64,000 nucleotides of DNA from Bacteroidota bacterium (lineage in GTDB: Bacteria; Bacteroidota; Bacteroidia; AKYH767-A; OLB10). Below, piece by piece: positions 1-64,000 of the stretch. The translations under genes and the position numbers were made by a program. Position 1 is the first letter of the stretch. The number at the start of each line of letters is the position of its first letter. Under the pieces are notes generated by a model. The model had not been told where the DNA came from. It saw nothing but the letters and a program-made list of their open reading frames with translations, and ran no database searches. The DNA lies in assembly GCA_016717325.1 (NCBI GenBank), contig JADKFV010000002.1, forward strand, positions 135,661 through 199,660, written 5' to 3'.

Positions 1-263
1 TGTTATACCCATTAATGAAAATCAAGCCTTTTTTAATGCCTTTCATATTACTTCTTAAAAACTATATGCTCCACACTGGTTTTATTCTTTCTATAATTCT
101 AATTGGAAAAAAAGAACGGTCTCTCTCAAAGCCCAAGATAATCTCCAAAGTTTTAATTGGTCCATTTCAGAGTGATAAATTTCTTCAGTTTAATATGTAT
201 TCAATAATATTCTTTACCGAAAATAGATAACCAACATTCCTTAAAAATTTAATTAAAAAAATT

Positions 264-3200
264 ATGAAAAAAAGTTACGAAAATCTTTCTTATGGGACTT
301 CCCATAATTCAGGATTCAAATCGAAAAGCTTTAAAAAAGCTTTCGCAATTGCTTCATTATTAATTGTAGTTCAACTTTCAAACAATGCTTGCGCAATTTC
401 CACAGCATCCGGTTGGGATACTCAAAAATCCGTGCAGAATCGAAATAATGTAGCTGATTGCCCCATTTTAAAATTAGTATCTGAACCTGCTTCAACTTAT
501 GATTTTAATCTCAATTTGTCAGGGTCTTCAAATGTTTTTCAATTTGATCATGTTTTTTGTTTACGGGAGCCAGGTCAAAATCTGACAATGGAAGCGGACT
601 TTAATATTTTAAACTCGAACATAAATCATCCAATCAAGCTTTCAGAAAATGAAAATAATTTAAAAATTAATTCCGATAGACTCGAGTTACAATCACTGCC
701 TATTGCAAACTGCTCATCAACATCAACCGGATGTAATGGAGGAAATACTGGTAGTGCATCGATTTCTGTAACTGGTGGTGTTGGCCCCTTCACTTATATT
801 TGGAATACAGGAGCTACAACATCGACTATTAGTAACTTGGCTGTAGGAACCTATACATCTACAGTAACAGATTCTAAAGGTAACACTTCATCTTGTAGTG
901 TTGCAATTGTTTCTGGGGGTGGCTTAACAGTATCATGTACTGGGACAAATATTAATTGCAATGGATCCAAAACAGGCGTTGCATTAATTTCGGCATCTGG
1001 TGGTGTTCAACCATATTCTTATCTTTGGAATAATGGCTCCAACTCTGATTTAATTGTGAACCAGTATGCTGGTACGTATACTGGTACAGTTACAGATGAC
1101 AAAGGATGCACTCGTTCGTGTTCATACACAATAACTCAACCAGCTCCTTTAGTTGTAAATGGAACTAAGACCGATGTTTCTTGTAATGGGTATAATAATG
1201 GCTCTGCTTCTGTTACTGCTACAGGCGGAACTCCACCTCTAACTTATATTTGGAATAATGGAGCCACTGTAGCCAGCATTAATGGCTTGTCACCAGGAAC
1301 ATATGTTGTAACCATAACCGATTCAAAAGGTTGTTCATTTATGTATATCGTTAGTAAAATTTCACAACCAACATTATTGGTAGCAACCTGCAGCGGCACG
1401 AATGTAACGTGCAAAGGCGCATCGACAGGTTCGGCCGCAGTAGTAGCAAGTGGAGGCACAGCCCCATATACGTACTTATGGAGCAATGGAAAAACCACAG
1501 CCTCGAACAACGGCTTATCGGCAGGCACATACACAGCGACAGTAACAGACTCAAAAGGCTGCACAGCAAAATGTTCATACACAGTAACAGAGCCAACCTA
1601 TGTAGTTGCAATGTGCAGTGGCACGAATGTAAATTGCTACGGAGGCAACAATGGCAGCGCAAGCGTAACAGCAAGTGGCGGTACCCCACCATACACATAC
1701 ATGTGGAGCAATGGTAAAACCACCTCATCAAACAGCAACTTATCAGCCGGCACGTATACAGCTACAGTTACCGATGCAAACGGATGTACAGCAACCTGTT
1801 CCTACACAGTAACGCAACCAACATTATTGGTAGCAACCTGCAGCGGCACGAATGTAACGTGCAAAGGCGCATCGACAGGTTCAGCAGCGGTGGTAGCAAG
1901 TGGCGGCACAGCGCCTTACACATACTTATGGAGCAATGGCAAAACGACATCAGCAAACAATACACTTGCCGCAGGAACATACACAGCCACTGTAACAGAC
2001 TCAAAAGGCTGCACAGCAAAATGTTCATACACAGTAACAGAGCCAACCTATGTAGTTGCAATGTGCGTGGCGTGTAATGCTGGTGCGTCCACCAACCTAT
2101 GTAGTTGAAGTGCAGTGGCACAATGTAAATTGCTACGAGGCAACAATGGCAGCGCAAGCGTAACAGCAAGTGGCGGCACACCATCATACACACATGTGGA
2201 GCAATGGTAAAACCACCTCATCGAACAACAATTTATCAGCCGGTACGTATACAGCTACAGTTACCGATGCAAACGGATGCACAGCAACCTGTTCATACAG
2301 TAACACAACCAACATTATTGGTAGCAACCTGCAGCGGCACGAATGTAACGTGCAAAGGCGCATCGACAGGTTCAGCAGCGGTGGTAGCAAGTGGAGGCAC
2401 AGCGCCTTACACATACTTATGGAGCAATGGCAAAACGACATCAGCAAACAATACACTTGCCGCAGGACATACACAGCAACAGTAACAGACTCCAAAAGGC
2501 TGCACAGCAAAATGTTCATACACAGTAACAGAGCCAACGTATGTAGTTGCAACATGCAGTGGCACGAATGTAAATTGCTACGGAGGCAACAATGGCAGCG
2601 CAAGCGTAACAGCAAGTGGCGGCACACCATCATACACATACATGTGGAGCAATGGTAAAACCACCTCATCAAACAGCAACTTATCAGCCGGCACGTATAC
2701 AGCTACAGTTACCGATGCAAACGGATGCACAGCAACCTGTTCATACACTGTAACACAACCAACATTATTGGTAGCAACCTGCAGCGGCACGAATGTAACG
2801 TGCAAAGGCGCATCGACAGGTTCAGCAGCGGTGGTAGCAAGTGGAGGCACAGCGCCTTACACATACTTATGGAGCAATGGAAAAACCACAGCCTCGAACA
2901 ACGGCTTATCAGCAGGAACGTACACAGCGACAGTAACAGACTCAAAAGGCTGCACAGCAAAATGTTCATACACAGTAACAGAGCCAAGCTATGTAGTTGC
3001 AACATGCAGTGGCACGAATGTAAATTGCTACGGAGGCAACAATGGCAGCGCAAGCGTAACAGCAAGTGGCGGCACACCACCATACACATACATGTGGAGC
3101 AATGGTAAAACCACCTCATCGAACAACAATTTATCAGCCGGTACGTATACAGCTACAGTTACCGATGCAAACGGATGCACAGCAACCTGTTCATACACAG

Positions 3201-6200
3201 TAACACAACCAACATTATTGGTAGCAACCTGCAGCGGCACGAATGTAACGTGCAAAGGCGCATCGACAGGTTCAGCAGCGGTGGTAGCAAGTGGAGGCAC
3301 AGCGCCTTACACATACTTATGGAGCAATGGCAAAACGACATCAGCAAACAATACACTTGCCGCAGGCACATACACAGCAACAGTAACAGACTCAAAAGGC
3401 TGCACAGCAAAATGTTCATACACAGTAACAGAGCCAAGCTATGTAGTAGCAACATGCAGTGGCACGAATGTAAATTGCTACGGAGGCAACAATGGCAGCG
3501 CAAGCGTAACAGCAAGTGGCGGCACACCACCATACACATACATGTGGAGCAATGGTAAAACCACCTCATCAAACAGCAACTTATCAGCCGGCACGTATAC
3601 AGCTACAGTTACCGATGCAAACGGATGCACAGCAACCTGTTCATACACTGTAACGCAACCAACATTATTGGTAGCAAGCTGCAGCGGCACGAATGTAACG
3701 TGCAAAGGCGCATCGACAGGTTCAGCAGCGGTGGTAGCAAGTGGAGGCACAGCACCTTACACATACTTATGGAGCAATGGAAAAACCACAGCCTCGAACA
3801 ACGGCTTATCGGCAGGCACGTACACAGCAACAGTAACGGACTCAAAAGGCTGCACAGCAAAATGTTCATACACAGTAACAGAGCCAAGCTATGTAGTTGC
3901 AACATGCAGTGGCACGAATGTAAATTGCTACGGAGGCAACAATGGCAGCGCAAGCGTAACAGCAAGTGGCGGCACACCACCATACACATACATGTGGAGC
4001 AATGGTAAAACCACCTCATCAAACAGCAACTTATCAGCCGGCACGTATACAGCTACAGTTACCGATGCAAACGGATGCACAGCAACCTGTTCATACACTG
4101 TAACGCAACCAACATTATTGGTGGCAAGCTGCAGTGGCACGAATGTAACGTGCAAAGGCGCATCGACAGGTTCAGCAGCGGTGGTAGCAAGTGGAGGCAC
4201 AGCGCCATATACGTACTTATGGAGCAATGGAAAAACCACAGCATCGAACAACGGCTTATCGGCAGGAACATACACAGCAACAGTAACAGACTCAAAAGGC
4301 TGCACAGCAAAATGTTCATACACAGTAACAGAGCCAGCGTATGTAGTAGCTACCTGTATCGGTACGAATGTAAATTGCTACGGAGGCAACAATGGCAGCG
4401 CAAGCGTAACAGCAAGTGGCGGCACACCACCATACACATACATGTGGAGCAATGGTAAAACCACCTCATCAAACAGCAACTTATCAGCCGGTACGTATAC
4501 AGCTACAGTTACCGATGCAAACGGATGCACAGCAACCTGTTCATACACAGTAACACAACCAACATTATTGGTAGCAACCTGCAGCGGCACGAATGTAACG
4601 TGCAAAGGCGCATCGACAGGTTCAGCAGCGGTGGTAGCAAGTGGAGGCACAGCGCCATATACGTACTTATGGAGCAATGGAAAAACCACAGCCTCGAACA
4701 ACGGCTTATCGGCAGGAACGTACACAGCAACAGTAACAGACTCAAAAGGCTGCACAGCAAAATGTTCATACACAGTAACAGAGCCAACCTATGTAGTTGC
4801 AATGTGCAGTGGCACCAATGTAAACTGCTATGGCGGCAACAATGGCAGCGCAAGCGTAACAGCAAGTGGCGGCACACCATCATACACATACATGTGGAGC
4901 AATGGTAAAACCACCTCATCAAACAGCAACTTATCAGCCGGCACGTATACAGCTACAGTTACCGATGCAAACGGATGCACAGCAACCTGTTCATACAAGG
5001 TAACGCAACCAACATTATTGGTAGCAACCTGCAGCGGCACGAATGTAACGTGCAAAGGCTCATCGACAGGTTCGGCCGCAGTAGTAGCAAGTGGAGGCAC
5101 AGCGCCATATACGTACTTATGGAGCAATGGAAAAACCACAGCATCGAACAACGGCTTATCGGCAGGAACATACACAGCGACAGTAACAGACTCAAAAGGC
5201 TGCACAGCAAAATGTTCATACACAGTAACAGAGCCAACCTATGTAGTTGCAATGTGCAGTGGCACGAATGTAAATTGCTACGGAGGCAACAATGGCAGCG
5301 CAAGCGTAACAGCAAGTGGCGGCACACCATCATACACATACATGTGGAGCAATGGTAAAACCACCTCATCGAACAACAATTTATCAGCCGGTACGTATAC
5401 AGCTACAGTTACCGATGCAAACGGATGCACAGCAACCTGTTCATACACAGTAACACAACCAACATTATTGGTAGCAACCTGCAGCGGCACGAATGTAACG
5501 TGCAAAGGCGCATCGACAGGTTCAGCAGCGGTGGTAGCAAGTGGAGGCACAGCGCCTTACACATACTTATGGAGCAATGGCAAAACGACATCAGCAAACA
5601 ATACACTTGCCGCAGGCACATACACAGCAACAGTAACAGACTCAAAAGGCTGCACAGCAAAATGTTCATACACAGTAACAGAGCCAACGTATGTAGTTGC
5701 AACATGCAGTGGCACGAATGTAAATTGCTACGGAGGCAACAATGGCAGCGCAAGCGTAACAGCAAGTGGCGGCACACCATCATACACATACATGTGGAGC
5801 AATGGTAAAACCACCTCATCAAACAGCAACTTATCAGCCGGCACGTATACAGCTACAGTTACCGATGCAAACGGATGCACAGCAACCTGTTCATACACTG
5901 TAACACAACCAACATTATTGGTAGCAACCTGCAGCGGCACGAATGTAACGTGCAAAGGCGCATCGACAGGTTCAGCAGCGGTGGTAGCAAGTGGAGGCAC
6001 AGCGCCTTACACATACTTATGGAGCAATGGAAAAACCACAGCCTCGAACAACGGCTTATCAGCAGGAACGTACACAGCGACAGTAACAGACTCAAAAGGC
6101 TGCACAGCAAAATGTTCATACACAGTAACAGAGCCAAGCTATGTAGTTGCAACATGCAGTGGCACGAATGTAAATTGCTACGGAGGCAACAATGGCAGCG

Positions 6201-9200
6201 CAAGCGTAACAGCAAGTGGCGGCACACCACCATACACATACATGTGGAGCAATGGTAAAACCACCTCATCGAACAACAATTTATCAGCCGGTACGTATAC
6301 AGCTACAGTTACCGATGCAAACGGATGCACAGTAACCTGTTCATACACTGTAACGCAACCAACATTATTGGTAGCAACCTGCAGTGGCACGAATGTAACG
6401 TGCAAAGGCGGATCGACAGGTTCGGCCGCAGTAGTAGCAAGTGGAGGCACAGCGCCTTACACATACTTATGGAGCAATGGAAAAACCACAGCCTCGAACA
6501 ATGGCTTATCGGCAGGCACGTACACAGCAACAGTAACAGACTCAAAAGGCTGCACAGCAAAATGTTCATACACAGTAACAGAGCCAAGCTATGTAGTAGC
6601 AACATGCAGTGGCACGAATGTAAATTGCTACGGAGGCAACAATGGCAGCGCAAGCGTAACAGCAAGTGGCGGCACACCACCATACACATACATGTGGAGC
6701 AATGGTAAAACCACCTCATCGAATAACAATTTATCAGCCGGCACGTATACAGCTACAGTTACCGATGCAAACGGATGCACAGCAACCTGTTCATACACTG
6801 TAACGCAACCAACATTATTGGTAGCAAGCTGCAGCGGCACGAATGTAACGTGCAAAGGCGGATCGACAGGTTCAGCAGCGGTGGTAGCAAGTGGAGGCAC
6901 AGCGCCTTACACATACTTATGGAGCAATGGAAAAACCACAGCCTCGAACAACGGCTTATCAGCAGGCACCTACACAGCAACAGTAACAGACTCAAAAGGC
7001 TGCACAGCAAAATGTTCATACACAGTAACAGAGCCAAGCTATGTAGTAGCAACATGCAGTGGCACGAATGTAAATTGCTACGGAGGCAACAATGGCAGCG
7101 CAAGCGTAACAGCAAGTGGCGGCACACCACCATACACATACATGTGGAGCAATGGTAAAACCACCTCATCAAACAGCAACTTATCAGCCGGCACGTATAC
7201 AGCTACAGTTACCGATGCAAACGGATGCACAGCAACCTGTTCATACACTGTAACGCAACCAACATTATTGGTAGCAAGCTGCAGCGGCACGAATGTAACG
7301 TGCAAAGGCGCATCGACAGGTTCGGCCGCAGTAGTAGCAAGTGGCGGCACAGCGCCTTACACATACTTATGGAGCAATGGAAAAACCACAGCCTCGAACA
7401 ACGGCTTATCAGCAGGCACGTACACAGCAACAGTAACAGACTCAAAAGGCTGCACAGCAAAATGTTCATACACAGTAACAGAGCCAAGCTATGTAGTAGC
7501 AACATGCAGTGGCACGAATGTAAATTGCTACGGAGGCAACAATGGCAGCGCAAGCGTAACAGCAAGTGGCGGCACACCACCATACACATACATGTGGAGC
7601 AATGGTAAAACCACCTCATCAAACAACAATTTATCAGCCGGCACGTATACAGCTACAGTTACCGATGCCAATGGATGTACAGCAACCTGTTCCTACACAG
7701 TAACGCAACCAACATTATTGGTAGCAACCTGCAGCGGCACGAATGTAACGTGCAAAGGCGCATCGACAGGTTCGGCCGCGGTGGTAGCAAATGGAGGCAC
7801 AGCGCCTTACACATACTTATGGAGCAATGGAAAAACCACAGCCTCGAACAACGGCTTATCGGCAGGAACATACACAGCGACAGTAACAGACTCAAAAGGC
7901 TGCACAGCAAAATGTTCATACACAGTAACAGAGCCAAGCTATGTAGTTGCAATGTGCAGTGGCACTAATGTAAATTGCTACGGAGGCAACAATGGCAGCG
8001 CAAGCGTAACAGCAAGTGGCGGCACACCATCATACACATACATGTGGAGCAATGGTAAAACCACCTCATCGAACAACAATTTATCAGCCGGCACGTATAC
8101 AGCTACAGTTACCGATGCCAATGGATGTACAGCAACCTGTTCATACACTGTAACACAACCAACATTATTGGTAGCAACCTGCAACGGCACGAATGTAACG
8201 TGCAAAGGCGCATCGACAGGTTCAGCAGCGGTGGTAGCAAGTGGAGGCACAGCGCCTTACACATACTTATGGAGCAATGGCAAAACCACAGCCTCGAACA
8301 TACGGCTTATCCGCAGGCACATACACAGCAACAGTAACAGACTCAAAAGGCTGCACAGCAAAATGTTCATACACAGTAACAGAGCCAAGCTATGTAGTAG
8401 CAACATGCAGTGGCACGAATGTAAATTGCTACGGAGGCAACAATGGCAGCGCAAGCGTAACAGCAAGTGGCGGCACACCACCATACACATACATGTGGAG
8501 CAATGGTAAAACCACCTCATCAAACAGCAACTTATCAGCCGGCACGTATACAGCTACAGTTACCGATGCAAACGGATGCACAGCAACCTGTTCATACACT
8601 GTAACGCAACCAACATTATTGGTAGCAACCTGCAGCGGCACGAATGTAACGTGCAAAGGCGCATCGACAGGTTCAGCAGCGGTGGTAGCAAGTGGAGGCA
8701 CAGCGCCTACACACATACTTATTGAGCAATGGAAAAACAACAGCCTCGAACAACGGCTTATCAGCAGGCACGTACACAGCAACAGTAACAGACTCAAAAG
8801 GCTGCACAGCAAAATGTTCATACACAGTAACAGAGCCAAGCTATGTAGTTGCAACATGCAGTGGCACGAATGTAAATTGCTACGGAGGCAACAATGGCAG
8901 CGCAAGCGTAACAGCAAGTGGCGGCACACCACCATACACATACATGTGGAGCAATGGTAAAACCACCTCATCAAACAGCAACTTATCAGCCGGCACGTAT
9001 ACAGCTACAGTTACCGATGCAAACGGATGCACAGCAACCTGTTCATACACTGTAACGCAACCAACATTATTGGTAGCAAGCTGCAGCGGCACGAATGTAA
9101 CGTGCAAAGGCGGATCGACAGGTTCGGCCGCAGTAGTAGCAAGTGGAGGCACAGCGCCTTACACATACTTATGGAGCAATGGAAAAACCACAGCCTCGAA

Positions 9201-12200
9201 CAATGGCTTATCGGCAGGCACGTACACAGCAACAGTAACAGACTCAAAAGGCTGCACAGCAAAATGTTCATACACAGTAACAGAGCCAAGCTATGTAGTA
9301 GCAACATGCAGTGGCACGAATGTAAATTGCTACGGAGGCAACAATGGCAGCGCAAGCGTAACAGCAAGTGGCGGCACACCACCATACACATACATGTGGA
9401 GCAATGGTAAAACCACCTCATCGAATAACAATTTATCAGCCGGCACGTATACAGCTACAGTTACCGATGCAAACGGATGCACAGCAACCTGTTCATACAC
9501 TGTAACGCAACCAACATTATTGGTAGCAAGCTGCAGCGGCACGAATGTAACGTGCAAAGGCGGATCGACAGGTTCAGCAGCGGTGGTAGCAAGTGGAGGC
9601 ACAGCGCCTTACACATACTTATGGAGCAATGGAAAAACCACAGCCTCGAACAACGGCTTATCAGCAGGCACCTACACAGCAACAGTAACAGACTCAAAAG
9701 GCTGCACAGCAAAATGTTCATACACAGTAACAGAGCCAAGCTATGTAGTAGCAACATGCAGTGGCACGAATGTAAATTGCTACGGAGGCAACAATGGCAG
9801 CGCAAGCGTAACAGCAAGTGGCGGCACACCACCATACACATACATGTGGAGCAATGGTAAAACCACCTCATCAAACAGCAACTTATCAGCCGGCACGTAT
9901 ACAGCTACAGTTACCGATGCAAACGGATGCACAGCAACCTGTTCATACACTGTAACGCAACCAACATTATTGGTAGCAAGCTGCAGCGGCACGAATGTAA
10001 CGTGCAAAGGCGCATCGACAGGTTCGGCCGCAGTAGTAGCAAGTGGCGGCACAGCGCCTTACACATACTTATGGAGCAATGGAAAACCACAGCCTCGAAC
10101 AACGGCTTATCAGCAGGCACGTACACAGCTACAGTAACAGACTCAAAAGGCTGCACAGCAAAATGTTCATACACAGTAACAGAGCCAAGCTATGTAGTAG
10201 CAACATGCAGTGGCACGAATGTAAATTGCTACGGAGGCAACAATGGCAGCGCAAGCGTAACAGCAAGTGGCGGCACACCACCATACACATACATGTGGAG
10301 CAATGGTAAAACCACCTCATCAAACAGCAACTTATCAGCCGGCACGTATACAGCTACAGTTACCGATGCAAACGGATGCACAGCAACCTGTTCATACACT
10401 GTAACGCAACCAACATTATTGGTAGCAAGCTGCAGCGGCACGAATGTAACGTGCAAAGGCGCATCGACAGGTTCGGCCGCAGTAGTAGCAAGTGGCGGCA
10501 CAGCGCCTTACACATACTTATGGAGCAATGGAAAAACCACAGCCTCGAACAACGGCTTATCAGCAGGCACGTACACAGCAACAGTAACGGACTCAAAAGG
10601 CTGCACAGCAAAATGTTCATACACAGTAACAGAGCCAAGCTATGTAGTTGCAACATGCAGTGGCACGAATGTAAATTGCTACGGAGGCAACAATGGCAGC
10701 GCAAGCGTAACAGCAAGTGGCGGCACACCACCATACACATACATGTGGAGCAATGGTAAAACCACCTCATCGAATAACAATTTATCAGCCGGCACGTATA
10801 CAGCTACAGTTACCGATGCAAACGGATGCACAGCAACCTGTTCATACACTGTAACGCAACCAACATTATTGGTAGCAAGCTGCAGCGGCACGAATGTAAC
10901 GTGCAAAGGCGCATCGACAGGTTCAGCAGCGGTGGTAGCAAGTGGAGGCACAGCACCTTACACATACTTATGGAGCAATGGAAAAACCACAGCCTCGAAC
11001 AACGGCTTATCAGCAGGCACGTACACAGCAACAGTAACAGACTCAAAAGGCTGCACAGCAAAATGTTCATACACAGTAACAGAGCCAAGCTATGTAGTAG
11101 CAACATGCAGTGGCACGAATGTAAATTGCTACGGAGGCAACAATGGCAGCGCAAGCGTAACAGCAAGTGGCGGCACACCACCATACACATACATGTGGAG
11201 CAATGGTAAAACCACCTCATCAAACAGCAACTTATCAGCCGGCACGTATACAGCTACAGTTACCGATGCAAACGGATGCACAGCAACCTGTTCATACACT
11301 GTAACGCAACCAACATTATTGGTAGCAAGCTGCAGCGGCACGAATGTAACGTGCAAAGGCGCATCGACAGGTTCAGCAGCGGTGGTAGCAAGTGGAGGCA
11401 CAGCGCCTTACACATACTTATGGAGCAATGGAAAAACCACAGCCTCGAACAACGGCTTATCAGCAGGCACCTACACAGCGACAGTAACAGACTCAAAAGG
11501 CTGCACAGCAAAATGTTCATACACAGTAACAGAGCCAAGCTATGTAGTTGCAATGTGCAGTGGCACGAATGTAAATTGCTATGGAGGTAGCAATGGCAGC
11601 GCAAGCGTAACAGCAAGTGGCGGCACACCATCATACACATACATGTGGAGCAATGGTAAAACCACCTCATCGAATAACAACTTATCAGCCGGCACGTATA
11701 CAGCTACAGTTACAGATGCAAACGGATGCACAGCAACCTGTTCATACACTGTAACGCAGCCAACACCATTGGTAGCAACCTGCAGCGGCACGAATGTAAC
11801 GTGCAAAGGCGCATCGACAGGTTCGGCCGCAGTAGTAGCAAGTGGAGGCACAGCGCCTTACACATACTTATGGAGCAATGGAAAAACCACAGCCTCGAAC
11901 AACGGCTTATCGGCAGGCACGTACACAGCTACAGTAACGGACTCAAAAGGCTGCACAGCAAAATGTTCATACACAGTAACAGAGCCAAGCTATGTAGTAG
12001 CAACATGCAGTGGCACGAATGTAAATTGCTACGGAGGCAACAATGGCAGCGCAAGCGTAACAGCAAGTGGCGGCACACCACCATACACATACATGTGGAG
12101 CAATGGTAAAACCACCTCATCAAACAGCAACTTATCAGCCGGCACGTATACAGCTACAGTTACCGATGCAAACGGATGCACAGCAACCTGTTCATACACT

Positions 12201-15179
12201 GTAACGCAACCAACATTATTGGTAGCAAGCTGCAGCGGCACGAATGTAACGTGCAAAGGCGGATCGACAGGTTCAGCAGCGGTGGTAGCAAGTGGAGGCA
12301 CAGCGCCTTACACATACTTATGGAGCAATGGAAAACCACAGCCTCGAACAACGGTTTATCGGCAGGCACGTACACAGCAACAGTAACAGACTCAAAAGGC
12401 TGCACAGCAAAATGTTCATACACAGTAACAGAGCCAAGCTATGTAGTTGCAACATGCAGTGGCACGAATGTAAATTGCTACGGAGGCAACAATGGCAGCG
12501 CAAGCGTAACAGCAAGTGGCGGCACACCACCATACACATACATGTGGAGCAATGGTAAAACCACCTCATCGAATAACAATTTATCAGCCGGCACGTATAC
12601 AGCTACAGTTACCGATGCAAACGGATGCACAGCAACCTGTTCATACACGGTAACGCAACCAACATTATTGGTAGCAAGCTGCAGCGGCACGAATGTAACG
12701 TGCAAAGGCGCATCGACAGGTTCAGCAGCGGTGGTAGCAAGTGGAGGCACAGCACCTTACACATACTTATGGAGCAATGGAAAAACCACAGCCTCGAACA
12801 ATGGCTTATCAGCAGGCACGTACACAGCAACAGTAACAGACTCAAAAGGCTGCACAGCAAAATGTTCATACACAGTAACAGAGCCAAGCTATGTGGTTGC
12901 AACATGCAGTGGCACGAATGTAAATTGCTACGGAGGCAACAATGGCAGCGCAAGCGTAACAGCAAGTGGCGGCACACCATCATATACATACGTGTGGAGC
13001 AATGGTAAAACCACCTCATCGAATAACAACTTATCAGCCGGCACGTATACAGCTACAGTTACCGATGCCAATGGATGCACAGCAACCTGTTCATACACTG
13101 TAACGCAACCAACATTATTGGTCGCAAGCTGCAGCGGCACGAATGTAACGTGCAAAGGCGGATCGACAGGTTCAGCAGCGGTGGTAGCAAGTGGAGGCAC
13201 AGCGCCTTACACATACTTATGGAGCAATGGAAAACCACAGCCTCGAACAACGGCTTATCAGCAGGCACGTACACAGCACAGTAACGGACTCAAAAGGCTG
13301 CACAGCAAAATGTTCATACACAGTAACAGAGCCAAGCTATGTAGTAGCAACATGCAGTGGCACGAATGTAAATTGCTATGGAGGCAACAATGGCAGCGCA
13401 AGCGTAACAGCAAGTGGCGGCACACCACCATACACATACATGTGGAGCAATGGTAAAACCACCTCATCAAACAGCAACTTATCAGCCGGCACGTATACAG
13501 CTACAGTTACCGATGCAAACGGATGCACAGCAACCTGTTCATACAATGTAACCCAACCAACATTATTGGTAGCTAATTGCAGTGGAACACCAATATCTTG
13601 CAATGGAAAAGATAATGGCACTGCCAGTGTTAGTGCGACAGGAGGTAAACTTCCATACACTTACTTATGGAGCAATGGAAAAACAACCAGCACTATAATT
13701 GGACTTATGGCAGCTACATATTCAGTAACTGTAACGGATGCAAATGGCTGCGTTTCGAATTGTGTATATACTGTGACACAACCAACTCCATTGGTTGCTG
13801 TATGTAGCAAAAGCGGTATCTCTTGCTATGGTGGAAATAACAGTACAGCAACAATGTTTGTTTCAGGCGGCACACCGCCATATGCTTTCTTATGGAACAC
13901 AGGTGCAACCACATCAACTATTTCAGGTTTGTATGCGGGTAATTACACGGTTACTGTTACTGATGCAAATAACTGCCAATCGTCTTGTACATTGTTAATT
14001 GATCAGCCTGATTTGCTGACTGCAACCTGTACTGGTACAAATTTAACGTGCAATGGTGGGTCTACTGGTAGTGCGAATATTTCTGCATCTGGTGGTACTG
14101 GTTCGTACACATATTTGTGGAGTAACGGAGCAACAACAAGTGGCATTAGTAATCTTGGTGCAGGGGTCTATACTGCAACTGTAATAGACATCAACGGTTG
14201 CACAGCGTCTTGTGTAAGGACTATTACTCAGCCAGTTAGCATAGTAATAACAATGTCAGGTTCAAATGCAACATGTAATAATAATGGAACTGCACAAGTA
14301 GTAGCTGTTGGAGGTGTTCTTCCTTATACTTATCTATGGAGCAATGGCGCGACCACATCTTCTATTTCAGGTTTATTTGCAGGTACATATTCCGTAAAAG
14401 TTACTGATGCTGCAGGTTGTTCAAAAAATGGAACGTATACTGTAACACAATCTTCTTCTACGGTATTAACATTAACAGGAACAAATGTTCTTTGCTATGG
14501 TGCTTCAAATGGCACTGCCGTTGCTACAGCTGTAGGTGGAAGCCCGTTCACTTATTTATGGAGTAATGGAAAAACGACTAAGCAAATCGGTTCGTTATCT
14601 GCAGGCATCTACGCTGTAACTGTTACAAATAATTCCGGGTGTACATATACAGCTTCCATAAACATAACTTCACCATCTACATCACTCACTTGTCAGGCGT
14701 CAAGTACAAGTTCGCAAGGAGGTTCTTGTACAGGAACATTAACTGTTAGCTCAACTGGAGGAACTGCTCCATACACATATTTATGGAGTAATGGTGCAAC
14801 AACATGGAATGTTACCGGGGTTTGTGCTGGTCCGTATATAGTAACAGTTACAGATGCGAACGGATGCACATGCAGCAAAACAGTTAAGATAGATGCCGTT
14901 GTTGCTAAAGTTGGTTTTGATAGCCAATATATGCAATTAAGTTTGTCACCAAATCCAACCAGAGGATTAGTGAACATAAAATTTGTGACTGATGAAATTT
15001 TAAACTACACATTGAACATAATGGATGTAAATGGCAGAATTGTTTCAAGTGAAATGCGCCAAAGCGTAGAAGGGGAAAACACATTGTCAGTTGACTTAAG
15101 TACCCTAGATAAAGGTGTTTACCTTGTTAAGATTGATGCTGGGGGCTACACTCATTTCGCTCGAGTTGTCTTACATTAA
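264..15179 (+). CDS. Giant SprB-repeat cell-surface adhesin and T9SS cargo, about 4970 aa if read through. The frame is interrupted at about 2065-2110, 2296, 2465, 2497, 8290, 8705, 10085, 12335 and 13233-13262.
   Basis: Six consecutive ORFs in different frames have overlapping ends. All translate to the same ~75-aa SprB-type repeat: C-x-G-x-N-x-x-C-x-G..G.A.V.ASGG..PYTY.WSNG.T...N..L.AGTYT.TVTD..GC. There are about 63 repeats. The N-terminus (MKKSY...FAIASLLIVVQLSNNACA) is signal-peptide-like. The last 80 aa (LSLSPNPTRGLVNIKF...GVYLVKIDAGGYTHFARVVLH) match the T9SS C-terminal sorting domain. Confidence 0.8.
1365..13553 (+). repeat. Tandem array of about 27 copies of a 450-bp unit. Each unit encodes two SprB repeats. 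Copies differ at only a few positions per unit.
   Basis: Direct comparison of successive units, for example the motif caaccaacattattgg at 1365, 1815, 2306, 2756 and onward at 450-bp spacing up to 13106. Antisense ORFs of identical sequence recur every 450 bp in the ORF track. Confidence 0.9.
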
Positions 15180-15204
15180 AAGATTAGAATGAACTTTGAT
15201 AAGA

Positions 15205-15232
15205 AGAGCCTCGATTTGGGGCTCTTTTTTTT
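15205..15232 (+). terminator. Rho-independent terminator after the adhesin gene.
   Basis: Hairpin agagcctcgatttggggctct followed by T8, 25 bp after the stop codon. Confidence 0.6.
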
Positions 15233-15850
15233 GGGGCAAATAATTTTTCATATTTTTCTTTTCTCGAAAATCTAATTGTCTAGCACAATATGATAATGAA
15301 GCAATAACATAGATTAGTATACGATAAGCACTTAGACCATTGCGAAAAAAAGGTTAGATCAAACACGAATATTTTTATTGTGATAAACAAATTGTATTAT
15401 TTTACTTTTCAATTTTACGACTATTCTTGATTTGACTTTTTAGTTGGAGAATGAAAAGATGTTTTTATATGCACAGGAGTAAAAGGGATTTTAACCCAAA
15501 TTATACAATTGAAATTATCGATTGAACAATTATTAATTAAACCAACCCTTTTGGCTCCACTTTATTTCATCAAATGGGTGCGTTTCTAAATCGGGATTTA
15601 CCCAACTAATGGAGATAATTCGGCTCGTTCCTGACCTTCTATTTTATAATTTGTGTTCAAAATTGTACAGCTATAAAATAGATGCTTTCTATTTTATAAA
15701 TACAATTCATATAAAAGCAAAGCTTGGATTGCAAATTGATTTACAAACGAAAAGCAGGTAGAGCAATATTTGATTTCGGTTGTAGGCTCTGGAATTAAAC
15801 ATGTGGAAAAAAACGAATTACGGTACGACTATAAAAAGGATGGATTGATA

Positions 15851-15890
15851 GAAAAAGAAAAACCGGATGACTTTTTCAAATCATCCGGTT
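15851..15890 (-). terminator. Rho-independent terminator after the tlpA-like gene.
   Basis: Hairpin ccggatga/tcatccgg at 15863-15888. On the minus strand it is followed by tttttcttttt. Confidence 0.5.
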
Positions 15891-15914
15891 AAAAATAATA
15901 ATTACCCCTAATTT

Positions 15915-16475
15915 TTATTTTCCTTTTCTTGTTGTTATTAACTTTTCCAGGGCCTGTTCCAATGCTGGACCTCTTAAGTCTCTACCAACAATAATACCAT
16001 TTTCGTTTATTAAAAAATTAGTAGGAATGGACTGCACTTGGTAAACTGCAGCAGGTTTCGATTGCCATCCGCCCAGGTCGCTTACGTGATTAGGCCAATC
16101 AAGTTTGTCCGTTGCTATAGCCTTAACCCATTGGTCTTTATTTTGGTCGAGGGAAACATTAAATACAGTAAATCCCTTTGCTTTAGAATTAAACTTGGTG
16201 TCTTTATATTTTTGATAAGCAGCAACTACATTGGGGTTTTCCATTCTGCATGGGCGGCACCACGATGCCCAAAAGTCCAGCAAAACAATTTTACCTCTTA
16301 AAGATGACAAAGCAATTTCTTTACCTTCGGGGCTCATAAATTTCAAATCAACAGCTTTGTTGCCAACTTCAATGCCGGTAACAACCGATGCAGTTTTATT
16401 TTGAGGAACACTCATAAAGCTGTAGCCTAAAAAAGCGATAGCAACTGCGATAAAACCGAAACCTAATTTTTTCAT
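15915..16475 (-). CDS. TlpA/ResA-like periplasmic thiol:disulfide oxidoreductase (thioredoxin fold).
   Basis: Signal peptide MKKLGFGFIAVAIAFLG. Motif LLDFWASWCRPCRMENP has a CxxC in thioredoxin/TlpA context. Confidence 0.85.
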   Translation of the reverse strand: MKKLGFGFIAVAIAFLGYSFMSVPQNKTASVVTGIEVGNKAVDLKFMSPEGKEIALSSLRGKIVLLDFWASWCRPCRMENPNVVAAYQKYKDTKFNSKAKGFTVFNVSLDQNKDQWVKAIATDKLDWPNHVSDLGGWQSKPAAVYQVQSIPTNFLINENGIIVGRDLRGPALEQALEKLITTRKGK

Positions 16476-16595
16476 ATTTTTTTTGTAGTTTATAAATTTA
16501 AAGGGCCAAAGATAATGCCGTATTCTTAATCCAAAATATTTTTGCCTATCAATTAATGTAAACTACATTATTAGCTTTTTGAAAAGAGAAACGAA

Positions 16596-19101
16596 CTATA
16601 ATTTTATTATTTTTTTTGTTGCTTGTCCTTCTGCTGTCGAAATTCTAAGAGTATACACTCCGGCTTCCACATCTTGTAAATTAATTAATTGCTGATTGAC
16701 ACCCTTTGAAAATTCTCTATTGGTAATTGTTTTTATTAATTTTCCAGACAAGTCATATAATGATAAATTGACATTTGTTGATGACGAAAGATGAAAGCTT
16801 ATAACACTATTTTCAAGTGCCGGATTAGGTTTAGCTTGCATCAAAGTTACCCCGCTGTTATTGTTTTGATGTTGATTAAAAACCGATAATGGATCATCGC
16901 CCGAAACATCGCGCAACCATAACCCTCGTCCATAGGTGGCAACTAAAACATAAAACTTACCATTTATTGCTGTGCTATCTATATAGTCGAGTTTGCTCAT
17001 TTCAACCCGCTTTGGTAATCCATTTGCCCACTTTACCCAAGTGATGCCGCCATCAAGTGTTTTAAAGCCTCCCTCGGTTGTTGCAACATAATATATGTTT
17101 GCGTTAATGGGAGATGGCAGTATATCTGTGATTGGCACATTGGGTAAATTTCCGCTTATGTTTGTCCATGTCAAGCCAATATCATCTGAACGAAATACTT
17201 TGTTACCTGCTGCGGCTGCGCTAATGTCTGTCACAGTGGCAAATACTCTATCGGGCAACACAAAGTCAGCCTGAATCTGATTGAATCCTAAATTGGGTAG
17301 CGTTCCGGTTCGGTCAACCCATTGCAATAAATTTCTATCGCGTACTTTTACTTTCGAGTTGACAAGGGTGTAAATGCTTGGTTCGCTAGAACCGCTTTGA
17401 TCAATACTGAAACTATAAATTTCGGAAGTAAAGGCATTGTTTGGGTTAACCTTTTCCCAGGTTACACCAAAATCGAAAGTACGATAAAGATAACTGCTTG
17501 CATTTGTATAAAGCGCACCCGTGTTATTATCTAATCTTAATGCTGGATACCATTGTCCGTTAGGGTCGATGCCCGTTGTATTATCTTGCCACGACATGCC
17601 ACCGTTGGTGCTAAACTGCCTGTGAAATGCGTGAGTGCCTCCATAAACACCAACAGCAGTATAAAGATTCAATGGAAAGAAAGGATCAGAAGCAACACCG
17701 CCTCCATCGCCTCCTGTAGTAGTCCAGTTGGGCACATTGGTTGATCGGTATACAGTGCCATTGTCCTGAGTTCCTCCAAGCATAGAACTTGCCGAAGCCT
17801 TCGATGCTGAACAATCAATATATTGTGTAATAGGTAAATTATTGGTCGCAGTATTTATTGTATTAAAAGAGAAGCCATTATTTTTAGAAATAAAAACGCC
17901 ACCATCGTTACCAATTATGCACCAATTATTTGCAGCAAAAGCTACAGCATGCTGATCGGCATGACGGCCATCTACTTCATTAAAAATATTTCCATCGGTG
18001 GTACGAAATATAGAAACACCACCAGCCATTACAATATTGGGATCGGTTGGATTAACGCCTATCGAATTATCATACCATCCTTGATTACCATGAAAATTTG
18101 AATTGGCCGGGTTTCCATTTATATCATTACCAAGAACACATTTTGTCCATGTGGCACCATCGTCTACAGATTTGTAAATTCCTTTTGTGCCATTGCTTGT
18201 GTTTTCGGTAATGTTTGCATAAATAATGGATGGTGACGAAAGGGCAATGTCAAGGGCCGTTCGTCCTACATTGGTAGCTGGTGCCGAAGTGTTTTTTATA
18301 AAATTTAAGCCACCATCGGTAGACCGGTAAATGCCCGAATTCCATTGTGCCAATACTATGTTATTCGGGTTGGTCGGATTTACAAACCACATCTGTAATT
18401 TCACCTTGCTTTGTTCTTGTCCATGTTACACCTCCATCATCCGACTGATAAAGTCCTGTATTGGCAGCGGCATATAATTTCAGAGGATTGCCATTTATTA
18501 TTATCAACTCATAAAAAGTACTGGGCTGTGGTGTGAGCGTTAATTTTGTCCAAGACACACCTTTATCGATAGTTTTCCAAAGGCCACAACCTCCCGACAA
18601 GGCACCTTCACCAGTACCAAGAAATATCACATCAGAGTTGTTTGGGTCGGTGGCAAAAGCGCCTCCGGCATTGCAATCGAGGTGGTCACTCAACGATTGA
18701 TTTACAATTGTTCCATTTGAGAGTGAATCTATTTGCCACAAACCACCCGTTGCACTTAATATCCGCATGGTGCCTTGTTTAGTGTATTCTACATCGGTAA
18801 CACGGCCGGAGTATACTATGGTAGAACCCGGAATAATACCAAAAGGGCCAATATTTTCCCATGCATTTACTGTAGCAACTTTTCCATTAGAAAGGCTTTG
18901 TTCATCGGGCATGTTTTTTATTTCGTCTGCAGCGCGTTGCAGGTATTCAGGGGTAGCATTGCCGTATGGATAATACCACCGCTGGCGGAGCATTTTTTCT
19001 TTCCATGGGCCTTTAATTATTGAAGGTGGTGTGAGTGCACTTTCCTGTGCCATTGCCATTGAAGCAATTGAGATTAAAAACAGAGTAAGCGTTTTTTTCA
19101 T
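16596..19101 (-). CDS. BNR/Asp-box repeat (beta-propeller, sialidase/sortilin-like) protein with T9SS C-terminal domain. One frameshift at about 18361-18404.
   Basis: Two overlapping minus-strand ORFs: 18361-19101 carrying the signal peptide, and 16596-18404. Repeated S-x-D-x-G-x-T/W-W motifs (DGGVTWTRT, DGGLNF, DGATWTKC, DFGVTWEKV, DIGLTWTNI, DGGITWVKW). The C-terminus VTLMQAKPNPALENSVISF...GVYTLRISTAEGQATKKIIKL is T9SS-CTD-like. Confidence 0.75.
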
Positions 19102-19367
19102 CGATATTGTTTGATTTTAGTTTTTAAGAAATGTAATCCAAATAAACACATTGTTTCTAAAGTATAGTAAAAAAATGTCACATCTAAGTTTTTATTGCAA
19201 TTCAAATATATGTCATTTACTTGTAAAGAATTTCTAAAAAATATTATTTGATAAAACGTTAACAAAAATTTCGATTTCAAAGAAATAATTTCACCATCGT
19301 AAAAAATATATACTTTAGCCAACGAAACAAAATCAATATAAATTTTCTAAACCTCTAAAATCAAATT

Positions 19368-21068
19368 ATGGCGAATACAGCAACAGTAAAAACAGGACAT
19401 CCAAAAGGACTTTGGGTTCTATTCGGAACAGAAATGTGGGAGCGCTTTAACTTCTACGGAATGCGAGCAATCTTAACCCTTTTCATGATTAATTCTTTGC
19501 GAATGGATGAAGCAAATGCCACAATAATTTACGGAGGGTTTCTTGGTCTTTGTTATTTAACACCAATGTTGGGCGGTTTTATTTCCGATCGCTTTTTTGG
19601 AAATAGAAACTGTATTTTATTGGGTGGTTTGATGATGGCAGTGGGGCAATTTTTACTATTTACTAGCGCCAGTATTTTTTCTACCAATTTACCTTTGGCC
19701 AATACTTTGATGTGGAGTGCATTAGGAATAATTATTTTTGGAAATGGATTTTTCAAGCCAAACATTTCGAGCATGGTTGGTAGTTTATATCCGAAGCAAG
19801 AAAAAAATAAATTAGATACTGCCTTCACTATTTTTTATATGGGCATTAACCTTGGTGCATTTTTAGGACAATCCATTTGTCCATTGGTGGGTGATGTAGT
19901 GGATAAAGGAGGGATACGCGATGTGCATGCTTTTAAATGGGGATTTTTGGCGGCATCCATTGCAATGGTACTAGGTACTTTGGTTTTCTATTTTTTGAAA
20001 AACAAATATGTTGTTAATCCCGAAGGAAAAGCATTAGGTGGTTTGCCTAAGCATAATGATAGCTCAGATTATGAAGTAGGTGAAGCCCAAAAAGCTGTAT
20101 TCACTCCAAAGGCTTTAGTTATTTCTGTTTTATCATTTGTAGCATTGTTTTTTGTTTTTAGATATTTATTAGGTGGCACCAACTTGGTAAAAACCATTAT
20201 TTATCCAATAATTTATGCCAGTGGAATTACATTGGCTGGGTTGATTATTTCGGATAAATCGCTAACCAAAATTGAACGCGATAGAATAAGCGTAATATAC
20301 ATTATTTCATTTTTTATTATCTTTTTTTGGGCAGCTTTTGAGCAAGCGGGTTCCTCACTAACTTACATAGCCGCAAATCAAACTGATCGTACATTTTTGT
20401 TTGGGTGGAAAATGCCGGCTTCAATGGTTCAAGTATTTAATGGTATATTCGTTTTTGCATTCGCCTTTCCATTTAGTTTACTGTGGGATAAATTAAGGGC
20501 GATGGGTAAGGAGCCTATTTCACCAGCAAAGCAGGCAATTGGTTTGGCAGTAATGGCATTAAGCTATTTTATACTTGCGCATAATGTAAAAGATTTAGGC
20601 AGCGCAGGAATGCTTGCCATCAAATGGTTAATATTATTATACTTAATTCAAACCTTTGCCGAGTTATGTTTGTCTCCAATTGGGCTTTCTTTAGTTGGTA
20701 AATTAGCACCAAAAAGATTCGCATCCTTATTATTTGGGGTGTTCTTTATTGCTAATGCAGCGGGGTATGCTTTGTCGGGAACTTTGGGTGCATTGATGCC
20801 TGCAACTGGCGATAAATTTGAAAAAGCACAAAAATTGGGTATCGATTTACAAGGGGTTTTGGATAAAACATATATCCCAACCTCAGAACAAACTGCTGCC
20901 TTGGCCAATGCAAAAATAAGCGACACTTACCCTACCATTATCGGAATGACCATTCATAATTTATTCGAATTTTTAATGATTTTTGCTGTGGTATCGGGCA
21001 TTGCCGCTATTATTTTGTTTGCATTAACACCAATTTTAAAACGGTTGATGCATCAGATAAAAGAGTAA
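19368..21068 (+). CDS. POT/PTR2-family proton-dependent di/tripeptide transporter.
   Basis: N-terminal GLWVLFGTEMWERFNFYGMRAILTLFM carries the PTR2 signature. It is a polytopic membrane protein of 566 aa. Confidence 0.9.
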   Translation: MANTATVKTGHPKGLWVLFGTEMWERFNFYGMRAILTLFMINSLRMDEANATIIYGGFLGLCYLTPMLGGFISDRFFGNRNCILLGGLMMAVGQFLLFTSASIFSTNLPLANTLMWSALGIIIFGNGFFKPNISSMVGSLYPKQEKNKLDTAFTIFYMGINLGAFLGQSICPLVGDVVDKGGIRDVHAFKWGFLAASIAMVLGTLVFYFLKNKYVVNPEGKALGGLPKHNDSSDYEVGEAQKAVFTPKALVISVLSFVALFFVFRYLLGGTNLVKTIIYPIIYASGITLAGLIISDKSLTKIERDRISVIYIISFFIIFFWAAFEQAGSSLTYIAANQTDRTFLFGWKMPASMVQVFNGIFVFAFAFPFSLLWDKLRAMGKEPISPAKQAIGLAVMALSYFILAHNVKDLGSAGMLAIKWLILLYLIQTFAELCLSPIGLSLVGKLAPKRFASLLFGVFFIANAAGYALSGTLGALMPATGDKFEKAQKLGIDLQGVLDKTYIPTSEQTAALANAKISDTYPTIIGMTIHNLFEFLMIFAVVSGIAAIILFALTPILKRLMHQIKE

Positions 21069-21121
21069 TCGTCACAAATAAACATTTCTAAAAATCCCTC
21101 AACACAATTGAGGGATTTTTT

Positions 21122-21942
21122 TTATTTTAGATTTTCGTATACCCTAAAATAATCAATCTCAAACGAACACGGAAAAACGGTTTGGGCATTTGGAGGGCCA
21201 TCATAAAATCCTCCAACAGCAAGGTTCAAAAATACTGGCATAGGAAGTTGTGGCACATGCGTTGTTTTACATGCACCAATTGACCATTAAAATAATATTC
21301 GATTTTGTTCGGTGTCCAATTTACACCGTAGGTAAAAAAATCATCAGAAAGGTCGAGTTTTTTATTGAAAAACCACCATCCATTCAACTTGGGAATTATC
21401 ATTGCATTGTCGCTCAAATCGCCTGTAGCAGCCTTCCAAAAATTATTTACCCAATAGCGCGAAGTGTTGCTGCCACCAAATTCGAAAACATCAATCTCCT
21501 GATAGTAAGTTCCGCTACCTTTATAAAACCAAAATGCCGGCCACAAACCTTTTCCGGTTGGCACTTTTGCGCGTACTTCAAAATATCCAAACGAGAATTC
21601 TTTCTTCGAAATAATTTGGCCCGATGAATAATTGAATCTTTCGTATTTTTCTTTGTGTGCAGTGAGTTTTAAAATTCCGTTCTCAATAAAAATGTTTTTT
21701 TTGCTATTGCGATAATATTGTTCTTCGTTACCATGCTCACCGGTATTTACTTTCCAGGCAATGGTGTCTAAATTATTATGATTAAACTCTTCGCTCCACA
21801 CCATTTTAGATTTGACAACAGCATTACCTTTTGAATTTGGCAGAACAGTTTTTACGCGTTGGGCAAAAGTGCTTTTTGATAAAAGCGTGAAACAAAATAT
21901 TACAACAATTTTTTTCATAACGGAACGATTTTGGATATGCAA
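21122..21942 (-). CDS. GH16 beta-glucanase, laminarinase-like, secreted. The last ~40 aa lie in another frame; the frameshift is at about 21262-21270.
   Basis: Signal peptide. Catalytic motif YQEIDVFEF (E-x-D-x-x-E). After the ORF-track stop, a -1 frame continues as THVPQLPMPVFLNLAVGGFYDGPPNAQTVFPCSFEIDYFRVYENLK*, the canonical GH16 C-terminus. Confidence 0.75.
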
Positions 21943-22046
21943 ATAAAGTTGCGAATAAAGTAAAACTATTTCATTGAAAAGTTATAGCTTGAGTTTGCAA
22001 AATATCTTTAGATTTGCCGTTCGAAAACAATTTAAATAATAAATAT

Positions 22047-22685
22047 ATGAAGAAGATTTTTTTGACTTTAGCACTTTTTGGTGCATGTATCACATTCGCT
22101 TTGGCACAAGAAACCAAGGACGACAAAATAAATAAAATGATTAAGGATGGTGCCGAGTATGTGAAAGCAAAGCAGTACAAAGAAGCTGCGGGAAGCTTAC
22201 AGGAGGCCATTAATATTATCAACGAAATAATTGGCGATGTAATATTGCAAGGTTTGCCAAAATCGGCAGGTGGCCTTACAAGCGATCCTGCAAATGATCA
22301 AGTAACAAGCTTGGGAACCCTTATGGGCGCAGGCATGCAAGTGCAGCGTATGTATTACAACGAAAAAGGACAATCGGTAAATATCACTATTCAGCCAAAC
22401 TCTCCTCAGTTATCATCTCTCAATACATTCTTAGATAATCCCGATGATTATCCGGGCGAAGAAGCAGGAAAACGTGTAAAGGTGAAAGATTTCAAATCTT
22501 TATTACGTTTTACAAAGGCCGAAGGTGAAGATGGTTCCTCATCTGGTTATTTAACCATGCCATTTTACACTTCGGTTGTTACAGTTCAGGGTGGTGGCTT
22601 TGCTGACGAGAAAGAATTTTTGGCTTTTCTTGAATTATTTGATTGGAAGTTATTAGCCAAGAATATGGGCTATGTAAAAGAATAA
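22047..22685 (+). CDS. Hypothetical secreted protein. Signal peptide MKKIFLTLALFGACITFALAQ.
   Basis: ORF with signal peptide. No recognisable motif. Confidence 0.5.
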   Translation: MKKIFLTLALFGACITFALAQETKDDKINKMIKDGAEYVKAKQYKEAAGSLQEAINIINEIIGDVILQGLPKSAGGLTSDPANDQVTSLGTLMGAGMQVQRMYYNEKGQSVNITIQPNSPQLSSLNTFLDNPDDYPGEEAGKRVKVKDFKSLLRFTKAEGEDGSSSGYLTMPFYTSVVTVQGGGFADEKEFLAFLELFDWKLLAKNMGYVKE

Positions 22686-22692
22686 TTTTGGA

Positions 22693-23031
22693 ATGATAAA
22701 CTGGAAATCGCTCAACACAAAAGAAGATATATCAGAAGCCATAAAAAGCAGTTTTGACGAGAATAGTGTAACCTGTATTTTTAAACACAGCACTCGTTGC
22801 AGTGTGAGTCGCATGGTATTAAAGCAGTTTGAAGCAGAAGCGTTGCCGGAGGTGAATGGCAATTTTTATTTTCTTGATCTTCTCAGCTACCGCGAAATTT
22901 CGGATGCCATTGCACGCGAATTTTCTGTACAACATCAATCACCACAACTTTTAATTTTGAAAAACGGTAAAGCGATTCATACCGAATCGCATGAGAATAT
23001 TTCGTTCAATAATATTGTATTAAATAATTAA
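22693..23031 (+). CDS. Small thioredoxin-fold monothiol protein, YtxJ/DUF2847-like.
   Basis: 112 aa. Motif KHSTRCSVS (T-x-C-x-x-S) in a YtxJ-like context. The call rests on recalled family features. Confidence 0.5.
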   Translation: MINWKSLNTKEDISEAIKSSFDENSVTCIFKHSTRCSVSRMVLKQFEAEALPEVNGNFYFLDLLSYREISDAIAREFSVQHQSPQLLILKNGKAIHTESHENISFNNIVLNN

Positions 23032-23042
23032 AATAAAAAACT

Positions 23043-23477
23043 ATGAAAAAAATATTGGTTTTATTTTTTGCAATGGCGATGTTGCAAATTGTAGCAAATG
23101 GACAAGCAAAAAAGAAACCTGCTGCCAAAATAAAAGCACCAACTAAATGCGGTTTCTTTATGGATGGTAAAATGGCAAATAAAGTTACAGCCGAGCAAAT
23201 GATAGCATGGTGCGATGCAGAAAAACTTTATGTAATGTGCGATAACGGTAAAAAGTATTTGCTTAAAAGTTTTGAAATAAGTGTTATTCAAAAGGAACCT
23301 TATGCTATGAAGGATTTTGGGATTGGCGAAGGCGGTATGCCTATTATGGCCCGTAGAGATATAAAAAATATTAAAGAAGGCGATTCGCTTTTTCTTAAAA
23401 ATTTACTTGGCCTTGACGACAATATGCTCGAAGTAAAACTACCTGTACTTGTGGTAGGTGTTTACAATCAAAAATAG
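23043..23477 (+). CDS. Hypothetical secreted protein, 144 aa.
   Basis: Signal peptide MKKILVLFFAMAMLQIVANGQA. No known motif. Confidence 0.5.
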   Translation: MKKILVLFFAMAMLQIVANGQAKKKPAAKIKAPTKCGFFMDGKMANKVTAEQMIAWCDAEKLYVMCDNGKKYLLKSFEISVIQKEPYAMKDFGIGEGGMPIMARRDIKNIKEGDSLFLKNLLGLDDNMLEVKLPVLVVGVYNQK

Positions 23478-23534
23478 TTTTATTAAAAGCACGGTTTTTG
23501 CAACTGTAGCTATAATCACAAATTATTTATTTAA

Positions 23535-26500
23535 ATGAATAAGAAAAATTACTCAGTTATTTTGTTGTCAATTTTTTTGGGAATAAAAGTAAATGCGCAA
23601 AATGCACAAATAGTTGTGAGCGATTCGAAAGCAAATACCGCTTTGCTTGAATATGCTGAAGGTAAGAATGTTCCGTGTTACATTACCTTTAAAGACAATT
23701 ACAACCTTGCACCACAAATGGCTTTCATTGAACTTAGTGATGAATTGAGTATTCGTGCCGAGGATACCTGGAAAATAATGCGTTCGGAACAGGACGATAT
23801 TGGATATACCCATCACCGGTATCAACAATATTACAAAGGAATAAAAGTAGAGCAGGGCGAATTTATCATTCACGAAAAAAATAATAGAACAGTATCGGCT
23901 AATGGCGATTTTATTGACAATATCGATTTAAGTATTATTCCGGGAGTCACCCGCACGGCAGCATTAAATTTTGCTTTAGCTGATATCAATGCCACTACTT
24001 ATAAATGGCAATTTGCCGCAGAAGAAAACTGGTACAAGCAAATTATGAATAATCCCAAAGCTACTATGTACCCAAAGGGCGAATTGGTTATTATAAGACT
24101 CAACAATAATATTGCTACTAAAGAAAAGCAGCGTTTGGCGTGGAAGTTTGATATTTACACGCATGATCCCAATGGCCGCTGGTTTGTTTATGTAGATGCA
24201 AACACCGGAGATATTTTGGACAAAGTGGACAGGATATGTGAATTTGTTGCACCCGGTATTGCTAATACAAAATATAGCGGAGTGCAACCCATAGTTAGTG
24301 ATAGCCTTGGCCCAAATAACTTTCGCTTGCGCGATTACAGCCGCGGTGCGCCTATTGCAACATACGACATGAATAAAGGAACGAGCTATGGGAGTGCTGT
24401 AGATTTTACTGACGACAACAATGTGTGGGACTCTATCACCAACCAGGATAATGCTGCATATGATGCTCACCATGGTGCCGAAAAGACATGGGATTATTTC
24501 AATTCGGTGCATGGTCGCAACAGTTATGATAATTTTGGCTCTCCATTAATTTCTTACATTCATTATTCAAACAACTATAACAATGCTTTTTGGAATGGTA
24601 GCGTAATGACTTATGGTGATGGCAATGGTTCTACTTTTTCACCGCTGACTACTATTGATATTTGTGGTCATGAATTAACACATGGCGTTACAGGTAATAC
24701 TTCCAATCTTGTTTATTCTTATGAGTCGGGTGCCCTTAACGAATCATTCAGCGACATTTTTGGAACATGCATCGATTTCTTTGCATTTCCGGGAAGTGCA
24801 AACTGGAAATTGGGAGAACAATGCTATACTCCCGGCACAAGTGGCGATGCCTTGCGGCACCTTGATAACCCCAATGCAGCCAGCGATCCCGACACTTATT
24901 TGGGAGCATTTTGGTGGACCAGTTCAGGCGATAACGGTGGGGTGCATACGAATAGCGGAGTTCAGAATTTTTGGTTTTATTTATTAAGCCAGGGTGGAAC
25001 TGGTACCAATGATGTAAGTTTTAATTATAATGTAAGCGGCATAGGAATGGCCAATGCACGTTTAATCGCCTACAGAAATAATGCATATTATTTAACTTCG
25101 GGTTCCGTTTATGCCGATGCTCGCAGATATTCGATTATAGCCGCTGCCGATATTTTTGGCCCTTGCAGCAATGAGATGATACAAACTAACAATGCATGGA
25201 ATGCTGTTGGTGTCACAGGCACGTTTAGTGGAAACCCACTTGCTACCGCCACTAATAGTGGCATCACTTGCGAAGGTACTACGGTTAATTTAACTTCAGC
25301 TGGCGGAGTATCATTTTTCTGGTCGGGCCCCGGTGCATATTCTTCTACTTTGCAAAACCCTCAACTCTCCGAGATTACTTCGGCACAGTCGGGTACGTAT
25401 ACTGTTACAGTTACTGATGCAAATGCATGCAGTGGTAGCGTTACTACGCAGGTTAACTTGCACACTCGTCCCACACTTTCGGGTGCTGGAATTTCGCTGT
25501 GCCCTGCTGCCACGGGTATGTTGGATCCTATTGCCGCTGCGTATGGTGGTGGTGGCCCTGCATTTACTACCGCCAATCCGGCAATTATTGCTATACCTGA
25601 TAATAATTCAACCGGTATACAATCACCCATTACCATTGCGACACCGGCAAATGCAAGCGAGGTTATTTCGGTTGAAATTGATAGTCTTGATCATACCTGG
25701 AATGCTGATTTGAATATAAAACTTAAAGCACCCAATGGAAGTGAAATAATATTGGCCAATGGAGTAGGAGGGTCGGGCGATAATTTCGATAACACCATTT
25801 TTTCGGCTACTGCTACAAATGTTATTGGTTCAAGCGGAAACAATACTTCTCCATTTAATGGTACTTATGCTCCCCAGCAATCTTTTTCTAATCTAACCGG
25901 TGCTGCAACCGGCACCTGGAATTTGAAAGTGATTGATGCGTATGACCTGGATGCCGGCTCACTTAGAGGCTGGAAAATTACCATTGCATCAGCTAATCAA
26001 GTTACAACCTATGCATGGAGTCCTTCTTTAGGTTTATCTTCTACTACGCAGGCAACTCCATCTGTTAGCGTTCTTGATTCAGCTACGTATACAGTTGTGG
26101 TTACTGATAATAAGGGTTGTACAAATAGTAAATCTATGGCTGTTAATTTATTTCCTCTTGCCACTGCAACCGTTACTACTTCCAATATTTTATGTGGCGG
26201 ATCTGCTACAGGTTCACTTACCTTAAATCCTGTTACGGGTGTGTCACCTTTCAGCTATTCGCTCGACAATGTTTCGTTTGTACCCGGCAATACTTTTGCA
26301 ACGCTTCCAGCCGGTAGTTACACGGCTTATATTAAGGATGTAAACAATTGCAATACCGAGAATTATGGCGTAACCATTACAGAAAATAATCCGCTCACAG
26401 CAACTGCAACCGGTGCAAATAATAATTGCTACGGTGGCAAAAGCGGTACTGTGAATCTTACTCCAGGTGGTGGAACCTTGCCTTTTTCTTTCTTATGGAG

Positions 26501-27119
26501 CAATGCAAAAACGACTGAGGATTTGGCAAATCTTGTTGCAGGTACGTATACCTGCACTGTTACAGATATAAACGGATGCACAACAACCATGTCGCGCACT
26601 GTTACGCAGGGTGCTCAGATTACAATGACTTTTACGAAAACTGATGCTACAGCACCATTGTTTAATAATGGAATTGCAACATGTTTTCCTGCAAATGGTT
26701 TTCCAACTTACAGGTATACATGGAATACCACACCATCTAAAACCACACAAACTATTACAGGCTTAACTGCCGGAGTATATGTTGTAACAGTAAAAGACAA
26801 TAAAAAATGCGCACGTAATGGAAGTGTAACTATTGCTGCCTTGCGTATTGGTGGCGATGAGGCTATTGGAAATAATATTTCGGCAGCACCAAATCCGTCT
26901 CATGGATTATTTGCAATTAGTTTGAATAGCAAAAACAATGAAATGATTGATGCAAATGTGTACGATGTTACCGGAAGACTTGTGCAAACCAATGCTGTTT
27001 ATTTGCAAAAGGGGATAAACGAATTTGATATTGATTTGACCTCTCAAATGTCAGGTTTATATTTCCTCGAAATGAAAAATGAAAACCGAAGAGAAATAAT
27101 AAAGCTCACGGTAAAATAA
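23535..27119 (+). CDS. Secreted M4 (thermolysin-family) zinc metalloprotease with proprotein-convertase P-domain, SprB repeats and T9SS C-terminal domain.
   Basis: HELTHGVT (HExxH) followed by NESFSDIFG (the third zinc ligand, Glu). An FTP/PepSY-like propeptide lies upstream. The P-domain-like segment is NADLNIKLKAPNGSEIIL. SprB repeat: NNCYGGKSGTVNLTPGGGTLPFSFLWSNAKT. C-terminus SAAPNPSHGLFAISL...GLYFLEMKNENRREIIKLTVK. Confidence 0.9.
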   Translation: MNKKNYSVILLSIFLGIKVNAQNAQIVVSDSKANTALLEYAEGKNVPCYITFKDNYNLAPQMAFIELSDELSIRAEDTWKIMRSEQDDIGYTHHRYQQYYKGIKVEQGEFIIHEKNNRTVSANGDFIDNIDLSIIPGVTRTAALNFALADINATTYKWQFAAEENWYKQIMNNPKATMYPKGELVIIRLNNNIATKEKQRLAWKFDIYTHDPNGRWFVYVDANTGDILDKVDRICEFVAPGIANTKYSGVQPIVSDSLGPNNFRLRDYSRGAPIATYDMNKGTSYGSAVDFTDDNNVWDSITNQDNAAYDAHHGAEKTWDYFNSVHGRNSYDNFGSPLISYIHYSNNYNNAFWNGSVMTYGDGNGSTFSPLTTIDICGHELTHGVTGNTSNLVYSYESGALNESFSDIFGTCIDFFAFPGSANWKLGEQCYTPGTSGDALRHLDNPNAASDPDTYLGAFWWTSSGDNGGVHTNSGVQNFWFYLLSQGGTGTNDVSFNYNVSGIGMANARLIAYRNNAYYLTSGSVYADARRYSIIAAADIFGPCSNEMIQTNNAWNAVGVTGTFSGNPLATATNSGITCEGTTVNLTSAGGVSFFWSGPGAYSSTLQNPQLSEITSAQSGTYTVTVTDANACSGSVTTQVNLHTRPTLSGAGISLCPAATGMLDPIAAAYGGGGPAFTTANPAIIAIPDNNSTGIQSPITIATPANASEVISVEIDSLDHTWNADLNIKLKAPNGSEIILANGVGGSGDNFDNTIFSATATNVIGSSGNNTSPFNGTYAPQQSFSNLTGAATGTWNLKVIDAYDLDAGSLRGWKITIASANQVTTYAWSPSLGLSSTTQATPSVSVLDSATYTVVVTDNKGCTNSKSMAVNLFPLATATVTTSNILCGGSATGSLTLNPVTGVSPFSYSLDNVSFVPGNTFATLPAGSYTAYIKDVNNCNTENYGVTITENNPLTATATGANNNCYGGKSGTVNLTPGGGTLPFSFLWSNAKTTEDLANLVAGTYTCTVTDINGCTTTMSRTVTQGAQITMTFTKTDATAPLFNNGIATCFPANGFPTYRYTWNTTPSKTTQTITGLTAGVYVVTVKDNKKCARNGSVTIAALRIGGDEAIGNNISAAPNPSHGLFAISLNSKNNEMIDANVYDVTGRLVQTNAVYLQKGINEFDIDLTSQMSGLYFLEMKNENRREIIKLTVK

Positions 27120-27123
27120 TTTT

Positions 27124-27150
27124 AAAACCCTCCTTGCGGAGGGTTTTGTA
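27124..27150 (+). terminator. Rho-independent terminator after the M4 protease gene.
   Basis: Hairpin ccctcc-ttgc-ggaggg followed by tttt. Confidence 0.6.
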
Positions 27151-27176
27151 TTTGTAACTGATTTGTTTTTTAAACT

Positions 27177-27920
27177 ATGAAAGCGAAACTGGAAATATGC
27201 TGTTATAATTTGCCTTCGGTGATTATAGCAAATGCAGTTGGTGCCGATTCTTTGGAATTGTGCAGTAACCCTGCCGAAGGTGGAGTTACACCTTCTATAG
27301 GATTTGTGAAAGAGGCATTACGAATTACAACCATACCTGTATACGTACTCGTGCGACCCCGTGGCGGACATTTTGTTTTTGGAGACGAAGACATGGGCTG
27401 TATGATTGAAGATATAAATTCTTTGAAAAAATATAATGTGGCCGGATTTGTAACCGGAGCACTTACAACCGAAAATAAGGTTCACATACATAACACACAA
27501 AAATTGATGGAGGCCTGTTTCCCTTTGCCAATGAGATTTCATCGTGCAATTGATATGTGCAACAATTATTCTGATAGTATAGAAACTCTTGTGGCACTCA
27601 GTGCACATAGTGTATTGACATCGGGTAGTTGTGCTTCTGCTGTTGAAGGTTTGAATAACCTAAGTAGTATTCAAAAAAAGTTTGGCGATAAAATTGAAAT
27701 AGTGGCTGCGGGTAAAATAAACAGCTCAAATATGTTGGAGGTTTTAAATGGTGGGGTGAATTATTTGCATGCTGCAATTTTGAAAAATAATGAAGCGCAA
27801 ATAACAACGCACATTAATTTCAACCAGGAAGCTGATTCAAATAGTATGAATTATAAAATTACAAACGAAACAGAGTTAAAGAGTATGCAAACAAACTTGC
27901 AGCGGTGGAATTCGAAATAA
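27177..27920 (+). CDS. cutC: Copper homeostasis protein CutC.
   Basis: KLEICCYNLPSVIIANAVGADSLELCSNPAEGGVTPS and ...RPRGGHFVF... align with the E. coli CutC N-terminus ([36 protein letters not shown]). Confidence 0.85.
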   Translation: MKAKLEICCYNLPSVIIANAVGADSLELCSNPAEGGVTPSIGFVKEALRITTIPVYVLVRPRGGHFVFGDEDMGCMIEDINSLKKYNVAGFVTGALTTENKVHIHNTQKLMEACFPLPMRFHRAIDMCNNYSDSIETLVALSAHSVLTSGSCASAVEGLNNLSSIQKKFGDKIEIVAAGKINSSNMLEVLNGGVNYLHAAILKNNEAQITTHINFNQEADSNSMNYKITNETELKSMQTNLQRWNSK

Positions 27921-28109
27921 TGTATTCGGTTTTACATTGATTAAGTTTGTTCGAATTATTGTCAAATTACAAATGCTGGCATTGCGGAGGCATCATAAGC
28001 AAAGTGTTTATAAACGAATGGATGGGTTTAAGTCAATGCGTGAATTAGTACAAATTCACCATTCTTTTTGGCTTCAACAAAATGTAAATTTTCATCCTGT
28101 TTCCGGAAT

Positions 28110-29206
28110 TTATTTCATCAATGCAACAAAGTCGTCAAACAAGTATCGCGAATCGTGAGGCCCCGGTGCCGATTCGGGATGGTATTGCACCGATGATGCT
28201 TTTGATTTTTTCACTCTTATTCCCTCAATGCTGCCATCGTTCAAATTAACGTGAGTAACTTCTATATTGGTGTGTTTTTCTACGTCTTCTTTCACTACTG
28301 CAAACCCATGATTTTGTGAAGTGATTTCGCATGTGCCTGTGATAATATTTTTTACAGGGTGATTTATCCCGCGGTGTCCGTTAAACATTTTGAAAGTTCC
28401 TATGCCTTGACTTTCGGCAAGTATTTGATGTCCTAAGCAAATGCCAAATAATGGTTTATTGGAATCTACAATTTGTTTTACTGTTTTAACCACTTCGGGC
28501 ATTACAGATGGGTCACCGGGGCCATTCGAAATTAAATATCCATTTGGTTGCCACGCTTCCATTTCGGCAAATGAAGTATTATGCGGAAAAACTTTTACAT
28601 AACACCCACGCTCGCTAAGGCACCTCAACGAATTTGTTTTTATTCCTAAATCGAGAACTGCAGTTTTTATTTTGCTTTTTCATCACCAAAAGTGTATGAA
28701 ATATCTGTCGAAACTTTTGACGATAATTCAAGCCCGGCCATTGAAGGAACTTTTTCTAATTGAGCCAACAATGTTTCTTTAGTAGCCAATGCAGGGCCAA
28801 TAATAGCATTCATGGCACCTTTGCTGCGTATGTATCGCACCACGGCACGCGTATCAACATTGCTGATTGCTAAAATATTATGTTTCTTAAAATACTCGCG
28901 CACACCTGTTTGAGAGGCAGAGCGCGAAAAAAAATCTTCGAAACTGCGACAAACCAAACCGGCTATTTTAATGCCATTGCTTTCGCTTTCGCTTTCGAGT
29001 ATTCCATAGTTACCAATATGAACATGTGTGGCAACTAATATCTGGCCGTAGTACGATGGGTCGGTAAATACTTCCTGATAGCCTGTCATGCCGGTATTGA
29101 AGCATATTTCGCCAGTAGTAACTATATCCGGTGAAGCTAACTTTCCTGTAAACACCTGACCGTCTGCCAAAACTAAAAGCCCTTCAATATCATTTGTCGA
29201 TTTCAT
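28110..29206 (-). CDS. carA: Carbamoyl-phosphate synthase small (glutamine amidotransferase) subunit. Frameshift in an A/T run at about 28660-28680.
   Basis: The 28667-29206 ORF is the CarA N-terminal domain. The 28110-28628 ORF is the class-I glutamine amidotransferase domain (PLFGICLGHQIL, catalytic Cys). The junction reads ...FGDEKAK* and continues in another frame as KIKTAVLDLGIKTNSLRCLSERG. Confidence 0.85.
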
Positions 29207-29433
29207 AACTGCAAAATTTTAATGCGGCACAAAATAGCGAAGCATTGCGAGTTTGTAGTTTTTGTCGAAAACAATTTTTATGAACACAATGTGTATGGTA
29301 ATTTGTTTTAATGTTTTTTTGAGATGGAAATTGAAAATCTGAGCTGCCACAGCTCGTTTTACTATAAAGTGAAATCAAGCAAAAGTTTAACTATTGTGAA
29401 CTTATCCAACAGGATTACAATGGATTTAAAAAG

Positions 29434-29441
29434 TATATTTG
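29434..29441 (+). promoter_or_regulatory. Candidate Bacteroidota sigma-A -7 element (TAnnTTTG) 20 bp upstream of the ATG at 29461.
   Basis: tatatttg matches the Bacteroidetes -7 consensus TAnnTTTG. Confidence 0.3.
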
Positions 29442-29460
29442 CAACTTAAATCCAAAAAAA

Positions 29461-31527
29461 ATGAAAAAAAACTTATCTAAATCTTTAGTAGGATTAATGA
29501 TGCTAGGTGTGGCATCATTGCAAGTAAATGCCCAGGCATTTAAATATCCTTTCTTTCAACATTACACACAGGCAAGTTGTGGCCCTTGTGCTGCGCAGAA
29601 TCCGGGTTTCCAAACGGCAATCCTCAACGCAAATCCAACTACAGTTCACCACATGGCTGTTCATACTTCGTGGCCCGGTGTAGATCCTATGTACAGTGCA
29701 AATCCTACAATTGCTGACGATTTGGTTACCTATTACAATATCACTGGTGTGCCATCTGTTGTATTGCAAGGTAACTTTAAACAAGGAGGACCAAGCGCAT
29801 TTCAGCAAGCAGATGTTGATGCAGTGATAGCACAAACAAGTCCTATTAGAGTTGATGTTTCTCACGTTGTAAATGGAATGATGCGCACCGTTACTGTGGT
29901 AGTTACTAATGCTTCGACCAACACATTTTCGAACAACTACACTTTGCGCACAGCTGTTATTGAGCGCAATGTGAATTACACTTCAGCTCCAGGTAATAAT
30001 GGCGAAACTTTTTTCCCAAATGTATTGCGCGAGTTGTTACCAAACTCTGCCGGTGATGTTATCTCTATACCTGCACCCGGTGCTACTTTAACTATGACTT
30101 ATCCTTATACACTTGATGTATCTTGGGTTGATACCGAAATTGAAGAATTAGCATGGGTGCAAGATGACGCCACCAAAGAAGTATTGAACAGTGGTGCATC
30201 ATTCGATGTTGGTGTAAATGCCTCTATCAATCCTCCTGCTGTTATTACCCAAAATGTTGTTGCAAATACAACTACTACTTTTGCTTTATCTACGGGTAAT
30301 CTGTCGCCAAATGTAAACGACTTCGATTATGCACTTACATCAACTGCACCTGGAAACTGGACTGCATCGTACAATGTAAATGGGACAAATTATACAGCCA
30401 ATACTACCATTTCAATTCCCGGCAATACAAACTTTCCTACTGATATTGTTGTTGTTCCCGGAGCCACTGCAGGTATTGGTGAGTACACATTAACTATCAC
30501 TGCCACAGGCAATCCGCTTGTGCCTGCTATGATTGTGAAAGTATATGTTATTTCGGGCGTAGGAACTTTATTGATAAACAATTCTGGTGGTTTGGGTGAT
30601 GGCACTACTGCAGGCGATGCCAGCAACTGGCAACAAGTTTATATGGATGGACTTGCATTTGCCAATTGTACAGACTATGCTATTGCAAACGAAAAGTTTT
30701 GTGCACGTGCTATAAAAGATAATGCAATGACAGGTATCAATAAAATATTTTATAATGTTGGCTGGACTTTCCCAGGACTTACTGATGATTTAGTTGCACA
30801 ACTTTCAACTTTCTTAGATAACGGTGGCCGATTATTTATTGCCGGTCAAGATATAGGTTGGGAAGCATTTGACGGTGGTGCCCAATACTCTACTCAAGCG
30901 AAAATGGATTTTTACAATAACTATTTGCATGCGAATTATGTAGGTGATGGTTCAACAAATGCAAATGTTGCTTTCAATTTAAATACAAACGATGTGATTT
31001 TTGGCGGCACAACAAGTACCACACTTAAAAACTTTTATGGTGGCACTTATTTTTTCCCCGATGATATTACTGCTATGGGCATAGGTGCTGTAACTGCATA
31101 TTATGGTGCCGGCACTACTAAGCCCGGTGGTGTGCGTTCATGGAATAACATCAACAAGACTGTTTATTTTCCTCCCGGAATGGAAATGGTTACTTCGGTA
31201 GCTGTGAAGGATCAGATTGTAAAATTATCGTACGATTGGTTTAATGATTTAATAAGTGTAGAAGAGTACGATGCTGCTATGGCAAAATTAGGACAAGCAT
31301 ATCCAAACCCTGCAAACGGAAATGTATTTATACCTATTACCAATGCCTTTGCAAACTCATCAATACAAGTTACAGATATTACCGGACGCGTTGTATTAAC
31401 ACAATCAACAAACGGACAAACTACTGTGGAGTTGAATGTTGCTGCATTAAATGCCGGTTACTATACTTATAGAATAGTTAGTGGTAATACTGCAACAAAT
31501 GCATTGCCATTAGAAATAGTGAAATAA
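29461..31527 (+). CDS. T9SS-secreted protein with N-terminal thioredoxin-like CGPC motif. Function unknown.
   Basis: Signal peptide. YTQASCGPCAAQNP carries a CGPC. Middle domain is unknown. C-terminus GQAYPNPANGNVFIPI...GYYTYRIVSGNTATNALPLEIVK is T9SS-CTD-like. Confidence 0.6.
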   Translation: MKKNLSKSLVGLMMLGVASLQVNAQAFKYPFFQHYTQASCGPCAAQNPGFQTAILNANPTTVHHMAVHTSWPGVDPMYSANPTIADDLVTYYNITGVPSVVLQGNFKQGGPSAFQQADVDAVIAQTSPIRVDVSHVVNGMMRTVTVVVTNASTNTFSNNYTLRTAVIERNVNYTSAPGNNGETFFPNVLRELLPNSAGDVISIPAPGATLTMTYPYTLDVSWVDTEIEELAWVQDDATKEVLNSGASFDVGVNASINPPAVITQNVVANTTTTFALSTGNLSPNVNDFDYALTSTAPGNWTASYNVNGTNYTANTTISIPGNTNFPTDIVVVPGATAGIGEYTLTITATGNPLVPAMIVKVYVISGVGTLLINNSGGLGDGTTAGDASNWQQVYMDGLAFANCTDYAIANEKFCARAIKDNAMTGINKIFYNVGWTFPGLTDDLVAQLSTFLDNGGRLFIAGQDIGWEAFDGGAQYSTQAKMDFYNNYLHANYVGDGSTNANVAFNLNTNDVIFGGTTSTTLKNFYGGTYFFPDDITAMGIGAVTAYYGAGTTKPGGVRSWNNINKTVYFPPGMEMVTSVAVKDQIVKLSYDWFNDLISVEEYDAAMAKLGQAYPNPANGNVFIPITNAFANSSIQVTDITGRVVLTQSTNGQTTVELNVAALNAGYYTYRIVSGNTATNALPLEIVK

Positions 31528-31541
31528 TTTTTATAGGTGCG

Positions 31542-31609
31542 TTGAATTAATTATTCAACAACAAAATCAAAAAACCGTCATACAGAAATGTGTGACGGTT
31601 TTTTTTTGT
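31542..31609. repeat. Copy A of a 66-bp direct repeat containing a bidirectional rho-independent terminator.
   Basis: ttgaattaattattcaacaacaaaatcaaaaaaccgtcatacagaaatgtgtgacggttttttttt. A second copy at 32516-32581 has one mismatch and a T-run one base shorter. Confidence 0.8.
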
Positions 31610-31697
31610 AACCCGGGCTGAATACTTACAAACATCGTGAAACTAAACATCATATATTATGCGAAAAGTTTTGAGAATATCGGAGAGTTTCTGTTCC

Positions 31698-32126
31698 TTA
31701 AAAAGATAATAACTCTTCTGTTGTAATAAATTCGTTCCAATGCTTTTTGGATAATCCATTAAACAGTTTCTTATCGCCAGTCCACAACTTGCCATTAATA
31801 AACATTGCAAGTGCCACAAATTCTGTATCATCAATATCGATACCTTTTGTTAAAGATTCGGCATGTGAATATAATTTTAGAGGAACTAACTCTACACTTA
31901 TTAACCTAATTTTTTCTGTTACTAATTTTATTACCAAATCAAGTTCTGCATCGTTGTATTTTGAAATAGTTTTTAGTTTATTTCTATGTTCCGATAATTC
32001 ATTTTCAAGTTGATTGGTTGAATAGAAGGTTTATTCGGATTTTGGCTTTAATATGATTTTTGAAAATTTACTATTAGTATTTAGAATGGCACTAAAAACA
32101 ATATTGGTATCAATCACAATTTTCAT
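31698..32126 (-). pseudogene. PIN-domain (VapC-like) toxin gene with an in-frame TAA at codon 32 (positions 32031-32033).
   Basis: Translation from ATG 32126: MKIVIDTNIVFSAILNTNSKFSKIILKPKSE*TFYSTNQLENELSEH...DTEFVALAMFINGKLWTGDKKL. This is a PIN N-terminal Asp motif plus C-terminal acidic motifs. The start overlaps the upstream ORF stop by 4 bp. Confidence 0.6.
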
Positions 32127-32389
32127 AACCCGATTTTTTGTTTAGTTTTTTGCCACCTACCTTTTTTTATTTGTCTTACTAGCTCATCCACTTGTTTTTG
32201 CTTAGCCTGCGATTTTTGGGCAACTTCTCTAAATTTAAATAAATTAACCAAGTCTTGTAAGTCGTCTACTTTTATCGTTGCTGGAAACCGAAACAAAATC
32301 TCGTTTTTAGTTCTTTCTATTATCATTACTAATTCTTTTAGATGTTCAATCAAATACAAAGATATTATTTTCTTTATAGTTCTAAACAC
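32123..32389 (-). CDS. Putative antitoxin, an 88-aa basic helical protein, translationally coupled to the PIN gene.
   Basis: Position and 4-bp overlap with the PIN gene. K/R-rich C-terminus. No sequence-family call is possible. Confidence 0.4.
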   Translation of the reverse strand: MFRTIKKIISLYLIEHLKELVMIIERTKNEILFRFPATIKVDDLQDLVNLFKFREVAQKSQAKQKQVDELVRQIKKGRWQKTKQKIGL

Positions 32390-32515
32390 GAAAAATTGTA
32401 ACTATAAAATTTAGATTGAAGATAGGCCAAAGCAAATCTGGTTCCTGAAATAAAAGCTATTGAAGGTTTTCGGAATTCTGATTGATATACTTTTTTTAAT
32501 TGGCCTTGCAACTTT

Positions 32516-32581
32516 TGAATTAATAATTCAACAACAAAATCAAAAAACCGTCATACAGAAATGTGTGACGGTTTTTTTTGT
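32516..32581. repeat. Copy B of the 66-bp terminator-containing direct repeat.
   Basis: See copy A. Confidence 0.8.
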
Positions 32582-32621
32582 GAATAATATTTTGCTGTGT
32601 TGGTTTTTCTATTGAAAACAA

Positions 32622-32839
32622 TTAATAAATTATTCTACCGTCTGCCATCTCTATGGTTCTATAACTATTTCTTGCAAAATCGGAATCGTGTGTTACGGCA
32701 ATAATAGTATGATGGTTTTGGTGTGCTAACTGCTTAAAAATATCAAAAATAATTTGGGAATTTTCACTATCTAATTACCGGTTGGTTCATCGCACATAAT
32801 TATTTTAGGTTCGTTAATCATAGCTCTTGCAATAGAAAC
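32622..32839 (-). pseudogene. 3' remnant (about 72 codons) of an ABC-transporter ATP-binding gene, LolD/MacB-like. It has an internal frameshift at about 32772 and is truncated at its 5' side.
   Basis: Reverse-strand translation gives VSIARAMINEPKIIMCDEPTGN, then a 1-nt gap, then LDSENSQIIFDIFKQLAHQNHHTIIAVTHDSDFARNSYRTIEMADGRIIY*. This covers the signature-to-Walker-B-to-H-loop region of an ABC ATPase. A stop codon lies immediately upstream and there is no Walker A. Confidence 0.65.
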
Positions 32840-32878
32840 TTAAAACTATAAACTACGAAACTAAAAACTAAGAAAAAA

Positions 32879-35065
32879 TCACTCCACCACCAACTTCCCG
32901 GTAAAGATTCTTCCGCCATCAATCACCACTTTATAAAAATAAATGCCGACCGATAAATTATTTTTTGATACTATAAATAGCTCATTGGTATTGATTGCTT
33001 TACGCGATTGATTGATTAATATTTTTCCCGTTACATCCATTATTTGAAGTTGCATAAAATCGTTTTCGCTTAAACCACCAATTTTTATTTGTGTAAAATT
33101 TGAAAATGGATTTGGAAATACGGTTACAAAATAATTGGCAGCAATGTTTTCATTAATGCCAACACCGCACATAAGCAAAGTATTAAAGCCATTTACCTTA
33201 CCATAACCCCACGTGTTGTTGGGTAATGCTAAGCCGGTACTTGTATCGGTTTTAGCAGCACAAATAATGTATTGCCTGAACTGTGCAGCGGTGAGCTGTG
33301 GATTTTTTTCTAAGAACAATGCACCAATGCCCGCAACAACAGGTGCAGCAAACGATGAACCACCCGAACCATAATGATAACATCCTTTTAAATTTTTATT
33401 ACTGGTTGCATTTGCTGCAAAGTATGCAAGTGGAAATGCTGCCATATTATACGAACCCGAAGCACACACTTCGGGCTTGGTGCGATTGTCACGTGTAGGG
33501 CCATGGCTACTGTTGCTTATGATACTACCCTTTGGCGAAAAGCCTACAAGACTTACCAACGAATCCTGACAATTGCGGTGACTGTTGCGATTTAGATAAT
33601 CCCCCACGGTAATCACTTCATCGAGGCATGCAAAACTACTTACGTTTGTCATCAGTGTATCGGGCAAAACATAATTTACAATTTCGGGATTAATTGCTGA
33701 AGAAGGCAATCCACTGTTTTCCATTCCTGTTTGGTAATTTGTATAAAGCAAATCCCACAAATCGAAACGGCCGTTGCCCGTAGCATTCAATCGCCATAAG
33801 TAAGAAGTGGAATCGGGAAAAATATAAAACTCCATCGAGTATGTGTTGCTTTGTTTCGACAAAAATCTTTCAATAATTCCAACCCGTTGGCCTTGCGCAT
33901 TTTTTAAGGTATCGTAAAAAGACTGATTTAAAATAGCAGGAATAAAATTGTAGGCTGTATTACCAACATAAGAATATGTTGATTTATTAGCATCGGCACC
34001 AATGGAGAATTGAATATTTTTCATGTCGGCACTATCGCCCCATGCCTGAATGTAAACACCAAGCCCGGGAATGAAACTTCCCAATGCATTATCAAATTTA
34101 AACCAGGTAAAATTTGTATCGCTTGTTGCTGTGTATCCCAAGTGATATGGGCGATTACCAAAATTTCCAATTGCACCAACCATCAATTGTCCGGGCTGGG
34201 TGGTGATAAGATTCTTTATCGCTTGTGCTTCGAGGTCGCGGCCATCGTGCGAACCATAGTAATCGCCAAGACTTGCATTAATAACACAAGGCTTGCCCAT
34301 GAGCGCGGCTTTTGCAAATATGTATGCAACTGCATCGGCAATGCGGCCAGGGGCACTACTACTAAAATCATATTTCACCATAATTATATCGGCATCGGGT
34401 GCTACTCCTTTGTTGGTGCCCGTGGCAAGGCCATTGCCTGCACCTACACCTGCTACATAAGTTCCATGCCCATCGGCCGCAACTTGTGTACAAGCACTGC
34501 CATCAATATCGGCAGCGGTAAATTCTTGTCCGTACGTGTATGGGGCAGGTGTATTACTATTTGCTGGTAACGAGTGGTCCCAAATAAATGCGATGCGTGT
34601 TTTGCCGGCAGTGTCCAAAAAATCAGGATGCAAATAATCGATACCGGTATCAATGAAACCCATCACTACATTTTTGCCGGTATACGGTTGTGTAAGCGGG
34701 CTCAATCCCTGATGTATTTCGTTTATGTTATTGTTCACACGCATGGTGTCGTTCAATGTCACATTGTGGGCGGGGCGGCTTTCAAGGCGTTGCACCCTTT
34801 CAGTGGTTATTAGTGTTGCAATTTTTCCAACTTGTATTTCCATGGCAACTATGTCTCCGGCAGTGTATTTTATTTTTGCCTGCAGCGATAGAGCTGTCTG
34901 CTTAATAGCATTCACATCGCCTTGCACAAACACACCCATCCATTCGCCACGATTGTCGGTGCGGGTAATTTTTTTGCTGATGTTATAATCGAAATTTGCT
35001 TTGTGTTGAGCATTCACTTGCGAAACAAATAGTGCAGCTAAAGCGATGATAAAAATTTTTCTCAT
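32879..35065 (-). CDS. S8 subtilisin-family serine peptidase with T9SS C-terminal domain.
   Basis: Catalytic triad contexts MGFIDTGID (Asp), GHGTYVAGV (His) and GGSSFAAPVVAG (Ser). Signal peptide. C-terminus VTVFPNPFSNFTQIKI...GIYFYKVVIDGGRIFTGKLVVE. Confidence 0.9.
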   Translation of the reverse strand: MRKIFIIALAALFVSQVNAQHKANFDYNISKKITRTDNRGEWMGVFVQGDVNAIKQTALSLQAKIKYTAGDIVAMEIQVGKIATLITTERVQRLESRPAHNVTLNDTMRVNNNINEIHQGLSPLTQPYTGKNVVMGFIDTGIDYLHPDFLDTAGKTRIAFIWDHSLPANSNTPAPYTYGQEFTAADIDGSACTQVAADGHGTYVAGVGAGNGLATGTNKGVAPDADIIMVKYDFSSSAPGRIADAVAYIFAKAALMGKPCVINASLGDYYGSHDGRDLEAQAIKNLITTQPGQLMVGAIGNFGNRPYHLGYTATSDTNFTWFKFDNALGSFIPGLGVYIQAWGDSADMKNIQFSIGADANKSTYSYVGNTAYNFIPAILNQSFYDTLKNAQGQRVGIIERFLSKQSNTYSMEFYIFPDSTSYLWRLNATGNGRFDLWDLLYTNYQTGMENSGLPSSAINPEIVNYVLPDTLMTNVSSFACLDEVITVGDYLNRNSHRNCQDSLVSLVGFSPKGSIISNSSHGPTRDNRTKPEVCASGSYNMAAFPLAYFAANATSNKNLKGCYHYGSGGSSFAAPVVAGIGALFLEKNPQLTAAQFRQYIICAAKTDTSTGLALPNNTWGYGKVNGFNTLLMCGVGINENIAANYFVTVFPNPFSNFTQIKIGGLSENDFMQLQIMDVTGKILINQSRKAINTNELFIVSKNNLSVGIYFYKVVIDGGRIFTGKLVVE

Positions 35066-35140
35066 TGAATTTTGTTTTTATGTTATGTAAAGATAACGAT
35101 TTAAAATATTTATAGTTACAAATGTTTTCGAATTTGATTG

Positions 35141-36523
35141 TTATTTTTTCCATGCTGCCGACACCGATGGATTGTTATTGAGCGATGCCAGTGCCGGTTC
35201 TTTGGCAAATCGTTGCACATCATTAAACCCAAGGCCTATTGCTTTAAGCATATCGGCTACTGCATTGGCTTCATTGTTTTGTTGCATGTTTACTATTGCT
35301 CCAAAATACCATGCCTCGGTATTGGTTTTATCGACATGTTTATACAAACTTACCCATCGTGCAGCTTCGGCAGGGTTGGTGTATAAATTTCTGTTGCTTA
35401 ACGAATAGGCTGCCAAACTCATGTAGCCTGCAACCCTGCTATACATTGCTGACTGAGGTGTTCTCATTTTGCTTTTGGGCTCTATTTCATTGTAGGTTTT
35501 TCGTATTGAGGCAATATCACCACGACTAATCTGGTCGCCAATTTGATTTTTTATTGAATTTTCTTCGGTAAGTAACGTTTGTTGTATACGTAGTTGTTTA
35601 TTGTAATCTGTTGAATTGGTTATTTCATTTAGTTGTTTCGCGAAAACAGAAACATTTGATTTTCCTGTAAGCAAATCGTTGGCGGTTTTAAGATACTGTA
35701 CTTTTAAAATTAAATCGCTTTCGGTTTTTATTTTTTGTAAAATATTTTTTTCGAACGATACCAATATGTTTTTGTTTTCAATGTTTTTGCTCATTAACAT
35801 TAAACTTTGCAATCCGGTTTCCATATCATTCACACTGCACCATTCGTGTTTACCATGAAATAGTAAGGTGCGTTTTGTAAAAATATTTTCGCTCAATGCA
35901 TCCATTCCATTCACCACATCGGTATAGTTCATATCGCTTGTGCCGGCCATACCAACAATGCTTTTCTTCGATTGTATATTATTTGTTTGTATGGGAAGCA
36001 TGGCAGATTGTGCCAGAGCACCTGATACAAAACCGAATTGACTTAGCGCATAGCAAGCCACTTTTGCTCCACCCGAAAAACCCACAACATAAATTTGTTG
36101 TGCATCGATATTCAATCTTTTTTGGCAATCGGAAAAAAGTGCGTCACAAACATTTTGAGTGGTAGGCCAGTCGTTGCCATTTTTTGAATTATTAGAACCA
36201 ACAAAAATAAAATTCAACGACTCGGCTAGCGACTTGTATTTTTCGAGTGGTAAGGCGCCATCGCCATGTGGGTCGAAAAAAAAGATTGCCCCTTTTTTTG
36301 TTTCTGGACTGTATTCCTTTGGCAAATAAAGTGCATATGATTGTGAAGCATCGGCAATGCAATCAATTTTTTTTATGACTTCGGTTTTTGCAAAATTTTC
36401 AGGCTTAACATCAATGGGTTGTGCGGTTGTTTCAGTTGTGGTTGTTTCCTTTTTTGGTTCCTGTGCATTGCATCCCAACACCAGCGAAAAGAGAATTATT
36501 CTTAAAATTATTCTGGATAGCAT
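35141..36523 (-). CDS. Alpha/beta-hydrolase (esterase-like) lipoprotein with an alpha-helical C-terminal region.
   Basis: LVLGC lipobox. GFSGG (G-x-S-x-G nucleophile elbow). FFFDPHGDG is reminiscent of PHB-depolymerase-family esterases. Confidence 0.55.
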   Translation of the reverse strand: MLSRIILRIILFSLVLGCNAQEPKKETTTTETTAQPIDVKPENFAKTEVIKKIDCIADASQSYALYLPKEYSPETKKGAIFFFDPHGDGALPLEKYKSLAESLNFIFVGSNNSKNGNDWPTTQNVCDALFSDCQKRLNIDAQQIYVVGFSGGAKVACYALSQFGFVSGALAQSAMLPIQTNNIQSKKSIVGMAGTSDMNYTDVVNGMDALSENIFTKRTLLFHGKHEWCSVNDMETGLQSLMLMSKNIENKNILVSFEKNILQKIKTESDLILKVQYLKTANDLLTGKSNVSVFAKQLNEITNSTDYNKQLRIQQTLLTEENSIKNQIGDQISRGDIASIRKTYNEIEPKSKMRTPQSAMYSRVAGYMSLAAYSLSNRNLYTNPAEAARWVSLYKHVDKTNTEAWYFGAIVNMQQNNEANAVADMLKAIGLGFNDVQRFAKEPALASLNNNPSVSAAWKK

Positions 36524-36535
36524 GAGGGTTTAATT

Positions 36536-37231
36536 TTAGGGTGTACTTAATGAAACCGGGATTATTTTTCCATTCATAACGTGATGCGATGCAATGGCGA
36601 AATTGTAAATATAGTCGGCCATGTCTTTTGCATTTACAGGTGCCTCGTAGCCCGGAAATGCCTGTGCAAGCATAGGAGTGTTTACTGCACCAAGGCACAA
36701 ACAGTTTGCCGCAATATTATGTTCCTTCAGTTCTTCGGCCATACATTCGGTGAGGGTACAAAGGGCTCCTTTCGATGAGCTGTATGCCGACAATCCGGCA
36801 AATTTAGAACTGCCTTGATAGCCACCCATACTGCCAATATTAACAATATGCTTTTTGTTTTTACTTGCTTTTAGCAATGGAAGAAGTTTCTGTACTAACA
36901 TTGCCGGAGCAAATACATTGGTGGCATATGATTTTTCAAAATCCTGCAATGTTATTTCTTCGAATGGCTCGCTGATTAATAAACCTGCATTATTTATTAA
37001 AATATCAAGATGATTGAAGTTGTTGTCTTTTAATATTTGTAAAAGATGTTCCGGTTCAGGGTTCGTAATGTCGTATACAGCTATAGTTATATTTTGAGGA
37101 TAATTATTTTTCAGGGCCAATAATGCTTTTTCGTTTCTCGATACCGCTACCACATTGTGTGCTTCACTTGCAAATCGTAAACTCAGTTCGTACCCTATGC
37201 CCGATGAACAGCCGGTTATTAAAACATTCAT
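36536..37231 (-). CDS. Short-chain dehydrogenase/reductase (SDR).
   Basis: VLITGCSSGIGYELS (TGxxxGxG), NNAG, and YSSSK (YxxxK). Confidence 0.85.
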   Translation of the reverse strand: MNVLITGCSSGIGYELSLRFASEAHNVVAVSRNEKALLALKNNYPQNITIAVYDITNPEPEHLLQILKDNNFNHLDILINNAGLLISEPFEEITLQDFEKSYATNVFAPAMLVQKLLPLLKASKNKKHIVNIGSMGGYQGSSKFAGLSAYSSSKGALCTLTECMAEELKEHNIAANCLCLGAVNTPMLAQAFPGYEAPVNAKDMADYIYNFAIASHHVMNGKIIPVSLSTP

Positions 37232-37324
37232 AAATTAATTTCATATAAATTATAGAGTGGCAATGTATAAAAAAAAATCGCCAGAAAAAATAATTCCTGA
37301 CGATTCAGCATTAGCATCTATTTC

Positions 37325-37825
37325 TTATCTTCTGCGCGGAGGAGGGCCATCGCCATCGTTCTTACGGTCGCGCAATTTATCGAGCAATTCTCTTTGAAAT
37401 TCTCTTTCGAGGCGGTAAAGCATGGCAACTTTTTTTACTGGCAAAACCGACTTAAATTGCGCATTGTATTTTTTAACCAGGTCGATTTCTTTTTGACGAT
37501 TGGCCATTTCGGTATCTATCATTTTTTCAACATCGGCATCGCTCATGTTTTTCAGTTCTTCTTTAAAGTCGACACCGGGCTTACGAAACTTGCGCAGTTC
37601 TTTCATTTCGTTATTAAACTGATTATAAACGGGCCAAAATTTTTGTGCTTCTTCAACAGTAAGGTCGAGCCTTTCGGTAATAAAAGCAATTTTAAATTTC
37701 TCAATTTTTTCTTCACGCTCCGGTTTACCGGGCTGTGCATTGGTAGATAATGTTGCGCTAAGCAAAAACAATATCACGGTTAACATTTTTAATTTTCTCA
37801 TTTTTATAATTCTTATTTTATTCAA
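37325..37825 (-). CDS. Periplasmic helical protein (Spy/CpxP- or DUF4890-like), last gene of an ECF sigma operon.
   Basis: Signal peptide. Charged helical repeats. Gene context. Confidence 0.4.
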   Translation of the reverse strand: MNKIRIIKMRKLKMLTVILFLLSATLSTNAQPGKPEREEKIEKFKIAFITERLDLTVEEAQKFWPVYNQFNNEMKELRKFRKPGVDFKEELKNMSDADVEKMIDTEMANRQKEIDLVKKYNAQFKSVLPVKKVAMLYRLEREFQRELLDKLRDRKNDGDGPPPRRR

Positions 37826-38261
37826 GTTGTGATTCTATATCCGATACATCAATATTCGATTCCAATAAATAATCAATCTCATCGGCCGATGTATTTTCGT
37901 TTTCAAATACCTTGGCATCAAGTGCTTCTACTATTAGCGACTGGTCTATGTTGTATACATAATCGCTTTGGTTTATATCATCGGCACTTAGTGGTTCAGG
38001 ATTTATTTGTCGTTTTACATTAAAATATATCATGATAGCAAAGCAGGAAGCAACAGCAAATGATGGTACCAATAATGAAGGTCTTAACAATCGCGACCAG
38101 GCCGATTTTAATTCTTTCTTTTTATTTATCCTATCCTGAATTTGTGAAGGCAAAGCATCAAAATATCCGGCAGGTGGCTTTAGCATATCATTCTTTTTTA
38201 TTGAATGTAATGTGCTGCTCAAATTTTTTAGTTCCTCGTTCCAGTCGTTATTGTTTTCCAT
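37818..38261 (-). CDS. Single-pass membrane protein, putative anti-sigma factor.
   Basis: One TM segment (LLVPSFAVASCFAIMIYF). Lies immediately downstream of the sigma factor gene. The stop overlaps the next gene. Confidence 0.4.
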   Translation of the reverse strand: MENNNDWNEELKNLSSTLHSIKKNDMLKPPAGYFDALPSQIQDRINKKKELKSAWSRLLRPSLLVPSFAVASCFAIMIYFNVKRQINPEPLSADDINQSDYVYNIDQSLIVEALDAKVFENENTSADEIDYLLESNIDVSDIESQLE

Positions 38262-38304
38262 TTTGCGTTTGTTGAATTTTTAGAGTTTGTTTTTTTTACT
38301 TAGT

Positions 38305-38855
38305 TTAATTTGATGTAATAAATTTTTCTATTTTTTTTACTGCATGATGATAATTGGCTTTTAAAGCGCCTGTTGTGAGGCCGGTAATTTTTGCCATTTC
38401 CTCATATTTTAATTCATCATAATATCGCATATTAAATACGGCACGTTGTTGACTTGGTAATTTTAATATCGCTTGCTGTAATTTCAATTCTAATTTATTC
38501 ACATCGATGCCTGCCGTACTAATCAATTTTTTTTCCAGTTCATTTGTAACATCATGTATAGGTAGGAAGAATTTATTTTTCTTTTTTTTCAAAACCCCAA
38601 TGCCTCATTGGTTGCAATGCGATATATCCATGTAAATAATTGTGAGTCTTCACGAAAATTATCAAGGGCATTCCACACTTTTATAAATGTATCCTGCACC
38701 AGGTCGTTGGCATCATCGTGGTCAACTACCATGCGCCTAACGTGATTGTAAACTTTTGCCTGATGTTTCAAAACGATGAGGTTGAAAGCGTAATTCCTGT
38801 TGTCGCCAGTGCGAAACATTTGCACTAATTCTACATCGTCATATTGGTTACTCAA
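38305..38855 (-). CDS. ECF-type sigma-70 factor. Frameshift in an A8 run at 38582-38589.
   Basis: 38589-38855 encodes region 2 (...DLVQDTFIKVWNALDNFREDSQLFTWIYRIATNEALGF). 38305-38592 encodes region 4 (LPSQQRAVFNMRYYDELKYEEMAKITGLTTGALKANYHHAVKKI). The two parts overlap at the poly-A tract. Confidence 0.8.
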
Positions 38856-38869
38856 TTCGGTTTTCAGTT

Positions 38870-39384
38870 TAAATGCAGTTTTTTTAAATGCAGTTTTTAG
38901 TTTAAGATTCGGTTTTTAGTTTATCGTTTCGATATGCAGTTTATAGTTTTTAGTTGCGTTTGATATGAGAATTGTTCTTAGTTATTAGTTACGTTTGCGG
39001 AGAAGAATGTTCTTTGTTCTTTGTTTCGTTTGAGGAGAAGATTGTTCTTTGTTCGTCATTGTAAGGTACGAAGCAATCTCTGCTCAGTCTTTTGTTTCGT
39101 TTGTAGTGCTTAAAGTTTTTAGTTGTTTACGTTTAAAATTTCTCGTCTTGCTAGTAAGTGGATTGCTATTATTCATCCATTGCAAACGGTAAATAAATTC
39201 CGCTGTATTTTAATTTTGAGTTTTAGATAAAAATTTTGTTTGCACTTATTACTTAGCAAAAAACTATGAAAGCTTTGTACTCGCAATGACGAACTGTGAA
39301 CAAAAAACTAAAAACAAAGAACTAAAACTATAAACTCAAAACTGTAAACCAAAAACAAAGAACTAAAAACTAACAACTCAAAAC
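38870..39384. repeat. Low-complexity intergenic region. It contains degenerate ~35-bp tandem units (cgtttg..gagaaga.tgttctttgtt) and an inverted complementary arm rich in aaactaaaaac/aaagaactaaaa.
   Basis: Read directly. 38900-39100 has at least 4 imperfect tandem units. 39290-39384 is approximately the reverse complement of that motif family. The stop codon of the tkt-C gene is embedded in ...aaaactcaaaac. Confidence 0.6.
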
Positions 39385-40341
39385 TCAAAACTTCCTCTTT
39401 ATTACTGCTAATACTTTCTCCACAATGGCATTTGAAGTTAGTCCGTACTTTACCATCAACTCTTCGGGCTTTCCACTTTCACCAAAGCTATCATTTACCC
39501 CAACAAATTCCTGTGGTGTGGGCAAATTGCGCGAAAGAAATTGTGCCACTGCATCTCCCAGTCCTCCGTTTAATTGATGTTCTTCGGCTGTTACCACACA
39601 CCCGGTTTTTTTTATTGAATTTAGGATGGCTGTTTCGTCTAATGGTTTAATGGTATGTAAATTTAATAGGTCGCACTGTATGCCTTGATGCGATAATATT
39701 TCTATTGCTTCTATGGCTTTCCAAACTAAATGTCCTGTTGCGCAAATGGTAACATCACTACCTTCATTCATTATAACGGCTTTGCCAATTTCAAAAACCT
39801 GATCGGTAGGGGTAAAGTTAGGAACAACGGGCCGTCCAAAGCGGAGGTATACCGGGCCATCATATTTTGCAATAGCAATGGTTGCAGCTTTTGTTTGGTT
39901 ATAATCGCATGGATTAATAACGGCCATTCCCGGCAGCATGCGCATAAGTCCAATGTCTTCGAGTATTTGATGTGTGGCGCCATCTTCGCCCAAAGTAAGG
40001 CCGGCATGGGAGGCACATATTTTCACATTCTTACCCGAGTAGGCTATTGATTGGCGTATTTGATCGTAAACCCTTCCGGTCGAAAAATTGGCAAACGTTC
40101 CAGTGTAAGGAATTTTGCCGCCTATGGTGAGGCCTGCAGCAATTCCCATCATATTTGCTTCGGCAATACCGCATTGTAAAAACCTGTCGGGGAATTCTTT
40201 TGCAAAGGCATCCATTTTTAGCGAGCCTGTAAGGTCGGCACACAATGCAACCACTGCAGGGTTAGTTTTTCCCAGTTCGAGCAAACCGGCACCAAAGCCT
40301 GAACGTGTATCTTTATTGTCTAGAACAGTATGTTTTGTCAT
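39385..40341 (-). CDS. Transketolase C-terminal subunit (pyrimidine-binding plus C-terminal domains).
   Basis: 318 aa. [14 protein letters not shown]... and LRFGRP are transketolase/DXS-like. Confidence 0.85.
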
Positions 40342-40451
40342 TCAATTTTTTGTTTGAGGCAAATCAATATTTATTTATGTTCACTTGCAAGCAGTGTTCA
40401 CAAGTGTATACATAATGTGGAAAAACTAAAGGTTTTAAAAACAGTGAATAG

Positions 40452-41945
40452 CTACTTTACTTCCTGCATCAATTTTTTTATTCCTACCGAAAGTACTATC
40501 AGTACAACACCTGCTATAAGTGCATACTCAGCGAGTTGTAAATATCCATCGGTGTAGGAGGTAAGTTTTGTCATCAGCGATGCATCTTTATCCGGAGTAG
40601 ACATGCCTGCACCAAGTAAGCCTGCAGCGTATTGACCATAAGCACTTGCCAGAAACCACATACCCATCATCATGCCCGATAAATGCTTTGGCGATAGTTT
40701 AGTCATGATGGATAAACCAATTGGCGATAAACACAACTCTGCAATAGTGATTACTAAATATGCAAATGTGAAAACATTCAATGATGCTTTGCCATCAGCA
40801 TCGACAAAGAATTTGTTATAGTAAAAAACATAGAACGATGCTGCTAAAAATAAAAATGCAATTCCAAATTTTATTACTGTGTTGGGTTCAAGTTTTTTCT
40901 TTGCCAGCCACAACCATAGCAATCCAATCAATGGACTAAAAATAATGACGAAAAAAGAATTTGATGTATTGTTTATTACATTGGGATCAATTTGTAATCC
41001 GGCAAGATTGAAGCGAAGATTTTTTTCGGCAAACAAAGAAAGTGACCCACCACTTTGCTCAAAGAAGGCCCAAAAAATGATGGAGAATAAAATAAATACC
41101 AATGCAGCAATTAATTTTTTTTGTGCGTTGATGTTTTTTGTTTTCACAACTTCGTACAAAAAATAAATCAAAGCAAGGGGTCCTACAGTGTACATAAAAT
41201 AATCTGTGTACGAAGTATTTTGTATCATGATTAATATGAGTGGAATACAAACTAATGCACCGATATACACAAATATTTCACGCATTTTTCGTTTGCTATC
41301 TTCTATGTGCAGCAATGGCGAATTACCAATAGGGCCTAAATATTTTTTAGTAATTGTAAAAGTTACTACGCCAATTATCATAACAATTGCTGCAGCCAAA
41401 AAAGCGTAACTCCAACTATGATACTTTCCTAAGTAAACACACAAAGCACCGCCCAGCAATGCGCCAATATTTATTCCCGAATAAAACAAACCAAAGCCGG
41501 CATCTCTGCGTGGGTCACCTTCTTTGTACAAGTCGCCAACCATTGATGAAATGTTAGGCTTAAAAAATCCTGTGCCAATTATGGAAAGCGTAATACCGAT
41601 GTAGAAAAATTCTTTTGGTGATGCAGCAATAATAAGGTTACCCACAATCATGATTATGCCTCCAAAGAATAAAGATTTTTTGAAGCCTAATATTTTATCG
41701 GCACAGATGCCGCCAATAAAAGTGAATGCATATACAAATGCCTGTATGGCTCCATACTTTAAATTGGCCTCCTTGTCGGAATAGGATAACCCTAATATTT
41801 TATCGGCCATAAAAATAGTGAGCACACCACGCATGCCATAGAAACAAAAGCGTTCCCACATTTCGGTAAGAAACAACATCCATAGTTGCTTAGGATATTT
41901 ACCTTCAAAATTTTGAATTTCGTCTAATGTCAATTCTTTATTCAT
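40452..41945 (-). CDS. Second POT/PTR2-family peptide transporter.
   Basis: QLWMLFLTEMWERFCFYGMRGVLTIFM. Polytopic membrane protein. Confidence 0.9.
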   Translation of the reverse strand: MNKELTLDEIQNFEGKYPKQLWMLFLTEMWERFCFYGMRGVLTIFMADKILGLSYSDKEANLKYGAIQAFVYAFTFIGGICADKILGFKKSLFFGGIIMIVGNLIIAASPKEFFYIGITLSIIGTGFFKPNISSMVGDLYKEGDPRRDAGFGLFYSGINIGALLGGALCVYLGKYHSWSYAFLAAAIVMIIGVVTFTITKKYLGPIGNSPLLHIEDSKRKMREIFVYIGALVCIPLILIMIQNTSYTDYFMYTVGPLALIYFLYEVVKTKNINAQKKLIAALVFILFSIIFWAFFEQSGGSLSLFAEKNLRFNLAGLQIDPNVINNTSNSFFVIIFSPLIGLLWLWLAKKKLEPNTVIKFGIAFLFLAASFYVFYYNKFFVDADGKASLNVFTFAYLVITIAELCLSPIGLSIMTKLSPKHLSGMMMGMWFLASAYGQYAAGLLGAGMSTPDKDASLMTKLTSYTDGYLQLAEYALIAGVVLIVLSVGIKKLMQEVK

Positions 41946-41979
41946 ACTTAAATTTTTGGTTTAGAAATTTTTGTGCAAG

Positions 41980-42336
41980 CTATTTTATTTTTATTTCGAT
42001 AAGTGGATTCCAGAATAATTTTTTGAATTCCACAACTTTATCTTCTGCTACTTTTATTCCTTCTTTTTCGAGCAACATTTGCATTTCGTTATTATTGCCA
42101 AAATGATGCTTGCCTGTCAACATACCATTTCTATTCACTACGCGGTGTGCAGGTACCTTTGGCCTGGCTGTGTGCGATGCATTCATTGCCCAGCCTACCA
42201 TACGCGATGTTCCTTTTGTTCCAATACTATTAGCAACCGCACCATATGAAGTTACCCTGCCCCTGGGTATTAATCTTACCACGGCATATACCATTTCAAA
42301 AAAATCAATTGTTGTTTTGTTTAAATTTTGTGGCAT
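41980..42336 (-). CDS. MGMT-family DNA-binding domain protein lacking the acceptor cysteine (alkyltransferase-like, ATL).
   Basis: 118 aa. Core ...PAHRVVNRNG... sits where O6-alkylguanine transferases have PCHRV. The helix-turn-helix region VVRLIPRGRVTSYGAVA is conserved. Confidence 0.6.
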   Translation of the reverse strand: MPQNLNKTTIDFFEMVYAVVRLIPRGRVTSYGAVANSIGTKGTSRMVGWAMNASHTARPKVPAHRVVNRNGMLTGKHHFGNNNEMQMLLEKEGIKVAEDKVVEFKKLFWNPLIEIKIK

Positions 42337-42479
42337 TTTTTTATTTTAAGTCTTCAATTTGTTAGCAAGTATAAAAATATTAGTTGGAAATATTAATAGT
42401 AGTAACTTAATTTGCCTTAGTCATTCGAGGTCACCTGCCTTTATATCTGAACAAAAAATCTTTTAAATTTTATATTCAT

Positions 42480-45400
42480 ATGCAAAAAATTTTTACTTAT
42501 CTAAAACTGTGTTTTGTTTTACTGTGTGTAAGTGTTACACTAAGTCATGCACAAAACGGAAGCATTGCCGGTAAAGTTTCCGACATAAATAAACAGCCTT
42601 TGCCGGGCGTAAATATAGTTATTGAAAGTACTACCAAAGGTTCGGCAACTGATGTTAATGGAATGTACAATATTAAAGATGTGTCTCCGGGCAAGTATAC
42701 CATTGTTGCAACTTTTATAGGTTTCAATACCATTAAAAAAGAGGTAGTGGTAAATGCAAATGCTGTTACTACAGTGAACTTAACCATGACAGAAAACACT
42801 GTGCTGCTAAACGAAATTGTAGCCGTAGGTTATGGTACTACCAAGAAAAAGGATTTAACAGGTAGTGTTACATCGCTTAGTACAAAAGATTTTAATGTGG
42901 CCACAGTGTCATCGCCCGAACAATTGATTCAGGGTCGTGTTGCCGGTGTTCAAATAATCAGTAATAGTGGTGCACCGGGTGCCGGTAGTCGTATACGCAT
43001 ACGCGGAGGCACATCGCTCAATGCCAGCAACGACCCTCTTATTGTAATTGATGGTGTACCAGTAGATAACAATACTTTGTCAGGCGCCTCGAGCACATTG
43101 GCACTTATCAATCCTGATGATATCGAAAATATGACAGTTTTAAAAGATGCATCGGCAGCCGCAATTTATGGTTCGCGTGCTGCAAATGGTGTAATATTAA
43201 TTACTACTAAAAAAGGCTATGGCAAAAAATTTGGCGTATCATATAATACTACAAATTCTTTATCGACCATAGTTGGTTATGTTCCGGTATTCGATGGCGA
43301 TCAGTTTCGTGCACTTGTAAACAAAGGAGGCACCGCAGCACAAATAAAATTATTGGGCGATGCCAATACAAACTGGCAAAAAGAAATATACCGTAAAGCG
43401 TTTACCACCGATCATAATATTTCGTTTGGTGGTGGCATTGCTACAGTACCTTATCGTGTTACATTAGGTTACCTTGGACAGGAGGGTGTTTTAAAAACAT
43501 CGAAAATGGATCGCTATGCATTAGGTTTCAATATGCAACCATCATTGCTGAAAGACAAATTGAAAATAAATTTGAACTTCCGTTATGTGATGAGTAAAAA
43601 TGAATTTGCTAATGTTGGCGCAATTGGATCGGCAGTAGCATTTGATCCTACTCAACCGGTAAATAGTGATACCACTTCGCTTGGTGGATATTTTGAATGG
43701 ACCGATGCGGCAGGCACTCCAAATCCTTTAGCGCCACGCAATCCTGTAAGTTTGATTTTGCTTCGCGATGATTTAAGTAACGTTAACCGTACTATTGGAA
43801 ATGTGCAGTTAGATTACTCTATACCTATGGTGTCAGGATTACGCACTGTGCTCAATCTTGGTACCGATCTTCAAAGTGGTAAAGGGACCGTATTTGTGCC
43901 AAAAGAAGCCGGAGCAAGTTATAATAAAAACCCGCGCTTAAGCGGCTCGTGGAACGAATATGACCAAAGTAAATCCAATCAACTATTGGAATTTTATGTA
44001 AACTATAATAAAGAGTTTGCCAAAATAAAAAGTAGATTCGATGCGGTAGTAGGATACTCTTATCAAATATGGCTGACCGAAACACCGGCTTTTCCCCGTT
44101 ATAATGCCGACAGAGATACCATAGTTGCAAAGGCCGGCCTTGCTGCCAAAACCGATAATGTTTTATTGTCGTATTACGGTCGTCTGAATTATACATTTAA
44201 TCAAAAATATTTGCTCACTGCAACTTTGCGTCAGGATGCATCATCACGATTTAGTAAAGATGTACGCAATGGATATTTTCCATCGGCAGCACTTGCATGG
44301 CGAATAATTGACGAACCATTTATGAAAAACGCAAAAGTGTTTTCCGATTTTAAACTTCGCCTTGGATATGGTATTACTGGCCAGCAGGATGGTATAGCAG
44401 ATTATGGTTACATACCAAACTACAGCGGAAGTAATGCCACAGCCTATTATGTTTTTGGTGGCGATACAGTACCATTATTGCGTCCCGATGGATACGATGC
44501 TAACCTGAAATGGGAACAAACGGCAACAACAAATTTTGGTTTGGATTATGGTTTTTTTAACGGACGCATTTATGGTAGTATCGATATTTATAAAAAAGTT
44601 ACATCCGATTTATTGGCTACCATACCGGCACCTGCAGGAAGTAACCTCACAAACAATATCCTTACCAATGTTGGAAGCATAGAAAATAAAGGATTTGAGT
44701 TTAGTGCCAATTTTGTTCCTTACGATAGCAAAAAATTCTTTTGGGAAACAGGATTTAATTTCAGCATAAATAAAAATACAATTACAAAATTATCGAAAGT
44801 ACAAAACCCAAAAGACCAGGGAATTTTTAGCGGTGGCATTGCCGGTGGTACGGGAAATACCATTCAGATAAATTCTGTGGGCTATCAGGTTTTCGATTTT
44901 TACTGCCTGCAACAATTATACGATAACAACGGAAATCCAATTGTGCCAACAGGCGATGCAGTGAAAGATACTTTGGCATTTGCCGATTTGAACAACGATG
45001 GAAAAATTACCGGTGACGACCGTTATCGTTACAAAAACCCTGAGCCAAAATTATATGCCGGATTTTATACACGCTTTGGATACAAAAATTGGGACTTAGG
45101 ATTTTTCCTTCGTGGCAGTTTCGGAAATTACGTTTACAATAATGTGCAATCGCAACGTGGTGTATTCGATCAAATTGGTTCTAATTATTTATCGAACCTC
45201 ACTACAGATTACGAAAATACATTGTTTCAAAAAACCAAAGACTACGTTTACTTTTCTGACTATTATGTAAAGAAGGCATCCTTTATTCGTTGCGATAATC
45301 TTAACCTTGGTTACAATTTTAAAAATGTATACAAAGACAAAATATCCTTACGTGCATCTTTCATTATTCAAAATGTTTTTGTCATTACAAAGTATGATGG

Positions 45401-45488
45401 TCTCGACCCTGAACTTGCAGGTGGTATCGATAATAACATTTACCCCCGTCCGCGTGTTTACTCTATTAACTTAAATGCTAGATTTTAA
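42480..45488 (+). CDS. SusC/RagA-family TonB-dependent outer-membrane transporter.
   Basis: Signal peptide. CarboxypepD_reg-like N-domain (GKVSDINKQPLPGVNIVIESTTKGSATDVNGMYNI). TonB box NEIVAVGYGTTKKKDLTGSV. 1002 aa. C-terminal ...SINLNARF. Confidence 0.9.
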   Translation: MQKIFTYLKLCFVLLCVSVTLSHAQNGSIAGKVSDINKQPLPGVNIVIESTTKGSATDVNGMYNIKDVSPGKYTIVATFIGFNTIKKEVVVNANAVTTVNLTMTENTVLLNEIVAVGYGTTKKKDLTGSVTSLSTKDFNVATVSSPEQLIQGRVAGVQIISNSGAPGAGSRIRIRGGTSLNASNDPLIVIDGVPVDNNTLSGASSTLALINPDDIENMTVLKDASAAAIYGSRAANGVILITTKKGYGKKFGVSYNTTNSLSTIVGYVPVFDGDQFRALVNKGGTAAQIKLLGDANTNWQKEIYRKAFTTDHNISFGGGIATVPYRVTLGYLGQEGVLKTSKMDRYALGFNMQPSLLKDKLKINLNFRYVMSKNEFANVGAIGSAVAFDPTQPVNSDTTSLGGYFEWTDAAGTPNPLAPRNPVSLILLRDDLSNVNRTIGNVQLDYSIPMVSGLRTVLNLGTDLQSGKGTVFVPKEAGASYNKNPRLSGSWNEYDQSKSNQLLEFYVNYNKEFAKIKSRFDAVVGYSYQIWLTETPAFPRYNADRDTIVAKAGLAAKTDNVLLSYYGRLNYTFNQKYLLTATLRQDASSRFSKDVRNGYFPSAALAWRIIDEPFMKNAKVFSDFKLRLGYGITGQQDGIADYGYIPNYSGSNATAYYVFGGDTVPLLRPDGYDANLKWEQTATTNFGLDYGFFNGRIYGSIDIYKKVTSDLLATIPAPAGSNLTNNILTNVGSIENKGFEFSANFVPYDSKKFFWETGFNFSINKNTITKLSKVQNPKDQGIFSGGIAGGTGNTIQINSVGYQVFDFYCLQQLYDNNGNPIVPTGDAVKDTLAFADLNNDGKITGDDRYRYKNPEPKLYAGFYTRFGYKNWDLGFFLRGSFGNYVYNNVQSQRGVFDQIGSNYLSNLTTDYENTLFQKTKDYVYFSDYYVKKASFIRCDNLNLGYNFKNVYKDKISLRASFIIQNVFVITKYDGLDPELAGGIDNNIYPRPRVYSINLNARF

Positions 45489-45508
45489 TTTTTAAAACAT
45501 ATATCAAA

Positions 45509-47089
45509 ATGAAAAATAAAATGACAACATACTTCGCTGCTGTGGTTGCACTCACCATGGTAGCTACATCGTGTACCAAAGACTTGGATCGCGAACCATA
45601 TTATGGATTGAACGCTGCCAACGTTTACGAAACACCTGCAAATTACTATAAGGTATTAGCAAAATGTTATGCCGGTTTTGCTTTAACCGGAAATCAGGGA
45701 CCAGCCGGTTCGCCCGATATAACCGGATTTGACGAGGGCTCTTCGGGTTTCTTACGCACCATGTGGAACTTGCAGGAACTCACCACCGATGAAGCCGTTT
45801 GTGGCTGGACCGACCCCGGTGTGCCCGATTTGCACAACATGTCATGGAGCAGCGAAAATGTATGGACCAAATTCATGTACTACCGCATGTATTACGAAAT
45901 ACCATTGTGTAACGAGTTTATTCGCGAATCGAGCGATAGTAAACTGGAAACCAAATCATTTTCGGCAGAAGAAAAAAAGAATATCCGCTTGTACCGCGAA
46001 GAAGCGAGATTTTTACGCGCACTCGCTTACTATTATGCGTTAGATTTATTTGGCAATGTGCCCTTTGTTACCGAAGATGACCTCACCGGAGCTACATTGC
46101 CAAAACGAATTACCCGTGCCGATTTGTTTAATTACGTTGAAAAGGAATTACTCGCAATAGAAGCAACATTATCAGAACCACGTACAATTGCCTATGGCCG
46201 TGCTGACAAATCTGCTGCACGTTCTTTATTAGCACGTTTGTATTTGAATGCCGAAGTTTACACGGGCACCAAAAAGTATACAGAAACCGTTAATTACTGC
46301 AACAAGGTAATTAATTCAGGGTATCAGTTAGACAGTGTATACCGTCATTTGTTTCAGGTAGAAAACGATAAGAGTCCCGAAATGATTTTCCCTATTGTAT
46401 TTGATGGTCGCTATACTCAAACATATGGCGGCACTACTTATTTGACACATGCAGCTGTTGGTGGGTTAATGAACAAAAAGAAATTTGGTATCAACGGAGG
46501 TTGGGCAGGTTTGCGCACCACTTCGGCTTTTGTAAATCAATTTGCCGATACTATTGATGGCCGGTATTTATTTTTTAAAGATGGTCAAAGTCTTGAGATT
46601 AACGCCATTGGCACTTTTACTGACGGATATGCCATTGCAAAATGGAGAAATGTTACATACGATAAAGACTCTACCAGCGGTTCGGATGGCACAGGAAATT
46701 TCGTTGATATCGATTGGCCCATGTTCCGCCTTGCCGACATATACCTGATGTATGCCGAGGCTACTTTGCGCGGAGGTGCTGGTAATGCAGCTACTGCATT
46801 GGGATATGTAAATGCCTTACGCGAACGTGCTTATGGCAATAGCAATAACAATCTTTCAAATATCGATCTCAATATTATTTTGAACGAACGTGCAAAAGAA
46901 ATGCATTGGGAAGGAACACGCAGATCAGATTTAATCCGCTTTGGTTTGTTTACAACCTCCACATATTTGTGGCCATGGAAAGGTGGTGTAAAAGATGGGA
47001 TTGCTGTTGGCGATTTCCGAAATCTTTTTCCTATTCCTGCTTCCGATTTATCGGCAAATTCTAACCTGATACAAAACCCTGGATATTAA
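45509..47089 (+). CDS. SusD/RagB-family outer-membrane nutrient-binding lipoprotein.
   Basis: Lipobox VATSC. Size and helical TPR-like composition. Lies immediately downstream of SusC. Confidence 0.85.
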   Translation: MKNKMTTYFAAVVALTMVATSCTKDLDREPYYGLNAANVYETPANYYKVLAKCYAGFALTGNQGPAGSPDITGFDEGSSGFLRTMWNLQELTTDEAVCGWTDPGVPDLHNMSWSSENVWTKFMYYRMYYEIPLCNEFIRESSDSKLETKSFSAEEKKNIRLYREEARFLRALAYYYALDLFGNVPFVTEDDLTGATLPKRITRADLFNYVEKELLAIEATLSEPRTIAYGRADKSAARSLLARLYLNAEVYTGTKKYTETVNYCNKVINSGYQLDSVYRHLFQVENDKSPEMIFPIVFDGRYTQTYGGTTYLTHAAVGGLMNKKKFGINGGWAGLRTTSAFVNQFADTIDGRYLFFKDGQSLEINAIGTFTDGYAIAKWRNVTYDKDSTSGSDGTGNFVDIDWPMFRLADIYLMYAEATLRGGAGNAATALGYVNALRERAYGNSNNNLSNIDLNIILNERAKEMHWEGTRRSDLIRFGLFTTSTYLWPWKGGVKDGIAVGDFRNLFPIPASDLSANSNLIQNPGY

Positions 47090-47124
47090 TTTTGGGTTTT
47101 TTCTCTAATAGAAAATTTGAACAT

Positions 47125-47162
47125 AGCCGCAAAGCACTTACACTTTGCGGCTTTGTTTTTTT
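47125..47162 (+). terminator. Rho-independent terminator after susD.
   Basis: agccgcaaag...ctttgcggct hairpin followed by ttgttttttt. Confidence 0.55.
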
Positions 47163-47180
47163 ACTTTATACTATAAATAA

Positions 47181-48823
47181 ATGACATCATTTATTCGCTT
47201 CAAAATTTTTAAATTCAATATTGTACAAAATAATTTGTCAGGCACATTTTGTAAACCATTATTTTGTTTCTTGACACTGCTATTAATTTCAACATCAATA
47301 TTGGCACAAAATAAAAGTATGAATGATAATGCTAAATCAGCACAACAAAACCTTACTGCAAGTTTTCCTAATTGTGTTTTTTACGAAATATTCATTCGCT
47401 CGTTTTGCGATTCCAATAATGATGGAATAGGGGATATACCCGGCATAATTTCGAAATTGGATTACTTACACGATTTGGGTATCGAAGGAATTTGGCTTAC
47501 ACCTTTTAATCCATCGCCAAGCTATCACAAGTATGATGTTACCGATTATTACAATGTTGATGAAGAATATGGAACATTGGATGATGTGCGCGAACTTATT
47601 ACAGAAGCACACAAACGCAATATAAAAGTGATAATGGATTTTGTGGTGAACCACACTTCGGTGCAACACCCTTGGTTTATAGAAGCACAAAAGAGTAAAA
47701 CAAATGCTTACCACAATTATTATACTTGGGCCGATGAAAATAATTTACCGGGCGAAAAACATTGGTGGCATTTTTTACAAAGCAATTCGAAACAAACCAT
47801 TGAAGGTGAAAAGTATTTAGGTTTTTTTGACCGTTCCATGCCCGATTTAAATTACGATAACAATGATGTACGAAGCGAAATAATTAAGGCCGGGAAATAC
47901 TGGCTCAAAGATATTGGCATGGATGGTTTTAGACTTGATGCAGCAAAGTGGATTTATATGCCCGGCAACGAAAAGACAAATTATAGCTGGTGGCAACAGT
48001 TTGTTTCCGAAATGAAAAAGTAAAACCTTCAGCTTTTTTGTAGGTGAAATTACCGATAAAAATATTGCCACAGCACCATACCTTAAAGATGCACTTACTT
48101 CTGTTTTCAATTTCGAACTTGCCGAAAAAATAGTTGAGACCGTGCAAACTTATACCGATAGTGGAATTGTAAGTTTAGTGAATGATTCACGCCATCTTTT
48201 TCGAGAATAATCCCGGATTTATTGATGCAACTTTCATCACCAATCATGATCAGGATCGAATTGCTTCGTTTACAAACGGTGACGAAAATAAAACGAAAAT
48301 GGCTGCAGCAATATTACTCACCTTGCCCGGTTCACCATTTATATATTATGGCGAAGAACTTGGTATGACAGGCAAAAAACCCGATGAGCAAATCCGTGAA
48401 CCTTTTTTGTGGAATGATGATGCAATTGATGCCGGCCAGACTTCGTGGATAAAAGCAAAATACAGTGTGGAGCAAAATGTAAAACCACTGTCATTCCAAA
48501 TTATAGATGGCAACAGCATTTACGCTTATTATAAGAAATTAATTTCAATACGCAATCAATCTCTGGCATTGCGTGTTGGTGATCTGGTTTCTTCGGCATT
48601 GAGCTCCGATAACTTTTTGGTCTATCAGCGGGCTGTAAAACTTAATAGCGCAATTGTTATACATAACTTGCAAAGCGAATTAAAGGTGGTAGATTTGTTT
48701 TCTATTGCAAAAGGAAAATATAAAATTTTATTTGCCACATCATCTGTCGACATAACGGGAGGAAGCATAATAAAGGTCCCGCCATACTCGTCTGTTATAA
48801 TTGATGTAACCGATTTGAAATAG
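47181..48823 (+). CDS. GH13 alpha-amylase. Two frameshifts, at about 48015-48020 in an A5 run and at about 48150-48200.
   Basis: DFVVNHTS (region I). GFRLDAAKWI (region II, with the Asp nucleophile). ITNHDQDR (region IV) in the downstream ORF. The middle piece SAFFVGEITDKNIATAPYLKDALTSVFNFELAEK (region III, carrying the Glu) lies in a third frame. Confidence 0.8.
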
Positions 48824-48956
48824 ATTGAAGCAATTCAATAATTGAAATTGAAAAGGAGATAAAATTGAAAAAGTAACTATAGTAGTATACGAACAAGTAT
48901 TAAAATTAAAATTGAGCCGAAGTAACATTTTATAACATAAATTAATTTTAAAAAAT

Positions 48957-49976
48957 ATGATAAAAAATTTGAACACATTAAAGTTGATGGTTGCCATAGC
49001 TGTACTATTTGCAACTGTATCTTGCGGAAGCGATAAGCCGAAAAAAATTCGTATTGGTTTTGCCATGGATACCTACACCGAAGAACGATGGAAAAAAGAT
49101 GCCGAATTTTTTAAACAAAAAATAGAAGCACTTGGTGGAGAAGTTGAAGTGCAGGCATGCAATGGAAACGAACAGGTACAGAATCAACAAATAGAAAATT
49201 TTATAACCAAACAAGTGGACCTTATTCTGATAGTGCCTCACAACAGCAAGACATGCGCTACTGCAGTAAAACAAGCCAACGAAGCCAATATACCCATCAT
49301 TGCTTACGACAGAATGATAAAAGATTGCGATATAAGTATGTACATATCTTTCGATAATGAAAAGGTTGGCGAAATGCAGGCAACATACGCAACACAGGTT
49401 GCGCCAAAAGGAAATTATTTATTGGCCGGAGGATCGGCCACGGACGAGAATGCAATATTATACCGCAAAGGTCAAATGAATATTTTACAACCATTTGTCG
49501 ATAAAGGCGAAATAAAAATATTGATAGATCAATTTTGCAAAGATTGGTTGCCTGTTGAGGCTTTGAAACTTACACAAAATGCACTTACACTTTCCAATAA
49601 TACAATTGCTGCAATAGTAGTTGCAAACGATGGCCTGGCAGGTGGATGCATACAAGCCCTCACTGAGCAGCAGTTGCAAGGCAAAGTACCTGTTACTGGA
49701 CAGGATGCAGAAATTTCGGCCATACAACGCATATTGGATGGTACTCAAAGTATGACTGTATATAAGCCCGTAAAGATACTTGCCGAAACAGCAGCCGAAG
49801 TTGCAATGGGCTTAGTGAAAAAAGCATCAACAATTGCCGAAACAAAAAAAATGAACAATGGTGTGAAAGATGTACCAAGCATTTTGTTAACTCCGGTAAT
49901 GGTAACAAAAGAAAACATTGAAGCCACCGTAATTAAAGATGGATATATAGACAAATCGAAATTGAAGTTTCAATAA
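48957..49976 (+). CDS. Periplasmic sugar-binding lipoprotein of a CUT2-type ABC transporter (XylF/RbsB-like).
   Basis: Lipobox ATVSC. Type-I periplasmic binding protein fold composition (IRIGFAMDTYTEERW..., PIIAYDRMI). Confidence 0.8.
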   Translation: MIKNLNTLKLMVAIAVLFATVSCGSDKPKKIRIGFAMDTYTEERWKKDAEFFKQKIEALGGEVEVQACNGNEQVQNQQIENFITKQVDLILIVPHNSKTCATAVKQANEANIPIIAYDRMIKDCDISMYISFDNEKVGEMQATYATQVAPKGNYLLAGGSATDENAILYRKGQMNILQPFVDKGEIKILIDQFCKDWLPVEALKLTQNALTLSNNTIAAIVVANDGLAGGCIQALTEQQLQGKVPVTGQDAEISAIQRILDGTQSMTVYKPVKILAETAAEVAMGLVKKASTIAETKKMNNGVKDVPSILLTPVMVTKENIEATVIKDGYIDKSKLKFQ

Positions 49977-49985
49977 TTAAATGTC

Positions 49986-51488
49986 ATGTACTTACAGATA
50001 AAAAATATAAATAAGTTTTACGGCAATACACATGCATTAAGCAATGTTTCGTTCGATGTGCGCAAAGGAACCATACATGCTATATGTGGTGAGAATGGTG
50101 CCGGCAAATCTACGTTGATAAAAATCTTGTGCGGCCTTATACCTCATGGCCAGTATGAAGGAAGTTTTACGATTGATGGTGTAGAAAAAAAATTCTTTAC
50201 CATAAATGATTCGCGCAAAAGCCGCATAGCTGTTATTGCACAGGAACTTGCCTTGGTGCCCGAGATGACGGTGGCCGAAAATATTTTTCTTGGCAACGAA
50301 CCCCGTAAAAATTTTATTGTCGATAAAGATAAAATGTATGACCTGGCTTCGCAAGCTATGCTTCAATTGCAATGCGATATAGGTACACATACACAGGTAA
50401 AAGAATTGGGAATTGGTAAGCAACAGATGATTGAAATTGCAAAGGCCATTTCGAAAAATGCCGAAATATTAATTCTTGACGAACCTACTGCTGCACTTAC
50501 AGAACAGGAATCGACAACGCTTTTGAATTTACTTTTACAATTAAAAGACAAAGGTGTTACGTGCATTCTTATTTCTCATAAGCTCAAAGAAATATTAAAA
50601 GTATCGGATGATATCACTGTGCTGCGCGATGGTTCAACAGTGTGCACCATGAAAATAAGTGAAACCACCGAAATAGATTTGGTAGCAAAAATGGTGGGTC
50701 GTACTATGGTCGATTTTTTCAGTAAGGAAAAAATCGACATTGGTAAAGAAGTATTACAAATAAAAAATTTGAGCTCCACTTTGCGCAATAAAAAAGTGAT
50801 GCATTCAAATGTAAATGTGAATGTACATGCAGGTGAAATAGTAGGCATTGCAGGCCTGATGGGAAGCGGCCGCACCGAACTTTTGCAAATATTATTTGGT
50901 GCCCATGAGTTCATTGTGGATGGCAGTATAGTTTTGAACGGAGATAAAATTTTGCCACAAAATCCGCAACAAGCCATAGAAAAAGGAATAGCATTAATTA
51001 CCGAAGATCGTAAGCAGTATGGTTTATTTCTAGAAAACGATATTGTGTTTAATTCGACAATAGCATTTTTAAAAAGCTTTACTGCAAACAACCTGATGCA
51101 AAAAAAGGAAATGGAAAGTTATGCCAACGAAAACATACAACAACTAAGAATAAAAACAAATGATGCCGCCACCAAAACCGGAAGTCTTAGCGGTGGCAAT
51201 CAGCAGAAAGTTGTGTTTAGTAAATGGATGAAAAAACTGCCTCATCTATTGCTTGCCGATGAACCCACACGTGGAATAGATGTAGGCGGCAAGGCCGAAA
51301 TTTATAAAGAGATTTATCGGTTGGCGCGGCAGGGAACTGCGGTTTTGGTAGTATCGTCCGACCTACTGGAGTTGATAGGCATATGCGACCGAATGTATGT
51401 AATGGCAAATGGTGAAATAAAAGTTTGCCTCAACCGGAATGAATTTGATGAAAAAATAATTTTAAAACACGCTTTAAATATTTCATAA
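49986..51488 (+). CDS. Sugar ABC transporter ATP-binding protein with duplicated nucleotide-binding domains (XylG/RbsA-like).
   Basis: Two Walker A (GENGAGKST, GLMGSGRT), signature (LSGGNQQK) and Walker B (ILILDEPT, LLLADEPTRGID) sets. 500 aa. Confidence 0.85.
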   Translation: MYLQIKNINKFYGNTHALSNVSFDVRKGTIHAICGENGAGKSTLIKILCGLIPHGQYEGSFTIDGVEKKFFTINDSRKSRIAVIAQELALVPEMTVAENIFLGNEPRKNFIVDKDKMYDLASQAMLQLQCDIGTHTQVKELGIGKQQMIEIAKAISKNAEILILDEPTAALTEQESTTLLNLLLQLKDKGVTCILISHKLKEILKVSDDITVLRDGSTVCTMKISETTEIDLVAKMVGRTMVDFFSKEKIDIGKEVLQIKNLSSTLRNKKVMHSNVNVNVHAGEIVGIAGLMGSGRTELLQILFGAHEFIVDGSIVLNGDKILPQNPQQAIEKGIALITEDRKQYGLFLENDIVFNSTIAFLKSFTANNLMQKKEMESYANENIQQLRIKTNDAATKTGSLSGGNQQKVVFSKWMKKLPHLLLADEPTRGIDVGGKAEIYKEIYRLARQGTAVLVVSSDLLELIGICDRMYVMANGEIKVCLNRNEFDEKIILKHALNIS

Positions 51489-52597
51489 TGACAGCAAAAT
51501 TTTCTCTCAGTAAAATTGGCAATGTACGCTCGTTAACTTTAATAGCAGCATTGGCTTGTATATGTATCGTATTTCACTTTGCCACCGATGAAGTATTTCT
51601 ATCGGCACGAAATTTTTCGAACCTCATGCGACAGGCATCCGTTGTGGGCATTGTTGCATGCGGAATGGTGATGATAATTGTATCGCGCGAAATTGACCTT
51701 TCTGCAGGTTCGGCAGTAGCACTTGCCGGAGGATTGGCGGCCATTGCAAATGTGCAATTTCAAATGCATCCCGCCATGGCCATAGGAGTAGCCTTAGCTG
51801 CCGGATTGCTTATTGGCGCTATAAACGGACTATTGGTGGCCTATACGCGCATCCCTGCATTTATTGTTACCCTTGGCGGCTTGCTGGTTTACAGAGGCCT
51901 TATCAAAGGTTTTACTCAGGGCGAAACCATTGGCCCGGTGAGCGAGGGTTTTCAAATGTTCGGAACCGGATTTGTACCATCGTATATAGTGTATGTTGTA
52001 CTGGCAATAAGTATTGGTTATTTTTTGTATCATGCGTTTAATAATTTTAAAAACAAGAATATGATTAATGCCATAAAATATATTGTATTCTCTTTGTTGG
52101 CCATTGCTTTTATCATGATGTTTTTAAATTATAAAGGATTGCCTGTACCTGTTTTGATTGTGCTTATTGTGGCATTGGTGGTTTCGTTTGTAATGGAAAA
52201 CGTTCCCTTTGGACGATACATTTTTGCTATAGGCGGCAACCGCGAAGCTGCATTTTACTCCGGTATAAATATTCGCAAACAAATATTTCGTGTGTATATA
52301 TTGATGGGCTTGCTCATTGCTATAGCCGGTATAGTTTACACAGCACAACTGGGAAGTGCAACATCGGCCGCAGCACGCAATCTCGAACTCGATGTGATTG
52401 CTGCCTGTGTAATTGGCGGTTGCAGTTTGCTGGGCGGCCGCGGAAATATTTTCGATGCATTGTGTGGCGCACTCATTATGGCATCGCTCGACAATGGCAT
52501 GAGCCTTCTCAATGTGCAGGATTATATTCAGGATGTGATAAAAGGAGTTATACTTGTATTAGCAGTAGGAATCGATATGCTCAATAAAAAGAATTAA
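51488..52597 (+). CDS. Sugar ABC transporter permease (XylH/RbsC-like).
   Basis: Polytopic membrane protein. Start overlaps the ATPase stop. The typical branched-sugar permease C-terminal motif GGRGNI is present. Confidence 0.8.
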   Translation: MTAKFSLSKIGNVRSLTLIAALACICIVFHFATDEVFLSARNFSNLMRQASVVGIVACGMVMIIVSREIDLSAGSAVALAGGLAAIANVQFQMHPAMAIGVALAAGLLIGAINGLLVAYTRIPAFIVTLGGLLVYRGLIKGFTQGETIGPVSEGFQMFGTGFVPSYIVYVVLAISIGYFLYHAFNNFKNKNMINAIKYIVFSLLAIAFIMMFLNYKGLPVPVLIVLIVALVVSFVMENVPFGRYIFAIGGNREAAFYSGINIRKQIFRVYILMGLLIAIAGIVYTAQLGSATSAAARNLELDVIAACVIGGCSLLGGRGNIFDALCGALIMASLDNGMSLLNVQDYIQDVIKGVILVLAVGIDMLNKKN

Positions 52598-53013
52598 ACT
52601 ACCAGCAAACAGAAACAAGCTGGGCTGAAAAAGAGAGGATAGCTTTTCGGCATTACATAACTAAACAGTCTTTTTTCAAAGCCATGCAACTTCTGGTTAA
52701 AGTCAATTTTGCTTTTTGGGTTCTTTAACTATAAGTATATACGTCAGTTTACTCTTTCTAATAATATGAAATTATATTTTTGTTAGGTTATGTCAACAGT
52801 GGTGCTGTAATTTTATTTGCTTAGTATAATTTAAGCGGCTTAGTAATTCCAAACATAAAATGTGAAACAACGAATAAGAATTACGCTCGAAAGCTTTACG
52901 AAACTAAATTTGGAATTTGTGTTTGAAAATTAGACGTGTTGTTTTTCAAAAAAAGTTAGTGGCTTGTAATTAATTATAACCTGTTTTTGGGGATAGGGGA
53001 GTAGTAAGTTGAA

Positions 53014-53060
53014 ATAAAAAAAAACTTGCAAGGCAAACAATTTATGCCTTGCAAGTTTTT
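53014..53060. terminator. Bidirectional rho-independent terminator.
   Basis: A10 run, then hairpin cttgcaaggca...tgccttgcaag, then ttttt. Confidence 0.5.
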
Positions 53061-53070
53061 CAAATTGCGA

Positions 53071-56000
53071 TTACTGTTTTACGAAAGTATTATTCATTAC
53101 ACCTTGAGGAGTAATTATTTTAAGTGTAAAAATTCCTTTACCTAAGTTGCTTGTGTTTATAATGCCATTGGTAAGTTGGCCATTGAGAATAACTCGGCCT
53201 GTTAAATCCAGCACTTCAAATTTTGCATTTTGTAATTTTGAATTATCAGATACGTATACATGCATAGTTGTTGTTGCAGGATTAGGATAAAGCATAAACG
53301 AAGATTGCGGTGTTTCTGATAAGCCAATTGAGCTGAATAATTCTACATCGTCCCAATAGTATGTTTTTTGTCCCGCAGTTGCACCATCGGTACCGAAGTT
53401 AAAGAATATGGAGGCCATGTCGTATAAGTATGCGGGGTTGAAAACAGCAGTTCCTGGTGCTTCGTTATCAAAATCGAACACAAGATATTCCCAGGTATTT
53501 ACTCCTGTAGTGAGGGCTTCTGTTTCAACACTTTGAGTTGGCTGTCCGTGCACTTCCACTTTCAACCGTACCGGAATATTTGCATCGGGCGAGTAAACAC
53601 GAACACGCATTTTGTGATTATTTGCCGTGAAAGGAATAACATTAGCAAAGCCAAGATTTGTTCCAATGGTGGTACCGGCCCATGTTTGTGCTGCTGCAGT
53701 TTTTGTAGTAATAGCTACTTTGTTTGCGGCATTGTTTGGGTCGGGCCCAAGTACCGATGCATTTCCTCCAAAATCGGTAAGGGTATAATCTACATTTAAT
53801 GAATCGAAATATACAGGAAGGTTTATTTGATTTAAACCTGTGCCACCACCCGTAACAAAACGAATTTCGTCCTGGTAGAATGTAAAGTTTGCACTGCTAT
53901 CGCCCATCACACCTAAATCATAAATGAAGACTAAATCGGTATAAGTATTTGATGCTGTTCCCGAAAAATCCCAACTCAATTCTTCCCATGCATTTGCTAA
54001 TGTAGTAGTATCCGATTTTTCGACAAATCCACCGGCAGAGTTTTCTAATTTGAAAAGAACAGGACATCCGGTGCGAGGAGAATAGACAAACATTTTAAAT
54101 GTGTTGTTGGTGGTAAAGTCTAATGCCGATGCAAGAGTTAATTTACTACCTCCCCAAACCTGACCAACATTTTTTATCATTCGCAGCACTTTAGGCGTTG
54201 TATCCAATCCTCCCGGATACGGGTTTGTCATTAATGTTGTTATGCCACCATCGAAGTCTGTCATGGTGTATGTAATTGTAGAATCATCATAAGTAATTGG
54301 CAATACCAATCCAAGATTTGCACCCGATACAAATTCTACATCATCGAAGAGATAAGTTTTTTGTCCTGCAGTTGCACCATCGGTACCGAAGTTGAAAAAT
54401 ATGGAAGCCATATCGTATGGAAAAGCAGCGTTGAAAGCTGCCGTACCCGGAGCTTCATTATCGAAATCGAAAGTTAACCATTCCCATGTATTTACACCTG
54501 TGGTTAATGCTTCTGTTTCTACCGATTGTCCGGGTTGTCCGTGCACTTCCACTTTCAATCGCACAGGAATATTTGCATCGGGTGAGTATACACGCACTCT
54601 CATTTTTCTATCGACTGCGGTAAAAGGAATAACCGAAGCAAAACCAAGATTGGTTCCAATGGTAGTGCCAGCCCATGTTTGCGCGGTTACATCTTTTGTT
54701 GTAATAGCAACAGTGTTTGCAGCATTGTTTGGATCGGGACCAAGCACAGTAGAGTTGCCACCAAAATCGGTAACGGTATAATCAACATTAGCAACATCGA
54801 ATGTTACAGGCAAATCAATTTGATTTAATGCACCCGATACAAATTCTACATCATCGAAGAGGTAAGTTTTTTGTCCTGCAGTTGCACCATCAGTTCCGAA
54901 GTTAAAAAATATGGAAGCCATATCGTATGGAAATGCTGCATTGAAAGCTGCCGTACCCGGAGCTTCATTATCGAAATCGAAAGTTAACCATTCCCAGGTA
55001 TTTACTCCTGTGGTTAATGCTTCTGTTTCTACCGATTGTCCGGGTTGTCCGTGCACTTCCACTTTCAATCGCACTGGAATATTTGCATCGGGTGAGTAAA
55101 CACGCACTTGCATTTTTCTATCGACTGCTGTAAAAGGAATAACCGAAGCAAAACCAAGATTGGTTCCAATGGTAGTGCCGGCCCATGTTTGCGCGGTTAC
55201 ATCTTTTGTTGTAATAGCAACTGTGTTTGCAGCATTGTTTGGATCGGGACCAAGCACAGTTGAGTTACCACCAAAATCGGTAACGGTATAATCAACATTA
55301 GCAACATCGAATGTTACAGGCAAATCAATTTGATTTAATGCACCCGATACAAATTCTACATCATCGAAGAGGTAAGTTTTTTGTCCTGCAGTTGCACCAT
55401 CGGTACCGAAGTTAAAAAATATGGAAGCCATATCGTATGGAAATGCTGCATTGAAAGCTGCCGTACCCGGAGCTTCATTATCGAAATCGAAAGTTAACCA
55501 TTCCCAGGTATTTACTCCTGTGGTTAATGCTTCTGTTTCTACCGATTGTCCGGGTTGTCCGTGCACTTCCACTTTCAATCGCACTGGAATATTTGCATCG
55601 GGTGAGTATACACGCACTCTCATTTTTCTATCGACTGCGGTAAAAGGAATTACCGAAGCAAAACCAAGATTGGTTCCAATGGTAGTGCCAGCCCATGTTT
55701 GCGCGGTTACATCTTTTTGTTGTAATAGCCGGGACCAAGCACAGTAGAGTTGCCACCAAAATCGGTAACGGTATAATCAACATTAGCAAGGCAGATACAG
55801 GCAAATCAATTTGATTTAATGCCCGATACAAATTCTAACATCGAAGAGATAAGTTTTTGGTCCTGGCGGGGGCCCAACCGTGCCGGGGGGGAAAAAAAGG
55901 GGGGGAAAAGGGATCGTATGGAAATGCAGCGTTGAGCCCGGAGCTTCATTATCGAAATCGAAAGTTAACCATTCCCAGGTATTTACTCCTGTGGTTAATG

Positions 56001-57408
56001 CTTCGGTTTCTACCGATTGACCGGGTTGTCCGTGCACTTCCACTTTCAATCGCACCGGAATATTTGCATCGGGTGAGTAAACACGCACTTGCATTTTTCT
56101 ATCGACTGCCGTAAAAGGAATTACCGAAGCAAAACCAAGATTGGTTCCAATGGTAGTACCGGCCCATGTTTGCGCGGTTACATCTTTTGTTGTTATAGCA
56201 ACAGTGTTTGCAGCATTGTTTGGATCGGGACCAAGAACAGTAGAGTTGCCACCAAAATCGGTAACGGTATAATCAACATTAGCAACATCGAAAGTTACAG
56301 GCAAATCAATTTGATTTAATGCACCCGCTACAAATTCTACATCATCGAAGAGATAAGTTTTTTGTCCTGCAGTTGCACCATCGGTACCGAAGTTAAAAAA
56401 TATGGAAGCCATATCGTATGGAAATGCTGCATTGAAAGCTGCCGTACCCGGAGCTTCATTATCGAAATCGAAAGTTAACCATTCCCATGTATTTACACCT
56501 GTGGTTAATGCTTCTGTTTCTACCGATTGTCCGGGTTGTCCGTGCACTTCCACTTTCAATCGCACAGGAATATTTGCATCGGGTGAGTATACACGCACTT
56601 GCATTTTTCTATCGACTGCTGTAAAAGGAATTACCGAAGCAAAACCAAGATTGGTTCCAATGGTAGTACCAGCCCATGTTTGCGCGGTTACATCTTTTGT
56701 TGTTATAGCAACAGTGTTTGCAGCATTGTTTGGATCGGGACCAAGCACAGTAGAGTTGCCACCAAAATCGGTAACAGTATAATTCACATTAGCCAGGTCG
56801 AAAGTTACCGGCAAATCAATTTGTGCCGGTGGAGCTTGCATCAATTTTACATTTTCGAAGTAGTATGTTTTTGCGCCTGCTGTTGCTCCATCGGTACCGA
56901 AGTTAAAAAATATGGATGCCATGTCGTAAGCGTAAGCTGCATTGAAAGCTGCCGTGCCAGGAGCTTCATTATTGAAATTAAAATTTAACCACTCCCATGC
57001 ATTTGCCGTTGTTGTCATGGCCTCTGTTTCTACCGATTGGCCTGCTTGTCCATGTACTTCCACTTTCAGTCGCACAGGAATATTTGCATCGGGTGAGTAT
57101 ACGCGCATTCTCATTTTTCTGTTATTTGCAGTAAATGGAATTGGATTTGCAAAACCAAGATTGGTACCAACGGTAGTGCCGGCCCATGTTTGCGCGGTTG
57201 CACCTTTTGTTGTTATGGCGACAGTATTGGCAGCATTGGTTGGATCGGGACCAAGCACGGTTGAATTGCCACCAAAATCGGTAACGGTATAATCAACATT
57301 TGTGAGGTCGAATGTTACGGGCAAATCAATTTGATTTAATTGAGCCTGTGTTGTTCCGAAGCTGAATGCTAAAAGAAACAACAGAACAGATTTGATAATT
57401 TTTTGCAT
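53071..57408 (-). CDS. T9SS-secreted surface protein built from about 8 tandem ~170-aa beta-sandwich (CBM/lectin-like) repeats. The sequence is corrupted at about 55700-55940.
   Basis: Signal peptide MQKIIKSVLLFLLAFSFGTTQAQ. Repeats NQIDLPVTFD.ANVDYTVTDFGGNSTVLGPDP...RVYSPDANIPVRLKVEVHGQPGQSVETEA...FFNFGTDGATAGQKTY. C-terminus SSFMLYPNPATTTMHVYV...GIFTLKIITPQGVMNNTFVKQ is the T9SS CTD. Confidence 0.7.
54300..56830 (-). repeat. Near-identical tandem DNA repeats with a period of about 510-525 bp, inside the T9SS repeat protein gene.
   Basis: Identical antisense ORFs (MEAISYGNAALKAAVPGASLSKSKVNHS...) recur at 54392, 54911, 55421 and 56402. Protein repeat units are letter-for-letter identical. 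Confidence 0.7.
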
Positions 57409-57463
57409 TTATTTTTTTTTATGAAATGATAAGAATTGATTTTTTTATTTTTTGGAATTTTAA

Positions 57464-58783
57464 TTAACGGTTAATGCAAATTTGCTTTGTAGTGTAAAAT
57501 GTATTTCCCGATTTTATTCTGATTACATACATATTATTGTTTTGTAAATTGACAGGAATATTTGTGTTGCAATTTGCATTACCCGATGCATGAAAAACTC
57601 TTTGGCCAACAATGTCAAAAATTTCGATGTCATCTATTTTGAAATTTGTACTTGAATGAATGTACATTGATGAATTGTTAATTGATATAAAATAATTGTT
57701 GTTCGAAATTTCATCTAAACTAACCATCGAACAATTGCTGCACGATTGCCACATGGAACATGTTATTAAATTTGTATTACCAATGTTAAGCACCCTGTTT
57801 GTATATTGTGAGTTTCCATTTGTGCAAGGCCATTGAGGATCGAGAATTTCTTTTGCCGGGCCATTACCATTTACATACAAATATTCAACTGTAGAATTTT
57901 CGGGCAAAGGCAATTGTGTTTGCCATGTACCATTTGTATTTAATGTCATGGGTGTGCCTGGCCAATTATTAAATCCATTCCAGCTTCCGAATAAATATAC
58001 GGGAGTAGAATCAGGATTTTCAACTATAAAAGTGACATCAACATTTGGAATAACTACACTGCCACAAGTATCACATAAAGCCCATCTATTGCAAATACTT
58101 AAATTGTTGCTTCCAACATTGAGCACACGGTTAGTATATTGTCCATTGCCGTTTGTACATGTCCAGGCGGGATTTAAATCTTCTGTTATTGGTGCATTAC
58201 CATTCACATATAAAAATTCGTATGCTGCATTTGCCGGCAGGCTTAAACTCACATCCCAAAGATTATCGCCATTTGCATCAGTCATCATATCGCCAGGAAA
58301 GTTGCCCCAGTTTGTCCAACTGCCAAAAACATATACCGGCAGCGAGTCGGGGTTTTGTACCTGAAACATAACAGTAACACTTGCCGGTGGCGGCACAATT
58401 ACACATGCATTGCAGGTGTTCCATGTGTAGCATAATGCTGTGTCGGTATTTCCTAAATTTAATACCCGGTTAGTGTATTGTGTATTTCCATTTGTGCATG
58501 GCCAGTTTGGATCTAAAATTTCTTTTGCAAAGGCACCGCTGCCATTCACATATAAAAACTCATGTGTGGTATTGCTTGCAATAGGTATTGTTAATGACCA
58601 TGTACCGCCTCCTAAATCTGACATAGGGGTGCCGGGCCAATTACCAAAACTATTCCACGACCCGAATAAAAATACGGGAGTAGAGTCGGGGCTCGAAACC
58701 TGGAATGTTACATTTTGTGTTTGTGCAAATAAGCAACTTGCAACTAACATGCTTTGAACAAATAGTAGTGTTTTTTTCATCAT
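57464..58783 (-). CDS. T9SS-secreted protein with three tandem CBM20/CBM48-like (starch or glycogen-binding-like) modules.
   Basis: Three ~100-aa modules fit V.F.V..PDS.PV.LFGSWN.FGNWPGTPM...W......P....EFLYVNG......E, the pattern of CBM20/48/E-set binding modules. Signal peptide. The C-terminal ~75 aa look like a T9SS CTD. Confidence 0.5.
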   Translation of the reverse strand: MMKKTLLFVQSMLVASCLFAQTQNVTFQVSSPDSTPVFLFGSWNSFGNWPGTPMSDLGGGTWSLTIPIASNTTHEFLYVNGSGAFAKEILDPNWPCTNGNTQYTNRVLNLGNTDTALCYTWNTCNACVIVPPPASVTVMFQVQNPDSLPVYVFGSWTNWGNFPGDMMTDANGDNLWDVSLSLPANAAYEFLYVNGNAPITEDLNPAWTCTNGNGQYTNRVLNVGSNNLSICNRWALCDTCGSVVIPNVDVTFIVENPDSTPVYLFGSWNGFNNWPGTPMTLNTNGTWQTQLPLPENSTVEYLYVNGNGPAKEILDPQWPCTNGNSQYTNRVLNIGNTNLITCSMWQSCSNCSMVSLDEISNNNYFISINNSSMYIHSSTNFKIDDIEIFDIVGQRVFHASGNANCNTNIPVNLQNNNMYVIRIKSGNTFYTTKQICINR

Positions 58784-58803
58784 ATTATTTTGTTTTAATT
58801 TTT

Positions 58804-59643
58804 TTATAAAGGAAAATATTTGAACGATTTAATAACCATTTCATATTCTAAACCATTGGTGGGTGGTTGCCCATTTAATAACCAATAGTTGAATCTTAAA
58901 TTTGTAGAATCGCCCGGACCGGGAATTACAATAGGATCCGATACTAAGTTGTTTTCGAGTTTGCTGCGTGGTATATTATTTTTATCGAATGACCATGAAG
59001 CAATTTTATTTGGCCCCGGATAAAATTCTCCTTCATAACTTTCCCAGTATACACTATCGGGAGTCCATCGCATCATATGTGTAGTTGCTTTACTTATGAG
59101 ACTTGTAGCTATTGGCGGTTTATAAGTTCTTTCGGAGTATGGCACCGGGTTTTGAAATATTACAGGCTGCACGCTATAGGTTAATAATAAAGTATCGTTG
59201 GGATTATTCCATTTCGAAAACTCTATATCTACTTCGCTGTTTCCTTCTTTTTGAAATGAATAATCGTCCCAGGTAAAAAAGCCAAAGACATTTTTTTCGT
59301 TCAAATTTCGGATATCATTTTCGCAGGTAAAAACATAAGTACCATATCCAAATTCTTTTACACTTATTATTTCGCTGCAATACCAAAAATTATTTTTTTT
59401 GGATATACGCATATGTAAACTTCCTGCATTATCAACCCACACATTTTCGGCAGTGCCTAAAAACCGGTTCGGTCCGGGGCCTACCGGAGTAAGTGCATTT
59501 TTATATTTCCAGTTATATCCCGAAAATGTGAGGTCACCTTTTTCATCGGCAACAACCACATCTGTTGGTGCCGATTGTTTACATCCACCATAAAGCAACA
59601 CTAGTGCAATGTAAATAACAGAAGCTTTTTTTCTATTTAACAT
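58804..59643 (-). CDS. GH16 beta-glucanase lipoprotein.
   Basis: Lipobox LLYGGC. Motif SEVDIEFSKW (E-x-D-x-E). Confidence 0.7.
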   Translation of the reverse strand: MLNRKKASVIYIALVLLYGGCKQSAPTDVVVADEKGDLTFSGYNWKYKNALTPVGPGPNRFLGTAENVWVDNAGSLHMRISKKNNFWYCSEIISVKEFGYGTYVFTCENDIRNLNEKNVFGFFTWDDYSFQKEGNSEVDIEFSKWNNPNDTLLLTYSVQPVIFQNPVPYSERTYKPPIATSLISKATTHMMRWTPDSVYWESYEGEFYPGPNKIASWSFDKNNIPRSKLENNLVSDPIVIPGPGDSTNLRFNYWLLNGQPPTNGLEYEMVIKSFKYFPL

Positions 59644-61885
59644 TGATTAATTTTTTTTCATTATTGATCATGATTTCAAAATCTCCTTTTTCGGTTACCC
59701 TTTTCAAATCTTTATTTATAAAAGATAAATCGTTTTTATGTATAACAAATTCTACTTGTGTTGTTTGCGATGCGTTTAAATTTATTTTTTTAAAAGCCAC
59801 AAGTTTTTTTACAGCAGGTGTAATGGAGGCGAATAAATCTTTGTAATATACCTGCACTGTTTCTTTGCCATTTACTGCTCCGGAATTTTTTACTTCTACT
59901 TTAATTACGATAGAGTCGTTATCGTTTAAGGTGTTTTGTGATACACTGAAATTGCTGTAATCGAATTTTGTATAGCTCATTCCAAAGCCAAAATCGAATT
60001 GTGGACGGTAAGCATTAGCCGAAAAATCTACATCCTGATCTTCGGTGGTTTTATGATCGTAATGCACTATAGCATTTACATTTGCTGGATAAGTAAATGG
60101 TAACTTTCCACTGGGATTTATTTTTCCATAAAGGCAATCGGCAATAGCCCGGCCGCCTTCATCGCCCGGTAAATAAGCGTAAACAATTGCATCGGCATAT
60201 TTTGCTACAGCTTGTAATATGCGAGGCCTGTTGAAACAACAAATAAAAATAATGGGCTTGCCGGCTTCTTTAAGTTTATTCACAAGTATTTGCTGTGCTA
60301 GTGGAAGCGATAGGTCGTCTATATTTCCGGGCAATTCGGTGCAAGGCAGTTCGCCTAAACAAACAATAATCTTATCTGCATTTTTTGCTTTCGCAAAACA
60401 ATCGTTTAAATCCATTACACTATCTAAACTACTGCCCATTGCATATTGAATTGTAGCATTGCCTGCATTTATTTTTATGGCATCAAGTATGGTTAGTTTG
60501 TTAGCTGTGTTATATTTAGTGTCTACTCCCTGCCACGTATGCGTCCATGCGCCATTCAATAAATTTAAACTTTGCGCGGCAGGGCCGCAAACAAGAATAT
60601 TTTGTTTTTCATTTTTTAATGGCAATAGATTGTTTTTATTTTTTAAAAGTGTAATGCATTCTGCTGCCAATTCATAACTCACTTCGGCATGTTGCTTCGA
60701 GCCAAATAATGGATAGTTGTTTTGAGTAAATTGTGTTTGAGAAAAAAGTCCTAATTCTTTTTTTAACTCAAGAATTCTTCGCACCGAAATATTAATTCGT
60801 GCCTCGGGTACGGTTCCTTCTTTTACAAGTTCGATAAGTAGTTTAGTAAATTCAAAATCATTTGGAGTCATACTCATATCGATGCCGGCCATTATTGCCA
60901 TACGCACCGCTTCCTTTTTATTTTCGGCAACGCGATGTAAATTGACAAGTTTGTAAATGTCTTCCCAATCGGTAACAGCTACACCTTTAAATCCGAGTTC
61001 TTCGCGCAAAAGTTTTGTAAGTATATCGTAATTAACATGTACGGGTGTGCCGTTAATTTCACCGCTGTTTATCATCACCGTTTTGGCACCACTTTTTATG
61101 GCTTGCTCAAACGTGGGTAAAAAATATTCGCGCAATTCTCTATCCGAAATCCATGCAGGCGTACGGTCTTTTCCGCTTAGTGGCATGCTGTATCCAAGAA
61201 AGTGTTTCATGCATGCAGCTACTTTATACGGGTTGTTTATGTTGTTGCCTTGTAAACCATTTATGGCTGCAGTGGTCATGCTTTTTGCAAGGCAAACATC
61301 TTCTCCAAAGGTTTCAAAAAATCGCGACCATAATGGTTGTCGTCCAATATCAAGTACAGGCGAAAAATTCCATGGCAACCCACTTGCACGTGTTTCATAG
61401 GCGGTGATGGCAAATCCCTTTTCAACCAATGCAGGATTCCATGATGCTGCCATTGCTATTTGTTGTGGAAACAATGTTTGCACCATTGTATAGTTTGCAC
61501 CATGAATTGCATCAATGCCATAAATTATAGGAATCTTGTTTCTGTCTAATTTTGTATTTTCGTTTTGTATAGTTGAAATAATATTATGCCAGTTGCTTAA
61601 TGAAATAGTTCCACTTGCGCAACCAACATTTAGTATCGATCCTACATGATATTGAGAAATAGCAATTTTTAATTTTTCGGAGTTTATAGATTGGGGATTT
61701 TGCAAATTACAAATTTCGCCATTGGCAATAACGCCTAAATCTATTTGAGTCATTTGTCCCACTTTTTCTTCAATGGTCATTGAATTTATGAGCGACTCAA
61801 CATTTACATCTGCTGTTTTTTGTGCACTAACAAAAAAGTTTGTTGCACAAAAAAGAAACACAAATAAGATTGCAGACCTTATCAT
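59633..61885 (-). CDS. GH3 beta-glucosidase (BglX-like), periplasmic.
   Basis: Signal peptide. GH3 N-terminal (KHFLGYS...GFKGVAVTDWEDI) and C-terminal domains. 750 aa. Confidence 0.85.
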   Translation of the reverse strand: MIRSAILFVFLFCATNFFVSAQKTADVNVESLINSMTIEEKVGQMTQIDLGVIANGEICNLQNPQSINSEKLKIAISQYHVGSILNVGCASGTISLSNWHNIISTIQNENTKLDRNKIPIIYGIDAIHGANYTMVQTLFPQQIAMAASWNPALVEKGFAITAYETRASGLPWNFSPVLDIGRQPLWSRFFETFGEDVCLAKSMTTAAINGLQGNNINNPYKVAACMKHFLGYSMPLSGKDRTPAWISDRELREYFLPTFEQAIKSGAKTVMINSGEINGTPVHVNYDILTKLLREELGFKGVAVTDWEDIYKLVNLHRVAENKKEAVRMAIMAGIDMSMTPNDFEFTKLLIELVKEGTVPEARINISVRRILELKKELGLFSQTQFTQNNYPLFGSKQHAEVSYELAAECITLLKNKNNLLPLKNEKQNILVCGPAAQSLNLLNGAWTHTWQGVDTKYNTANKLTILDAIKINAGNATIQYAMGSSLDSVMDLNDCFAKAKNADKIIVCLGELPCTELPGNIDDLSLPLAQQILVNKLKEAGKPIIFICCFNRPRILQAVAKYADAIVYAYLPGDEGGRAIADCLYGKINPSGKLPFTYPANVNAIVHYDHKTTEDQDVDFSANAYRPQFDFGFGMSYTKFDYSNFSVSQNTLNDNDSIVIKVEVKNSGAVNGKETVQVYYKDLFASITPAVKKLVAFKKINLNASQTTQVEFVIHKNDLSFINKDLKRVTEKGDFEIMINNEKKLINVK

Positions 61886-61886
61886 T

Positions 61887-62531
61887 TTATAATCGTATAA
61901 ATTTTATATCGTCTAAATAAATGTTGCCGTCACCTTCGAGCTGAATGATAAATTGTTTTACTTTTTCGAGATCGAAATTTTTATTTTCAAATTCGAATTT
62001 TGAAAGTGGAATTGTTACCGAAGTCCATGCCGTGTCGTTAAATGTACCTGAGGCAAGTTCCAATCTGAAACCATAATAACATTGCACGCCAGAGTAATCT
62101 TCTAAAGCAAATGCGACAGGTAAATTTTTGAACGATCCCTTTACAGATTTTACTTTCATTTGTATGGCAGCTATGCTATCAATATCTTTAATGTCTTTGG
62201 CCATCCAGTTGTTCCATCCAAATCCGCATCCTATCCATTTACACCCACCTTTTATTTTATCCCATTTTATATGCAAGGCACCATTACCCGAAAAAGTATT
62301 TTGCTTTTCAGATTTCATTTCTACACAATTGATTTCGGGCGATACCCATACGCTATTGTCATAAGTATCTTTATAAATATCGATAGCAGTAAATCCTTCA
62401 ATTTGATTTGTATTTACAGGCGCATTTTCATCATACAAACTTTTATTCTGAAAAGAAATAAAAGATGACTTGCACGAGCATAACATGCATGTAATAATTG
62501 CCGCAACCGAAAATAAACTTTGGCCTTTCAT
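61887..62531 (-). CDS. Hypothetical lipoprotein, PUL-associated.
   Basis: Signal and Cys (MLCSCKSS). Context between GH3 and the next lipoprotein. Confidence 0.45.
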   Translation of the reverse strand: MKGQSLFSVAAIITCMLCSCKSSFISFQNKSLYDENAPVNTNQIEGFTAIDIYKDTYDNSVWVSPEINCVEMKSEKQNTFSGNGALHIKWDKIKGGCKWIGCGFGWNNWMAKDIKDIDSIAAIQMKVKSVKGSFKNLPVAFALEDYSGVQCYYGFRLELASGTFNDTAWTSVTIPLSKFEFENKNFDLEKVKQFIIQLEGDGNIYLDDIKFIRL

Positions 62532-63535
62532 TATGGTTCAAGTGGTTTGTTATCGGTTATTACAATCATATCTATTTTAGTACTTGCAAAGCCATTGTTT
62601 GGATCGGCAAGATGTAACATGGATATCTTTCCCAACTTATCAGGATTGCGAATGCCATTTCCCTTAGGAGTTGCAGGCACGCCATTTACAAGTGTAACAA
62701 TGTCTTCGTATTTTACCGATACCAATTTCCAGCCTTCCCAGTCAACGTTAATTTGAAGGTCATACTCATCTTCGTTGTTTGCATTAAAAGTGCCATCACT
62801 ATTTTCATCTTCTTTCAATTGAAATAAAACGATAGAAGGATTTGTATTGGGCACACCATAAATTAAACAATTGAAATACACCGCACCGGGGTTTGGTAAC
62901 AATGGAAAAGTAACATTGGAGTTATACGCTTGCGCAGGAAAATCGATAAGCCCGATTAGGTAATCCCAATTTACAGTTCCGGCCATATTCATATATTTTT
63001 TTCCCTCAGGTGCAAGCGAATCTGTTTTTACTTTGAAGTCCATATTAGCTCCCGATTGAATAAATTTGGGCCATTGCGGATTGAGCCCGTTTTCGAAATC
63101 GGCAATAATAAAACCGTCTATCTTTTTTGGACTTGTAACTTTAACATCAATATTGAAAGTATCGGGAATTGCATTCAGTGTGAGTGAAGCAGTGCAGTTT
63201 TCGATACCAAAAATAGGGTAGTTGGTAGTGCTGCCATTCCATAATCCATTAGTAATATTTATAGCTTTGCTTTCGCCATTAAAAATTTTGGTGGCCTTTG
63301 ATACTTTGCCTTTTATGGCAATTTGCCACTTTACAATTTTGGAAAATTTTGCACTGAACAATACAGTTTCGTTGTTGGCAAAATTTACACTGTCTTTATC
63401 TGCATCGAAATTTTCTATGATTTTAAAATCGCTGTATATATCAACAATGCCCGGACCATCGAAGTTTGTTTCGTCTTTTCTGCAAGAAATTAATCCTGTT
63501 AAAAGAATAAAAATTATTGCTGCTTTTTGTTTCAT
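62531..63535 (-). CDS. Hypothetical surface lipoprotein, possible SGBP-type glycan-binding protein of the PUL.
   Basis: Lipobox LTGLISC. Beta-rich composition. Context. Confidence 0.45.
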   Translation of the reverse strand: MKQKAAIIFILLTGLISCRKDETNFDGPGIVDIYSDFKIIENFDADKDSVNFANNETVLFSAKFSKIVKWQIAIKGKVSKATKIFNGESKAINITNGLWNGSTTNYPIFGIENCTASLTLNAIPDTFNIDVKVTSPKKIDGFIIADFENGLNPQWPKFIQSGANMDFKVKTDSLAPEGKKYMNMAGTVNWDYLIGLIDFPAQAYNSNVTFPLLPNPGAVYFNCLIYGVPNTNPSIVLFQLKEDENSDGTFNANNEDEYDLQINVDWEGWKLVSVKYEDIVTLVNGVPATPKGNGIRNPDKLGKISMLHLADPNNGFASTKIDMIVITDNKPLEP

Positions 63536-63536
63536 T

Positions 63537-64000
63537 TTAAAATGTCATGTTAAATATTAAACCAAATTGATTAATCCCAAAGTCGGCAGTTGTTTTAAGT
63601 TTATCGGTAAATGTGCTTTGCTGATACAGGCCACATAAATAAATTTTTGATGTGAAATTATACCGCAAACCACCTGCAACTAGCTGTTGTTTTATTTTGT
63701 AATTTACAGGATTGAAATAAGTAATTACATCGTATGAATTTCGGTCGGCTTTATATTCGTTGCCATCATTTTCCTGGCTGATGTATCCTCCAAGTAATTC
63801 GAAATTGGAAGCAAATTCCCATCTAAGCCCTGCACTTAATTGCATGGATTGTAAATCTATTTTTTCAATTTCCTGTTCACTGCTTCTTATAGTTTGCTGC
63901 ATGTTGCCACCTATTTGAACCGATAAAACTTTGGTGCTGTTTATTAATTTATTAATTGGAAAATTTGCATTCATTTTATAAATGCTGAACTGTTTCAACG
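63537..64000 (-). CDS. Partial gene (its 5' end is probably outside the window) for an outer-membrane beta-barrel-like protein.
   Basis: C-terminal ...GLIFNMTF has a terminal aromatic residue typical of OM beta-barrels. The ORF reaches the window edge. Confidence 0.35.
   Translation of the reverse strand, partial: LKQFSIYKMNANFPINKLINSTKVLSVQIGGNMQQTIRSSEQEIEKIDLQSMQLSAGLRWEFASNFELLGGYISQENDGNEYKADRNSYDVITYFNPVNYKIKQQLVAGGLRYNFTSKIYLCGLYQQSTFTDKLKTTADFGINQFGLIFNMTF

Follow-up and report, generated by a model that had tools for sequence, protein, structure and literature searches.

A giant SprB-repeat surface protein gene in an uncultured Bacteroidota lineage, with a homogenised repeat array and probable long-read assembly errors

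Introduction

The protein SprB of Flavobacterium johnsoniae is T9SS-secreted and filamentous at the cell surface, two properties that we count as likenesses to the protein described here in addition to the common repeat family and giant size (PMC9143113; bioRxiv 10.1101/2024.01.29.577165). [quoted passage not shown] Another giant T9SS substrate, GhpA of Aureispira sp. CCB-QB1, has about 52 Ig-like repeats and a hook module of 1,400 aa, forms heptamers and is encoded upstream of the PorP/PorE homologues ghpB and ghpC (bioRxiv 10.1101/2024.01.29.577165).

SprB repeats are also present in many unrelated T9SS cargo proteins. Long tandem series of 75-aa SprB repeats that end in a type A sorting domain (PF18962) at the C-terminus, as in the protein studied here, are found for example in P0256 of Flavobacterium suzhouense and in P0295 and P0305 of Flavobacterium spp.; such relatives are annotated as 'SprB repeat-containing protein' or 'T9SS type A sorting domain-containing protein'. 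Near-identical tandem units are known from further giant adhesins, for example the Marinomonas ice-binding adhesin MpIBP, Bap/Esp-type proteins and staphylococcal Ebh. In these proteins the runs of near-identical Ig-like domains serve as a spacer and expand or contract by recombination, and the arrays are routinely mis-assembled from short reads. They differ from the present case in repeat family, secretion route (T1SS or sortase) and phylum.

The window analysed here is a stretch of 64,000 nucleotides from a Bacteroidota bacterium (GCA_016717325.1 JADKFV010000002.1:135661-199660). It contains a gene that is likely to be one ORF for one very large surface fibre with a homogenised repeat array, in which the frame changes are long-read assembly errors.

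Results

Gene and protein architecture

The gene (Table 1) is preceded by rpoA, rplQ and a 115-aa ORF and followed by an AhpC-like gene and genes for a BNR/Sortilin protein, a POT transporter and a GH16 protein. After repair of the reading frame its product would have a length of about 4,960 aa. The protein is an SprB-repeat T9SS type A cargo protein. Pfam PF13573 (SprB repeat) matched throughout, with E values from 7e-69 to 2e-103 on three ORF pieces, and the type A sorting domain was recognised at residues 586-660 of the last ORF by PF18962 (69.3 bits; cut-off 27) and TIGR04183 (66.3 bits; cut-off 23). At the C-terminus only type A models matched; the type B models TIGR04131 and PF13585 did not.

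The repeats were placed with an HMM of the 75-aa repeat, run over all three forward frames, which yielded a total of 63 Ig-like SprB repeats. Those of the array scored about 143 bits, the diverged N-terminal ones 64-76 bits. The sequence-only reading had placed about 27 near-identical 450-bp units between three N-terminal and six C-terminal, strongly diverged repeats of the same gene; the HMM returned exactly the same array coordinates, 27.1 units and the same flanking repeats. At the N-terminus, a putative signal peptide was read from the translation alone, where basic residues precede a hydrophobic segment that ends in ACA. The adjoining domain, which would form the distal tip, had no match in Pfam or NCBIfam and could be aligned to P0001 only, an orthologue from the same species. 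The AlphaFold model of this region was uninformative (pLDDT < 50 for residues 1-143).

Table 1 Features of the SprB-repeat gene, sequence breaks in its array and split genes elsewhere in the window
Feature	Position (nt)	Strand	Evidence or remarks
Whole gene, giant SprB-repeat surface protein	264..15179	+	ORF and frame maps; orthologue termini
N-terminal leader, hydrophobic signal-peptide-like stretch (…KKAFAIASLLIVVQLSNNACA)	264..395	+	Translation; predicted from sequence
Orphan N-terminal (distal tip) domain, ~100 aa	396..695	+	No family match
Three diverged N-terminal SprB repeats	696..1337	+	HMM 64-76 bits; translation
Homogenised array, 54 SprB repeats = 27.1 units x 450 bp	1365..13553	+	TRF, HMM
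Six diverged C-terminal SprB repeats	13554..14885	+	HMM 45-94 bits; translation
T9SS type A C-terminal sorting domain and stop codon	14946..15179	+	PF18962, TIGR04183
Apparent assembly scar	2067..2210	+	~25 nt garbled, then ~120 nt with roughly six single-base deletions, versus unit consensus and L002; net +43 nt in its unit; frame 3 to 1
Indels in unit 2211-2658	2300..2495	+	-2 at ~2300, -1 at ~2469, +1 at ~2495; frame 1 to 2
Insertion in unit 8059-8509	8302	+	+1 (T); frame 2 to 3
Insertion in unit 8510-8960	8709	+	+1 (A); frame 3 to 1; not in L002
Deletion in unit 9861-10309	10083	+	-1 in A5 run (GGAAAAACC to GGAAAACC); frame 1 to 3; not in L002
Deletion in unit 12110-12558	12332	+	A5-to-A4 as at 10083; frame 3 to 2; not in L002
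Two single-base deletions in unit 13009-13456	13231..13278	+	A5-to-A4 at 13231, one base at 13278; frame 2 to 1 to 3; neither in L002
Split gene, BNR/Sortilin	18384		Break in or beside short base run
Split gene, GH16	21269		G lost after T4 run
Split gene, carA	~28645		Break in or beside short base run
Split gene, ECF sigma factor	~38590		Break in or beside short base run
Split gene, alpha-amylase, twice	~48020 and 48185		Breaks in or beside short base runs

Periodicity, coding character and composition of the array

Tandem Repeats Finder (TRF) detected a 450-bp period at 2092-13573 (25.5 copies, 96% matches, 0% indels) and placed an older portion of this array at 1363-2047; the 225-bp half-period was matched to only 74%. 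Accordingly, the A and B halves of a unit are about 75% alike, whereas whole units are about 96% identical to each other. Among the 25 full units compared (2211 to 13456), individual units deviate from the consensus at 3-28 positions and pairs differ on average at about 15-20 of 450. The variation falls on 77 columns and comprises 58 synonymous and 25 nonsynonymous variant types with zero stop codons (omega about 0.14 in the SprB frame), which shows that the array is coding.

The GC content of the array (0.48-0.50) clearly exceeds that of the flanks (0.32-0.37), as had been noticed beforehand, and a compositional island caller would wrongly flag the array as foreign DNA. The explanation proposed at the time, an abundance of Gly/Ala/Thr/Ser codons, accounts for the difference only partly, as both codon positions 2 and 3 are involved: in a comparison with other genes the excess falls on position 2, and in a comparison with the gene's own diverged repeats mainly on position 3 (0.43 vs 0.23-0.26). 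T-ending codons are nearly absent from the homogenised units.

Frame changes in the array

The expectation of one intact gene of about 15 kb did not hold for this assembly. Instead of one uninterrupted coding sequence, the longest open stretches alternate between frames (231-2108, 2164-2658, 2486-8509, 8238-8960, 8689-10137, 9861-12386, 12110-13456 and 13188-15179), with eight frame changes and the garbled scar near the 5' edge of the array. Each of the array indels is confined to a single unit, and several fall within short base runs; the A5-to-A4 deletion occurs three times, in non-adjacent units. Simple homopolymer slippage does not account for the -1 and +1 at 2469 and 2495, which lie 26 nt apart, or for the 43-nt scar.

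In L002, a sister long-read MAG of the same species, the sequence runs cleanly past the position of the scar. Over 4.9 kb of alignment, the window had five indels and L002 six, with zero in common; L002 showed the same A5-to-A4 deletion, but in another unit. This assembly is also without callable rpsD, secY and rplF genes. Elsewhere in the window, at least five ordinary genes are split likewise, and short base runs were present at every break site whose sequence was inspected. Older Nanopore assemblies are known for homopolymer indels that need short-read polishing (PMC9262707). The private indels, the lack of any in common with L002, the similarly split genes and the low omega make long-read consensus errors that escaped correction the most likely cause of the frame breaks.

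Real decay would be the alternative, the gene being a genuine pseudogene of this strain that accumulated frameshifts after the fibre had become dispensable. Large repeat genes often decay, the present sequence combines eight frame changes with a garbled 5' junction, and a collection of 5.8 billion proteins contained no intact full-length version of the gene. We nevertheless regard decay as unlikely. The substitutions are under strong purifying selection and include zero nonsense changes, the indels are all singletons of which none recurs in a strain that is 96.8% identical, and the comparable breaks in at least five unrelated genes, including carA and the ECF sigma factor gene, place the fault with the assembly and not with this gene.

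Under the reading of assembly error, the eight frame changes would be residual long-read indels without biological meaning, and their concentration in the array would result from short reads that cannot be placed uniquely there for polishing. In the cell the gene would most likely be one ORF of roughly 4,960 codons. As the gene is broken by apparent long-read errors, this assembly is a reliable guide neither to its reading frame nor to its number of repeats.

Homogenisation and proposed recombination

The units resemble each other (96%) far more than their halves do (about 74%), and the flanking repeats are weaker still, a pattern expected for concerted evolution. Alignment of the units, which the sequence-only reading had suggested as a check for gene conversion, revealed variants distributed among the units as a mosaic and blocks of several units present in duplicate, as unequal crossing-over or gene conversion would predict. 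Two pairs of units are identical (2659 = 5809; 6709 = 9411), blocks of several units are duplicated at a lag of 6-7 units, and 40% of informative site pairs failed the four-gamete test (Hudson-Kaplan Rm >= 13). Incompatibility among the variants did not decay with distance (PHI-like test, p = 0.27). The mosaic could reflect real gene conversion, or equally easily consensus calling from misplaced reads or mis-polishing, which could mimic it. The same reading had called the amplification very recent. This was not borne out, given that the units differ by about 4%, equal to the divergence of the flanks between strains, and that unit types are common to strains.

L002 and the window have unit types in common, but in different order and number; 27.1 units in the window face 22.8 in L002 without positional orthology, both assemblies bearing errors. 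It is possible, though rather unlikely, that the high third-position GC and the few T-ending codons are the footprint of GC-biased gene conversion and that the difference of 27 vs 23 is a real change of unit number between strains. If so, the gene would offer a natural system for recombination that both determines how long a surface fibre is and remodels the base composition of its gene.

Discussion

The AlphaFold2 model of three repeats (pLDDT 97.9, pTM 0.83) was all-beta with six strands per 75 aa. Its best matches among solved structures in Foldseek were stem and neck fragments of GhpA (9flw, 9flp and 9flx; E 4e-8 to 7e-7) with query-normalised TM-scores of 0.51-0.56, closely followed by Ig chains of titin, NCAM and Dscam. 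If the protein behaves like other type A cargo, its sorting domain would be removed by cleavage and the C-terminus joined to the outer-membrane surface, and the repeats would act as a long stalk that keeps the N-terminal tip at a distance from the cell. The tip domain presumably carries the binding specificity. An adhesin and stalk function is thus inferred by analogy. Unequal crossing-over and gene conversion may hold the 27 two-repeat units at about 96% likeness, and the same processes may alter the number of units and hence the length of the stalk.

The initial description as an SprB-type adhesin or gliding-motility protein proved correct for the repeats but overstated how closely the protein is related to SprB. 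[quoted passage not shown] This identification is quite improbable. SprB repeats alone are widespread among T9SS cargo, the CTD belongs to type A (TIGR04183) with no type B match, and the neighbourhood, with rplQ and the AhpC-like gene, contains nothing that resembles sprC, sprD or sprF. Unlike SprB, the protein has no adjacently encoded PorP- or SprF-like partner. Without a type B CTD and an sprF-like neighbour, SprB orthology was rejected, and the protein is regarded as an SprB-repeat surface fibre.

It is very unlikely that the protein forms a multimeric, rigid grappling-hook appendage of the GhpA type for catching prey or particles. The giant size and the structural matches to the Ig-repeat stem agree with such an appendage, but the sequences share no more than 19-24% identity, and generic Ig chains reach nearly the same scores. 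The hook module, heptamers and PorP/PorE homologues of GhpA have no counterpart here: only about 100 aa separate the signal peptide from the first repeat, and no ghpB or ghpC homologues were found within 10 kb in the window or in L001, another assembly of the same species.

The SprB-repeat fibre is represented very differently in public assemblies of the species. Unit counts range from 27.1 (window) and 22.8 (L002) down to about 3 (L034) and about 1 (L001), and five further contigs stop 35-690 bp inside the array. Intact syntenic orthologues are P0001 (1058 aa) and the L034 gene (1358 aa), with N- and C-termini as in the window gene; here short-read assemblies read through one or three units as intact ORFs. 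The copy number is therefore untrustworthy, as had been cautioned from the sequence, because assemblies of the same species disagree or end at the array. That the long array is an assembly artefact and the true gene the form of 1058-1358 aa with 1-3 units is extremely improbable: it would fit two short-read assemblies, whose ORFs are clean and span 1 and about 3 units, and the scar at the array's 5' edge in the window, but these two assemblies disagree with each other, the five other short-read contigs end at the array in the typical de Bruijn manner at real tandem repeats, two independent long-read-type assemblies both contain more than 22 units, and the units do not repeat a single sequence but vary at 77 columns with a synonymous bias that errors would not produce.

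Public data thus show the gene in four forms, namely a 1058-aa protein, a 1358-aa protein, at least nine fragments and truncated contig ends, which makes annotation pipelines, pangenome counts and pseudogene calls prone to artefacts for such genes. In addition, errors in long-read MAGs can be enriched several-fold within near-identical arrays, as seen in the window. This practical lesson outweighs the biological one. The biology is modest, adding one more giant T9SS surface fibre with a recombination-prone repeat stalk, in an uncultured Bacteroidota lineage.

Homogenised SprB arrays are already known and recur in relatives, and this gene is one more such case. P0262 (34 repeats, mean best-partner identity 96%), P0102, P0280 and P0291 are largely homogenised as well, and 35 of 149 relatives contain at least one pair of repeats with 90% identity or more. 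Outside the species, the closest sequences are at most 52% identical. Two features set the window protein apart from its relatives: its tip domain is an orphan, and with a two-repeat unit amplified about 27 times it lies at the extreme of a family in which the median best-partner identity is 56%.

A near-identical array within a giant SprB-repeat gene

Repeat positions in the giant surface protein gene (264-15179, + strand) were determined with an HMM built from the 75-aa repeat and run over all three forward frames (see table). The search confirmed a near-identical array of 450-bp units, each encoding two repeats, between diverged flanking repeats, as claimed in the sequence-only reading, and reproduced its coordinates exactly. 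Counted as 450-bp units, the array comprises 27.1 units. Tandem Repeats Finder detected the 450-bp period at 2092-13573 (25.5 copies, 96% matches, no array-scale indels) and an older stretch at 1363-2047; the 225-bp half-period matched only 74%. The 25 full units (2211-13456) differed from the consensus at 3-28 positions and from one another at a mean of ~15-20 of 450 positions, and two pairs of non-adjacent units were identical. A higher-order period above 450 bp was not found in the window array; block duplications merely produced small dips at lags of 6-7 units.

Each unit between 2709 and 13019 also yields a 127-aa ORF in another plus-strand frame and a 136-137-aa ORF on the minus strand. 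All of these have start codons and would inflate naive gene counts; they were rejected as genes, being by-products of a stop-poor repeat read in other frames.

A scan of GTDB species representatives with P0001, the intact syntenic orthologue of 1058 aa, returned no close relative but 30 distant SprB-repeat loci of at most 44% identity, none of which (0/30) carried an array at least 90% identical in DNA. At the protein level, 149 homologues having six or more repeats were compared; 35 of them contained at least one repeat pair of at least 90% identity, and the median best-partner repeat identity among homologues was 56%. Largely homogenised relatives were P0262 (34 repeats, 96%), P0102, P0280 (from a Daejeonella isolate) and P0291. 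The window array is the extreme end of a continuum and not a new kind of element. No intact full-length version emerged when the 1955-aa ORF was searched against a collection of 5.8 billion proteins (nothing above 52% identity). Scans of JGI metagenomes with a flank 31-mer and a unit 25-mer gave no match, and the window yielded no hits in Rfam or tRNA scans.

Features of the window (DNA of 64,000 nucleotides) and their positions
Feature	Position	Strand	Observation
Weak SprB repeats, n=3	696-1337	+	75-aa repeat HMM
Strong SprB repeats, n=54	1365-13553	+	75-aa repeat HMM
Weaker SprB repeats, n=6	13554-14885	+	75-aa repeat HMM
Indels -2, -1, +1	unit 2211-2658	+	alignment to unit consensus
Indel +1	8302	+	alignment to unit consensus
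Indel +1	8709	+	alignment to unit consensus
One A lost from GGAAAAACC run	10083, 12332, 13231	+	alignment to unit consensus
Indel -1	13278	+	alignment to unit consensus
Fibre	13191-15179		type A sorting domain
BNR/Sortilin T9SS protein, 834 aa, intact in L001	16596-19101	-	type A sorting domain; split by extra A at 18384
GH16 gene	21125-21942	-	missing base at 21269 shifts frame
M4 peptidase	23535-27119		type A sorting domain
carA	28110-29206	-	two domains parted at A-run near 28645
Omp28-like protein	29461-31527		type A sorting domain
S8 subtilase	32879-35065		type A sorting domain
ECF sigma factor	38305-38855	-	parted between regions 2 and 4 near 38590, G4T4/A8 run
Alpha-amylase	47181-48823	+	broken twice, A5 run and T5 run, near 48020 and 48185
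CBM35 protein	53071-55623		type A sorting domain

Domain architecture and probable surface anchoring

At its N-terminus, the translated protein has a basic stretch followed by a hydrophobic leader. The following ~100 residues matched nothing except the orthologue P0001, and the AlphaFold model of this N-terminal tip domain was uninformative (pLDDT <50). The repeats are Pfam SprB repeats, and a three-repeat model (pLDDT 97.9, pTM 0.83) was all-beta with six strands per repeat. Among solved structures, this model was closest to fragments from the stem and neck of GhpA, a grappling-hook protein that Aureispira secretes through the T9SS (E 4e-8 to 7e-7, 19-24% identity); the Ig chains of titin, NCAM and Dscam came next. 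GhpA, however, has a 1,400-aa hook and is accompanied by ghpB and ghpC; the protein studied here lacks both and is therefore no GhpA homologue in the strict sense.

The last 75 residues form a type A T9SS sorting domain (PF18962, 69 bits; TIGR04183, 66 bits at a cut-off of 23), and no type B sorting model matched the C-terminus. Type A cargo is cut by the sortase PorU and joined to anionic LPS, whereas a cognate PorP-like protein, encoded adjacently, retains type B cargo, for example SprB (PMC9143113). The present gene is flanked upstream by rpoA-rplQ and downstream by an AhpC-like gene. The term SprB-type thus holds for the repeats, but the protein is not an SprB orthologue. Taken together, the sorting domain and the gene neighbourhood characterize a SprB-repeat fibre, probably anchored at its C-terminus and with the orphan domain at its distal end. 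By analogy, the repeats may serve as a stalk and the protein as an adhesin.

Reading frame breaks and probable assembly error

The gene had been described as a single 15-kb gene, but it is not one ORF in the window sequence. Open stretches on the plus strand lie in alternating frames: 231-2108 (frame 3), 2164-2658 (1), 2486-8509 (2), 8238-8960 (3), 8689-10137 (1), 9861-12386 (3), 12110-13456 (2) and 13188-15179 (3). The responsible indels were located by comparing each unit with the consensus. In addition, the 5' edge of the array carries a scar, in which ~25 nt that look unrelated (2067-2091) precede ~120 nt containing about six single-base deletions. The sister long-read MAG of the same species (GCA_016721785.1, L002), which also has a large array and is 96.8% identical at the locus, continues cleanly across this position.

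The fragmentation of the gene is most likely an assembly error, and the frame changes are probably not biological. Over 4.9 kb of aligned array, none of the five indels of the window was shared with the six of L002; an identical A5-to-A4 deletion occurs in L002, but in another unit. In short-read assemblies of the same species, the retained units form uninterrupted ORFs (1058 aa in L001 and 1358 aa in L034). Five ordinary genes of the window are frameshifted as well; at the inspected sites the breaks lie within or next to short base runs. This pattern is the hallmark of a long-read assembly whose polishing was incomplete, and all pseudogene calls in this genome are suspect. One report (PMC9262707) documents homopolymer indels requiring short-read polishing as a trait of older Nanopore data. 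Breaks were denser in the array, with nine clean indels and the scar in 12.2 kb versus six breaks in ~49 kb of unique sequence. A failure of polishing where reads lack unique placement would explain this enrichment.

The sister MAG is demonstrably error-bearing, since rplF, secY and rpsD could not be called on its contig (L033 3781-4358, 5912-7240 and 9288-10001, respectively). Five short-read contigs from this species carry all three in intact form, and the essential genes of this public genome are thus broken by assembly error. Compared with the window, the 5' half of the L002 array (7645-13028) contains ~47 gap openings in 5.4 kb and the 3' half (13024-17917) 15 in 8.5 kb, flank included, which indicates that error density is uneven along the array. 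In L002, Tandem Repeats Finder ranked a 900-bp period slightly over the 450-bp one.

The substitutions between units are real and under selection, which likewise speaks against biological frame changes. In the SprB frame, variant types amounted to 58 synonymous and 25 nonsynonymous changes without stop codons, at 112 synonymous and 335 nonsynonymous sites (omega ~0.14). Errors in sequencing would show no preference for synonymous sites, and such a ratio would be lost in a decaying pseudogene. Phase variation by slippage was rejected because the A5 run is short and because, with several independent frame changes present together, one slip would not bring the gene back into frame.

Evolution of the array

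The variants among units are mosaic, with patches such as columns 224-253 and 166-175 common to non-adjacent units. A two-unit block (unit starts 2211 and 2659) is repeated seven units on (4 and 0 differences), and a three-unit block (unit starts 6259, 6709 and 7159) six units on (7, 0 and 2 differences). Four-gamete pairs made up 40% of the 703 informative-site pairs, and the Hudson-Kaplan minimum was 13 events in the 450-bp alignment. No unit-by-unit orthology was found between the window and L002, the colinear diagonal (9-29 substitutions per unit) being no better than random pairs. Unit types are nevertheless common to both, e.g. window units 2659 and 5809 and L002 unit 15552, at 3 substitutions.

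Such mosaicism with common unit types is the pattern produced by unequal crossing-over and gene conversion. A similar mosaic could also be made by consensus calling from misplaced reads. Incompatibility showed no significant decay with distance (PHI-like test, p = 0.27), and conversion tracts are therefore indistinguishable from consensus mixing. The proposed gene conversion between units agrees with the mosaic variants and duplicated blocks. The amplification had also been called very recent; this did not hold, because the units are ~4% apart, the same as the flank divergence between strains.

Copy number across assemblies

RpoA, encoded 1.6 kb upstream, is 100% identical on 23 contigs, and ten places were aligned to the window. 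A MEGAHIT-style contig (L001/L035), from which 11,741 bp of the window are missing, passes the array with ~1 unit, and a JGI contig (3300007584, L034) with ~3. Five truncated contigs stop 35-690 bp inside the array, at window-equivalent positions 1397 (Logan contigs L040 and L041), 1417 (Logan contig L037), 1894 (NCBI GCA_044228155.1, L039) and 2053 (ENA contig L036). The long-read MAG L002 has 22.8 units. These independent assemblies directly support the earlier warning that the unit count of any assembly is untrustworthy. The 27 versus 23 units may reflect a real strain difference. Near-identical spacer repeats of variable number which defeat short-read assembly are well known from other giant adhesins.

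Base composition

The GC content is 0.48-0.50 in the array versus 0.32-0.37 on both sides. At codon positions 1/2/3, it was 0.37/0.66/0.43 in the array (2660-8508), 0.46/0.40/0.32 in ten other window genes, and 0.38/0.50/0.23 and 0.40/0.57/0.26 in the diverged N-terminal (264-1362) and C-terminal (13578-15176) repeats. Compared with other genes, the excess lies mainly at the second position and results from the amino acid composition (Thr 20%, Ser 13%, Gly 11.5%, Ala 11%). To this extent Gly/Ala/Thr/Ser codons account for the GC content, as had been suggested. Compared with the diverged repeats of the same gene, however, the excess is mostly at the third position, where T-ending codons are nearly missing from the array (ACT 2%, GCT 7%, TCT 0%). 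A founder-unit effect, codon selection or GC-biased gene conversion could underlie the third-position GC of the units.

Surroundings of the gene

Type A sorting domains end at least six genes in the 64 kb, an unusual concentration of genes for secreted cargo. A POT/MFS peptide transporter (19368-21068, + strand) has 45% protein identity to the gene in the same place in the short-read locus L001 (13803-15338), while its DNA flanks are 96-98% identical; the pattern suggests that a divergent allele or homologous gene has been substituted here. The window contains another POT gene at 40452-41945. A SusC/SusD pair is followed by the frameshifted SusG-like alpha-amylase (42480-48823), and the opposite strand at 55816-62531 encodes starch-binding-module proteins (CBM20/48/53), a GH3 enzyme and CBM-bearing proteins. 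Together, these two regions probably constitute a glucan-utilisation locus.

Follow-up and report, generated by a model that had tools for sequence, protein, structure and literature searches.

Does a 64-kb stretch of Bacteroidota DNA (the whole analysed stretch, hereafter the window) in which seven genes end in type IX secretion system (T9SS) C-terminal sorting domains (CTDs) represent a dedicated secretome region, or do these genes simply lie near one another? The original prediction, made from the sequence, regarded T9SS cargos as not normally this clustered and read two secreted proteases, placed between two POT peptide transporters, as an extracellular proteolysis and peptide-uptake economy. 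The explanation favoured here, with good confidence, is a plainer one. The seven are independent cargo genes in a cargo-rich lineage; their count reflects a lineage-wide abundance of cargos together with cargo proximity in variable parts of the genome, and they form neither a dedicated island nor a protease/POT module.

Seven probable T9SS substrates

The seven genes are as follows, with TIGR04183 scores for the type A domains.

264–15179, plus strand: giant SprB-repeat protein, ~4,970 aa if read through; type A CTD at ~14946–15170 (66.3 bits, ORF 13191–15179)
16596–19101, minus strand: BNR/sortilin-Vps10-like beta-propeller protein (PF15902 and PF02012); putative signal peptide; type A CTD at ~16602–16829 (53.7 bits, ORF 16596–18404)
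23535–27119, plus strand: M4 (thermolysin-type) metalloprotease with FTP/PepSY propeptide, catalytic domains, P-domain and two SprB repeats; type A CTD at ~26886–27116 (61.6 bits)
29461–31527, plus strand: Omp28-domain protein (PF11551, 54.3 bits; PF18962, 50.9 bits); type A CTD at ~31300–31494 (38.6 bits)
32879–35065, minus strand: S8 subtilase (PF00082, 117.6 bits); putative signal peptide; type A CTD at ~32885–33121 (35.7 bits)
53071–57408, minus strand: 7-copy 170-aa (510-nt) repeat protein, CBM35-like (PF18099, weak); putative signal peptide; type A CTD at ~53074–53292 (35.7 bits, ORF 53071–55623)
57464–58783, minus strand: protein with three CBM48/20/53-like repeats; putative signal peptide; probable divergent CTD at ~57479–57658

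Profile searches of the C-termini, the check that had been proposed for the claim of seven CTDs, succeeded for six proteins and nearly succeeded for the seventh. Six passed TIGR04183 (type A, cutoff 23 bits) with 35.7–66.3 bits, PF18962 agreed for the same six (34.2–69.3 bits against a cutoff of 27), and all seven matches terminate 0–11 residues before the stop codon. The protein at 57464–58783 scored below every cutoff, with 21.0 against 23 bits for TIGR04183, 22.8 against 27 for PF18962 and 33.1 against 40 for the type C model NF033708 (E = 3.8e-8, model positions 1–53 of 55). A type A HMM built without this protein gave it 16 bits and the other six 59–99. Among its full-length homologues, TIGR04183 was matched by 35 of 38 and NF033708 by 33 of 38 (E <= 0.01), so that the seventh protein likely carries a divergent CTD, probably intermediate between type A and type C. 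The long alignment to NF033708 brings it close to the F. johnsoniae ChiA-type CTD, which is likewise associated with carbohydrate-active functions, but the score stays under the curated cutoff and the family matches type A similarly weakly. A six-frame scan of the 64-kb window found no eighth CTD, and neither the giant nor any other window protein matched the type B models TIGR04131 and PF13585 (CHU_C). The claim thus largely holds: by their profile matches, six of the proteins are of the T9SS type A cargo type, and the seventh, just under the type A and type C cutoffs, probably is so too.

Putative N-terminal signal peptides, judged by inspection from a basic n-region, a hydrophobic core and an A-Q/A-x-A-like site, were recognised in all seven proteins, examples being MKKTLTLFLISIASMAMAQ and MRKIFIIALAALFVSQVNAQ; in the giant a 25-aa extension precedes the signal segment, and the true start may be internal. 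Because no gene for the T9SS machinery (SprA/Sov, PorK/L/M/N, PorV, PorU) lies within the 64-kb window, we infer the secretion of these proteins. By analogy with established T9SS biology, Sec would export each product to the periplasm by means of its signal peptide, and the C-terminal beta-sandwich sorting domain would route it through the T9SS translocon. In the case of type A, the PorV shuttle would pass the protein to the PorU sortase, which would remove the CTD and then anchor the protein to LPS or release it.

Known cargos with type A CTDs include P. gingivalis RgpB and many enzymes of F. johnsoniae and C. hutchinsonii. Compared with the cargos defined by TIGR04183 and PF18962, the window proteins show the same combination of a signal peptide and a 70–80-aa CTD at the extreme C-terminus; they do not differ in kind, and are predicted members from an uncultured lineage. 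The type A cargo classes met most often include serine peptidases, metallopeptidases and carbohydrate-binding proteins, and those found in the window (adhesin-like repeats besides S8 and M4 peptidases and carbohydrate-binding proteins) are the most frequent of this type (PMC11205867).

The roles of the seven products would be unrelated, comprising a giant surface or adhesin-like protein, a BNR propeller, the M4 and S8 proteases, an Omp28-like CxxC protein and two carbohydrate-binding proteins. Profile searches confirmed the P-domain and SprB repeats that had been read in the M4 protease, an architecture common to thousands of homologues. With HELTH at residue 379 and a downstream Glu motif in M4, and the catalytic triad motifs D139/H204/S571 in S8, both proteases look catalytically competent. 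The Omp28-domain protein has an N-terminal CGPC motif, its CxxC lying at residue 40. The outcome is a set of seven probable T9SS substrates from an uncultured lineage, including two proteases and a repetitive surface protein of ~5,000 aa; its significance is mainly at the level of annotation, with little beyond.

The giant SprB-repeat protein

The largest cargo had been presented as an "SprB giant", a description that is right for its repeats and wrong for its sorting domain. PF13573 SprB repeats score above the gathering threshold in three of its ORF pieces (227.6, 1006.8 and 230.9 bits), the highest value belonging to ORF 2642–8509 with 25 SprB-repeat stretches. Most of the gene is occupied by one array, the 450-bp unit of which corresponds to two 75-aa SprB repeats and the GC content of which is 48.5%, against ~37% elsewhere in the window:

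2092–13573, plus strand: tandem array inside the giant gene, 450-bp unit x 25.5 copies at 96% identity (TRF)

Like the giant, F. johnsoniae SprB is very large and repetitive, carries PF13573 repeats and is itself secreted by the T9SS. The CTD of SprB, however, is of type B (TIGR04131), and the adhesin requires a neighbouring gene of the PorP/SprF family (PMC10202324). The giant ends in a type A CTD and has a near-perfect array as its core, and no PorP/SprF-family gene stands beside it (downstream comes a thioredoxin-like gene in the opposite orientation, and only 263 nt of the window lie upstream). With a type A rather than a type B CTD, and no TIGR04131 match, the giant is ruled out as an SprB orthologue. 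From SprB repeats one therefore cannot conclude that the secretion signal is of the SprB type (type B).

Cargo density in related lineages

Whether seven cargos in 64 kb are unusual depends on the background chosen. The window holds 7 CTDs per 64 kb, or 6.4 when the M4 gene is excluded as anchor. The phylum-wide background, taken from 80 POT-anchored loci of other Bacteroidota, is 0.57 CTDs per 64 kb, making the window ~12 times denser. Closer comparison came from loci in other genomes of the lineage background, six anchored on carA, which cover 127 kb and include two mutually syntenic loci, and three anchored on M4. The carA-anchored, housekeeping loci of the nearest lineages hold 2.5–3.7 CTDs per 64 kb, densities being taken with and without the 10-kb halves next to ribosomal-protein operons, since carA lies behind such an operon in four of the six relatives and is an imperfect random anchor; by this measure the window is 2–3 times denser. 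The M4-anchored loci, from three other lineages, hold 7.5–8.5 CTDs per 64 kb with the anchor excluded, as against 6.4 in the window. Related cargo-anchored windows being equally dense, the cargo density of the window is not unusual, and the view that T9SS cargos are not normally this clustered is not supported. The finding of seven cargos is real but ordinary for cargo-rich Bacteroidota. At the same time, the excess over POT-anchored and housekeeping-anchored loci leaves room for a modest real enrichment, which the window may have. At a lambda of 2.5–3.7, about 1–6 of the ~70 windows per genome would reach at least seven by chance.

Published cargo-rich genomes give a similar picture. The genomes of Fluviicola taffensis and Cytophaga hutchinsonii measure ~4.4–4.6 Mb. 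At least 230 CTD proteins are found in F. taffensis (PMC10202324) and 147–157 in C. hutchinsonii, with several species exceeding 100 (PMC11611037), a genome-wide density that corresponds to an expected 2–3 per 64 kb for genomes of that approximate size. Local cargo runs also occur in C. hutchinsonii, at CHU_0938/0939 and CHU_3434-3441 (PMC11611037; PMC6247017). The window differs from these genomes in coming from a different, uncultured lineage, known here from 64 kb. High local cargo counts are the norm in cargo-rich Bacteroidota, and only against a background from the same clade could the count in a single window be judged unusual.

Gene arrangement and the glycan locus

The arrangement of the genes argues in the same direction. 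The seven cargo genes are distributed over both strands, belong to at least five transcription units interspersed with housekeeping genes, and do not make up a single functional unit. CutC, carA, an SDR, a transketolase subunit and transporters separate the cargos; the first two are placed as follows:

27177–29206, both strands: CutC (plus) and carA (minus), interleaved housekeeping genes (Pfam)

Co-orientation or operon structure, conserved linkage and clade-exceptional density, which would mark a co-regulated island, were not found at the locus against the relatives compared.

Two of the cargos have a context of their own. Both the 170-aa repeats at 53071–57408, seen in the DNA as seven direct repeats spaced 510 nt apart, and the three CBM-like repeats at 57464–58783 are real, as had been described, and they belong to the following surroundings:

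42480–52597, plus strand: SusC/SusD pair, SusG-like alpha-amylase and sugar ABC transporter (Pfam)
58804–63998, minus strand: upstream part of the gene string that ends in the two CBM cargos, with a 279-aa unknown, a GH3, an SGBP/CBM30-like protein, a 334-aa unknown and a partial ORF (Pfam)

Intergenic gaps along the minus-strand string measure only 55, 20, -11, 1, -1 and 1 nt. On the plus strand, a SusC-like gene (42480–45488; Plug, CarbopepD_reg and TonB barrel) is followed by SusD_RagB (45509–47089) and by an alpha-amylase with SusG_C, so that adjacent SusC-like and SusD-like genes occur together with CAZymes, as defines a PUL. By gene content and spacing, the two CBM cargos end a predicted GH3-containing glycan-utilisation operon that adjoins the SusC/SusD/amylase locus. 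Judged only from the CBM and GH families, its substrate may be an alpha- or beta-glucan.

PULs with T9SS-secreted components exist, an example being the F. johnsoniae chitin locus with ChiA. Similarly, the genes of two CBM-bearing CTD proteins here run in the same direction as a GH3 gene and an SGBP-like gene, closely spaced with them, and adjoin the SusC/SusD/amylase locus; unlike the components of such PULs, the window cargos consist of binding modules only, with no recognised catalytic domain. Two of the seven probable substrates are thus glycan-binding proteins tied to a PUL-like operon. The glycan-utilisation string holding these two cargos, like the interleaved housekeeping genes, had been overlooked in the original prediction.

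Strain variation around the cargo genes

Comparison was made with conspecific contigs from metagenomes (JGI 3300007584, ENA ERZ27275274, NCBI GCA_020051655.1 and Logan runs) and with more distant relatives; the lineage is phylogenetically isolated, and the closest carA from another species shares only ~72% identity. These comparisons bear on a rival explanation, rather unlikely in our judgement, by which the window is a strain-variable accessory region, a hotspot of recombination or gene gain, where cargo genes have accumulated by horizontal transfer and cassette shuffling to a density above that of the core genome. It is exactly here that the conspecific contigs differ. BLAST alignment blocks pass over the first POT gene: in a conspecific strain its place is taken by a version with 51% identity, although the flanks on either side match at 95–98%. 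Beyond the Omp28-CTD gene, strains L001 and L083 have an SprB-CTD gene and RHS toxin genes. The window and L084 instead have a PIN toxin cassette between copies of a duplicated 65-bp repeat, after which S8 comes in the window. In addition, the 3' part of the window's M4 gene, encoding SprB repeats and CTD, shares 88% DNA identity with the 3' end of a different L001 cargo gene. A relative at 58% protein identity (L002) keeps only the order BNR, POT, three small genes and M4, and has in this neighbourhood M43-CTD and GH18-CTD cargos instead, non-homologous to those of the window. The two- to threefold excess of cargo-anchored over housekeeping-anchored density would also fit. Against such a hotspot, core housekeeping genes (carA, the transketolase subunit, CutC) are embedded in the region, tRNA and Rfam scans of the window were empty, no integrase or transposase signal was found in it, GC is uniform outside the repeat array, and the samples are small.

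A more specific form of this explanation, decidedly doubtful, proposes a conserved hotspot of cargo gain, loss and exchange, at which cargo genes would be preferentially assembled or swapped through common 3' cassettes encoding SprB repeats and CTD, through allelic replacement on the scale of single genes, and through flanks that vary between strains. If true, the locus would be one of secretome diversification, more than a dense patch. The BNR–POT–M4 linkage conserved at 58% identity could, for its part, reflect some functional coupling.

Peptide transporters and proteases

The reading of independent cargo genes was further set against the proposed proteolysis module. Both POT genes were confirmed where they had been reported, each matching PF00854 above its cutoff of 27 bits:

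19368–21068, plus strand: POT1, putative di/tripeptide:proton symporter, not a cargo (153.3 bits)
40452–41945, minus strand: POT2, putative peptide transporter (190.1 bits)

A dedicated secretome region in which the M4 and S8 proteases and their flanking POTs were selected as a proteolysis and peptide-uptake module is very unlikely. In its favour, both proteases look competent by sequence and carry CTDs, two POT genes are present, in both L001 and L002 the BNR-CTD gene and M4 likewise have a POT between them, and one distant M4 orthologue has an adjacent S8 gene. Linkage between POTs and proteases was nevertheless absent from 80 + 2 other loci: in the 80 POT-anchored loci (named genomes), the 10 kb around the POT1-like gene contain no homologue of M4, S8 or BNR, and two of the three M4-anchored loci (L094 and L095) have no POT gene. 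Furthermore, strains do not share an orthologous POT at the conserved position (51% and 36% identity), and at least five genes, carA and CutC among them, lie between the elements of the supposed module. POT2 itself is flanked by the transketolase subunit and SusC, with S8 5 kb off, beyond unrelated genes. In other Bacteroidota the POT2 orthologue normally follows immediately behind POT1 in the same orientation; of 80 loci, 44 have it downstream on the same strand, and in 29 the two form a tandem less than 500 bp apart. In the window, POT2 stands 19.4 kb from POT1 and is inverted, a separation that looks like a rearrangement. As the pair is tandem elsewhere, the placement of "proteases between two POTs" reflects this rearrangement in the window, and the claim of an extracellular proteolysis and peptide-uptake module is not sustained.

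Broken reading frames

The outer coordinates given for all seven genes are correct, but three spans (264–15179, 16596–19101 and 53071–57408) are not continuous ORFs. The giant is split by 1-nt indels into at least six ORF pieces; its array contains six indels, three of which shorten an A5 homopolymer to A4 at one and the same place of the repeat, in the units starting at 9736, 11985 and 12884. The BNR gene is in two pieces owing to one extra A at ~18384, and the gene at 53071–57408 is also in two, with several frame switches in a garbled repeat stretch at ~55790–55950. Genes other than cargos are affected as well: carA is interrupted at ~28675, where a homopolymer differs in length (T5 versus T6), the alpha-amylase is in three frameshifted pieces, and a GH16 is broken by a 1-nt homopolymer indel. 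In the short-read contig of the sister strain L001, BNR (834 aa), carA (365 aa) and GH16 (265 aa) are intact. Homopolymer indels that extend to carA and the amylase, together with these intact copies, suggest that the breaks are probably residual long-read assembly errors, mostly in homopolymers.

That the giant, BNR and 170-aa-repeat genes are true pseudogenes of a decaying secretome, as their frame breaks taken at face value (at least six in the giant, one in BNR, several in the repeat gene) would imply, is highly improbable given the like indels in carA, GH16 and the amylase, the intact L001 copies, the thrice-repeated A5 to A4 change typical of systematic long-read error, and repeat units that are still 96% identical with no build-up of stop-creating substitutions. 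The broken ORFs in the assembly of the window are probably, for the most part, homopolymer artefacts.

Sorting domains of the seven cargo proteins

[quoted passage not shown] That observation is real, as six strict CTDs and one probable one, with broken ORFs and the SprB label as caveats; exceptional clustering and a proteolysis module are not supported. The cargos add members to families already known, and their arrangement is ordinary for a cargo-rich Bacteroidota lineage. In the proposed HMM check, with NCBIfam TIGR04183 (curated cutoff 23 bits) defining type A CTDs, six proteins exceeded the cutoff, all at the extreme C-terminus and with Pfam PF18962 concurring:

264-15179, giant with repeat array, 66.3 bits
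16596-19101, BNR protein, 53.7 bits
23535-27119, M4 protease, 61.6 bits
29461-31527, Omp28-domain protein, 38.6 bits
32879-35065, S8 subtilase, 35.7 bits
53071-57408, repeat protein, 35.7 bits (ORF 53071-55623)
57464-58783, triple-CBM protein, sub-threshold

The seventh protein lies below the cutoff of every model (TIGR04183, 21.0 vs 23; the type C model NF033708, 33.1 vs 40; PF18962, 22.8 vs 27), and it scored 16 bits, against 59-99 for the other six, with a type A HMM trained on 26 other CTDs. Its C-terminus resembles ChiA-type (type C) signals. Since 35 of its 38 full-length homologues match TIGR04183 and 33 of 38 the type C model, its C-terminus is accepted as a probable CTD, divergent and lying between types A and C. 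Scanning all six frames of the window revealed no eighth CTD, and type B CTDs (TIGR04131) are absent throughout. The N-termini of all seven cargos look like signal peptides, and 48% of the bases in the window belong to their genes.

Within the triple-CBM family, 23 of the 38 homologues also match NCBIfam NF052315, 'T9SS plug protein' (best E = 1.9e-11), presumably via a common CBM48/E-set-like domain. The giant's N-terminal non-repeat part (264-2108) carries a weak internal TIGR04183 match at residues 300-356 (24.2 bits, no stretch individually significant), probably from an Ig-like beta-sandwich domain rather than a sorting signal.

Cargo density in related genomes

Density was compared with three sets of loci: POT-anchored across the phylum, carA-anchored in the nearest lineages, and M4-anchored in related lineages. 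For the phylum as a whole, the 80 loci come from named Bacteroidota genomes and total 1.36 Mb; their 12 CTDs amount to 0.57 per 64 kb, so the window is about 12 times denser. The lineage is isolated, as the next-best match of carA outside the species is only about 72% identical. The nearest lineages gave six carA-anchored loci, which total 127 kb and contain 5 CTDs: a density of 2.5 per 64 kb, rising to 3.7 when four 10-kb ribosomal-operon halves are left out. With these values as lambda, the probability of seven or more CTDs is 0.014-0.08, so that about 1-6 such windows are expected per ~4.5-Mb genome from chance alone. Furthermore, M4-anchored loci from three other lineages, anchor excluded, contain 7 type A and 1 type B CTD in 60.0 kb (7.5-8.5 per 64 kb), against 6.4 in the window with its anchor likewise excluded, which does not support the view that T9SS cargos are not normally this clustered. 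Published counts agree with the comparators: Fluviicola taffensis has at least 230 CTD proteins (PMC10202324), Cytophaga hutchinsonii has 147-157, and several species exceed 100 (PMC11611037).

Given the comparators, the published counts and the chance estimate, the window is typical of cargo-containing windows in its clade. Cargo genes in genomes of this clade lie at most 2-3 times nearer to each other than to core housekeeping genes, and this closeness is a general pattern, not specific to the locus. The seven proteins belong to the commonest functional classes of type A T9SS cargos (PMC11205867), and they are standard cargos of this type.

POT transporters and the secreted proteases

The M4 protease (HELTH and downstream Glu motif present) and the S8 subtilase (D139, H204, S571 present) lie between two di/tripeptide transporter genes, POT1 (19368-21068, +) and POT2 (40452-41945, -), an arrangement taken earlier to suggest an economy of extracellular proteolysis and peptide uptake. 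Across the 80 POT loci, no homologue of M4, S8 or BNR lies closer than 10 kb to the POT1-like gene, POT is missing from two of three M4-anchored loci, and no selected module is evident. For any such bacterium it would make biological sense to take up peptides after digesting proteins outside the cell.

Directly downstream of a POT1 orthologue (at least 60% identity) there is almost always a POT2 orthologue in the same orientation; among the 80 Bacteroidota loci sampled, one lies within <500 bp in 29 and anywhere downstream on the same strand in 44. Because the two are usually tandem elsewhere and are 19.4 kb apart and convergent here, the arrangement is best explained by a tandem transporter pair that was split and inverted. 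The spacing is consistent with an inversion having one breakpoint between the pair. The block common to the window and a 58%-identity relative comprises only BNR, POT, three small genes and M4, and the relative carries a different POT paralogue (36% identical).

In L001, a 30.6-kb metagenome contig from a sister strain whose M4 protease is 98% identical, the POT protein is 51% identical and its flanks 95-98%. The POT1 ORF does not align to L001 at the DNA level, a gene-sized replacement between conspecific strains at 19471-21092. POT1 is 75-80% identical to POTs from Flavobacterium and from lake Bacteroidota MAGs, which suggests that this transporter allele was exchanged horizontally.

Gene organisation

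Ordinary genes lie between the cargos, which thus fall into at least five transcription units on both strands:

Interleaved genes: thioredoxin-like protein, POT1, GH16, YtxJ/BrxC bacilliredoxin, CutC, carA, alpha/beta-hydrolase-like protein, SDR, LTXXQ protein, transketolase subunit, POT2
Carbohydrate genes: SusC/SusD pair with SusG-like amylase; sugar ABC transporter
Minus-strand string: GH3, SGBP/CBM30-like protein, unknowns

Two carbohydrate-binding cargos terminate the GH3 string (intergenic gaps 55, 20, -11, 1, -1 and 1 nt), and together they form an operon-like glycan-utilisation unit. PUL-encoded T9SS substrates are known, and the CTD-bearing binding proteins with this PUL-like operon match them. 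Scans for tRNAs and Rfam families found none in the window.

In the Omp28-domain cargo, the N-terminal part contains CGPC, a thioredoxin-like CxxC motif, and the protein is weakly matched by NF045500, the model for an 'Omp28-related selenoprotein'; on both grounds it is the Cys version of a family using selenocysteine elsewhere. A thioredoxin-like gene (15915-16475) and the bacilliredoxin gene (22693-23031) lie nearby.

Reading frames and the repeat array

ORF listing confirmed all outer coordinates of the predicted genes, but three of the seven are not continuous frames: the giant is in at least 6 ORF pieces, and the BNR and repeat proteins in 2 each. The amylase is in 3. In L001 the BNR protein (834 aa), carA (365 aa) and GH16 are intact, and single-base homopolymer differences from the window coincide exactly with the ORF breaks: A3 vs A2 at ~18384 (BNR), T5 vs T6 at ~28675 (carA) and T4 vs T5 in GH16. 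The repeat protein breaks in a garbled G/A-run stretch, where its regular 510-nt repeat spacing falls to 471-496 nt. Only six indels occur in the giant's array, three of them an identical A5 to A4 change at one repeat position.

Examples of indel and frame-break sites: 18384, 21264, 28675, 47950-48250, 55790-55950
Indel-bearing units of the giant's array: starts 7934, 8385, 9736, 11985, 12884

Frameshifting indels occur window-wide at about 1 per 4 kb, mostly as homopolymer length changes, and include carA. Assembly error probably accounts for the broken ORFs and is preferred to decay because this essential gene is also "broken". The indel pattern is characteristic of a long-read assembly that was polished too little, and ORF annotation of the contig therefore requires frameshift-tolerant gene calling.

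The giant's array (2092-13573) contains 25.5 copies of a 450-bp unit at 96% identity, implying recent expansion or concerted evolution; its copy number in the assembly may consequently be unreliable. Such an array can be spanned by long reads only. It covers 11.5 kb, with 48.5% GC vs ~37% and an AT skew of ~0.34. The name "SprB giant" does not hold, as PF13573 repeats are the sole feature common to this protein and F. johnsoniae SprB and the window has no type B CTD.

Strain variation

An insert of ~1 kb (31528-32600) carries small ORFs and a PIN-domain toxin gene (31701-31937, -), whose protein is 100% identical in strain contig L084; it is flanked by a duplicated 65-bp hairpin and T-run sequence (~31540 and 32515-32579). 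At the same junction, conspecific contigs L001, L083 and L085 have a 254-aa ORF, an SprB-CTD gene and RHS toxin genes instead. In addition, the 3' SprB-repeat and CTD cassette of the M4 gene (26496-26833) shares 88% DNA identity with L001 17514-17848 and L083 5470-5807, the 3' end of a different cargo gene encoding an 837-aa SprB/DUF7619 protein. This identity between different cargo genes suggests that CTD-encoding cassettes may have been recently exchanged or duplicated between them.

Follow-up and report, generated by a model that had tools for sequence, protein, structure and literature searches.

Known systems and the present locus

VapBC-type modules combine a PIN-domain toxin gene with a small gene in front of it, to which it is translationally coupled; the two genes overlap by 4 bp, and the acidic PIN residues are conserved in the family. 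The pair described here has the same traits. It differs in that the toxin lies in the PIN_2 branch (PF10130) and is a pseudogene, and in that its partner matches no recognisable antitoxin family. Concerning the ends of transcripts, bidirectional intrinsic terminators between convergent genes consist of a G–C stem-loop with an A-run and a T-run, placed at the convergent 3′ ends. The unit studied here has this form too; however, compared with ordinary terminators of this kind, it is near-exactly duplicated, so that the inserted gene pair has on either side of it a copy that also includes an AT-rich hairpin upstream of the stem-loop.

Two further comparisons concern gene cassettes. Promoter-bearing toxin–antitoxin cassettes are enriched in chromosomal integrons (Richard et al. 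2024, PMC13108822). The toxin–antitoxin cassettes of sedentary chromosomal integrons (PMC13108822) resemble the present locus in that a promoter-containing pair of ~0.9–1 kb has direct repeats at its bounds. In contrast to these cassettes, the repeat here is a terminator unit and not an attC site, it has two copies only, no integrase domain is found among the larger ORFs of the window (the whole 64-kb stretch of DNA that was analysed), and one of the copies appears to be the native 3′ end of a core gene. Two similar sites ~1 kb apart without an integrase, as seen here, formally reach the two-site threshold of a CALIN (IntegronFinder 2.0, PMC9024848), but these sites fail the structure of attC, which has inverse cores at opposite ends and extrahelical bases. 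Complete integrons are reported to be rare in Bacteroidetes (PMC9024848).

The locus is an ordinary decaying module of a known kind. The reading that we prefer, and consider probable, is that of a decaying chromosomal type II toxin–antitoxin module (a PIN_2/VapC-like RNase toxin with a conserved 67-aa partner) in a 1.35-kb, AT-rich, strain-variable islet between two convergent, conserved genes whose products are secreted through the type IX secretion system (T9SS), the module being bracketed by a duplicated terminator following an inferred 973-bp insertion. The features of the locus are presented in Table 1.

Table 1. Features of the islet and of the two genes that flank it, with positions counted from the first nucleotide of the window.
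Feature	Position	Strand	Basis
688-aa Omp28-like protein with T9SS C-terminal sorting domain	29461..31527	+	Pfam Omp28, Por_Secre_tail
Strain-variable AT-rich islet between convergent conserved genes	31528..32878	.	GC, homology breaks
Repeat copy A	31542..31611 (strict identity 31542–31606)	.	Repeat comparison, fold, orthologue in TA-less strains
Copy A terminator hairpin (A6, CCGTCATACA, GAAA, TGTGTGACGG, T9)	31569..31607	.	Fold
PIN_2 (VapC-like) toxin pseudogene, 142 codons, TAA at 32031–32033 (codon 32)	31698..32126	-	Pfam PF10130, homologue alignment
67-aa antitoxin-like partner gene, intact	32123..32326	-	Homologous loci, haplotype comparison
Putative Bacteroidota-type -7 promoter box TATCTTTG, toxin–antitoxin operon	32357..32364	-	Motif search; 30 nt upstream of ATG
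Repeat copy B	32515..32587 (strict identity 32515–32579)	.	Repeat comparison, fold, haplotype comparison
Copy B terminator hairpin (A6, stem-loop, T8)	32542..32579	.	Fold
LolD-like ABC ATPase 3′ remnant, last 72 codons	32622..32839	-	Translation, TIGR02211 match
728-aa S8 subtilase with T9SS sorting domain	32879..35065	-	Pfam Peptidase_S8, Por_Secre_tail

Strain variation around the islet

An exact look-up of the two flanking proteins gave no match; near-identical relatives were found through a homologue search and 90% clusters. Two classes can be distinguished among the contigs with the identical 688-aa protein. Type 1 is arranged like the window; in type 2 (L005, L006, L013) the 688-aa gene is followed by one homologue of the element and then by genes for a 254-aa protein, an SprB-repeat protein, an RHS protein and a giant protein. 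Type 1 comprises two cassette-bearing haplotypes, that of the window (1a) and haplotype 1b (L017–L020), whose architecture is as in the window. The sequence of the 688-aa gene hardly varies among the strains, whether they have the cassette or lack it. Homology to the type-2 strains stops at the stop codon of this gene, the element excepted; in a strain whose S8 gene has 91% identity, homology is lost at the stop codon of S8. Since homology breaks at both of the flanking stop codons, the interval 31528–32878 is accessory. The GC content of the 1.35-kb islet is 29.1%, and none of the others among 314 sliding 1351-bp windows is as low (mean 40.0%, sd 5.0).

A block of ~3.5 kb (29461–32944) is nearly identical between the window and one type-1 relative (L007), and its flanks differ by 2–5%. 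Recombination among strains around the locus is pervasive and mosaic. The locus is a site of rearrangement at the level of strains, which supports the view put forward in the earlier note. The module decays within an accessory, AT-rich patch that lies between core genes and is freely exchanged by recombination among strains. Over 31536–32944 the window is matched exactly by L007 and L011, two short-read assemblies that are independent of it; the nonsense codon, the frameshift and both repeat copies described below are therefore genuine. An assembly artefact is ruled out, as both copies and the cassette are present in independent assemblies.

Toxin and antitoxin genes

The PIN ORF matches the Pfam PIN_2 model (PF10130) with 89.3 bits (cutoff 22.4, E=3e-25) and TIGR00305 with 22 bits, which is below the 29-bit cutoff of that model. 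The PIN-type two-gene toxin–antitoxin operon that the earlier note had proposed is borne out by the PIN_2 match (89 bits), and the 4-bp ATGA overlap between the antitoxin and PIN ORFs is real. Residues D6, E43, D97/D99/D100 and D118 align with invariant columns of the family, and at E108 and H109, nearly invariant in the family, the protein has M and F. The ORF had also been said to need repair: its PIN domain and coordinates (31698–32126) stand, but there is no frameshift in it, only one in-frame TAA. In PIN homologues codon 32 encodes a hydrophobic residue, mostly Leu, and a change from TTA to TAA would account for the stop. This TAA is common to five independent contigs, L007, L009, L011, L018 and L019, and is found in every sampled strain. 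In haplotype 1b (L018) the PIN gene has, in addition, a second stop as well as E41K and E43K. As the toxin is dead in every sampled strain, the module no longer works as an addiction system.

Concerning the partner gene, the antitoxin-like ORF at 32123–32389 is present as described earlier; its start, however, is at 32326. About 35 metagenomic loci have a 67-aa partner (MIIERT...KKGRWxKTK) at the equal position and typically with the equal 4-bp overlap, so the ATG at 32326 is taken as the start and 32327–32389 as an artefactual N-terminal extension. No relative of the 67-aa protein was found in Pfam, NCBIfam or PDB, and it matches no recognisable antitoxin or DNA-binding family. Upstream of this start, TATCTTTG is a putative -7 box by the published consensus TAnnTTTG.

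The antitoxin gene has 0 differences between the two haplotypes. A dead toxin is thus still decaying beside an intact, invariant antitoxin, which is the textbook picture of the death of an addiction module: the toxin is lost first, lesions pile up in it and the antitoxin stays intact.

Structure of the duplicated element

The pair is flanked by two copies of a direct repeat. The earlier note gave this as a 66-bp repeat at 31542–31609 and 32516–32581; it is real and has one mismatch (T/A at 31552/32525), but the identity extends over 65 nt, from 31542 to 31606 and from 32515 to 32579. In shuffled sequence 0 such matches are expected. The unit ends in a T-run of 9 nt (copy A) or 8 nt (copy B). 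Past the T-run the homology between the copies continues with a 2-nt indel to ~31611 and 32587, respectively. The flanking repeats measure 65–72 nt, with two hairpins per copy.

The first part of each copy is a short AT-rich hairpin or palindrome (in copy A, GTTGAAT-TAATT-ATTCAAC at 31541–31559). The second part follows after a 9-nt spacer and is a 10-bp GC-containing stem (CCGTCATACA / TGTGTGACGG) with a GAAA loop, flanked in both copies by A6 upstream and T8–9 downstream; this fold has a z of about -6 to -7. All positions of the main stem are paired, one G–T pair being the exception, and there are no extrahelical bases. In RNA folding both strands of both copies beat shuffled sequences (z -3.3 to -6.8). 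For the copy A hairpin the folding energy is -30.1 kcal/mol (z -6.8) on the (+) strand and -24.1 kcal/mol (z -5.6) on the (-) strand. The second hairpin has the structure of a Rho-independent terminator and is predicted to act in both directions. With both copies confirmed, and folding on both strands, the toxin–antitoxin pair is bracketed by a duplicated terminator-bearing element, as had been claimed. A simple consensus terminator scan called neither hairpin, probably because the A- and T-runs lengthen the stem. Rfam holds no family for the element and gave only sub-threshold, terminator-like matches.

Copy A lies between the 3′ ends of the convergent 688-aa gene (+) and PIN gene (-), and copy B follows the S8/lolD-remnant transcript and precedes the toxin–antitoxin operon. 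The 39 nt that separate the lolD remnant from the S8 stop codon show no evident hairpin; the first hairpin of terminator type downstream of the S8 gene is therefore that of copy B. From the predicted folds, copy A would end the 688-aa transcript on the (+) strand and the toxin–antitoxin transcript on the (-) strand; copy B would end the S8/lolD-remnant transcript and may shield the toxin–antitoxin operon from read-through. In distant relatives (L015, L016) the orthologous 688-aa gene is followed by unrelated terminators of like design.

Resident and secondary copies

The strains of type 2, which have no toxin–antitoxin pair, contain one element that is ~80% identical to the copies here and has the same offset from the stop codon as copy A. 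Homology of its flank, over ~25 nt beyond the T-run, is seen with copy A only (16/30 matches, shuffle p=0.02); comparison of the same flank with that of copy B gave no significant homology. Because this diverged orthologue stands at the equal offset in cassette-less strains, sequence comparison identifies copy A as the resident terminator of the Omp28-like gene and copy B as the secondary copy.

There is also a difference between copy B and its surroundings. Between haplotypes 1a and 1b, copy B differs at 1/66 positions, and the divergence of the segments beside it is 6.7% (75 bp), 7.3% (41 bp) and 9.6% (218 bp). Copy B has either been homogenised against copy A or is under constraint.

The LolD-like remnant

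Beyond copy B lies a fragment of an ABC ATPase gene which corresponds to positions 150–219 of 221 of the LolD model (TIGR02211) and contains an incomplete nucleotide-binding domain. The earlier note had described this fragment (32622–32839) as the last ~72 codons of a frameshifted gene. Position and extent hold; the frameshift, a 1-nt deletion near 32774, is found in one of the two cassette-bearing haplotypes only, that of the window. Haplotype 1b has an open remnant of 69 aa with the 5′ truncation point as in the window; the truncation of lolD predates the split of the haplotypes.

The same note held that the rearrangement had destroyed a neighbouring gene. This does not agree with the position of the lesion: the 3′ end of the remnant is intact beside copy B, with its stop codon and a 42-nt spacer, and the truncation point is ~260 bp from copy B and 39 bp from the S8 stop codon. 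As the truncation is on the side far from copy B, where the missing two-thirds of the gene would have been, the insertion of the cassette was not its cause. Also, the GC content of the remnant, 32% against 40% for the genome, is an indication that this DNA was imported and is not a resident gene.

No LolD paralogue was found in the 64-kb window and no intact lolD counterpart among the relatives searched. The closest LolD homologues found are ~75–80% identical, and all matches to the 72-aa remnant were LolD-like proteins that are short or partial. One candidate for the same remnant elsewhere (P0199) adjoins a contig end. An ABC ATPase/MacB operon downstream of distant orthologues of the 688-aa gene (52–55% identity) was considered as the missing intact gene. 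It was rejected because it is co-oriented with the 688-aa orthologue, is 44–45% identical to the remnant, and the other synteny is lost.

Origin of the arrangement

Under the preferred reading, a 973-bp unit consisting of the gene pair and one terminator copy would have been brought in by recombination, either at the resident terminator or beside it. Gene conversion, or selection for terminator function, may since have preserved the likeness of copies A and B. The lolD fragment would be separate imported or decayed DNA, its truncation unrelated to the insertion of the cassette. No empty site with the 688-aa gene, one element and the lolD remnant was recovered among the strains examined. The empty site with an intact lolD gene that was anticipated earlier was not found either; the cassette-less strains have the 688-aa gene, one diverged element and unrelated genes. 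After a simple insertion of the Campbell type, copy B should be followed by the ancestral right flank; the weak flank homology to the TA-less allele is instead found after copy A. An exact duplication of a terminator around a small insertion is no automatic sign of a mobile-element scar or of the destruction of a gene.

The alternative that survives best, although we think it unlikely, is that the whole islet (the pair, copy B and the lolD fragment) came as one patch from a related lineage by homologous recombination, copy B being the terminator of the donor and having later been homogenised by gene conversion. GC is uniformly low across the islet, the lolD fragment included, and the strains recombine as mosaics, as the nearly identical block (29461–32944) within flanks that differ by 2–5% indicates. 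An identity island is just what copy B forms within its diverged flanks, and the flank homology to the TA-less allele, which counts against a Campbell-type insertion, fits the import of a patch. Against it, the donor arrangement was not found, an extra conversion step is needed, and identity is only 67% for the closest intact PIN homologue and ~75–80% for the closest LolD homologues found.

Distribution of the element

The earlier note had offered a genome-wide REP/MITE-like repeat as an alternative. In this explanation the element would be a member of a dispersed family, and the cassette would be flanked by it through coincidence or through a repeat-mediated rearrangement. A covariance model of the element (R1) scores 97 and 94 bits on the two copies, and the next matches in the 64-kb window reach <=21 bits and are generic terminators. 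When ~110 kb of related contigs are added to the window, everything else scores <=33 bits and is either a truncated copy at a contig end or a generic terminator. Beyond the two copies, no copy of the element was found in the 64-kb window or in the ~110 kb of related contigs (~175 kb in total), which speaks against the genome-wide alternative. Within these ~175 kb the element is a local duplication.

Scans for the hairpin in species-representative genomes and metagenome contigs did not yield another locus with the full element. The species-representative scan gave three unrelated terminators only, one of which, in a Flavobacteriales metagenome-assembled genome, has an identical 24-nt hairpin in different flanks; a first metagenome scan for the hairpin gave nothing. 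A dispersed family would be in keeping with five assemblies (L004, L008, L010, L014, L017) that break inside the element, and with homologous pairs in other genomes that lie among intergenic repeats, some of them REP-like (L052, L055). The contig breaks are, however, explained equally well by local duplication together with strain heterogeneity, and the element has neither terminal inverted repeats nor target-site duplications. Together with the R1 scores and the hairpin scans, these points leave a REP/MITE-like origin improbable.

Homologous pairs in other genomes

The PIN_2 toxin has >1000 homologues, the best intact one being 67% identical. In a plasmid collection no relative of the islet was found and there was one PIN match only, at 33% identity. 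Looking at the metagenomic loci with enough flank, direct repeats of 24–206 bp flank the homologous pair in 8–9/32, compared with 2/139 positions in the repeat control, for which regions of repetitive coding sequence were set aside.

Two loci (L028 and L029) contain the pair as a unit of an array of 4–5 repeats of ~220–240 nt, spaced 698–960 bp apart. The neighbours in these arrays are another PIN pair, a GNAT-like gene and an SnoaL-like gene. The GTTxxxx heptamer that ends each repeat is the exact reverse complement of the xxxxAAC heptamer that starts the next one, in 7/7 consecutive repeats. This is the signature of integron cassettes, and the pairs in L028 and L029 are genuine ones. That modules of this kind travel as repeat-bounded cassettes, as the earlier note supposed, is in line with the 8–9/32 repeat-flanked loci and these two integron cassettes. 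The PIN_2 toxin and its uncharacterised 67-aa partner are thus a widespread pair, often a repeat-bounded cassette, which also occurs in genuine integron arrays of uncultured bacteria with unusually long repeats. The present locus has a period of 973 bp, close to the 784–960 bp of the cassettes in L028 and L029, whose arrays include homologues of the pair.

The element as a recombination site

These homologous pairs also bear on the explanation that the element is a site for site-specific recombination, either attC-like or the core of an integrative element, and that the 973-bp unit moves as a cassette. The locus would then be either a minimal CALIN (a cluster of attC sites lacking an integrase) of two sites or the remnant of a CIME (a cis-mobilisable element lacking its own integrase). 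The 7/7 crossover rule in L028 and L029 and the excess of repeat-flanked loci over control positions would both suit it. In the element itself, the left repeat boundary falls exactly at G|TTGAAT, within a GTTRRRY-type core (GTTGAAT, 31541–47), and ATTCAAC, of the RYYYAAC type (31553–59), lies 5 nt beyond it. Near-copies of the complementary heptamer follow the hairpin (GCTGAAT at 31618–31624 in copy A and TGTGAAT in copy B), and single-strand folds without the left arm of the first hairpin close the heptamers around the hairpin.

The details of the element point the other way. The two perfect heptamers are adjacent and palindromic and do not stand at opposite ends of the site, and the downstream heptamers match at 6/7 positions in copy A and 5/7 in copy B, about as often as chance would give in DNA so rich in AT. 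Extrahelical bases are absent from the main hairpin, which is built as a terminator with an A-run and a T-run. The diverged orthologue in the TA-less strains is the plain 3′ end of the 688-aa gene. Comparison of the larger ORFs of the window with Pfam revealed no integrase, transposase or recombinase domain, the Pfam annotations of the neighbouring genes on related contigs include no integrase or transposase, and the sites are two only. The element is not an attC site in the placement of its cores, in its hairpin or in any association with an integrase or an array, and we regard a recombination site of either type as a poor candidate, about as improbable as a dispersed repeat.

The least probable of the readings, to which we give very little weight, is that the terminator unit doubles as a recombination site and that a 973-bp cassette of toxin, antitoxin and terminator moves into the 3′ ends of Bacteroidota genes without a linked integron integrase; the 7-5-7 palindrome GTTGAAT-TAATT-ATTCAAC and the recurring TGRAT after the hairpin would then be the candidate core. 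If true, this would extend the repeat-bounded cassette habit of the 8–9/32 unrelated loci and would be a case of integron-independent cassette movement; the present evidence is against it.

Other genes of the window

The genes of this uncultured Bacteroidota bacterium, with a GC content of 39.8%, include those of T9SS cargo proteins and a SusC/SusD pair. Some genes of the window are split here and intact in relatives; the clearest case is carA, which has 365 aa elsewhere.

Probable recombination around the 688-aa gene

The coordinates of the features considered in this part are listed in the table below. In the comparison with L007 and L011, two independent assemblies which also carry the cassette, the strains are near-identical, with 3 SNPs, across a block of approximately 3.5 kb that comprises the 688-aa gene (Omp28-like T9SS protein), the cassette and the lolD remnant, whereas they diverge by 2-5% in the flanks of this block. 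Near-identity of the 688-aa gene extends to the strains without a toxin-antitoxin cassette (L005, L006 and L013). Based on these two patterns, the sequences suggest a recent spread by recombination centred on the 688-aa gene. The three cassette-less strains share an alternative allele at the same locus, in which the terminator unit occurs once, as a diverged copy, and is followed by at least four genes. Concerning the hairpin of the terminator, an identical copy, including the loop, is found as a predicted terminator with different flanks in L003, which comes from a metagenome-assembled, unrelated Flavobacteriales genome; this identity is probably due to convergence or to a short conserved terminator.

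Features of the window and of related or homologous loci
Feature	Location	Description
Near-identical block	window 29461-32944
67-aa partner gene	window 32123-32326
carA	window 28110-29206	ORFs of 172 aa (GATase) and 179 aa (CPSase small-chain domain)
Sortilin/BNR T9SS protein	window 16596-19101	apparently split, 602 aa + 246 aa
Alpha-amylase	window 47181-48823	apparently split, 280 aa + 213 aa
Giant SprB-repeat region	window 264-15179	overlapping ORFs of 1955, 481, 819, 426 and 662 aa
T9SS/CBM35 protein genes	window 53071-57408	adjoining paralogues
Alternative allele	L005 12068-22067	likewise in L006 and L013
Alternative allele, gene 1		254-aa protein, weak alpha/beta-hydrolase match
Alternative allele, gene 2		837-aa SprB/T9SS protein
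Alternative allele, gene 3		1370-aa RHS/YD-repeat protein
Alternative allele, gene 4		protein >2100 aa
Cassette array	L028 1-3791
Cassette array	L029 1090-6161
Hairpin identical to that of the window	L003 176-199	24 nt

The 67-aa partner family and its homologous loci

The 67-aa partner belongs to a widespread family with the motif MIIERT...LQD...KKGRWxKTK, which is always coupled to PIN_2 (window and ~35 further loci) and has no relative in Pfam, NCBIfam or PDB; judged from sequence, it is an uncharacterised putative antitoxin family. Six metagenomic loci with homologous toxin-antitoxin pairs (L034, L052, L055, L058, L035 and L049) are flanked by direct repeats of varied kinds, 24-220 bp in length, some of which are GC-rich and REP-like and some of which have GTTGAGC or GTTGAAT at the end. 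Two others, L028 and L029, contain cassette arrays of the integron type, in which the repeats are unusually long (~220-240 nt) and the crossover rule holds at 7/7 junctions. Among the genes of these cassettes are the PIN_2 pair, another PIN pair, and genes for GNAT-like, SnoaL-like and small secreted or membrane proteins. Within the stretch covered by the analysis, no integrase is present.

Split genes and repetitive regions

A single indel divides carA in the window, while all related contigs contain it unbroken (365 aa). An indel error in the assembly of the window probably accounts for the split; otherwise, carA would be a pseudogene specific to this strain. The apparent splits of the Sortilin/BNR and alpha-amylase genes are consistent with scattered frameshifts in the same assembly. 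The SprB-repeat region is made up of tandem units which recur every ~450 bp and are near-identical (92-99% identity between copies), and the T9SS/CBM35 genes share long tracts of 80-97% identity.

Follow-up and report, generated by a model that had tools for sequence, protein, structure and literature searches.

Between the gene for an ECF sigma-70 family factor and the gene for the transketolase C-terminal subunit (tktC) of an uncultured Bacteroidota lies about 0.5 kb of DNA whose two ends carry complementary families of short repeats, and the question raised by this locus is whether such a region regulates its neighbours, encodes a structured RNA, constitutes a mobile element, or is repeat debris. 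The region is part of a 64,000-nucleotide stretch (GCA_016717325.1 JADKFV010000002.1:135661-199660), which as a whole we call the window. The original prediction, made from the sequence alone, had described low-complexity inverted repeats here and had offered three readings: a family of dispersed intergenic repeats, an array of regulator binding sites upstream of the sigma factor, or an sRNA or other structured element. From comparisons of the sequence within and between genomes, we regard this DNA as probably non-coding, a mosaic that combines two independent repeat classes and lacks a dedicated cellular function. The features on which this interpretation is based are collected in Table 1.

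The limits that had been given for the intergenic region were right, with the sigma gene starting at 38855 on the minus strand and tktC, on the same strand, terminating at the opposite edge. In the window the sigma gene is divided into two ORFs by a 1-nt deletion within a T-run, and it is unbroken (183 aa) in three related loci (L001, L002 and L004). The window appears to come from a long-read assembly with indel errors, so this frameshift may be an artefact. The right arm, the core and unit 2 (Table 1) were confirmed in independent short-read contigs. The same locus, with tktC 99% identical, is found in several metagenome assemblies and in the MAG GCA_044227515.1, and the nearest named relative as judged by tktC (81%) is Aurantibacillus circumpalustris, of the Sphingobacteriales.

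Table 1 Features of the sigma-tktC intergenic region, its flanking genes, and the second array of the window.
Feature	Position	Strand	Basis
ECF sigma-70 family gene	38305-38855	-	Sigma70_r2 and Sigma70_r4_2 on separate ORFs
Outer left arm, GTTTTTA/GTTTATA heptamers interleaved with TTTAAATGCAGTTTT and 19-20-bp units	38860-38955	+	TRF
Three 35-bp units, each 2-3 GTTNNNN heptamers followed by CGTTTGAGGAGAAGATT	38939-39053	+	TRF
SRM-like unit 2, near-canonical, TTCGTCATTGTAAGGTACGAAGCAATCTC	39052-39082	+	Sequence match
Core, single-copy, AT-rich	39084-39265		Stops in all six frames
SRM-like unit 1, decayed, CGTCATTGCGAGTACAAAGCTTTCATAG	39266-39293	-	Exact CGTCATTGCGAG match
Right arm, degenerate AACNNNN array (GTTNNNN on tktC coding strand), ~14 units	39294-39395	+	TRF
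tktC, transketolase C-terminal subunit	39385-40341	-	Pfam PF02779 and PF02780
Second heptamer array, ~6 units	32833-32875	+	TRF, 5.9 copies

The arm next to tktC (right arm) is a heptamer array for which TRF reported a period of 7, 13.6 copies and 75% matches at 39299-39392. Its self-identity at period 7 is 0.68 (39294-39395), the peaks of the self-identity spectrum are at periods 7, 14 and 21, and its composition is 62% A and 5% G. The claim that this arm reaches the tktC stop codon held in a slightly stronger form, as the first GTTTTGA heptamer takes in the final codon of the gene together with its TGA stop (39385-39387). In the sigma-proximal (left) arm (38860-39135), complementary GTTNNNN words are mixed with 15-, 19- and 35-bp units. 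The ~35-bp tandem units that had been predicted are present as four copies with 62-73% identity (at 38939, 38974, 39009, and 39080), and TRF returned a period of 35, 3.1 copies and 79% matches at 38946-39054. Farther out, TTTAAATGCAGTTTT forms an exact 15-bp doublet (38868-38898), 19/20-bp units lie at 38860-38949, and this outer part, read on the sigma sense strand, forms an A-rich leader whose end lies 5-20 nt short of the start codon. The strings quoted in the original prediction are present in the sequence, and the reverse-complement relation that it had seen between the arms is reflected in 28 inverted-repeat pairs, the innermost of which (39042-39061 / 39284-39303) is 85% complementary.

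The AT-richness of the region and the degeneracy of its units would be in keeping with random AT-rich drift, with no repeat-generating process involved. Shuffled sequences nevertheless failed to reproduce either the word counts or the phased runs: AACTAAAAACT, allowing at most one mismatch, occurs 23 times in the window versus 3.9 expected, a count reached in 0 of 100 shuffles, and phased AACT runs (at least 4) occur three times in the window and in none of 50 shuffles. The period-7, -14 and -21 signal and the occurrence of the same unit types in other genomes also argue against drift, which is refuted by the shuffles and the self-identity spectrum and to which we assign almost no probability. 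Most of the AACTAAAAACT matches (17 of 23) fall within the 0.5-kb region or at 32837-32869. The latter interval belongs to a shorter relative that had been reported beside an ABC gene remnant at 32843-32875, and this second array is indeed present. Counted from the stop codon, it lies 7 nt past an S8 protease/T9SS gene; it directly touches the truncated 5' end of the frameshifted ABC ATPase remnant, and is 100% identical in L001 and L004. All arrays in the window are intergenic, at two loci in 64 kb. The heptamer types represented are AACTAAA, AACTCAA, AACAAAG, and AACTGTA; TAACTGA is not among them, and TAAACTGA-like words are found only singly. Matching types were found in unrelated Bacteroidota contigs (AACAAAG in L028, AACTCAA in L243, AACTGAA in L207, and AACTAAA in L016).

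Arrays of this kind have been described before. In a few Bacteroidetes, TAACTGA and "other heptamer direct repeats" are intergenic and in some cases located just after stop codons (MacGregor 2015, PMC4679880), and the same study reported that heptamer arrays are absent from close relatives and that contigs break inside them, and suggested a role in rearrangement. The window arrays share with STRRs and TAACTGA-type arrays (Beggiatoaceae, Cyanobacteria, and some Bacteroidetes; PMC4679880) the tandem intergenic 7-nt units, the forward orientation just before start codons and reverse orientation just after stop codons, and the mixing of several heptamer types within one intergenic region; they are likewise missing at the same locus in close relatives, with contigs ending inside them and local gene rearrangement around them. 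They differ in their unit (AACTNAA/AACAAAG, the same kind of repeat but another family), in their degeneracy (~70% period-7 identity), and in that the two arrays of the region form an inverted repeat around other repeat units.

These other units escaped the original prediction. The inner end of each arm is a "TTCGTCATTGCGAG..GAAGCAATC" unit, and the two units, both of which start with TTCGTCATTG, face each other. Unit 1, which is present in all strain haplotypes, has an intact 5' CGTCATTGCGAG and has lost the 3' GAAGCAATC (GCAATC) when compared with the consensus of the motif family. Unit 2, which occurs in the window and L011 and is missing from L001-type strains, keeps ATTGT...GCAAT-C, and its GGTACGAAGCAATC variant is also found in Maribacter (L104) and Legionella (L022). 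The predicted hairpins are weak (-3.2 kcal/mol for unit 2 and -1.4 kcal/mol for unit 1, versus -9 kcal/mol for NTS, a Neisseria repeat considered below). The spacer between the arms, put at ~160 bp by the original prediction, does exist, but it measures about 190 nt (39084-39271) and has features of its own: beyond the CGTCATTG... unit that closes each arm, more fragments of that unit occur within the spacer, namely TTCATCCATTGCAAAC at 39172-39187 (+) and GGATTGCT at 39160-39167. The fragment at 39172-39187 is an inverted partner of unit 1, and pairing between the two is predicted by RNAalifold. A decayed GIY-YIG gene was rejected as an identity for the core, as six-frame translation gave a best tblastn match of only E = 0.66.

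Both inner junctions are in a single register, GTTNNNN-GTT-CGTCATTG, which suggests that a module consisting of a heptamer array, GTT and CGTCATTG... underwent inverted duplication, and the inverted arrangement of this module accounts for the palindromic look of the region. The 35-bp units may derive from the heptamer-plus-SRM module by internal deletion, given that two of the four aligned to the SRM unit with p = 0.01-0.02, values that are suggestive only.

A scan for the motif GTTNNNNGTTCGTCATTGCGAG recovered at least 118 species-level genome contigs. According to their record titles, the matches listed include Alpha-, Beta-, and Gammaproteobacteria, Campylobacterota (Helicobacter), Bacteroidota, and Bacillota (Clostridia), as well as Chloroflexota, Verrucomicrobiota, Fibrobacterota (Fibrobacter), Zixibacteria, and others. 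Among these matches the motif most often takes the form of an inverted pair, CGTCATTGCGAG-x-GAAGCAATCCAG ... CTGGATTGCTTC-x-CTCGCAATGACG, spanning 60-150 nt (71 of 126 copies), and the sole recurrent Pfam family in 148 small motif-adjacent ORFs is GIY-YIG (PF01541). Eleven of the 12 GIY-YIG ORFs in ~1.7 Mb of motif-bearing loci, again among the matches listed, lie at most 120 nt from a motif unit, and several are bracketed by inverted units (L036, L107, L126, and L147). The proteins they encode are 96-98 aa long and have a Tyr/Tyr/Glu spacing equal to that of Y6/Y17/E64 in SsnA (residues from PMC11893778); their matches to NCBIfam and PDB are weak and uninformative. No Rfam matches were found in 15 loci with typical motif copies, and searches of the literature for the motif string or the peptides that it encodes gave no relevant match. 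A possible link between the motif and a four-helix-bundle family (23S rRNA IVS protein) was dropped, as no such family occurs in the 148 neighbouring ORFs.

The nearest described counterpart is the system of Ssn-related motifs (SRM/NTS; Chenal 2025, PMC11893778). SsnA, a GIY-YIG nuclease of 94 aa, binds the Neisseria NTS in single-stranded form and cleaves the DNA a few nucleotides upstream of it; cleavage depends critically on the three bases that precede the palindrome, and binding on the C that follows it (PMC11893778). Homologues of ssnA occur in many phyla, where they are flanked by SRM, the NTS-ssnA-NTS layout is IS-like, and genes adjoining dRS3/NTS repeats show greater diversity (PMC11893778). 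CGTCATT...AATC(Y) is common to the motif and the NTS consensus CGTCATTCCCGCGMAVGCGGGAATCYRG, and these positions include the bases critical for cleavage and binding in that study. Further likenesses are the placement of these flanks (CGTCATT 5' and AATC(Y) 3') around a short palindrome, the equal overall length of the Bacteroidota variant, the orientation of the unit, and the occurrence of the motif in intergenic regions of many phyla, often as inverted pairs and tied to genes for single-domain GIY-YIG proteins of ~95 aa. The stem is different (ATTGC/GCAAT here, ATTCCCGC/GCGGGAAT in NTS), the copies in the window are decayed, and no GIY-YIG (ssn-like) gene is found in the 64-kb window. The published pattern, HGTCWYN(0-2)YYVSBRHN(0-5)WNVSBRGN(0-2)RNCYNB, matches NTS but not the CGTCATTGCGAG...GAAGCAATC variant, nor anything in the window, and a single motif unit forms a weak 5-bp hairpin of -2.4 kcal/mol, versus -9 kcal/mol for NTS. 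Because the stem differs, the published pattern misses the unit and a single unit folds weakly, we call the CGTCATTGCGAG-x-GAAGCAATC unit SRM-like instead of a full SRM; the support for this assignment, which comes from motif and neighbourhood comparisons, is good but indirect.

Heptamers and SRM-like units adjoin in the region, which raises the question of whether the two are linked in general. Our first genome pattern carried a forced GTTNNNNGTT (GTT) prefix and returned window-like Bacteroidota loci (L016, L028, L049, L056, L057, L104, L116, and L129); its matches were enriched for arrays because this prefix was forced. An unprefixed metagenome scan (~160 motif copies) therefore served as the unbiased sample, and on it an obligate link between array and motif was rejected. 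In this sample there was no period-7 excess upstream of the motif (0.282 vs 0.258 in controls), GTT preceded the motif at positions -3 to -1 in 1.3% of copies, and no signal of a 7-nt tandem duplication was seen at the array-motif junction. Arrays lay at most 300 nt from a unit in 26% of cases, versus 16% expected (23 arrays). The lack of a link in the unprefixed sample leads us to regard heptamers and motif as independent repeat classes that share intergenic space.

Comparison among strains and relatives shows how the region changes. L001-type haplotypes, whose tktC is 99% identical (protein), keep the right arm and the core but have neither unit 2 nor the 35-bp units; a different duplicated ~70-nt unit takes their place in the left arm, and the net difference is a loss of ~107 nt relative to the window. 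Over the length that its contig covers, L011 agrees with the window. The last ~75 nt before the sigma start codon are common to the window and L001, and the sequence further upstream is rearranged. Between the window and L001 the right arm is 97.8% identical with no change in length, the core 88.6%, tktC 96.6% (with a synonymous divergence of ~0.13), the flanking POT gene 99.6% and a 147-aa gene 99.8%. The core, with 11.4% divergence versus ~0.13 at synonymous tktC sites, thus changes about as fast as silent sites, and across the three haplotypes it appears to evolve about neutrally, an argument that is soft because strain divergence is patchy along the whole locus. The lower divergence of the right arm from L001 (2.2%) relative to the core could reflect constraint or homogenisation. 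Of 29 predicted core pairs in the three haplotypes, none showed compensatory changes and five were broken in some haplotype.

Orthologous intergenic regions were found within the species only, and synteny already differs at ~82% tktC identity. In these more distant relatives tktC ends in ...KRK-TAA and is followed by pyruvate kinase, with tktN upstream, and arrays are absent; in the window its C-terminus is ...KRKF-TGA, finished by the first heptamer. Both arrays of the window are located at rearrangement junctions, one at this synteny breakpoint and the other against the truncated ABC gene. Eight of the 11 strain contigs stop within the region. Together with the second locus in the window and the occurrence of the unit types in unrelated Bacteroidota, these contig ends bear out a dispersed intergenic repeat family in kind; the core, for its part, was rejected as a dispersed element, since blastn across the window and ~1.7 Mb of related loci matched it to nothing but the corresponding locus of other strains.

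The same observations bear on the possibility that the whole ~0.44-kb unit is a single MITE, with the arms as its terminal inverted repeats, that inserted at the 3' end of tktC. Its inverted architecture, the synteny breakpoint and overlap with the stop codon, the assemblies that break in the region, and the way in which SRM units elsewhere bracket GIY-YIG genes like IS ends would all fit an insertion of this sort. We nonetheless find it very unlikely, as the arms are variable arrays that lack defined ends, the borders at 38856/39395 show no target-site duplication, the core occurs as a single copy across the window and ~1.7 Mb of related loci, and L001-type strains lack one "end" while keeping the rest of the region.

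Regulatory readings centre on the left arm, in which the A-rich heptamers and 15-35-bp units would act as operators, a promoter array or an unstructured translation leader that sets sigma expression. The sigma-sense array AAACTAAAAAC... extends to within ~20 nt of the start codon, and the last ~75 nt before that codon are common to the haplotypes. Bacteroidota are not known to rely on Shine-Dalgarno pairing, and translation of the sigma gene could be aided by the A-rich stretch in front of it. Translational control has also been proposed for forward TAACTGA repeats just upstream of start codons (MacGregor 2015, PMC4679880). Against such a role, the arm beyond these ~75 nt is rearranged by a ~107-nt indel although the 5' region of the sigma gene is 98.8% identical, the same heptamers occur in the opposite sense downstream of tktC and of the protease gene, the units are degenerate and not identical sites, and neither a promoter (sigma-70-type or Bacteroidetes -33/-7) nor an intrinsic terminator is found in the region. 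A regulatory leader therefore seems improbable to us, and the regulator binding-site array of the original prediction fares no better, given that this arm differs structurally between strains with ~99% identical sigma genes, that similar arrays lie downstream of unrelated genes, and that a promoter consensus is absent.

The arms could also act as RNA, either by forming a ~100-bp duplex when co-transcribed (a processing site, insulator or terminator) or through a core that encodes an sRNA. Folding the two arms as one hairpin, a check that the original prediction had proposed, is possible in a common transcript: the minus-strand fold has the arms paired at -115.5 kcal/mol versus -85.2 +/- 5.9 kcal/mol in shuffles (z = -5.1), the L001 haplotype pairs too (z = -2.6), and a transcript-stabilising role has been suggested for STRR hairpins located between cyanobacterial genes (PMC2670836). 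Such pairing is nevertheless to be expected of any two inverted arrays that belong to one heptamer family. Rfam 15 gave no match at the gathering threshold in the window, and the permissive-threshold matches in the region are at chance level (E >= 4), so that no threshold yields an Rfam family; an intrinsic terminator is likewise absent, the left arm is not conserved between strains, and the core, which diverges at about the synonymous rate, has no compensatory pairs (0 of 29) and broken pairs in some haplotypes. On these grounds the predicted sRNA or structured element is not upheld, and we think a functional RNA unlikely. The exclusion of CRISPR by the original prediction was correct, as the units of 7, 15, 19 and 35 nt are degenerate and contiguous, in contrast to identical 24-48-nt repeats with unique spacers of similar length. 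A replication origin was also rejected, there being neither a skew switch nor an excess of DnaA boxes.

We thus return to a mosaic of two repeat classes as the probable interpretation. The first class is AACNNNN/GTTNNNN heptanucleotide tandem repeats, of the same kind as cyanobacterial STRRs and Bacteroidetes heptamer arrays, and strand slippage together with unequal exchange among units presumably creates and alters them. The second would consist of decayed copies of a hairpin/inverted-repeat unit, CGTCATTGCGAG-x-GAAGCAATC, as an SRM/NTS variant. In other bacteria SRM spread in an IS/MITE-like manner as motif-ssn-motif units and solo copies, and CGTCATTGCGAGGNACGAAGCAATC as a single strand is a candidate target of a putative Bacteroidota Ssn homologue. 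At the synteny breakpoint, an array replaces the ancestral stop codon of tktC and provides a new last codon and stop, and the region changes by ~100-nt indels between near-identical strains. Effects on neighbouring genes, including the tktC stop codon, the A-rich sigma leader and a possible long RNA hairpin upon read-through, would be incidental.

A further possibility assigns the two classes a joint role, in which heptamer arrays and SRM-type units would mark or create recombination and rearrangement hot spots in Bacteroidota, as a counterpart of the Neisseria intergenic mosaic elements (NIMEs). Cuts would be made by an Ssn-type ssDNA nuclease in the heptamers immediately 5' of CGTCATT, and their repair would delete sequence, duplicate it in inverted orientation, or replace the ends of genes. 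This scenario fits the new stop codon of tktC, the truncation of the ABC gene, and the ~100-nt indels that separate strains, but arrays are not enriched beside the motif in the unbiased sample and the junction shows no 7-nt duplication signal, and we consider a joint role of this kind unlikely. NIMEs and the BIMEs of enterobacteria are built, between genes, from short hairpin repeats with an orientation that take turns with units of other kinds; their make-up differs from strain to strain, and their neighbour genes are more diverged than average. By analogy the region appears similar to either of them, with the differences that its other units are heptamer microsatellite-like arrays and not 50-150-bp RS units, and that it is known as a single locus and not as a genome-wide family. 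BIMEs are also mentioned in the description of SRM (PMC11893778).

Several consequences follow for the annotation and biology of these genomes. A striking inverted-repeat region beside a sigma gene would here be repeat debris, and labels such as sRNA, operator array or CRISPR-like locus should be avoided for it as a matter of caution. The very widespread CGTCATTGCGAG...GAAGCAATC repeat gives rise to many spurious "hypothetical protein" calls. AACNNNN arrays recur in unrelated Bacteroidota and at this locus are placed exactly at gene-end and rearrangement junctions, a position in line with previous indications of an association between these arrays and local rearrangement of the genome. Lastly, because the motif behaves in an SRM-like manner and yet escapes the published pattern, the reach of the Ssn/SRM system has probably been underestimated.

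We compared the tktC interval (39385-41945) with the corresponding loci of relatives whose TktC is ~82% identical (L130, L132 and L134). In the lineage of the window, tktC is separated from tktN, with a gene for a POT-family transporter on one side of it and the sigma gene on the other. The order in L130-L133 is tktN-X-tktC-pyruvate kinase, and in Aurantibacillus circumpalustris (L134) tktC lacks an upstream tktN.

Among strains carrying the same locus (window versus L001 and L011), divergence over 36000-44000 is very uneven and patchy: for example, 29 of 200 nt differ within the SusC-like gene (43800-43999), and only 0-1 of 200 nt along most of the POT gene. This pattern suggests mosaic recombination among co-occurring strains.

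Strain comparisons also bear on two genes with interrupted reading frames (see table). The ABC ATPase remnant is identical in L001 and L004 and is therefore real; it is followed by a strong terminator, a hairpin with a T-run, at ~32545-32580. The ECF sigma gene is intact in strain contigs L001, L002 and L004, where it encodes 183 aa, and relative to these a 1-nt deletion in a T-run divides it into two ORFs in the window. Either the gene has become a pseudogene in the strain of the window, or the deletion is a sequencing error in the homopolymer.

Features annotated in the window.
Feature	Positions	Strand	Remarks
Giant repeat-containing gene	264-15179	+	225/450-nt units, ~51 copies
C-terminal remnant of ABC ATPase	32640-32830	-	..IARAMINEPKIIMCDEPTGN..; 5' two-thirds missing, internal frameshift
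ECF sigma gene	38305-38855	-	two ORFs in the window; break at 38570-38600
Tandem 510-nt units	53071-57408	-	at least 6, within two large ORFs

Two larger repeat-bearing regions lie elsewhere in the window. The giant gene, which may resemble SprB-type gliding adhesins, has units 96% identical at period 450. Its reading frame is split among six or more overlapping ORFs, a sign of either frameshift errors or genuine decay. The 510-nt units were not reported by TRF because their period exceeds 500; in the copy at 55839-55901, a stretch of scrambled sequence with many G/C homopolymers coincides with the ORF break and is probably assembly noise.

Among the matches listed from genome and metagenome motif scans (loci L012-L254), many bacterial phyla carry the repeat CGTCATTGCGAG-x-GAAGCAATC(C/T), which the published degenerate pattern for the Ssn-related motif does not detect. 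At these loci, GIY-YIG genes of ~96 aa flank the repeat or are bracketed by it, and the repeat gives rise to numerous spurious ORFs, with peptides such as ..RHCEERSDEAIQ.. and ..LLRFARNDE... In Maribacter sp. LLG6340-A2 (L104), an entire module, running from a CAGTNNN heptamer array through CGTCATTGCGAGGTACGAAGCAATC to a ~90-nt tail, is present as a direct tandem duplicate, demonstrating that a heptamer array and its adjoining unit can be duplicated together in one piece.
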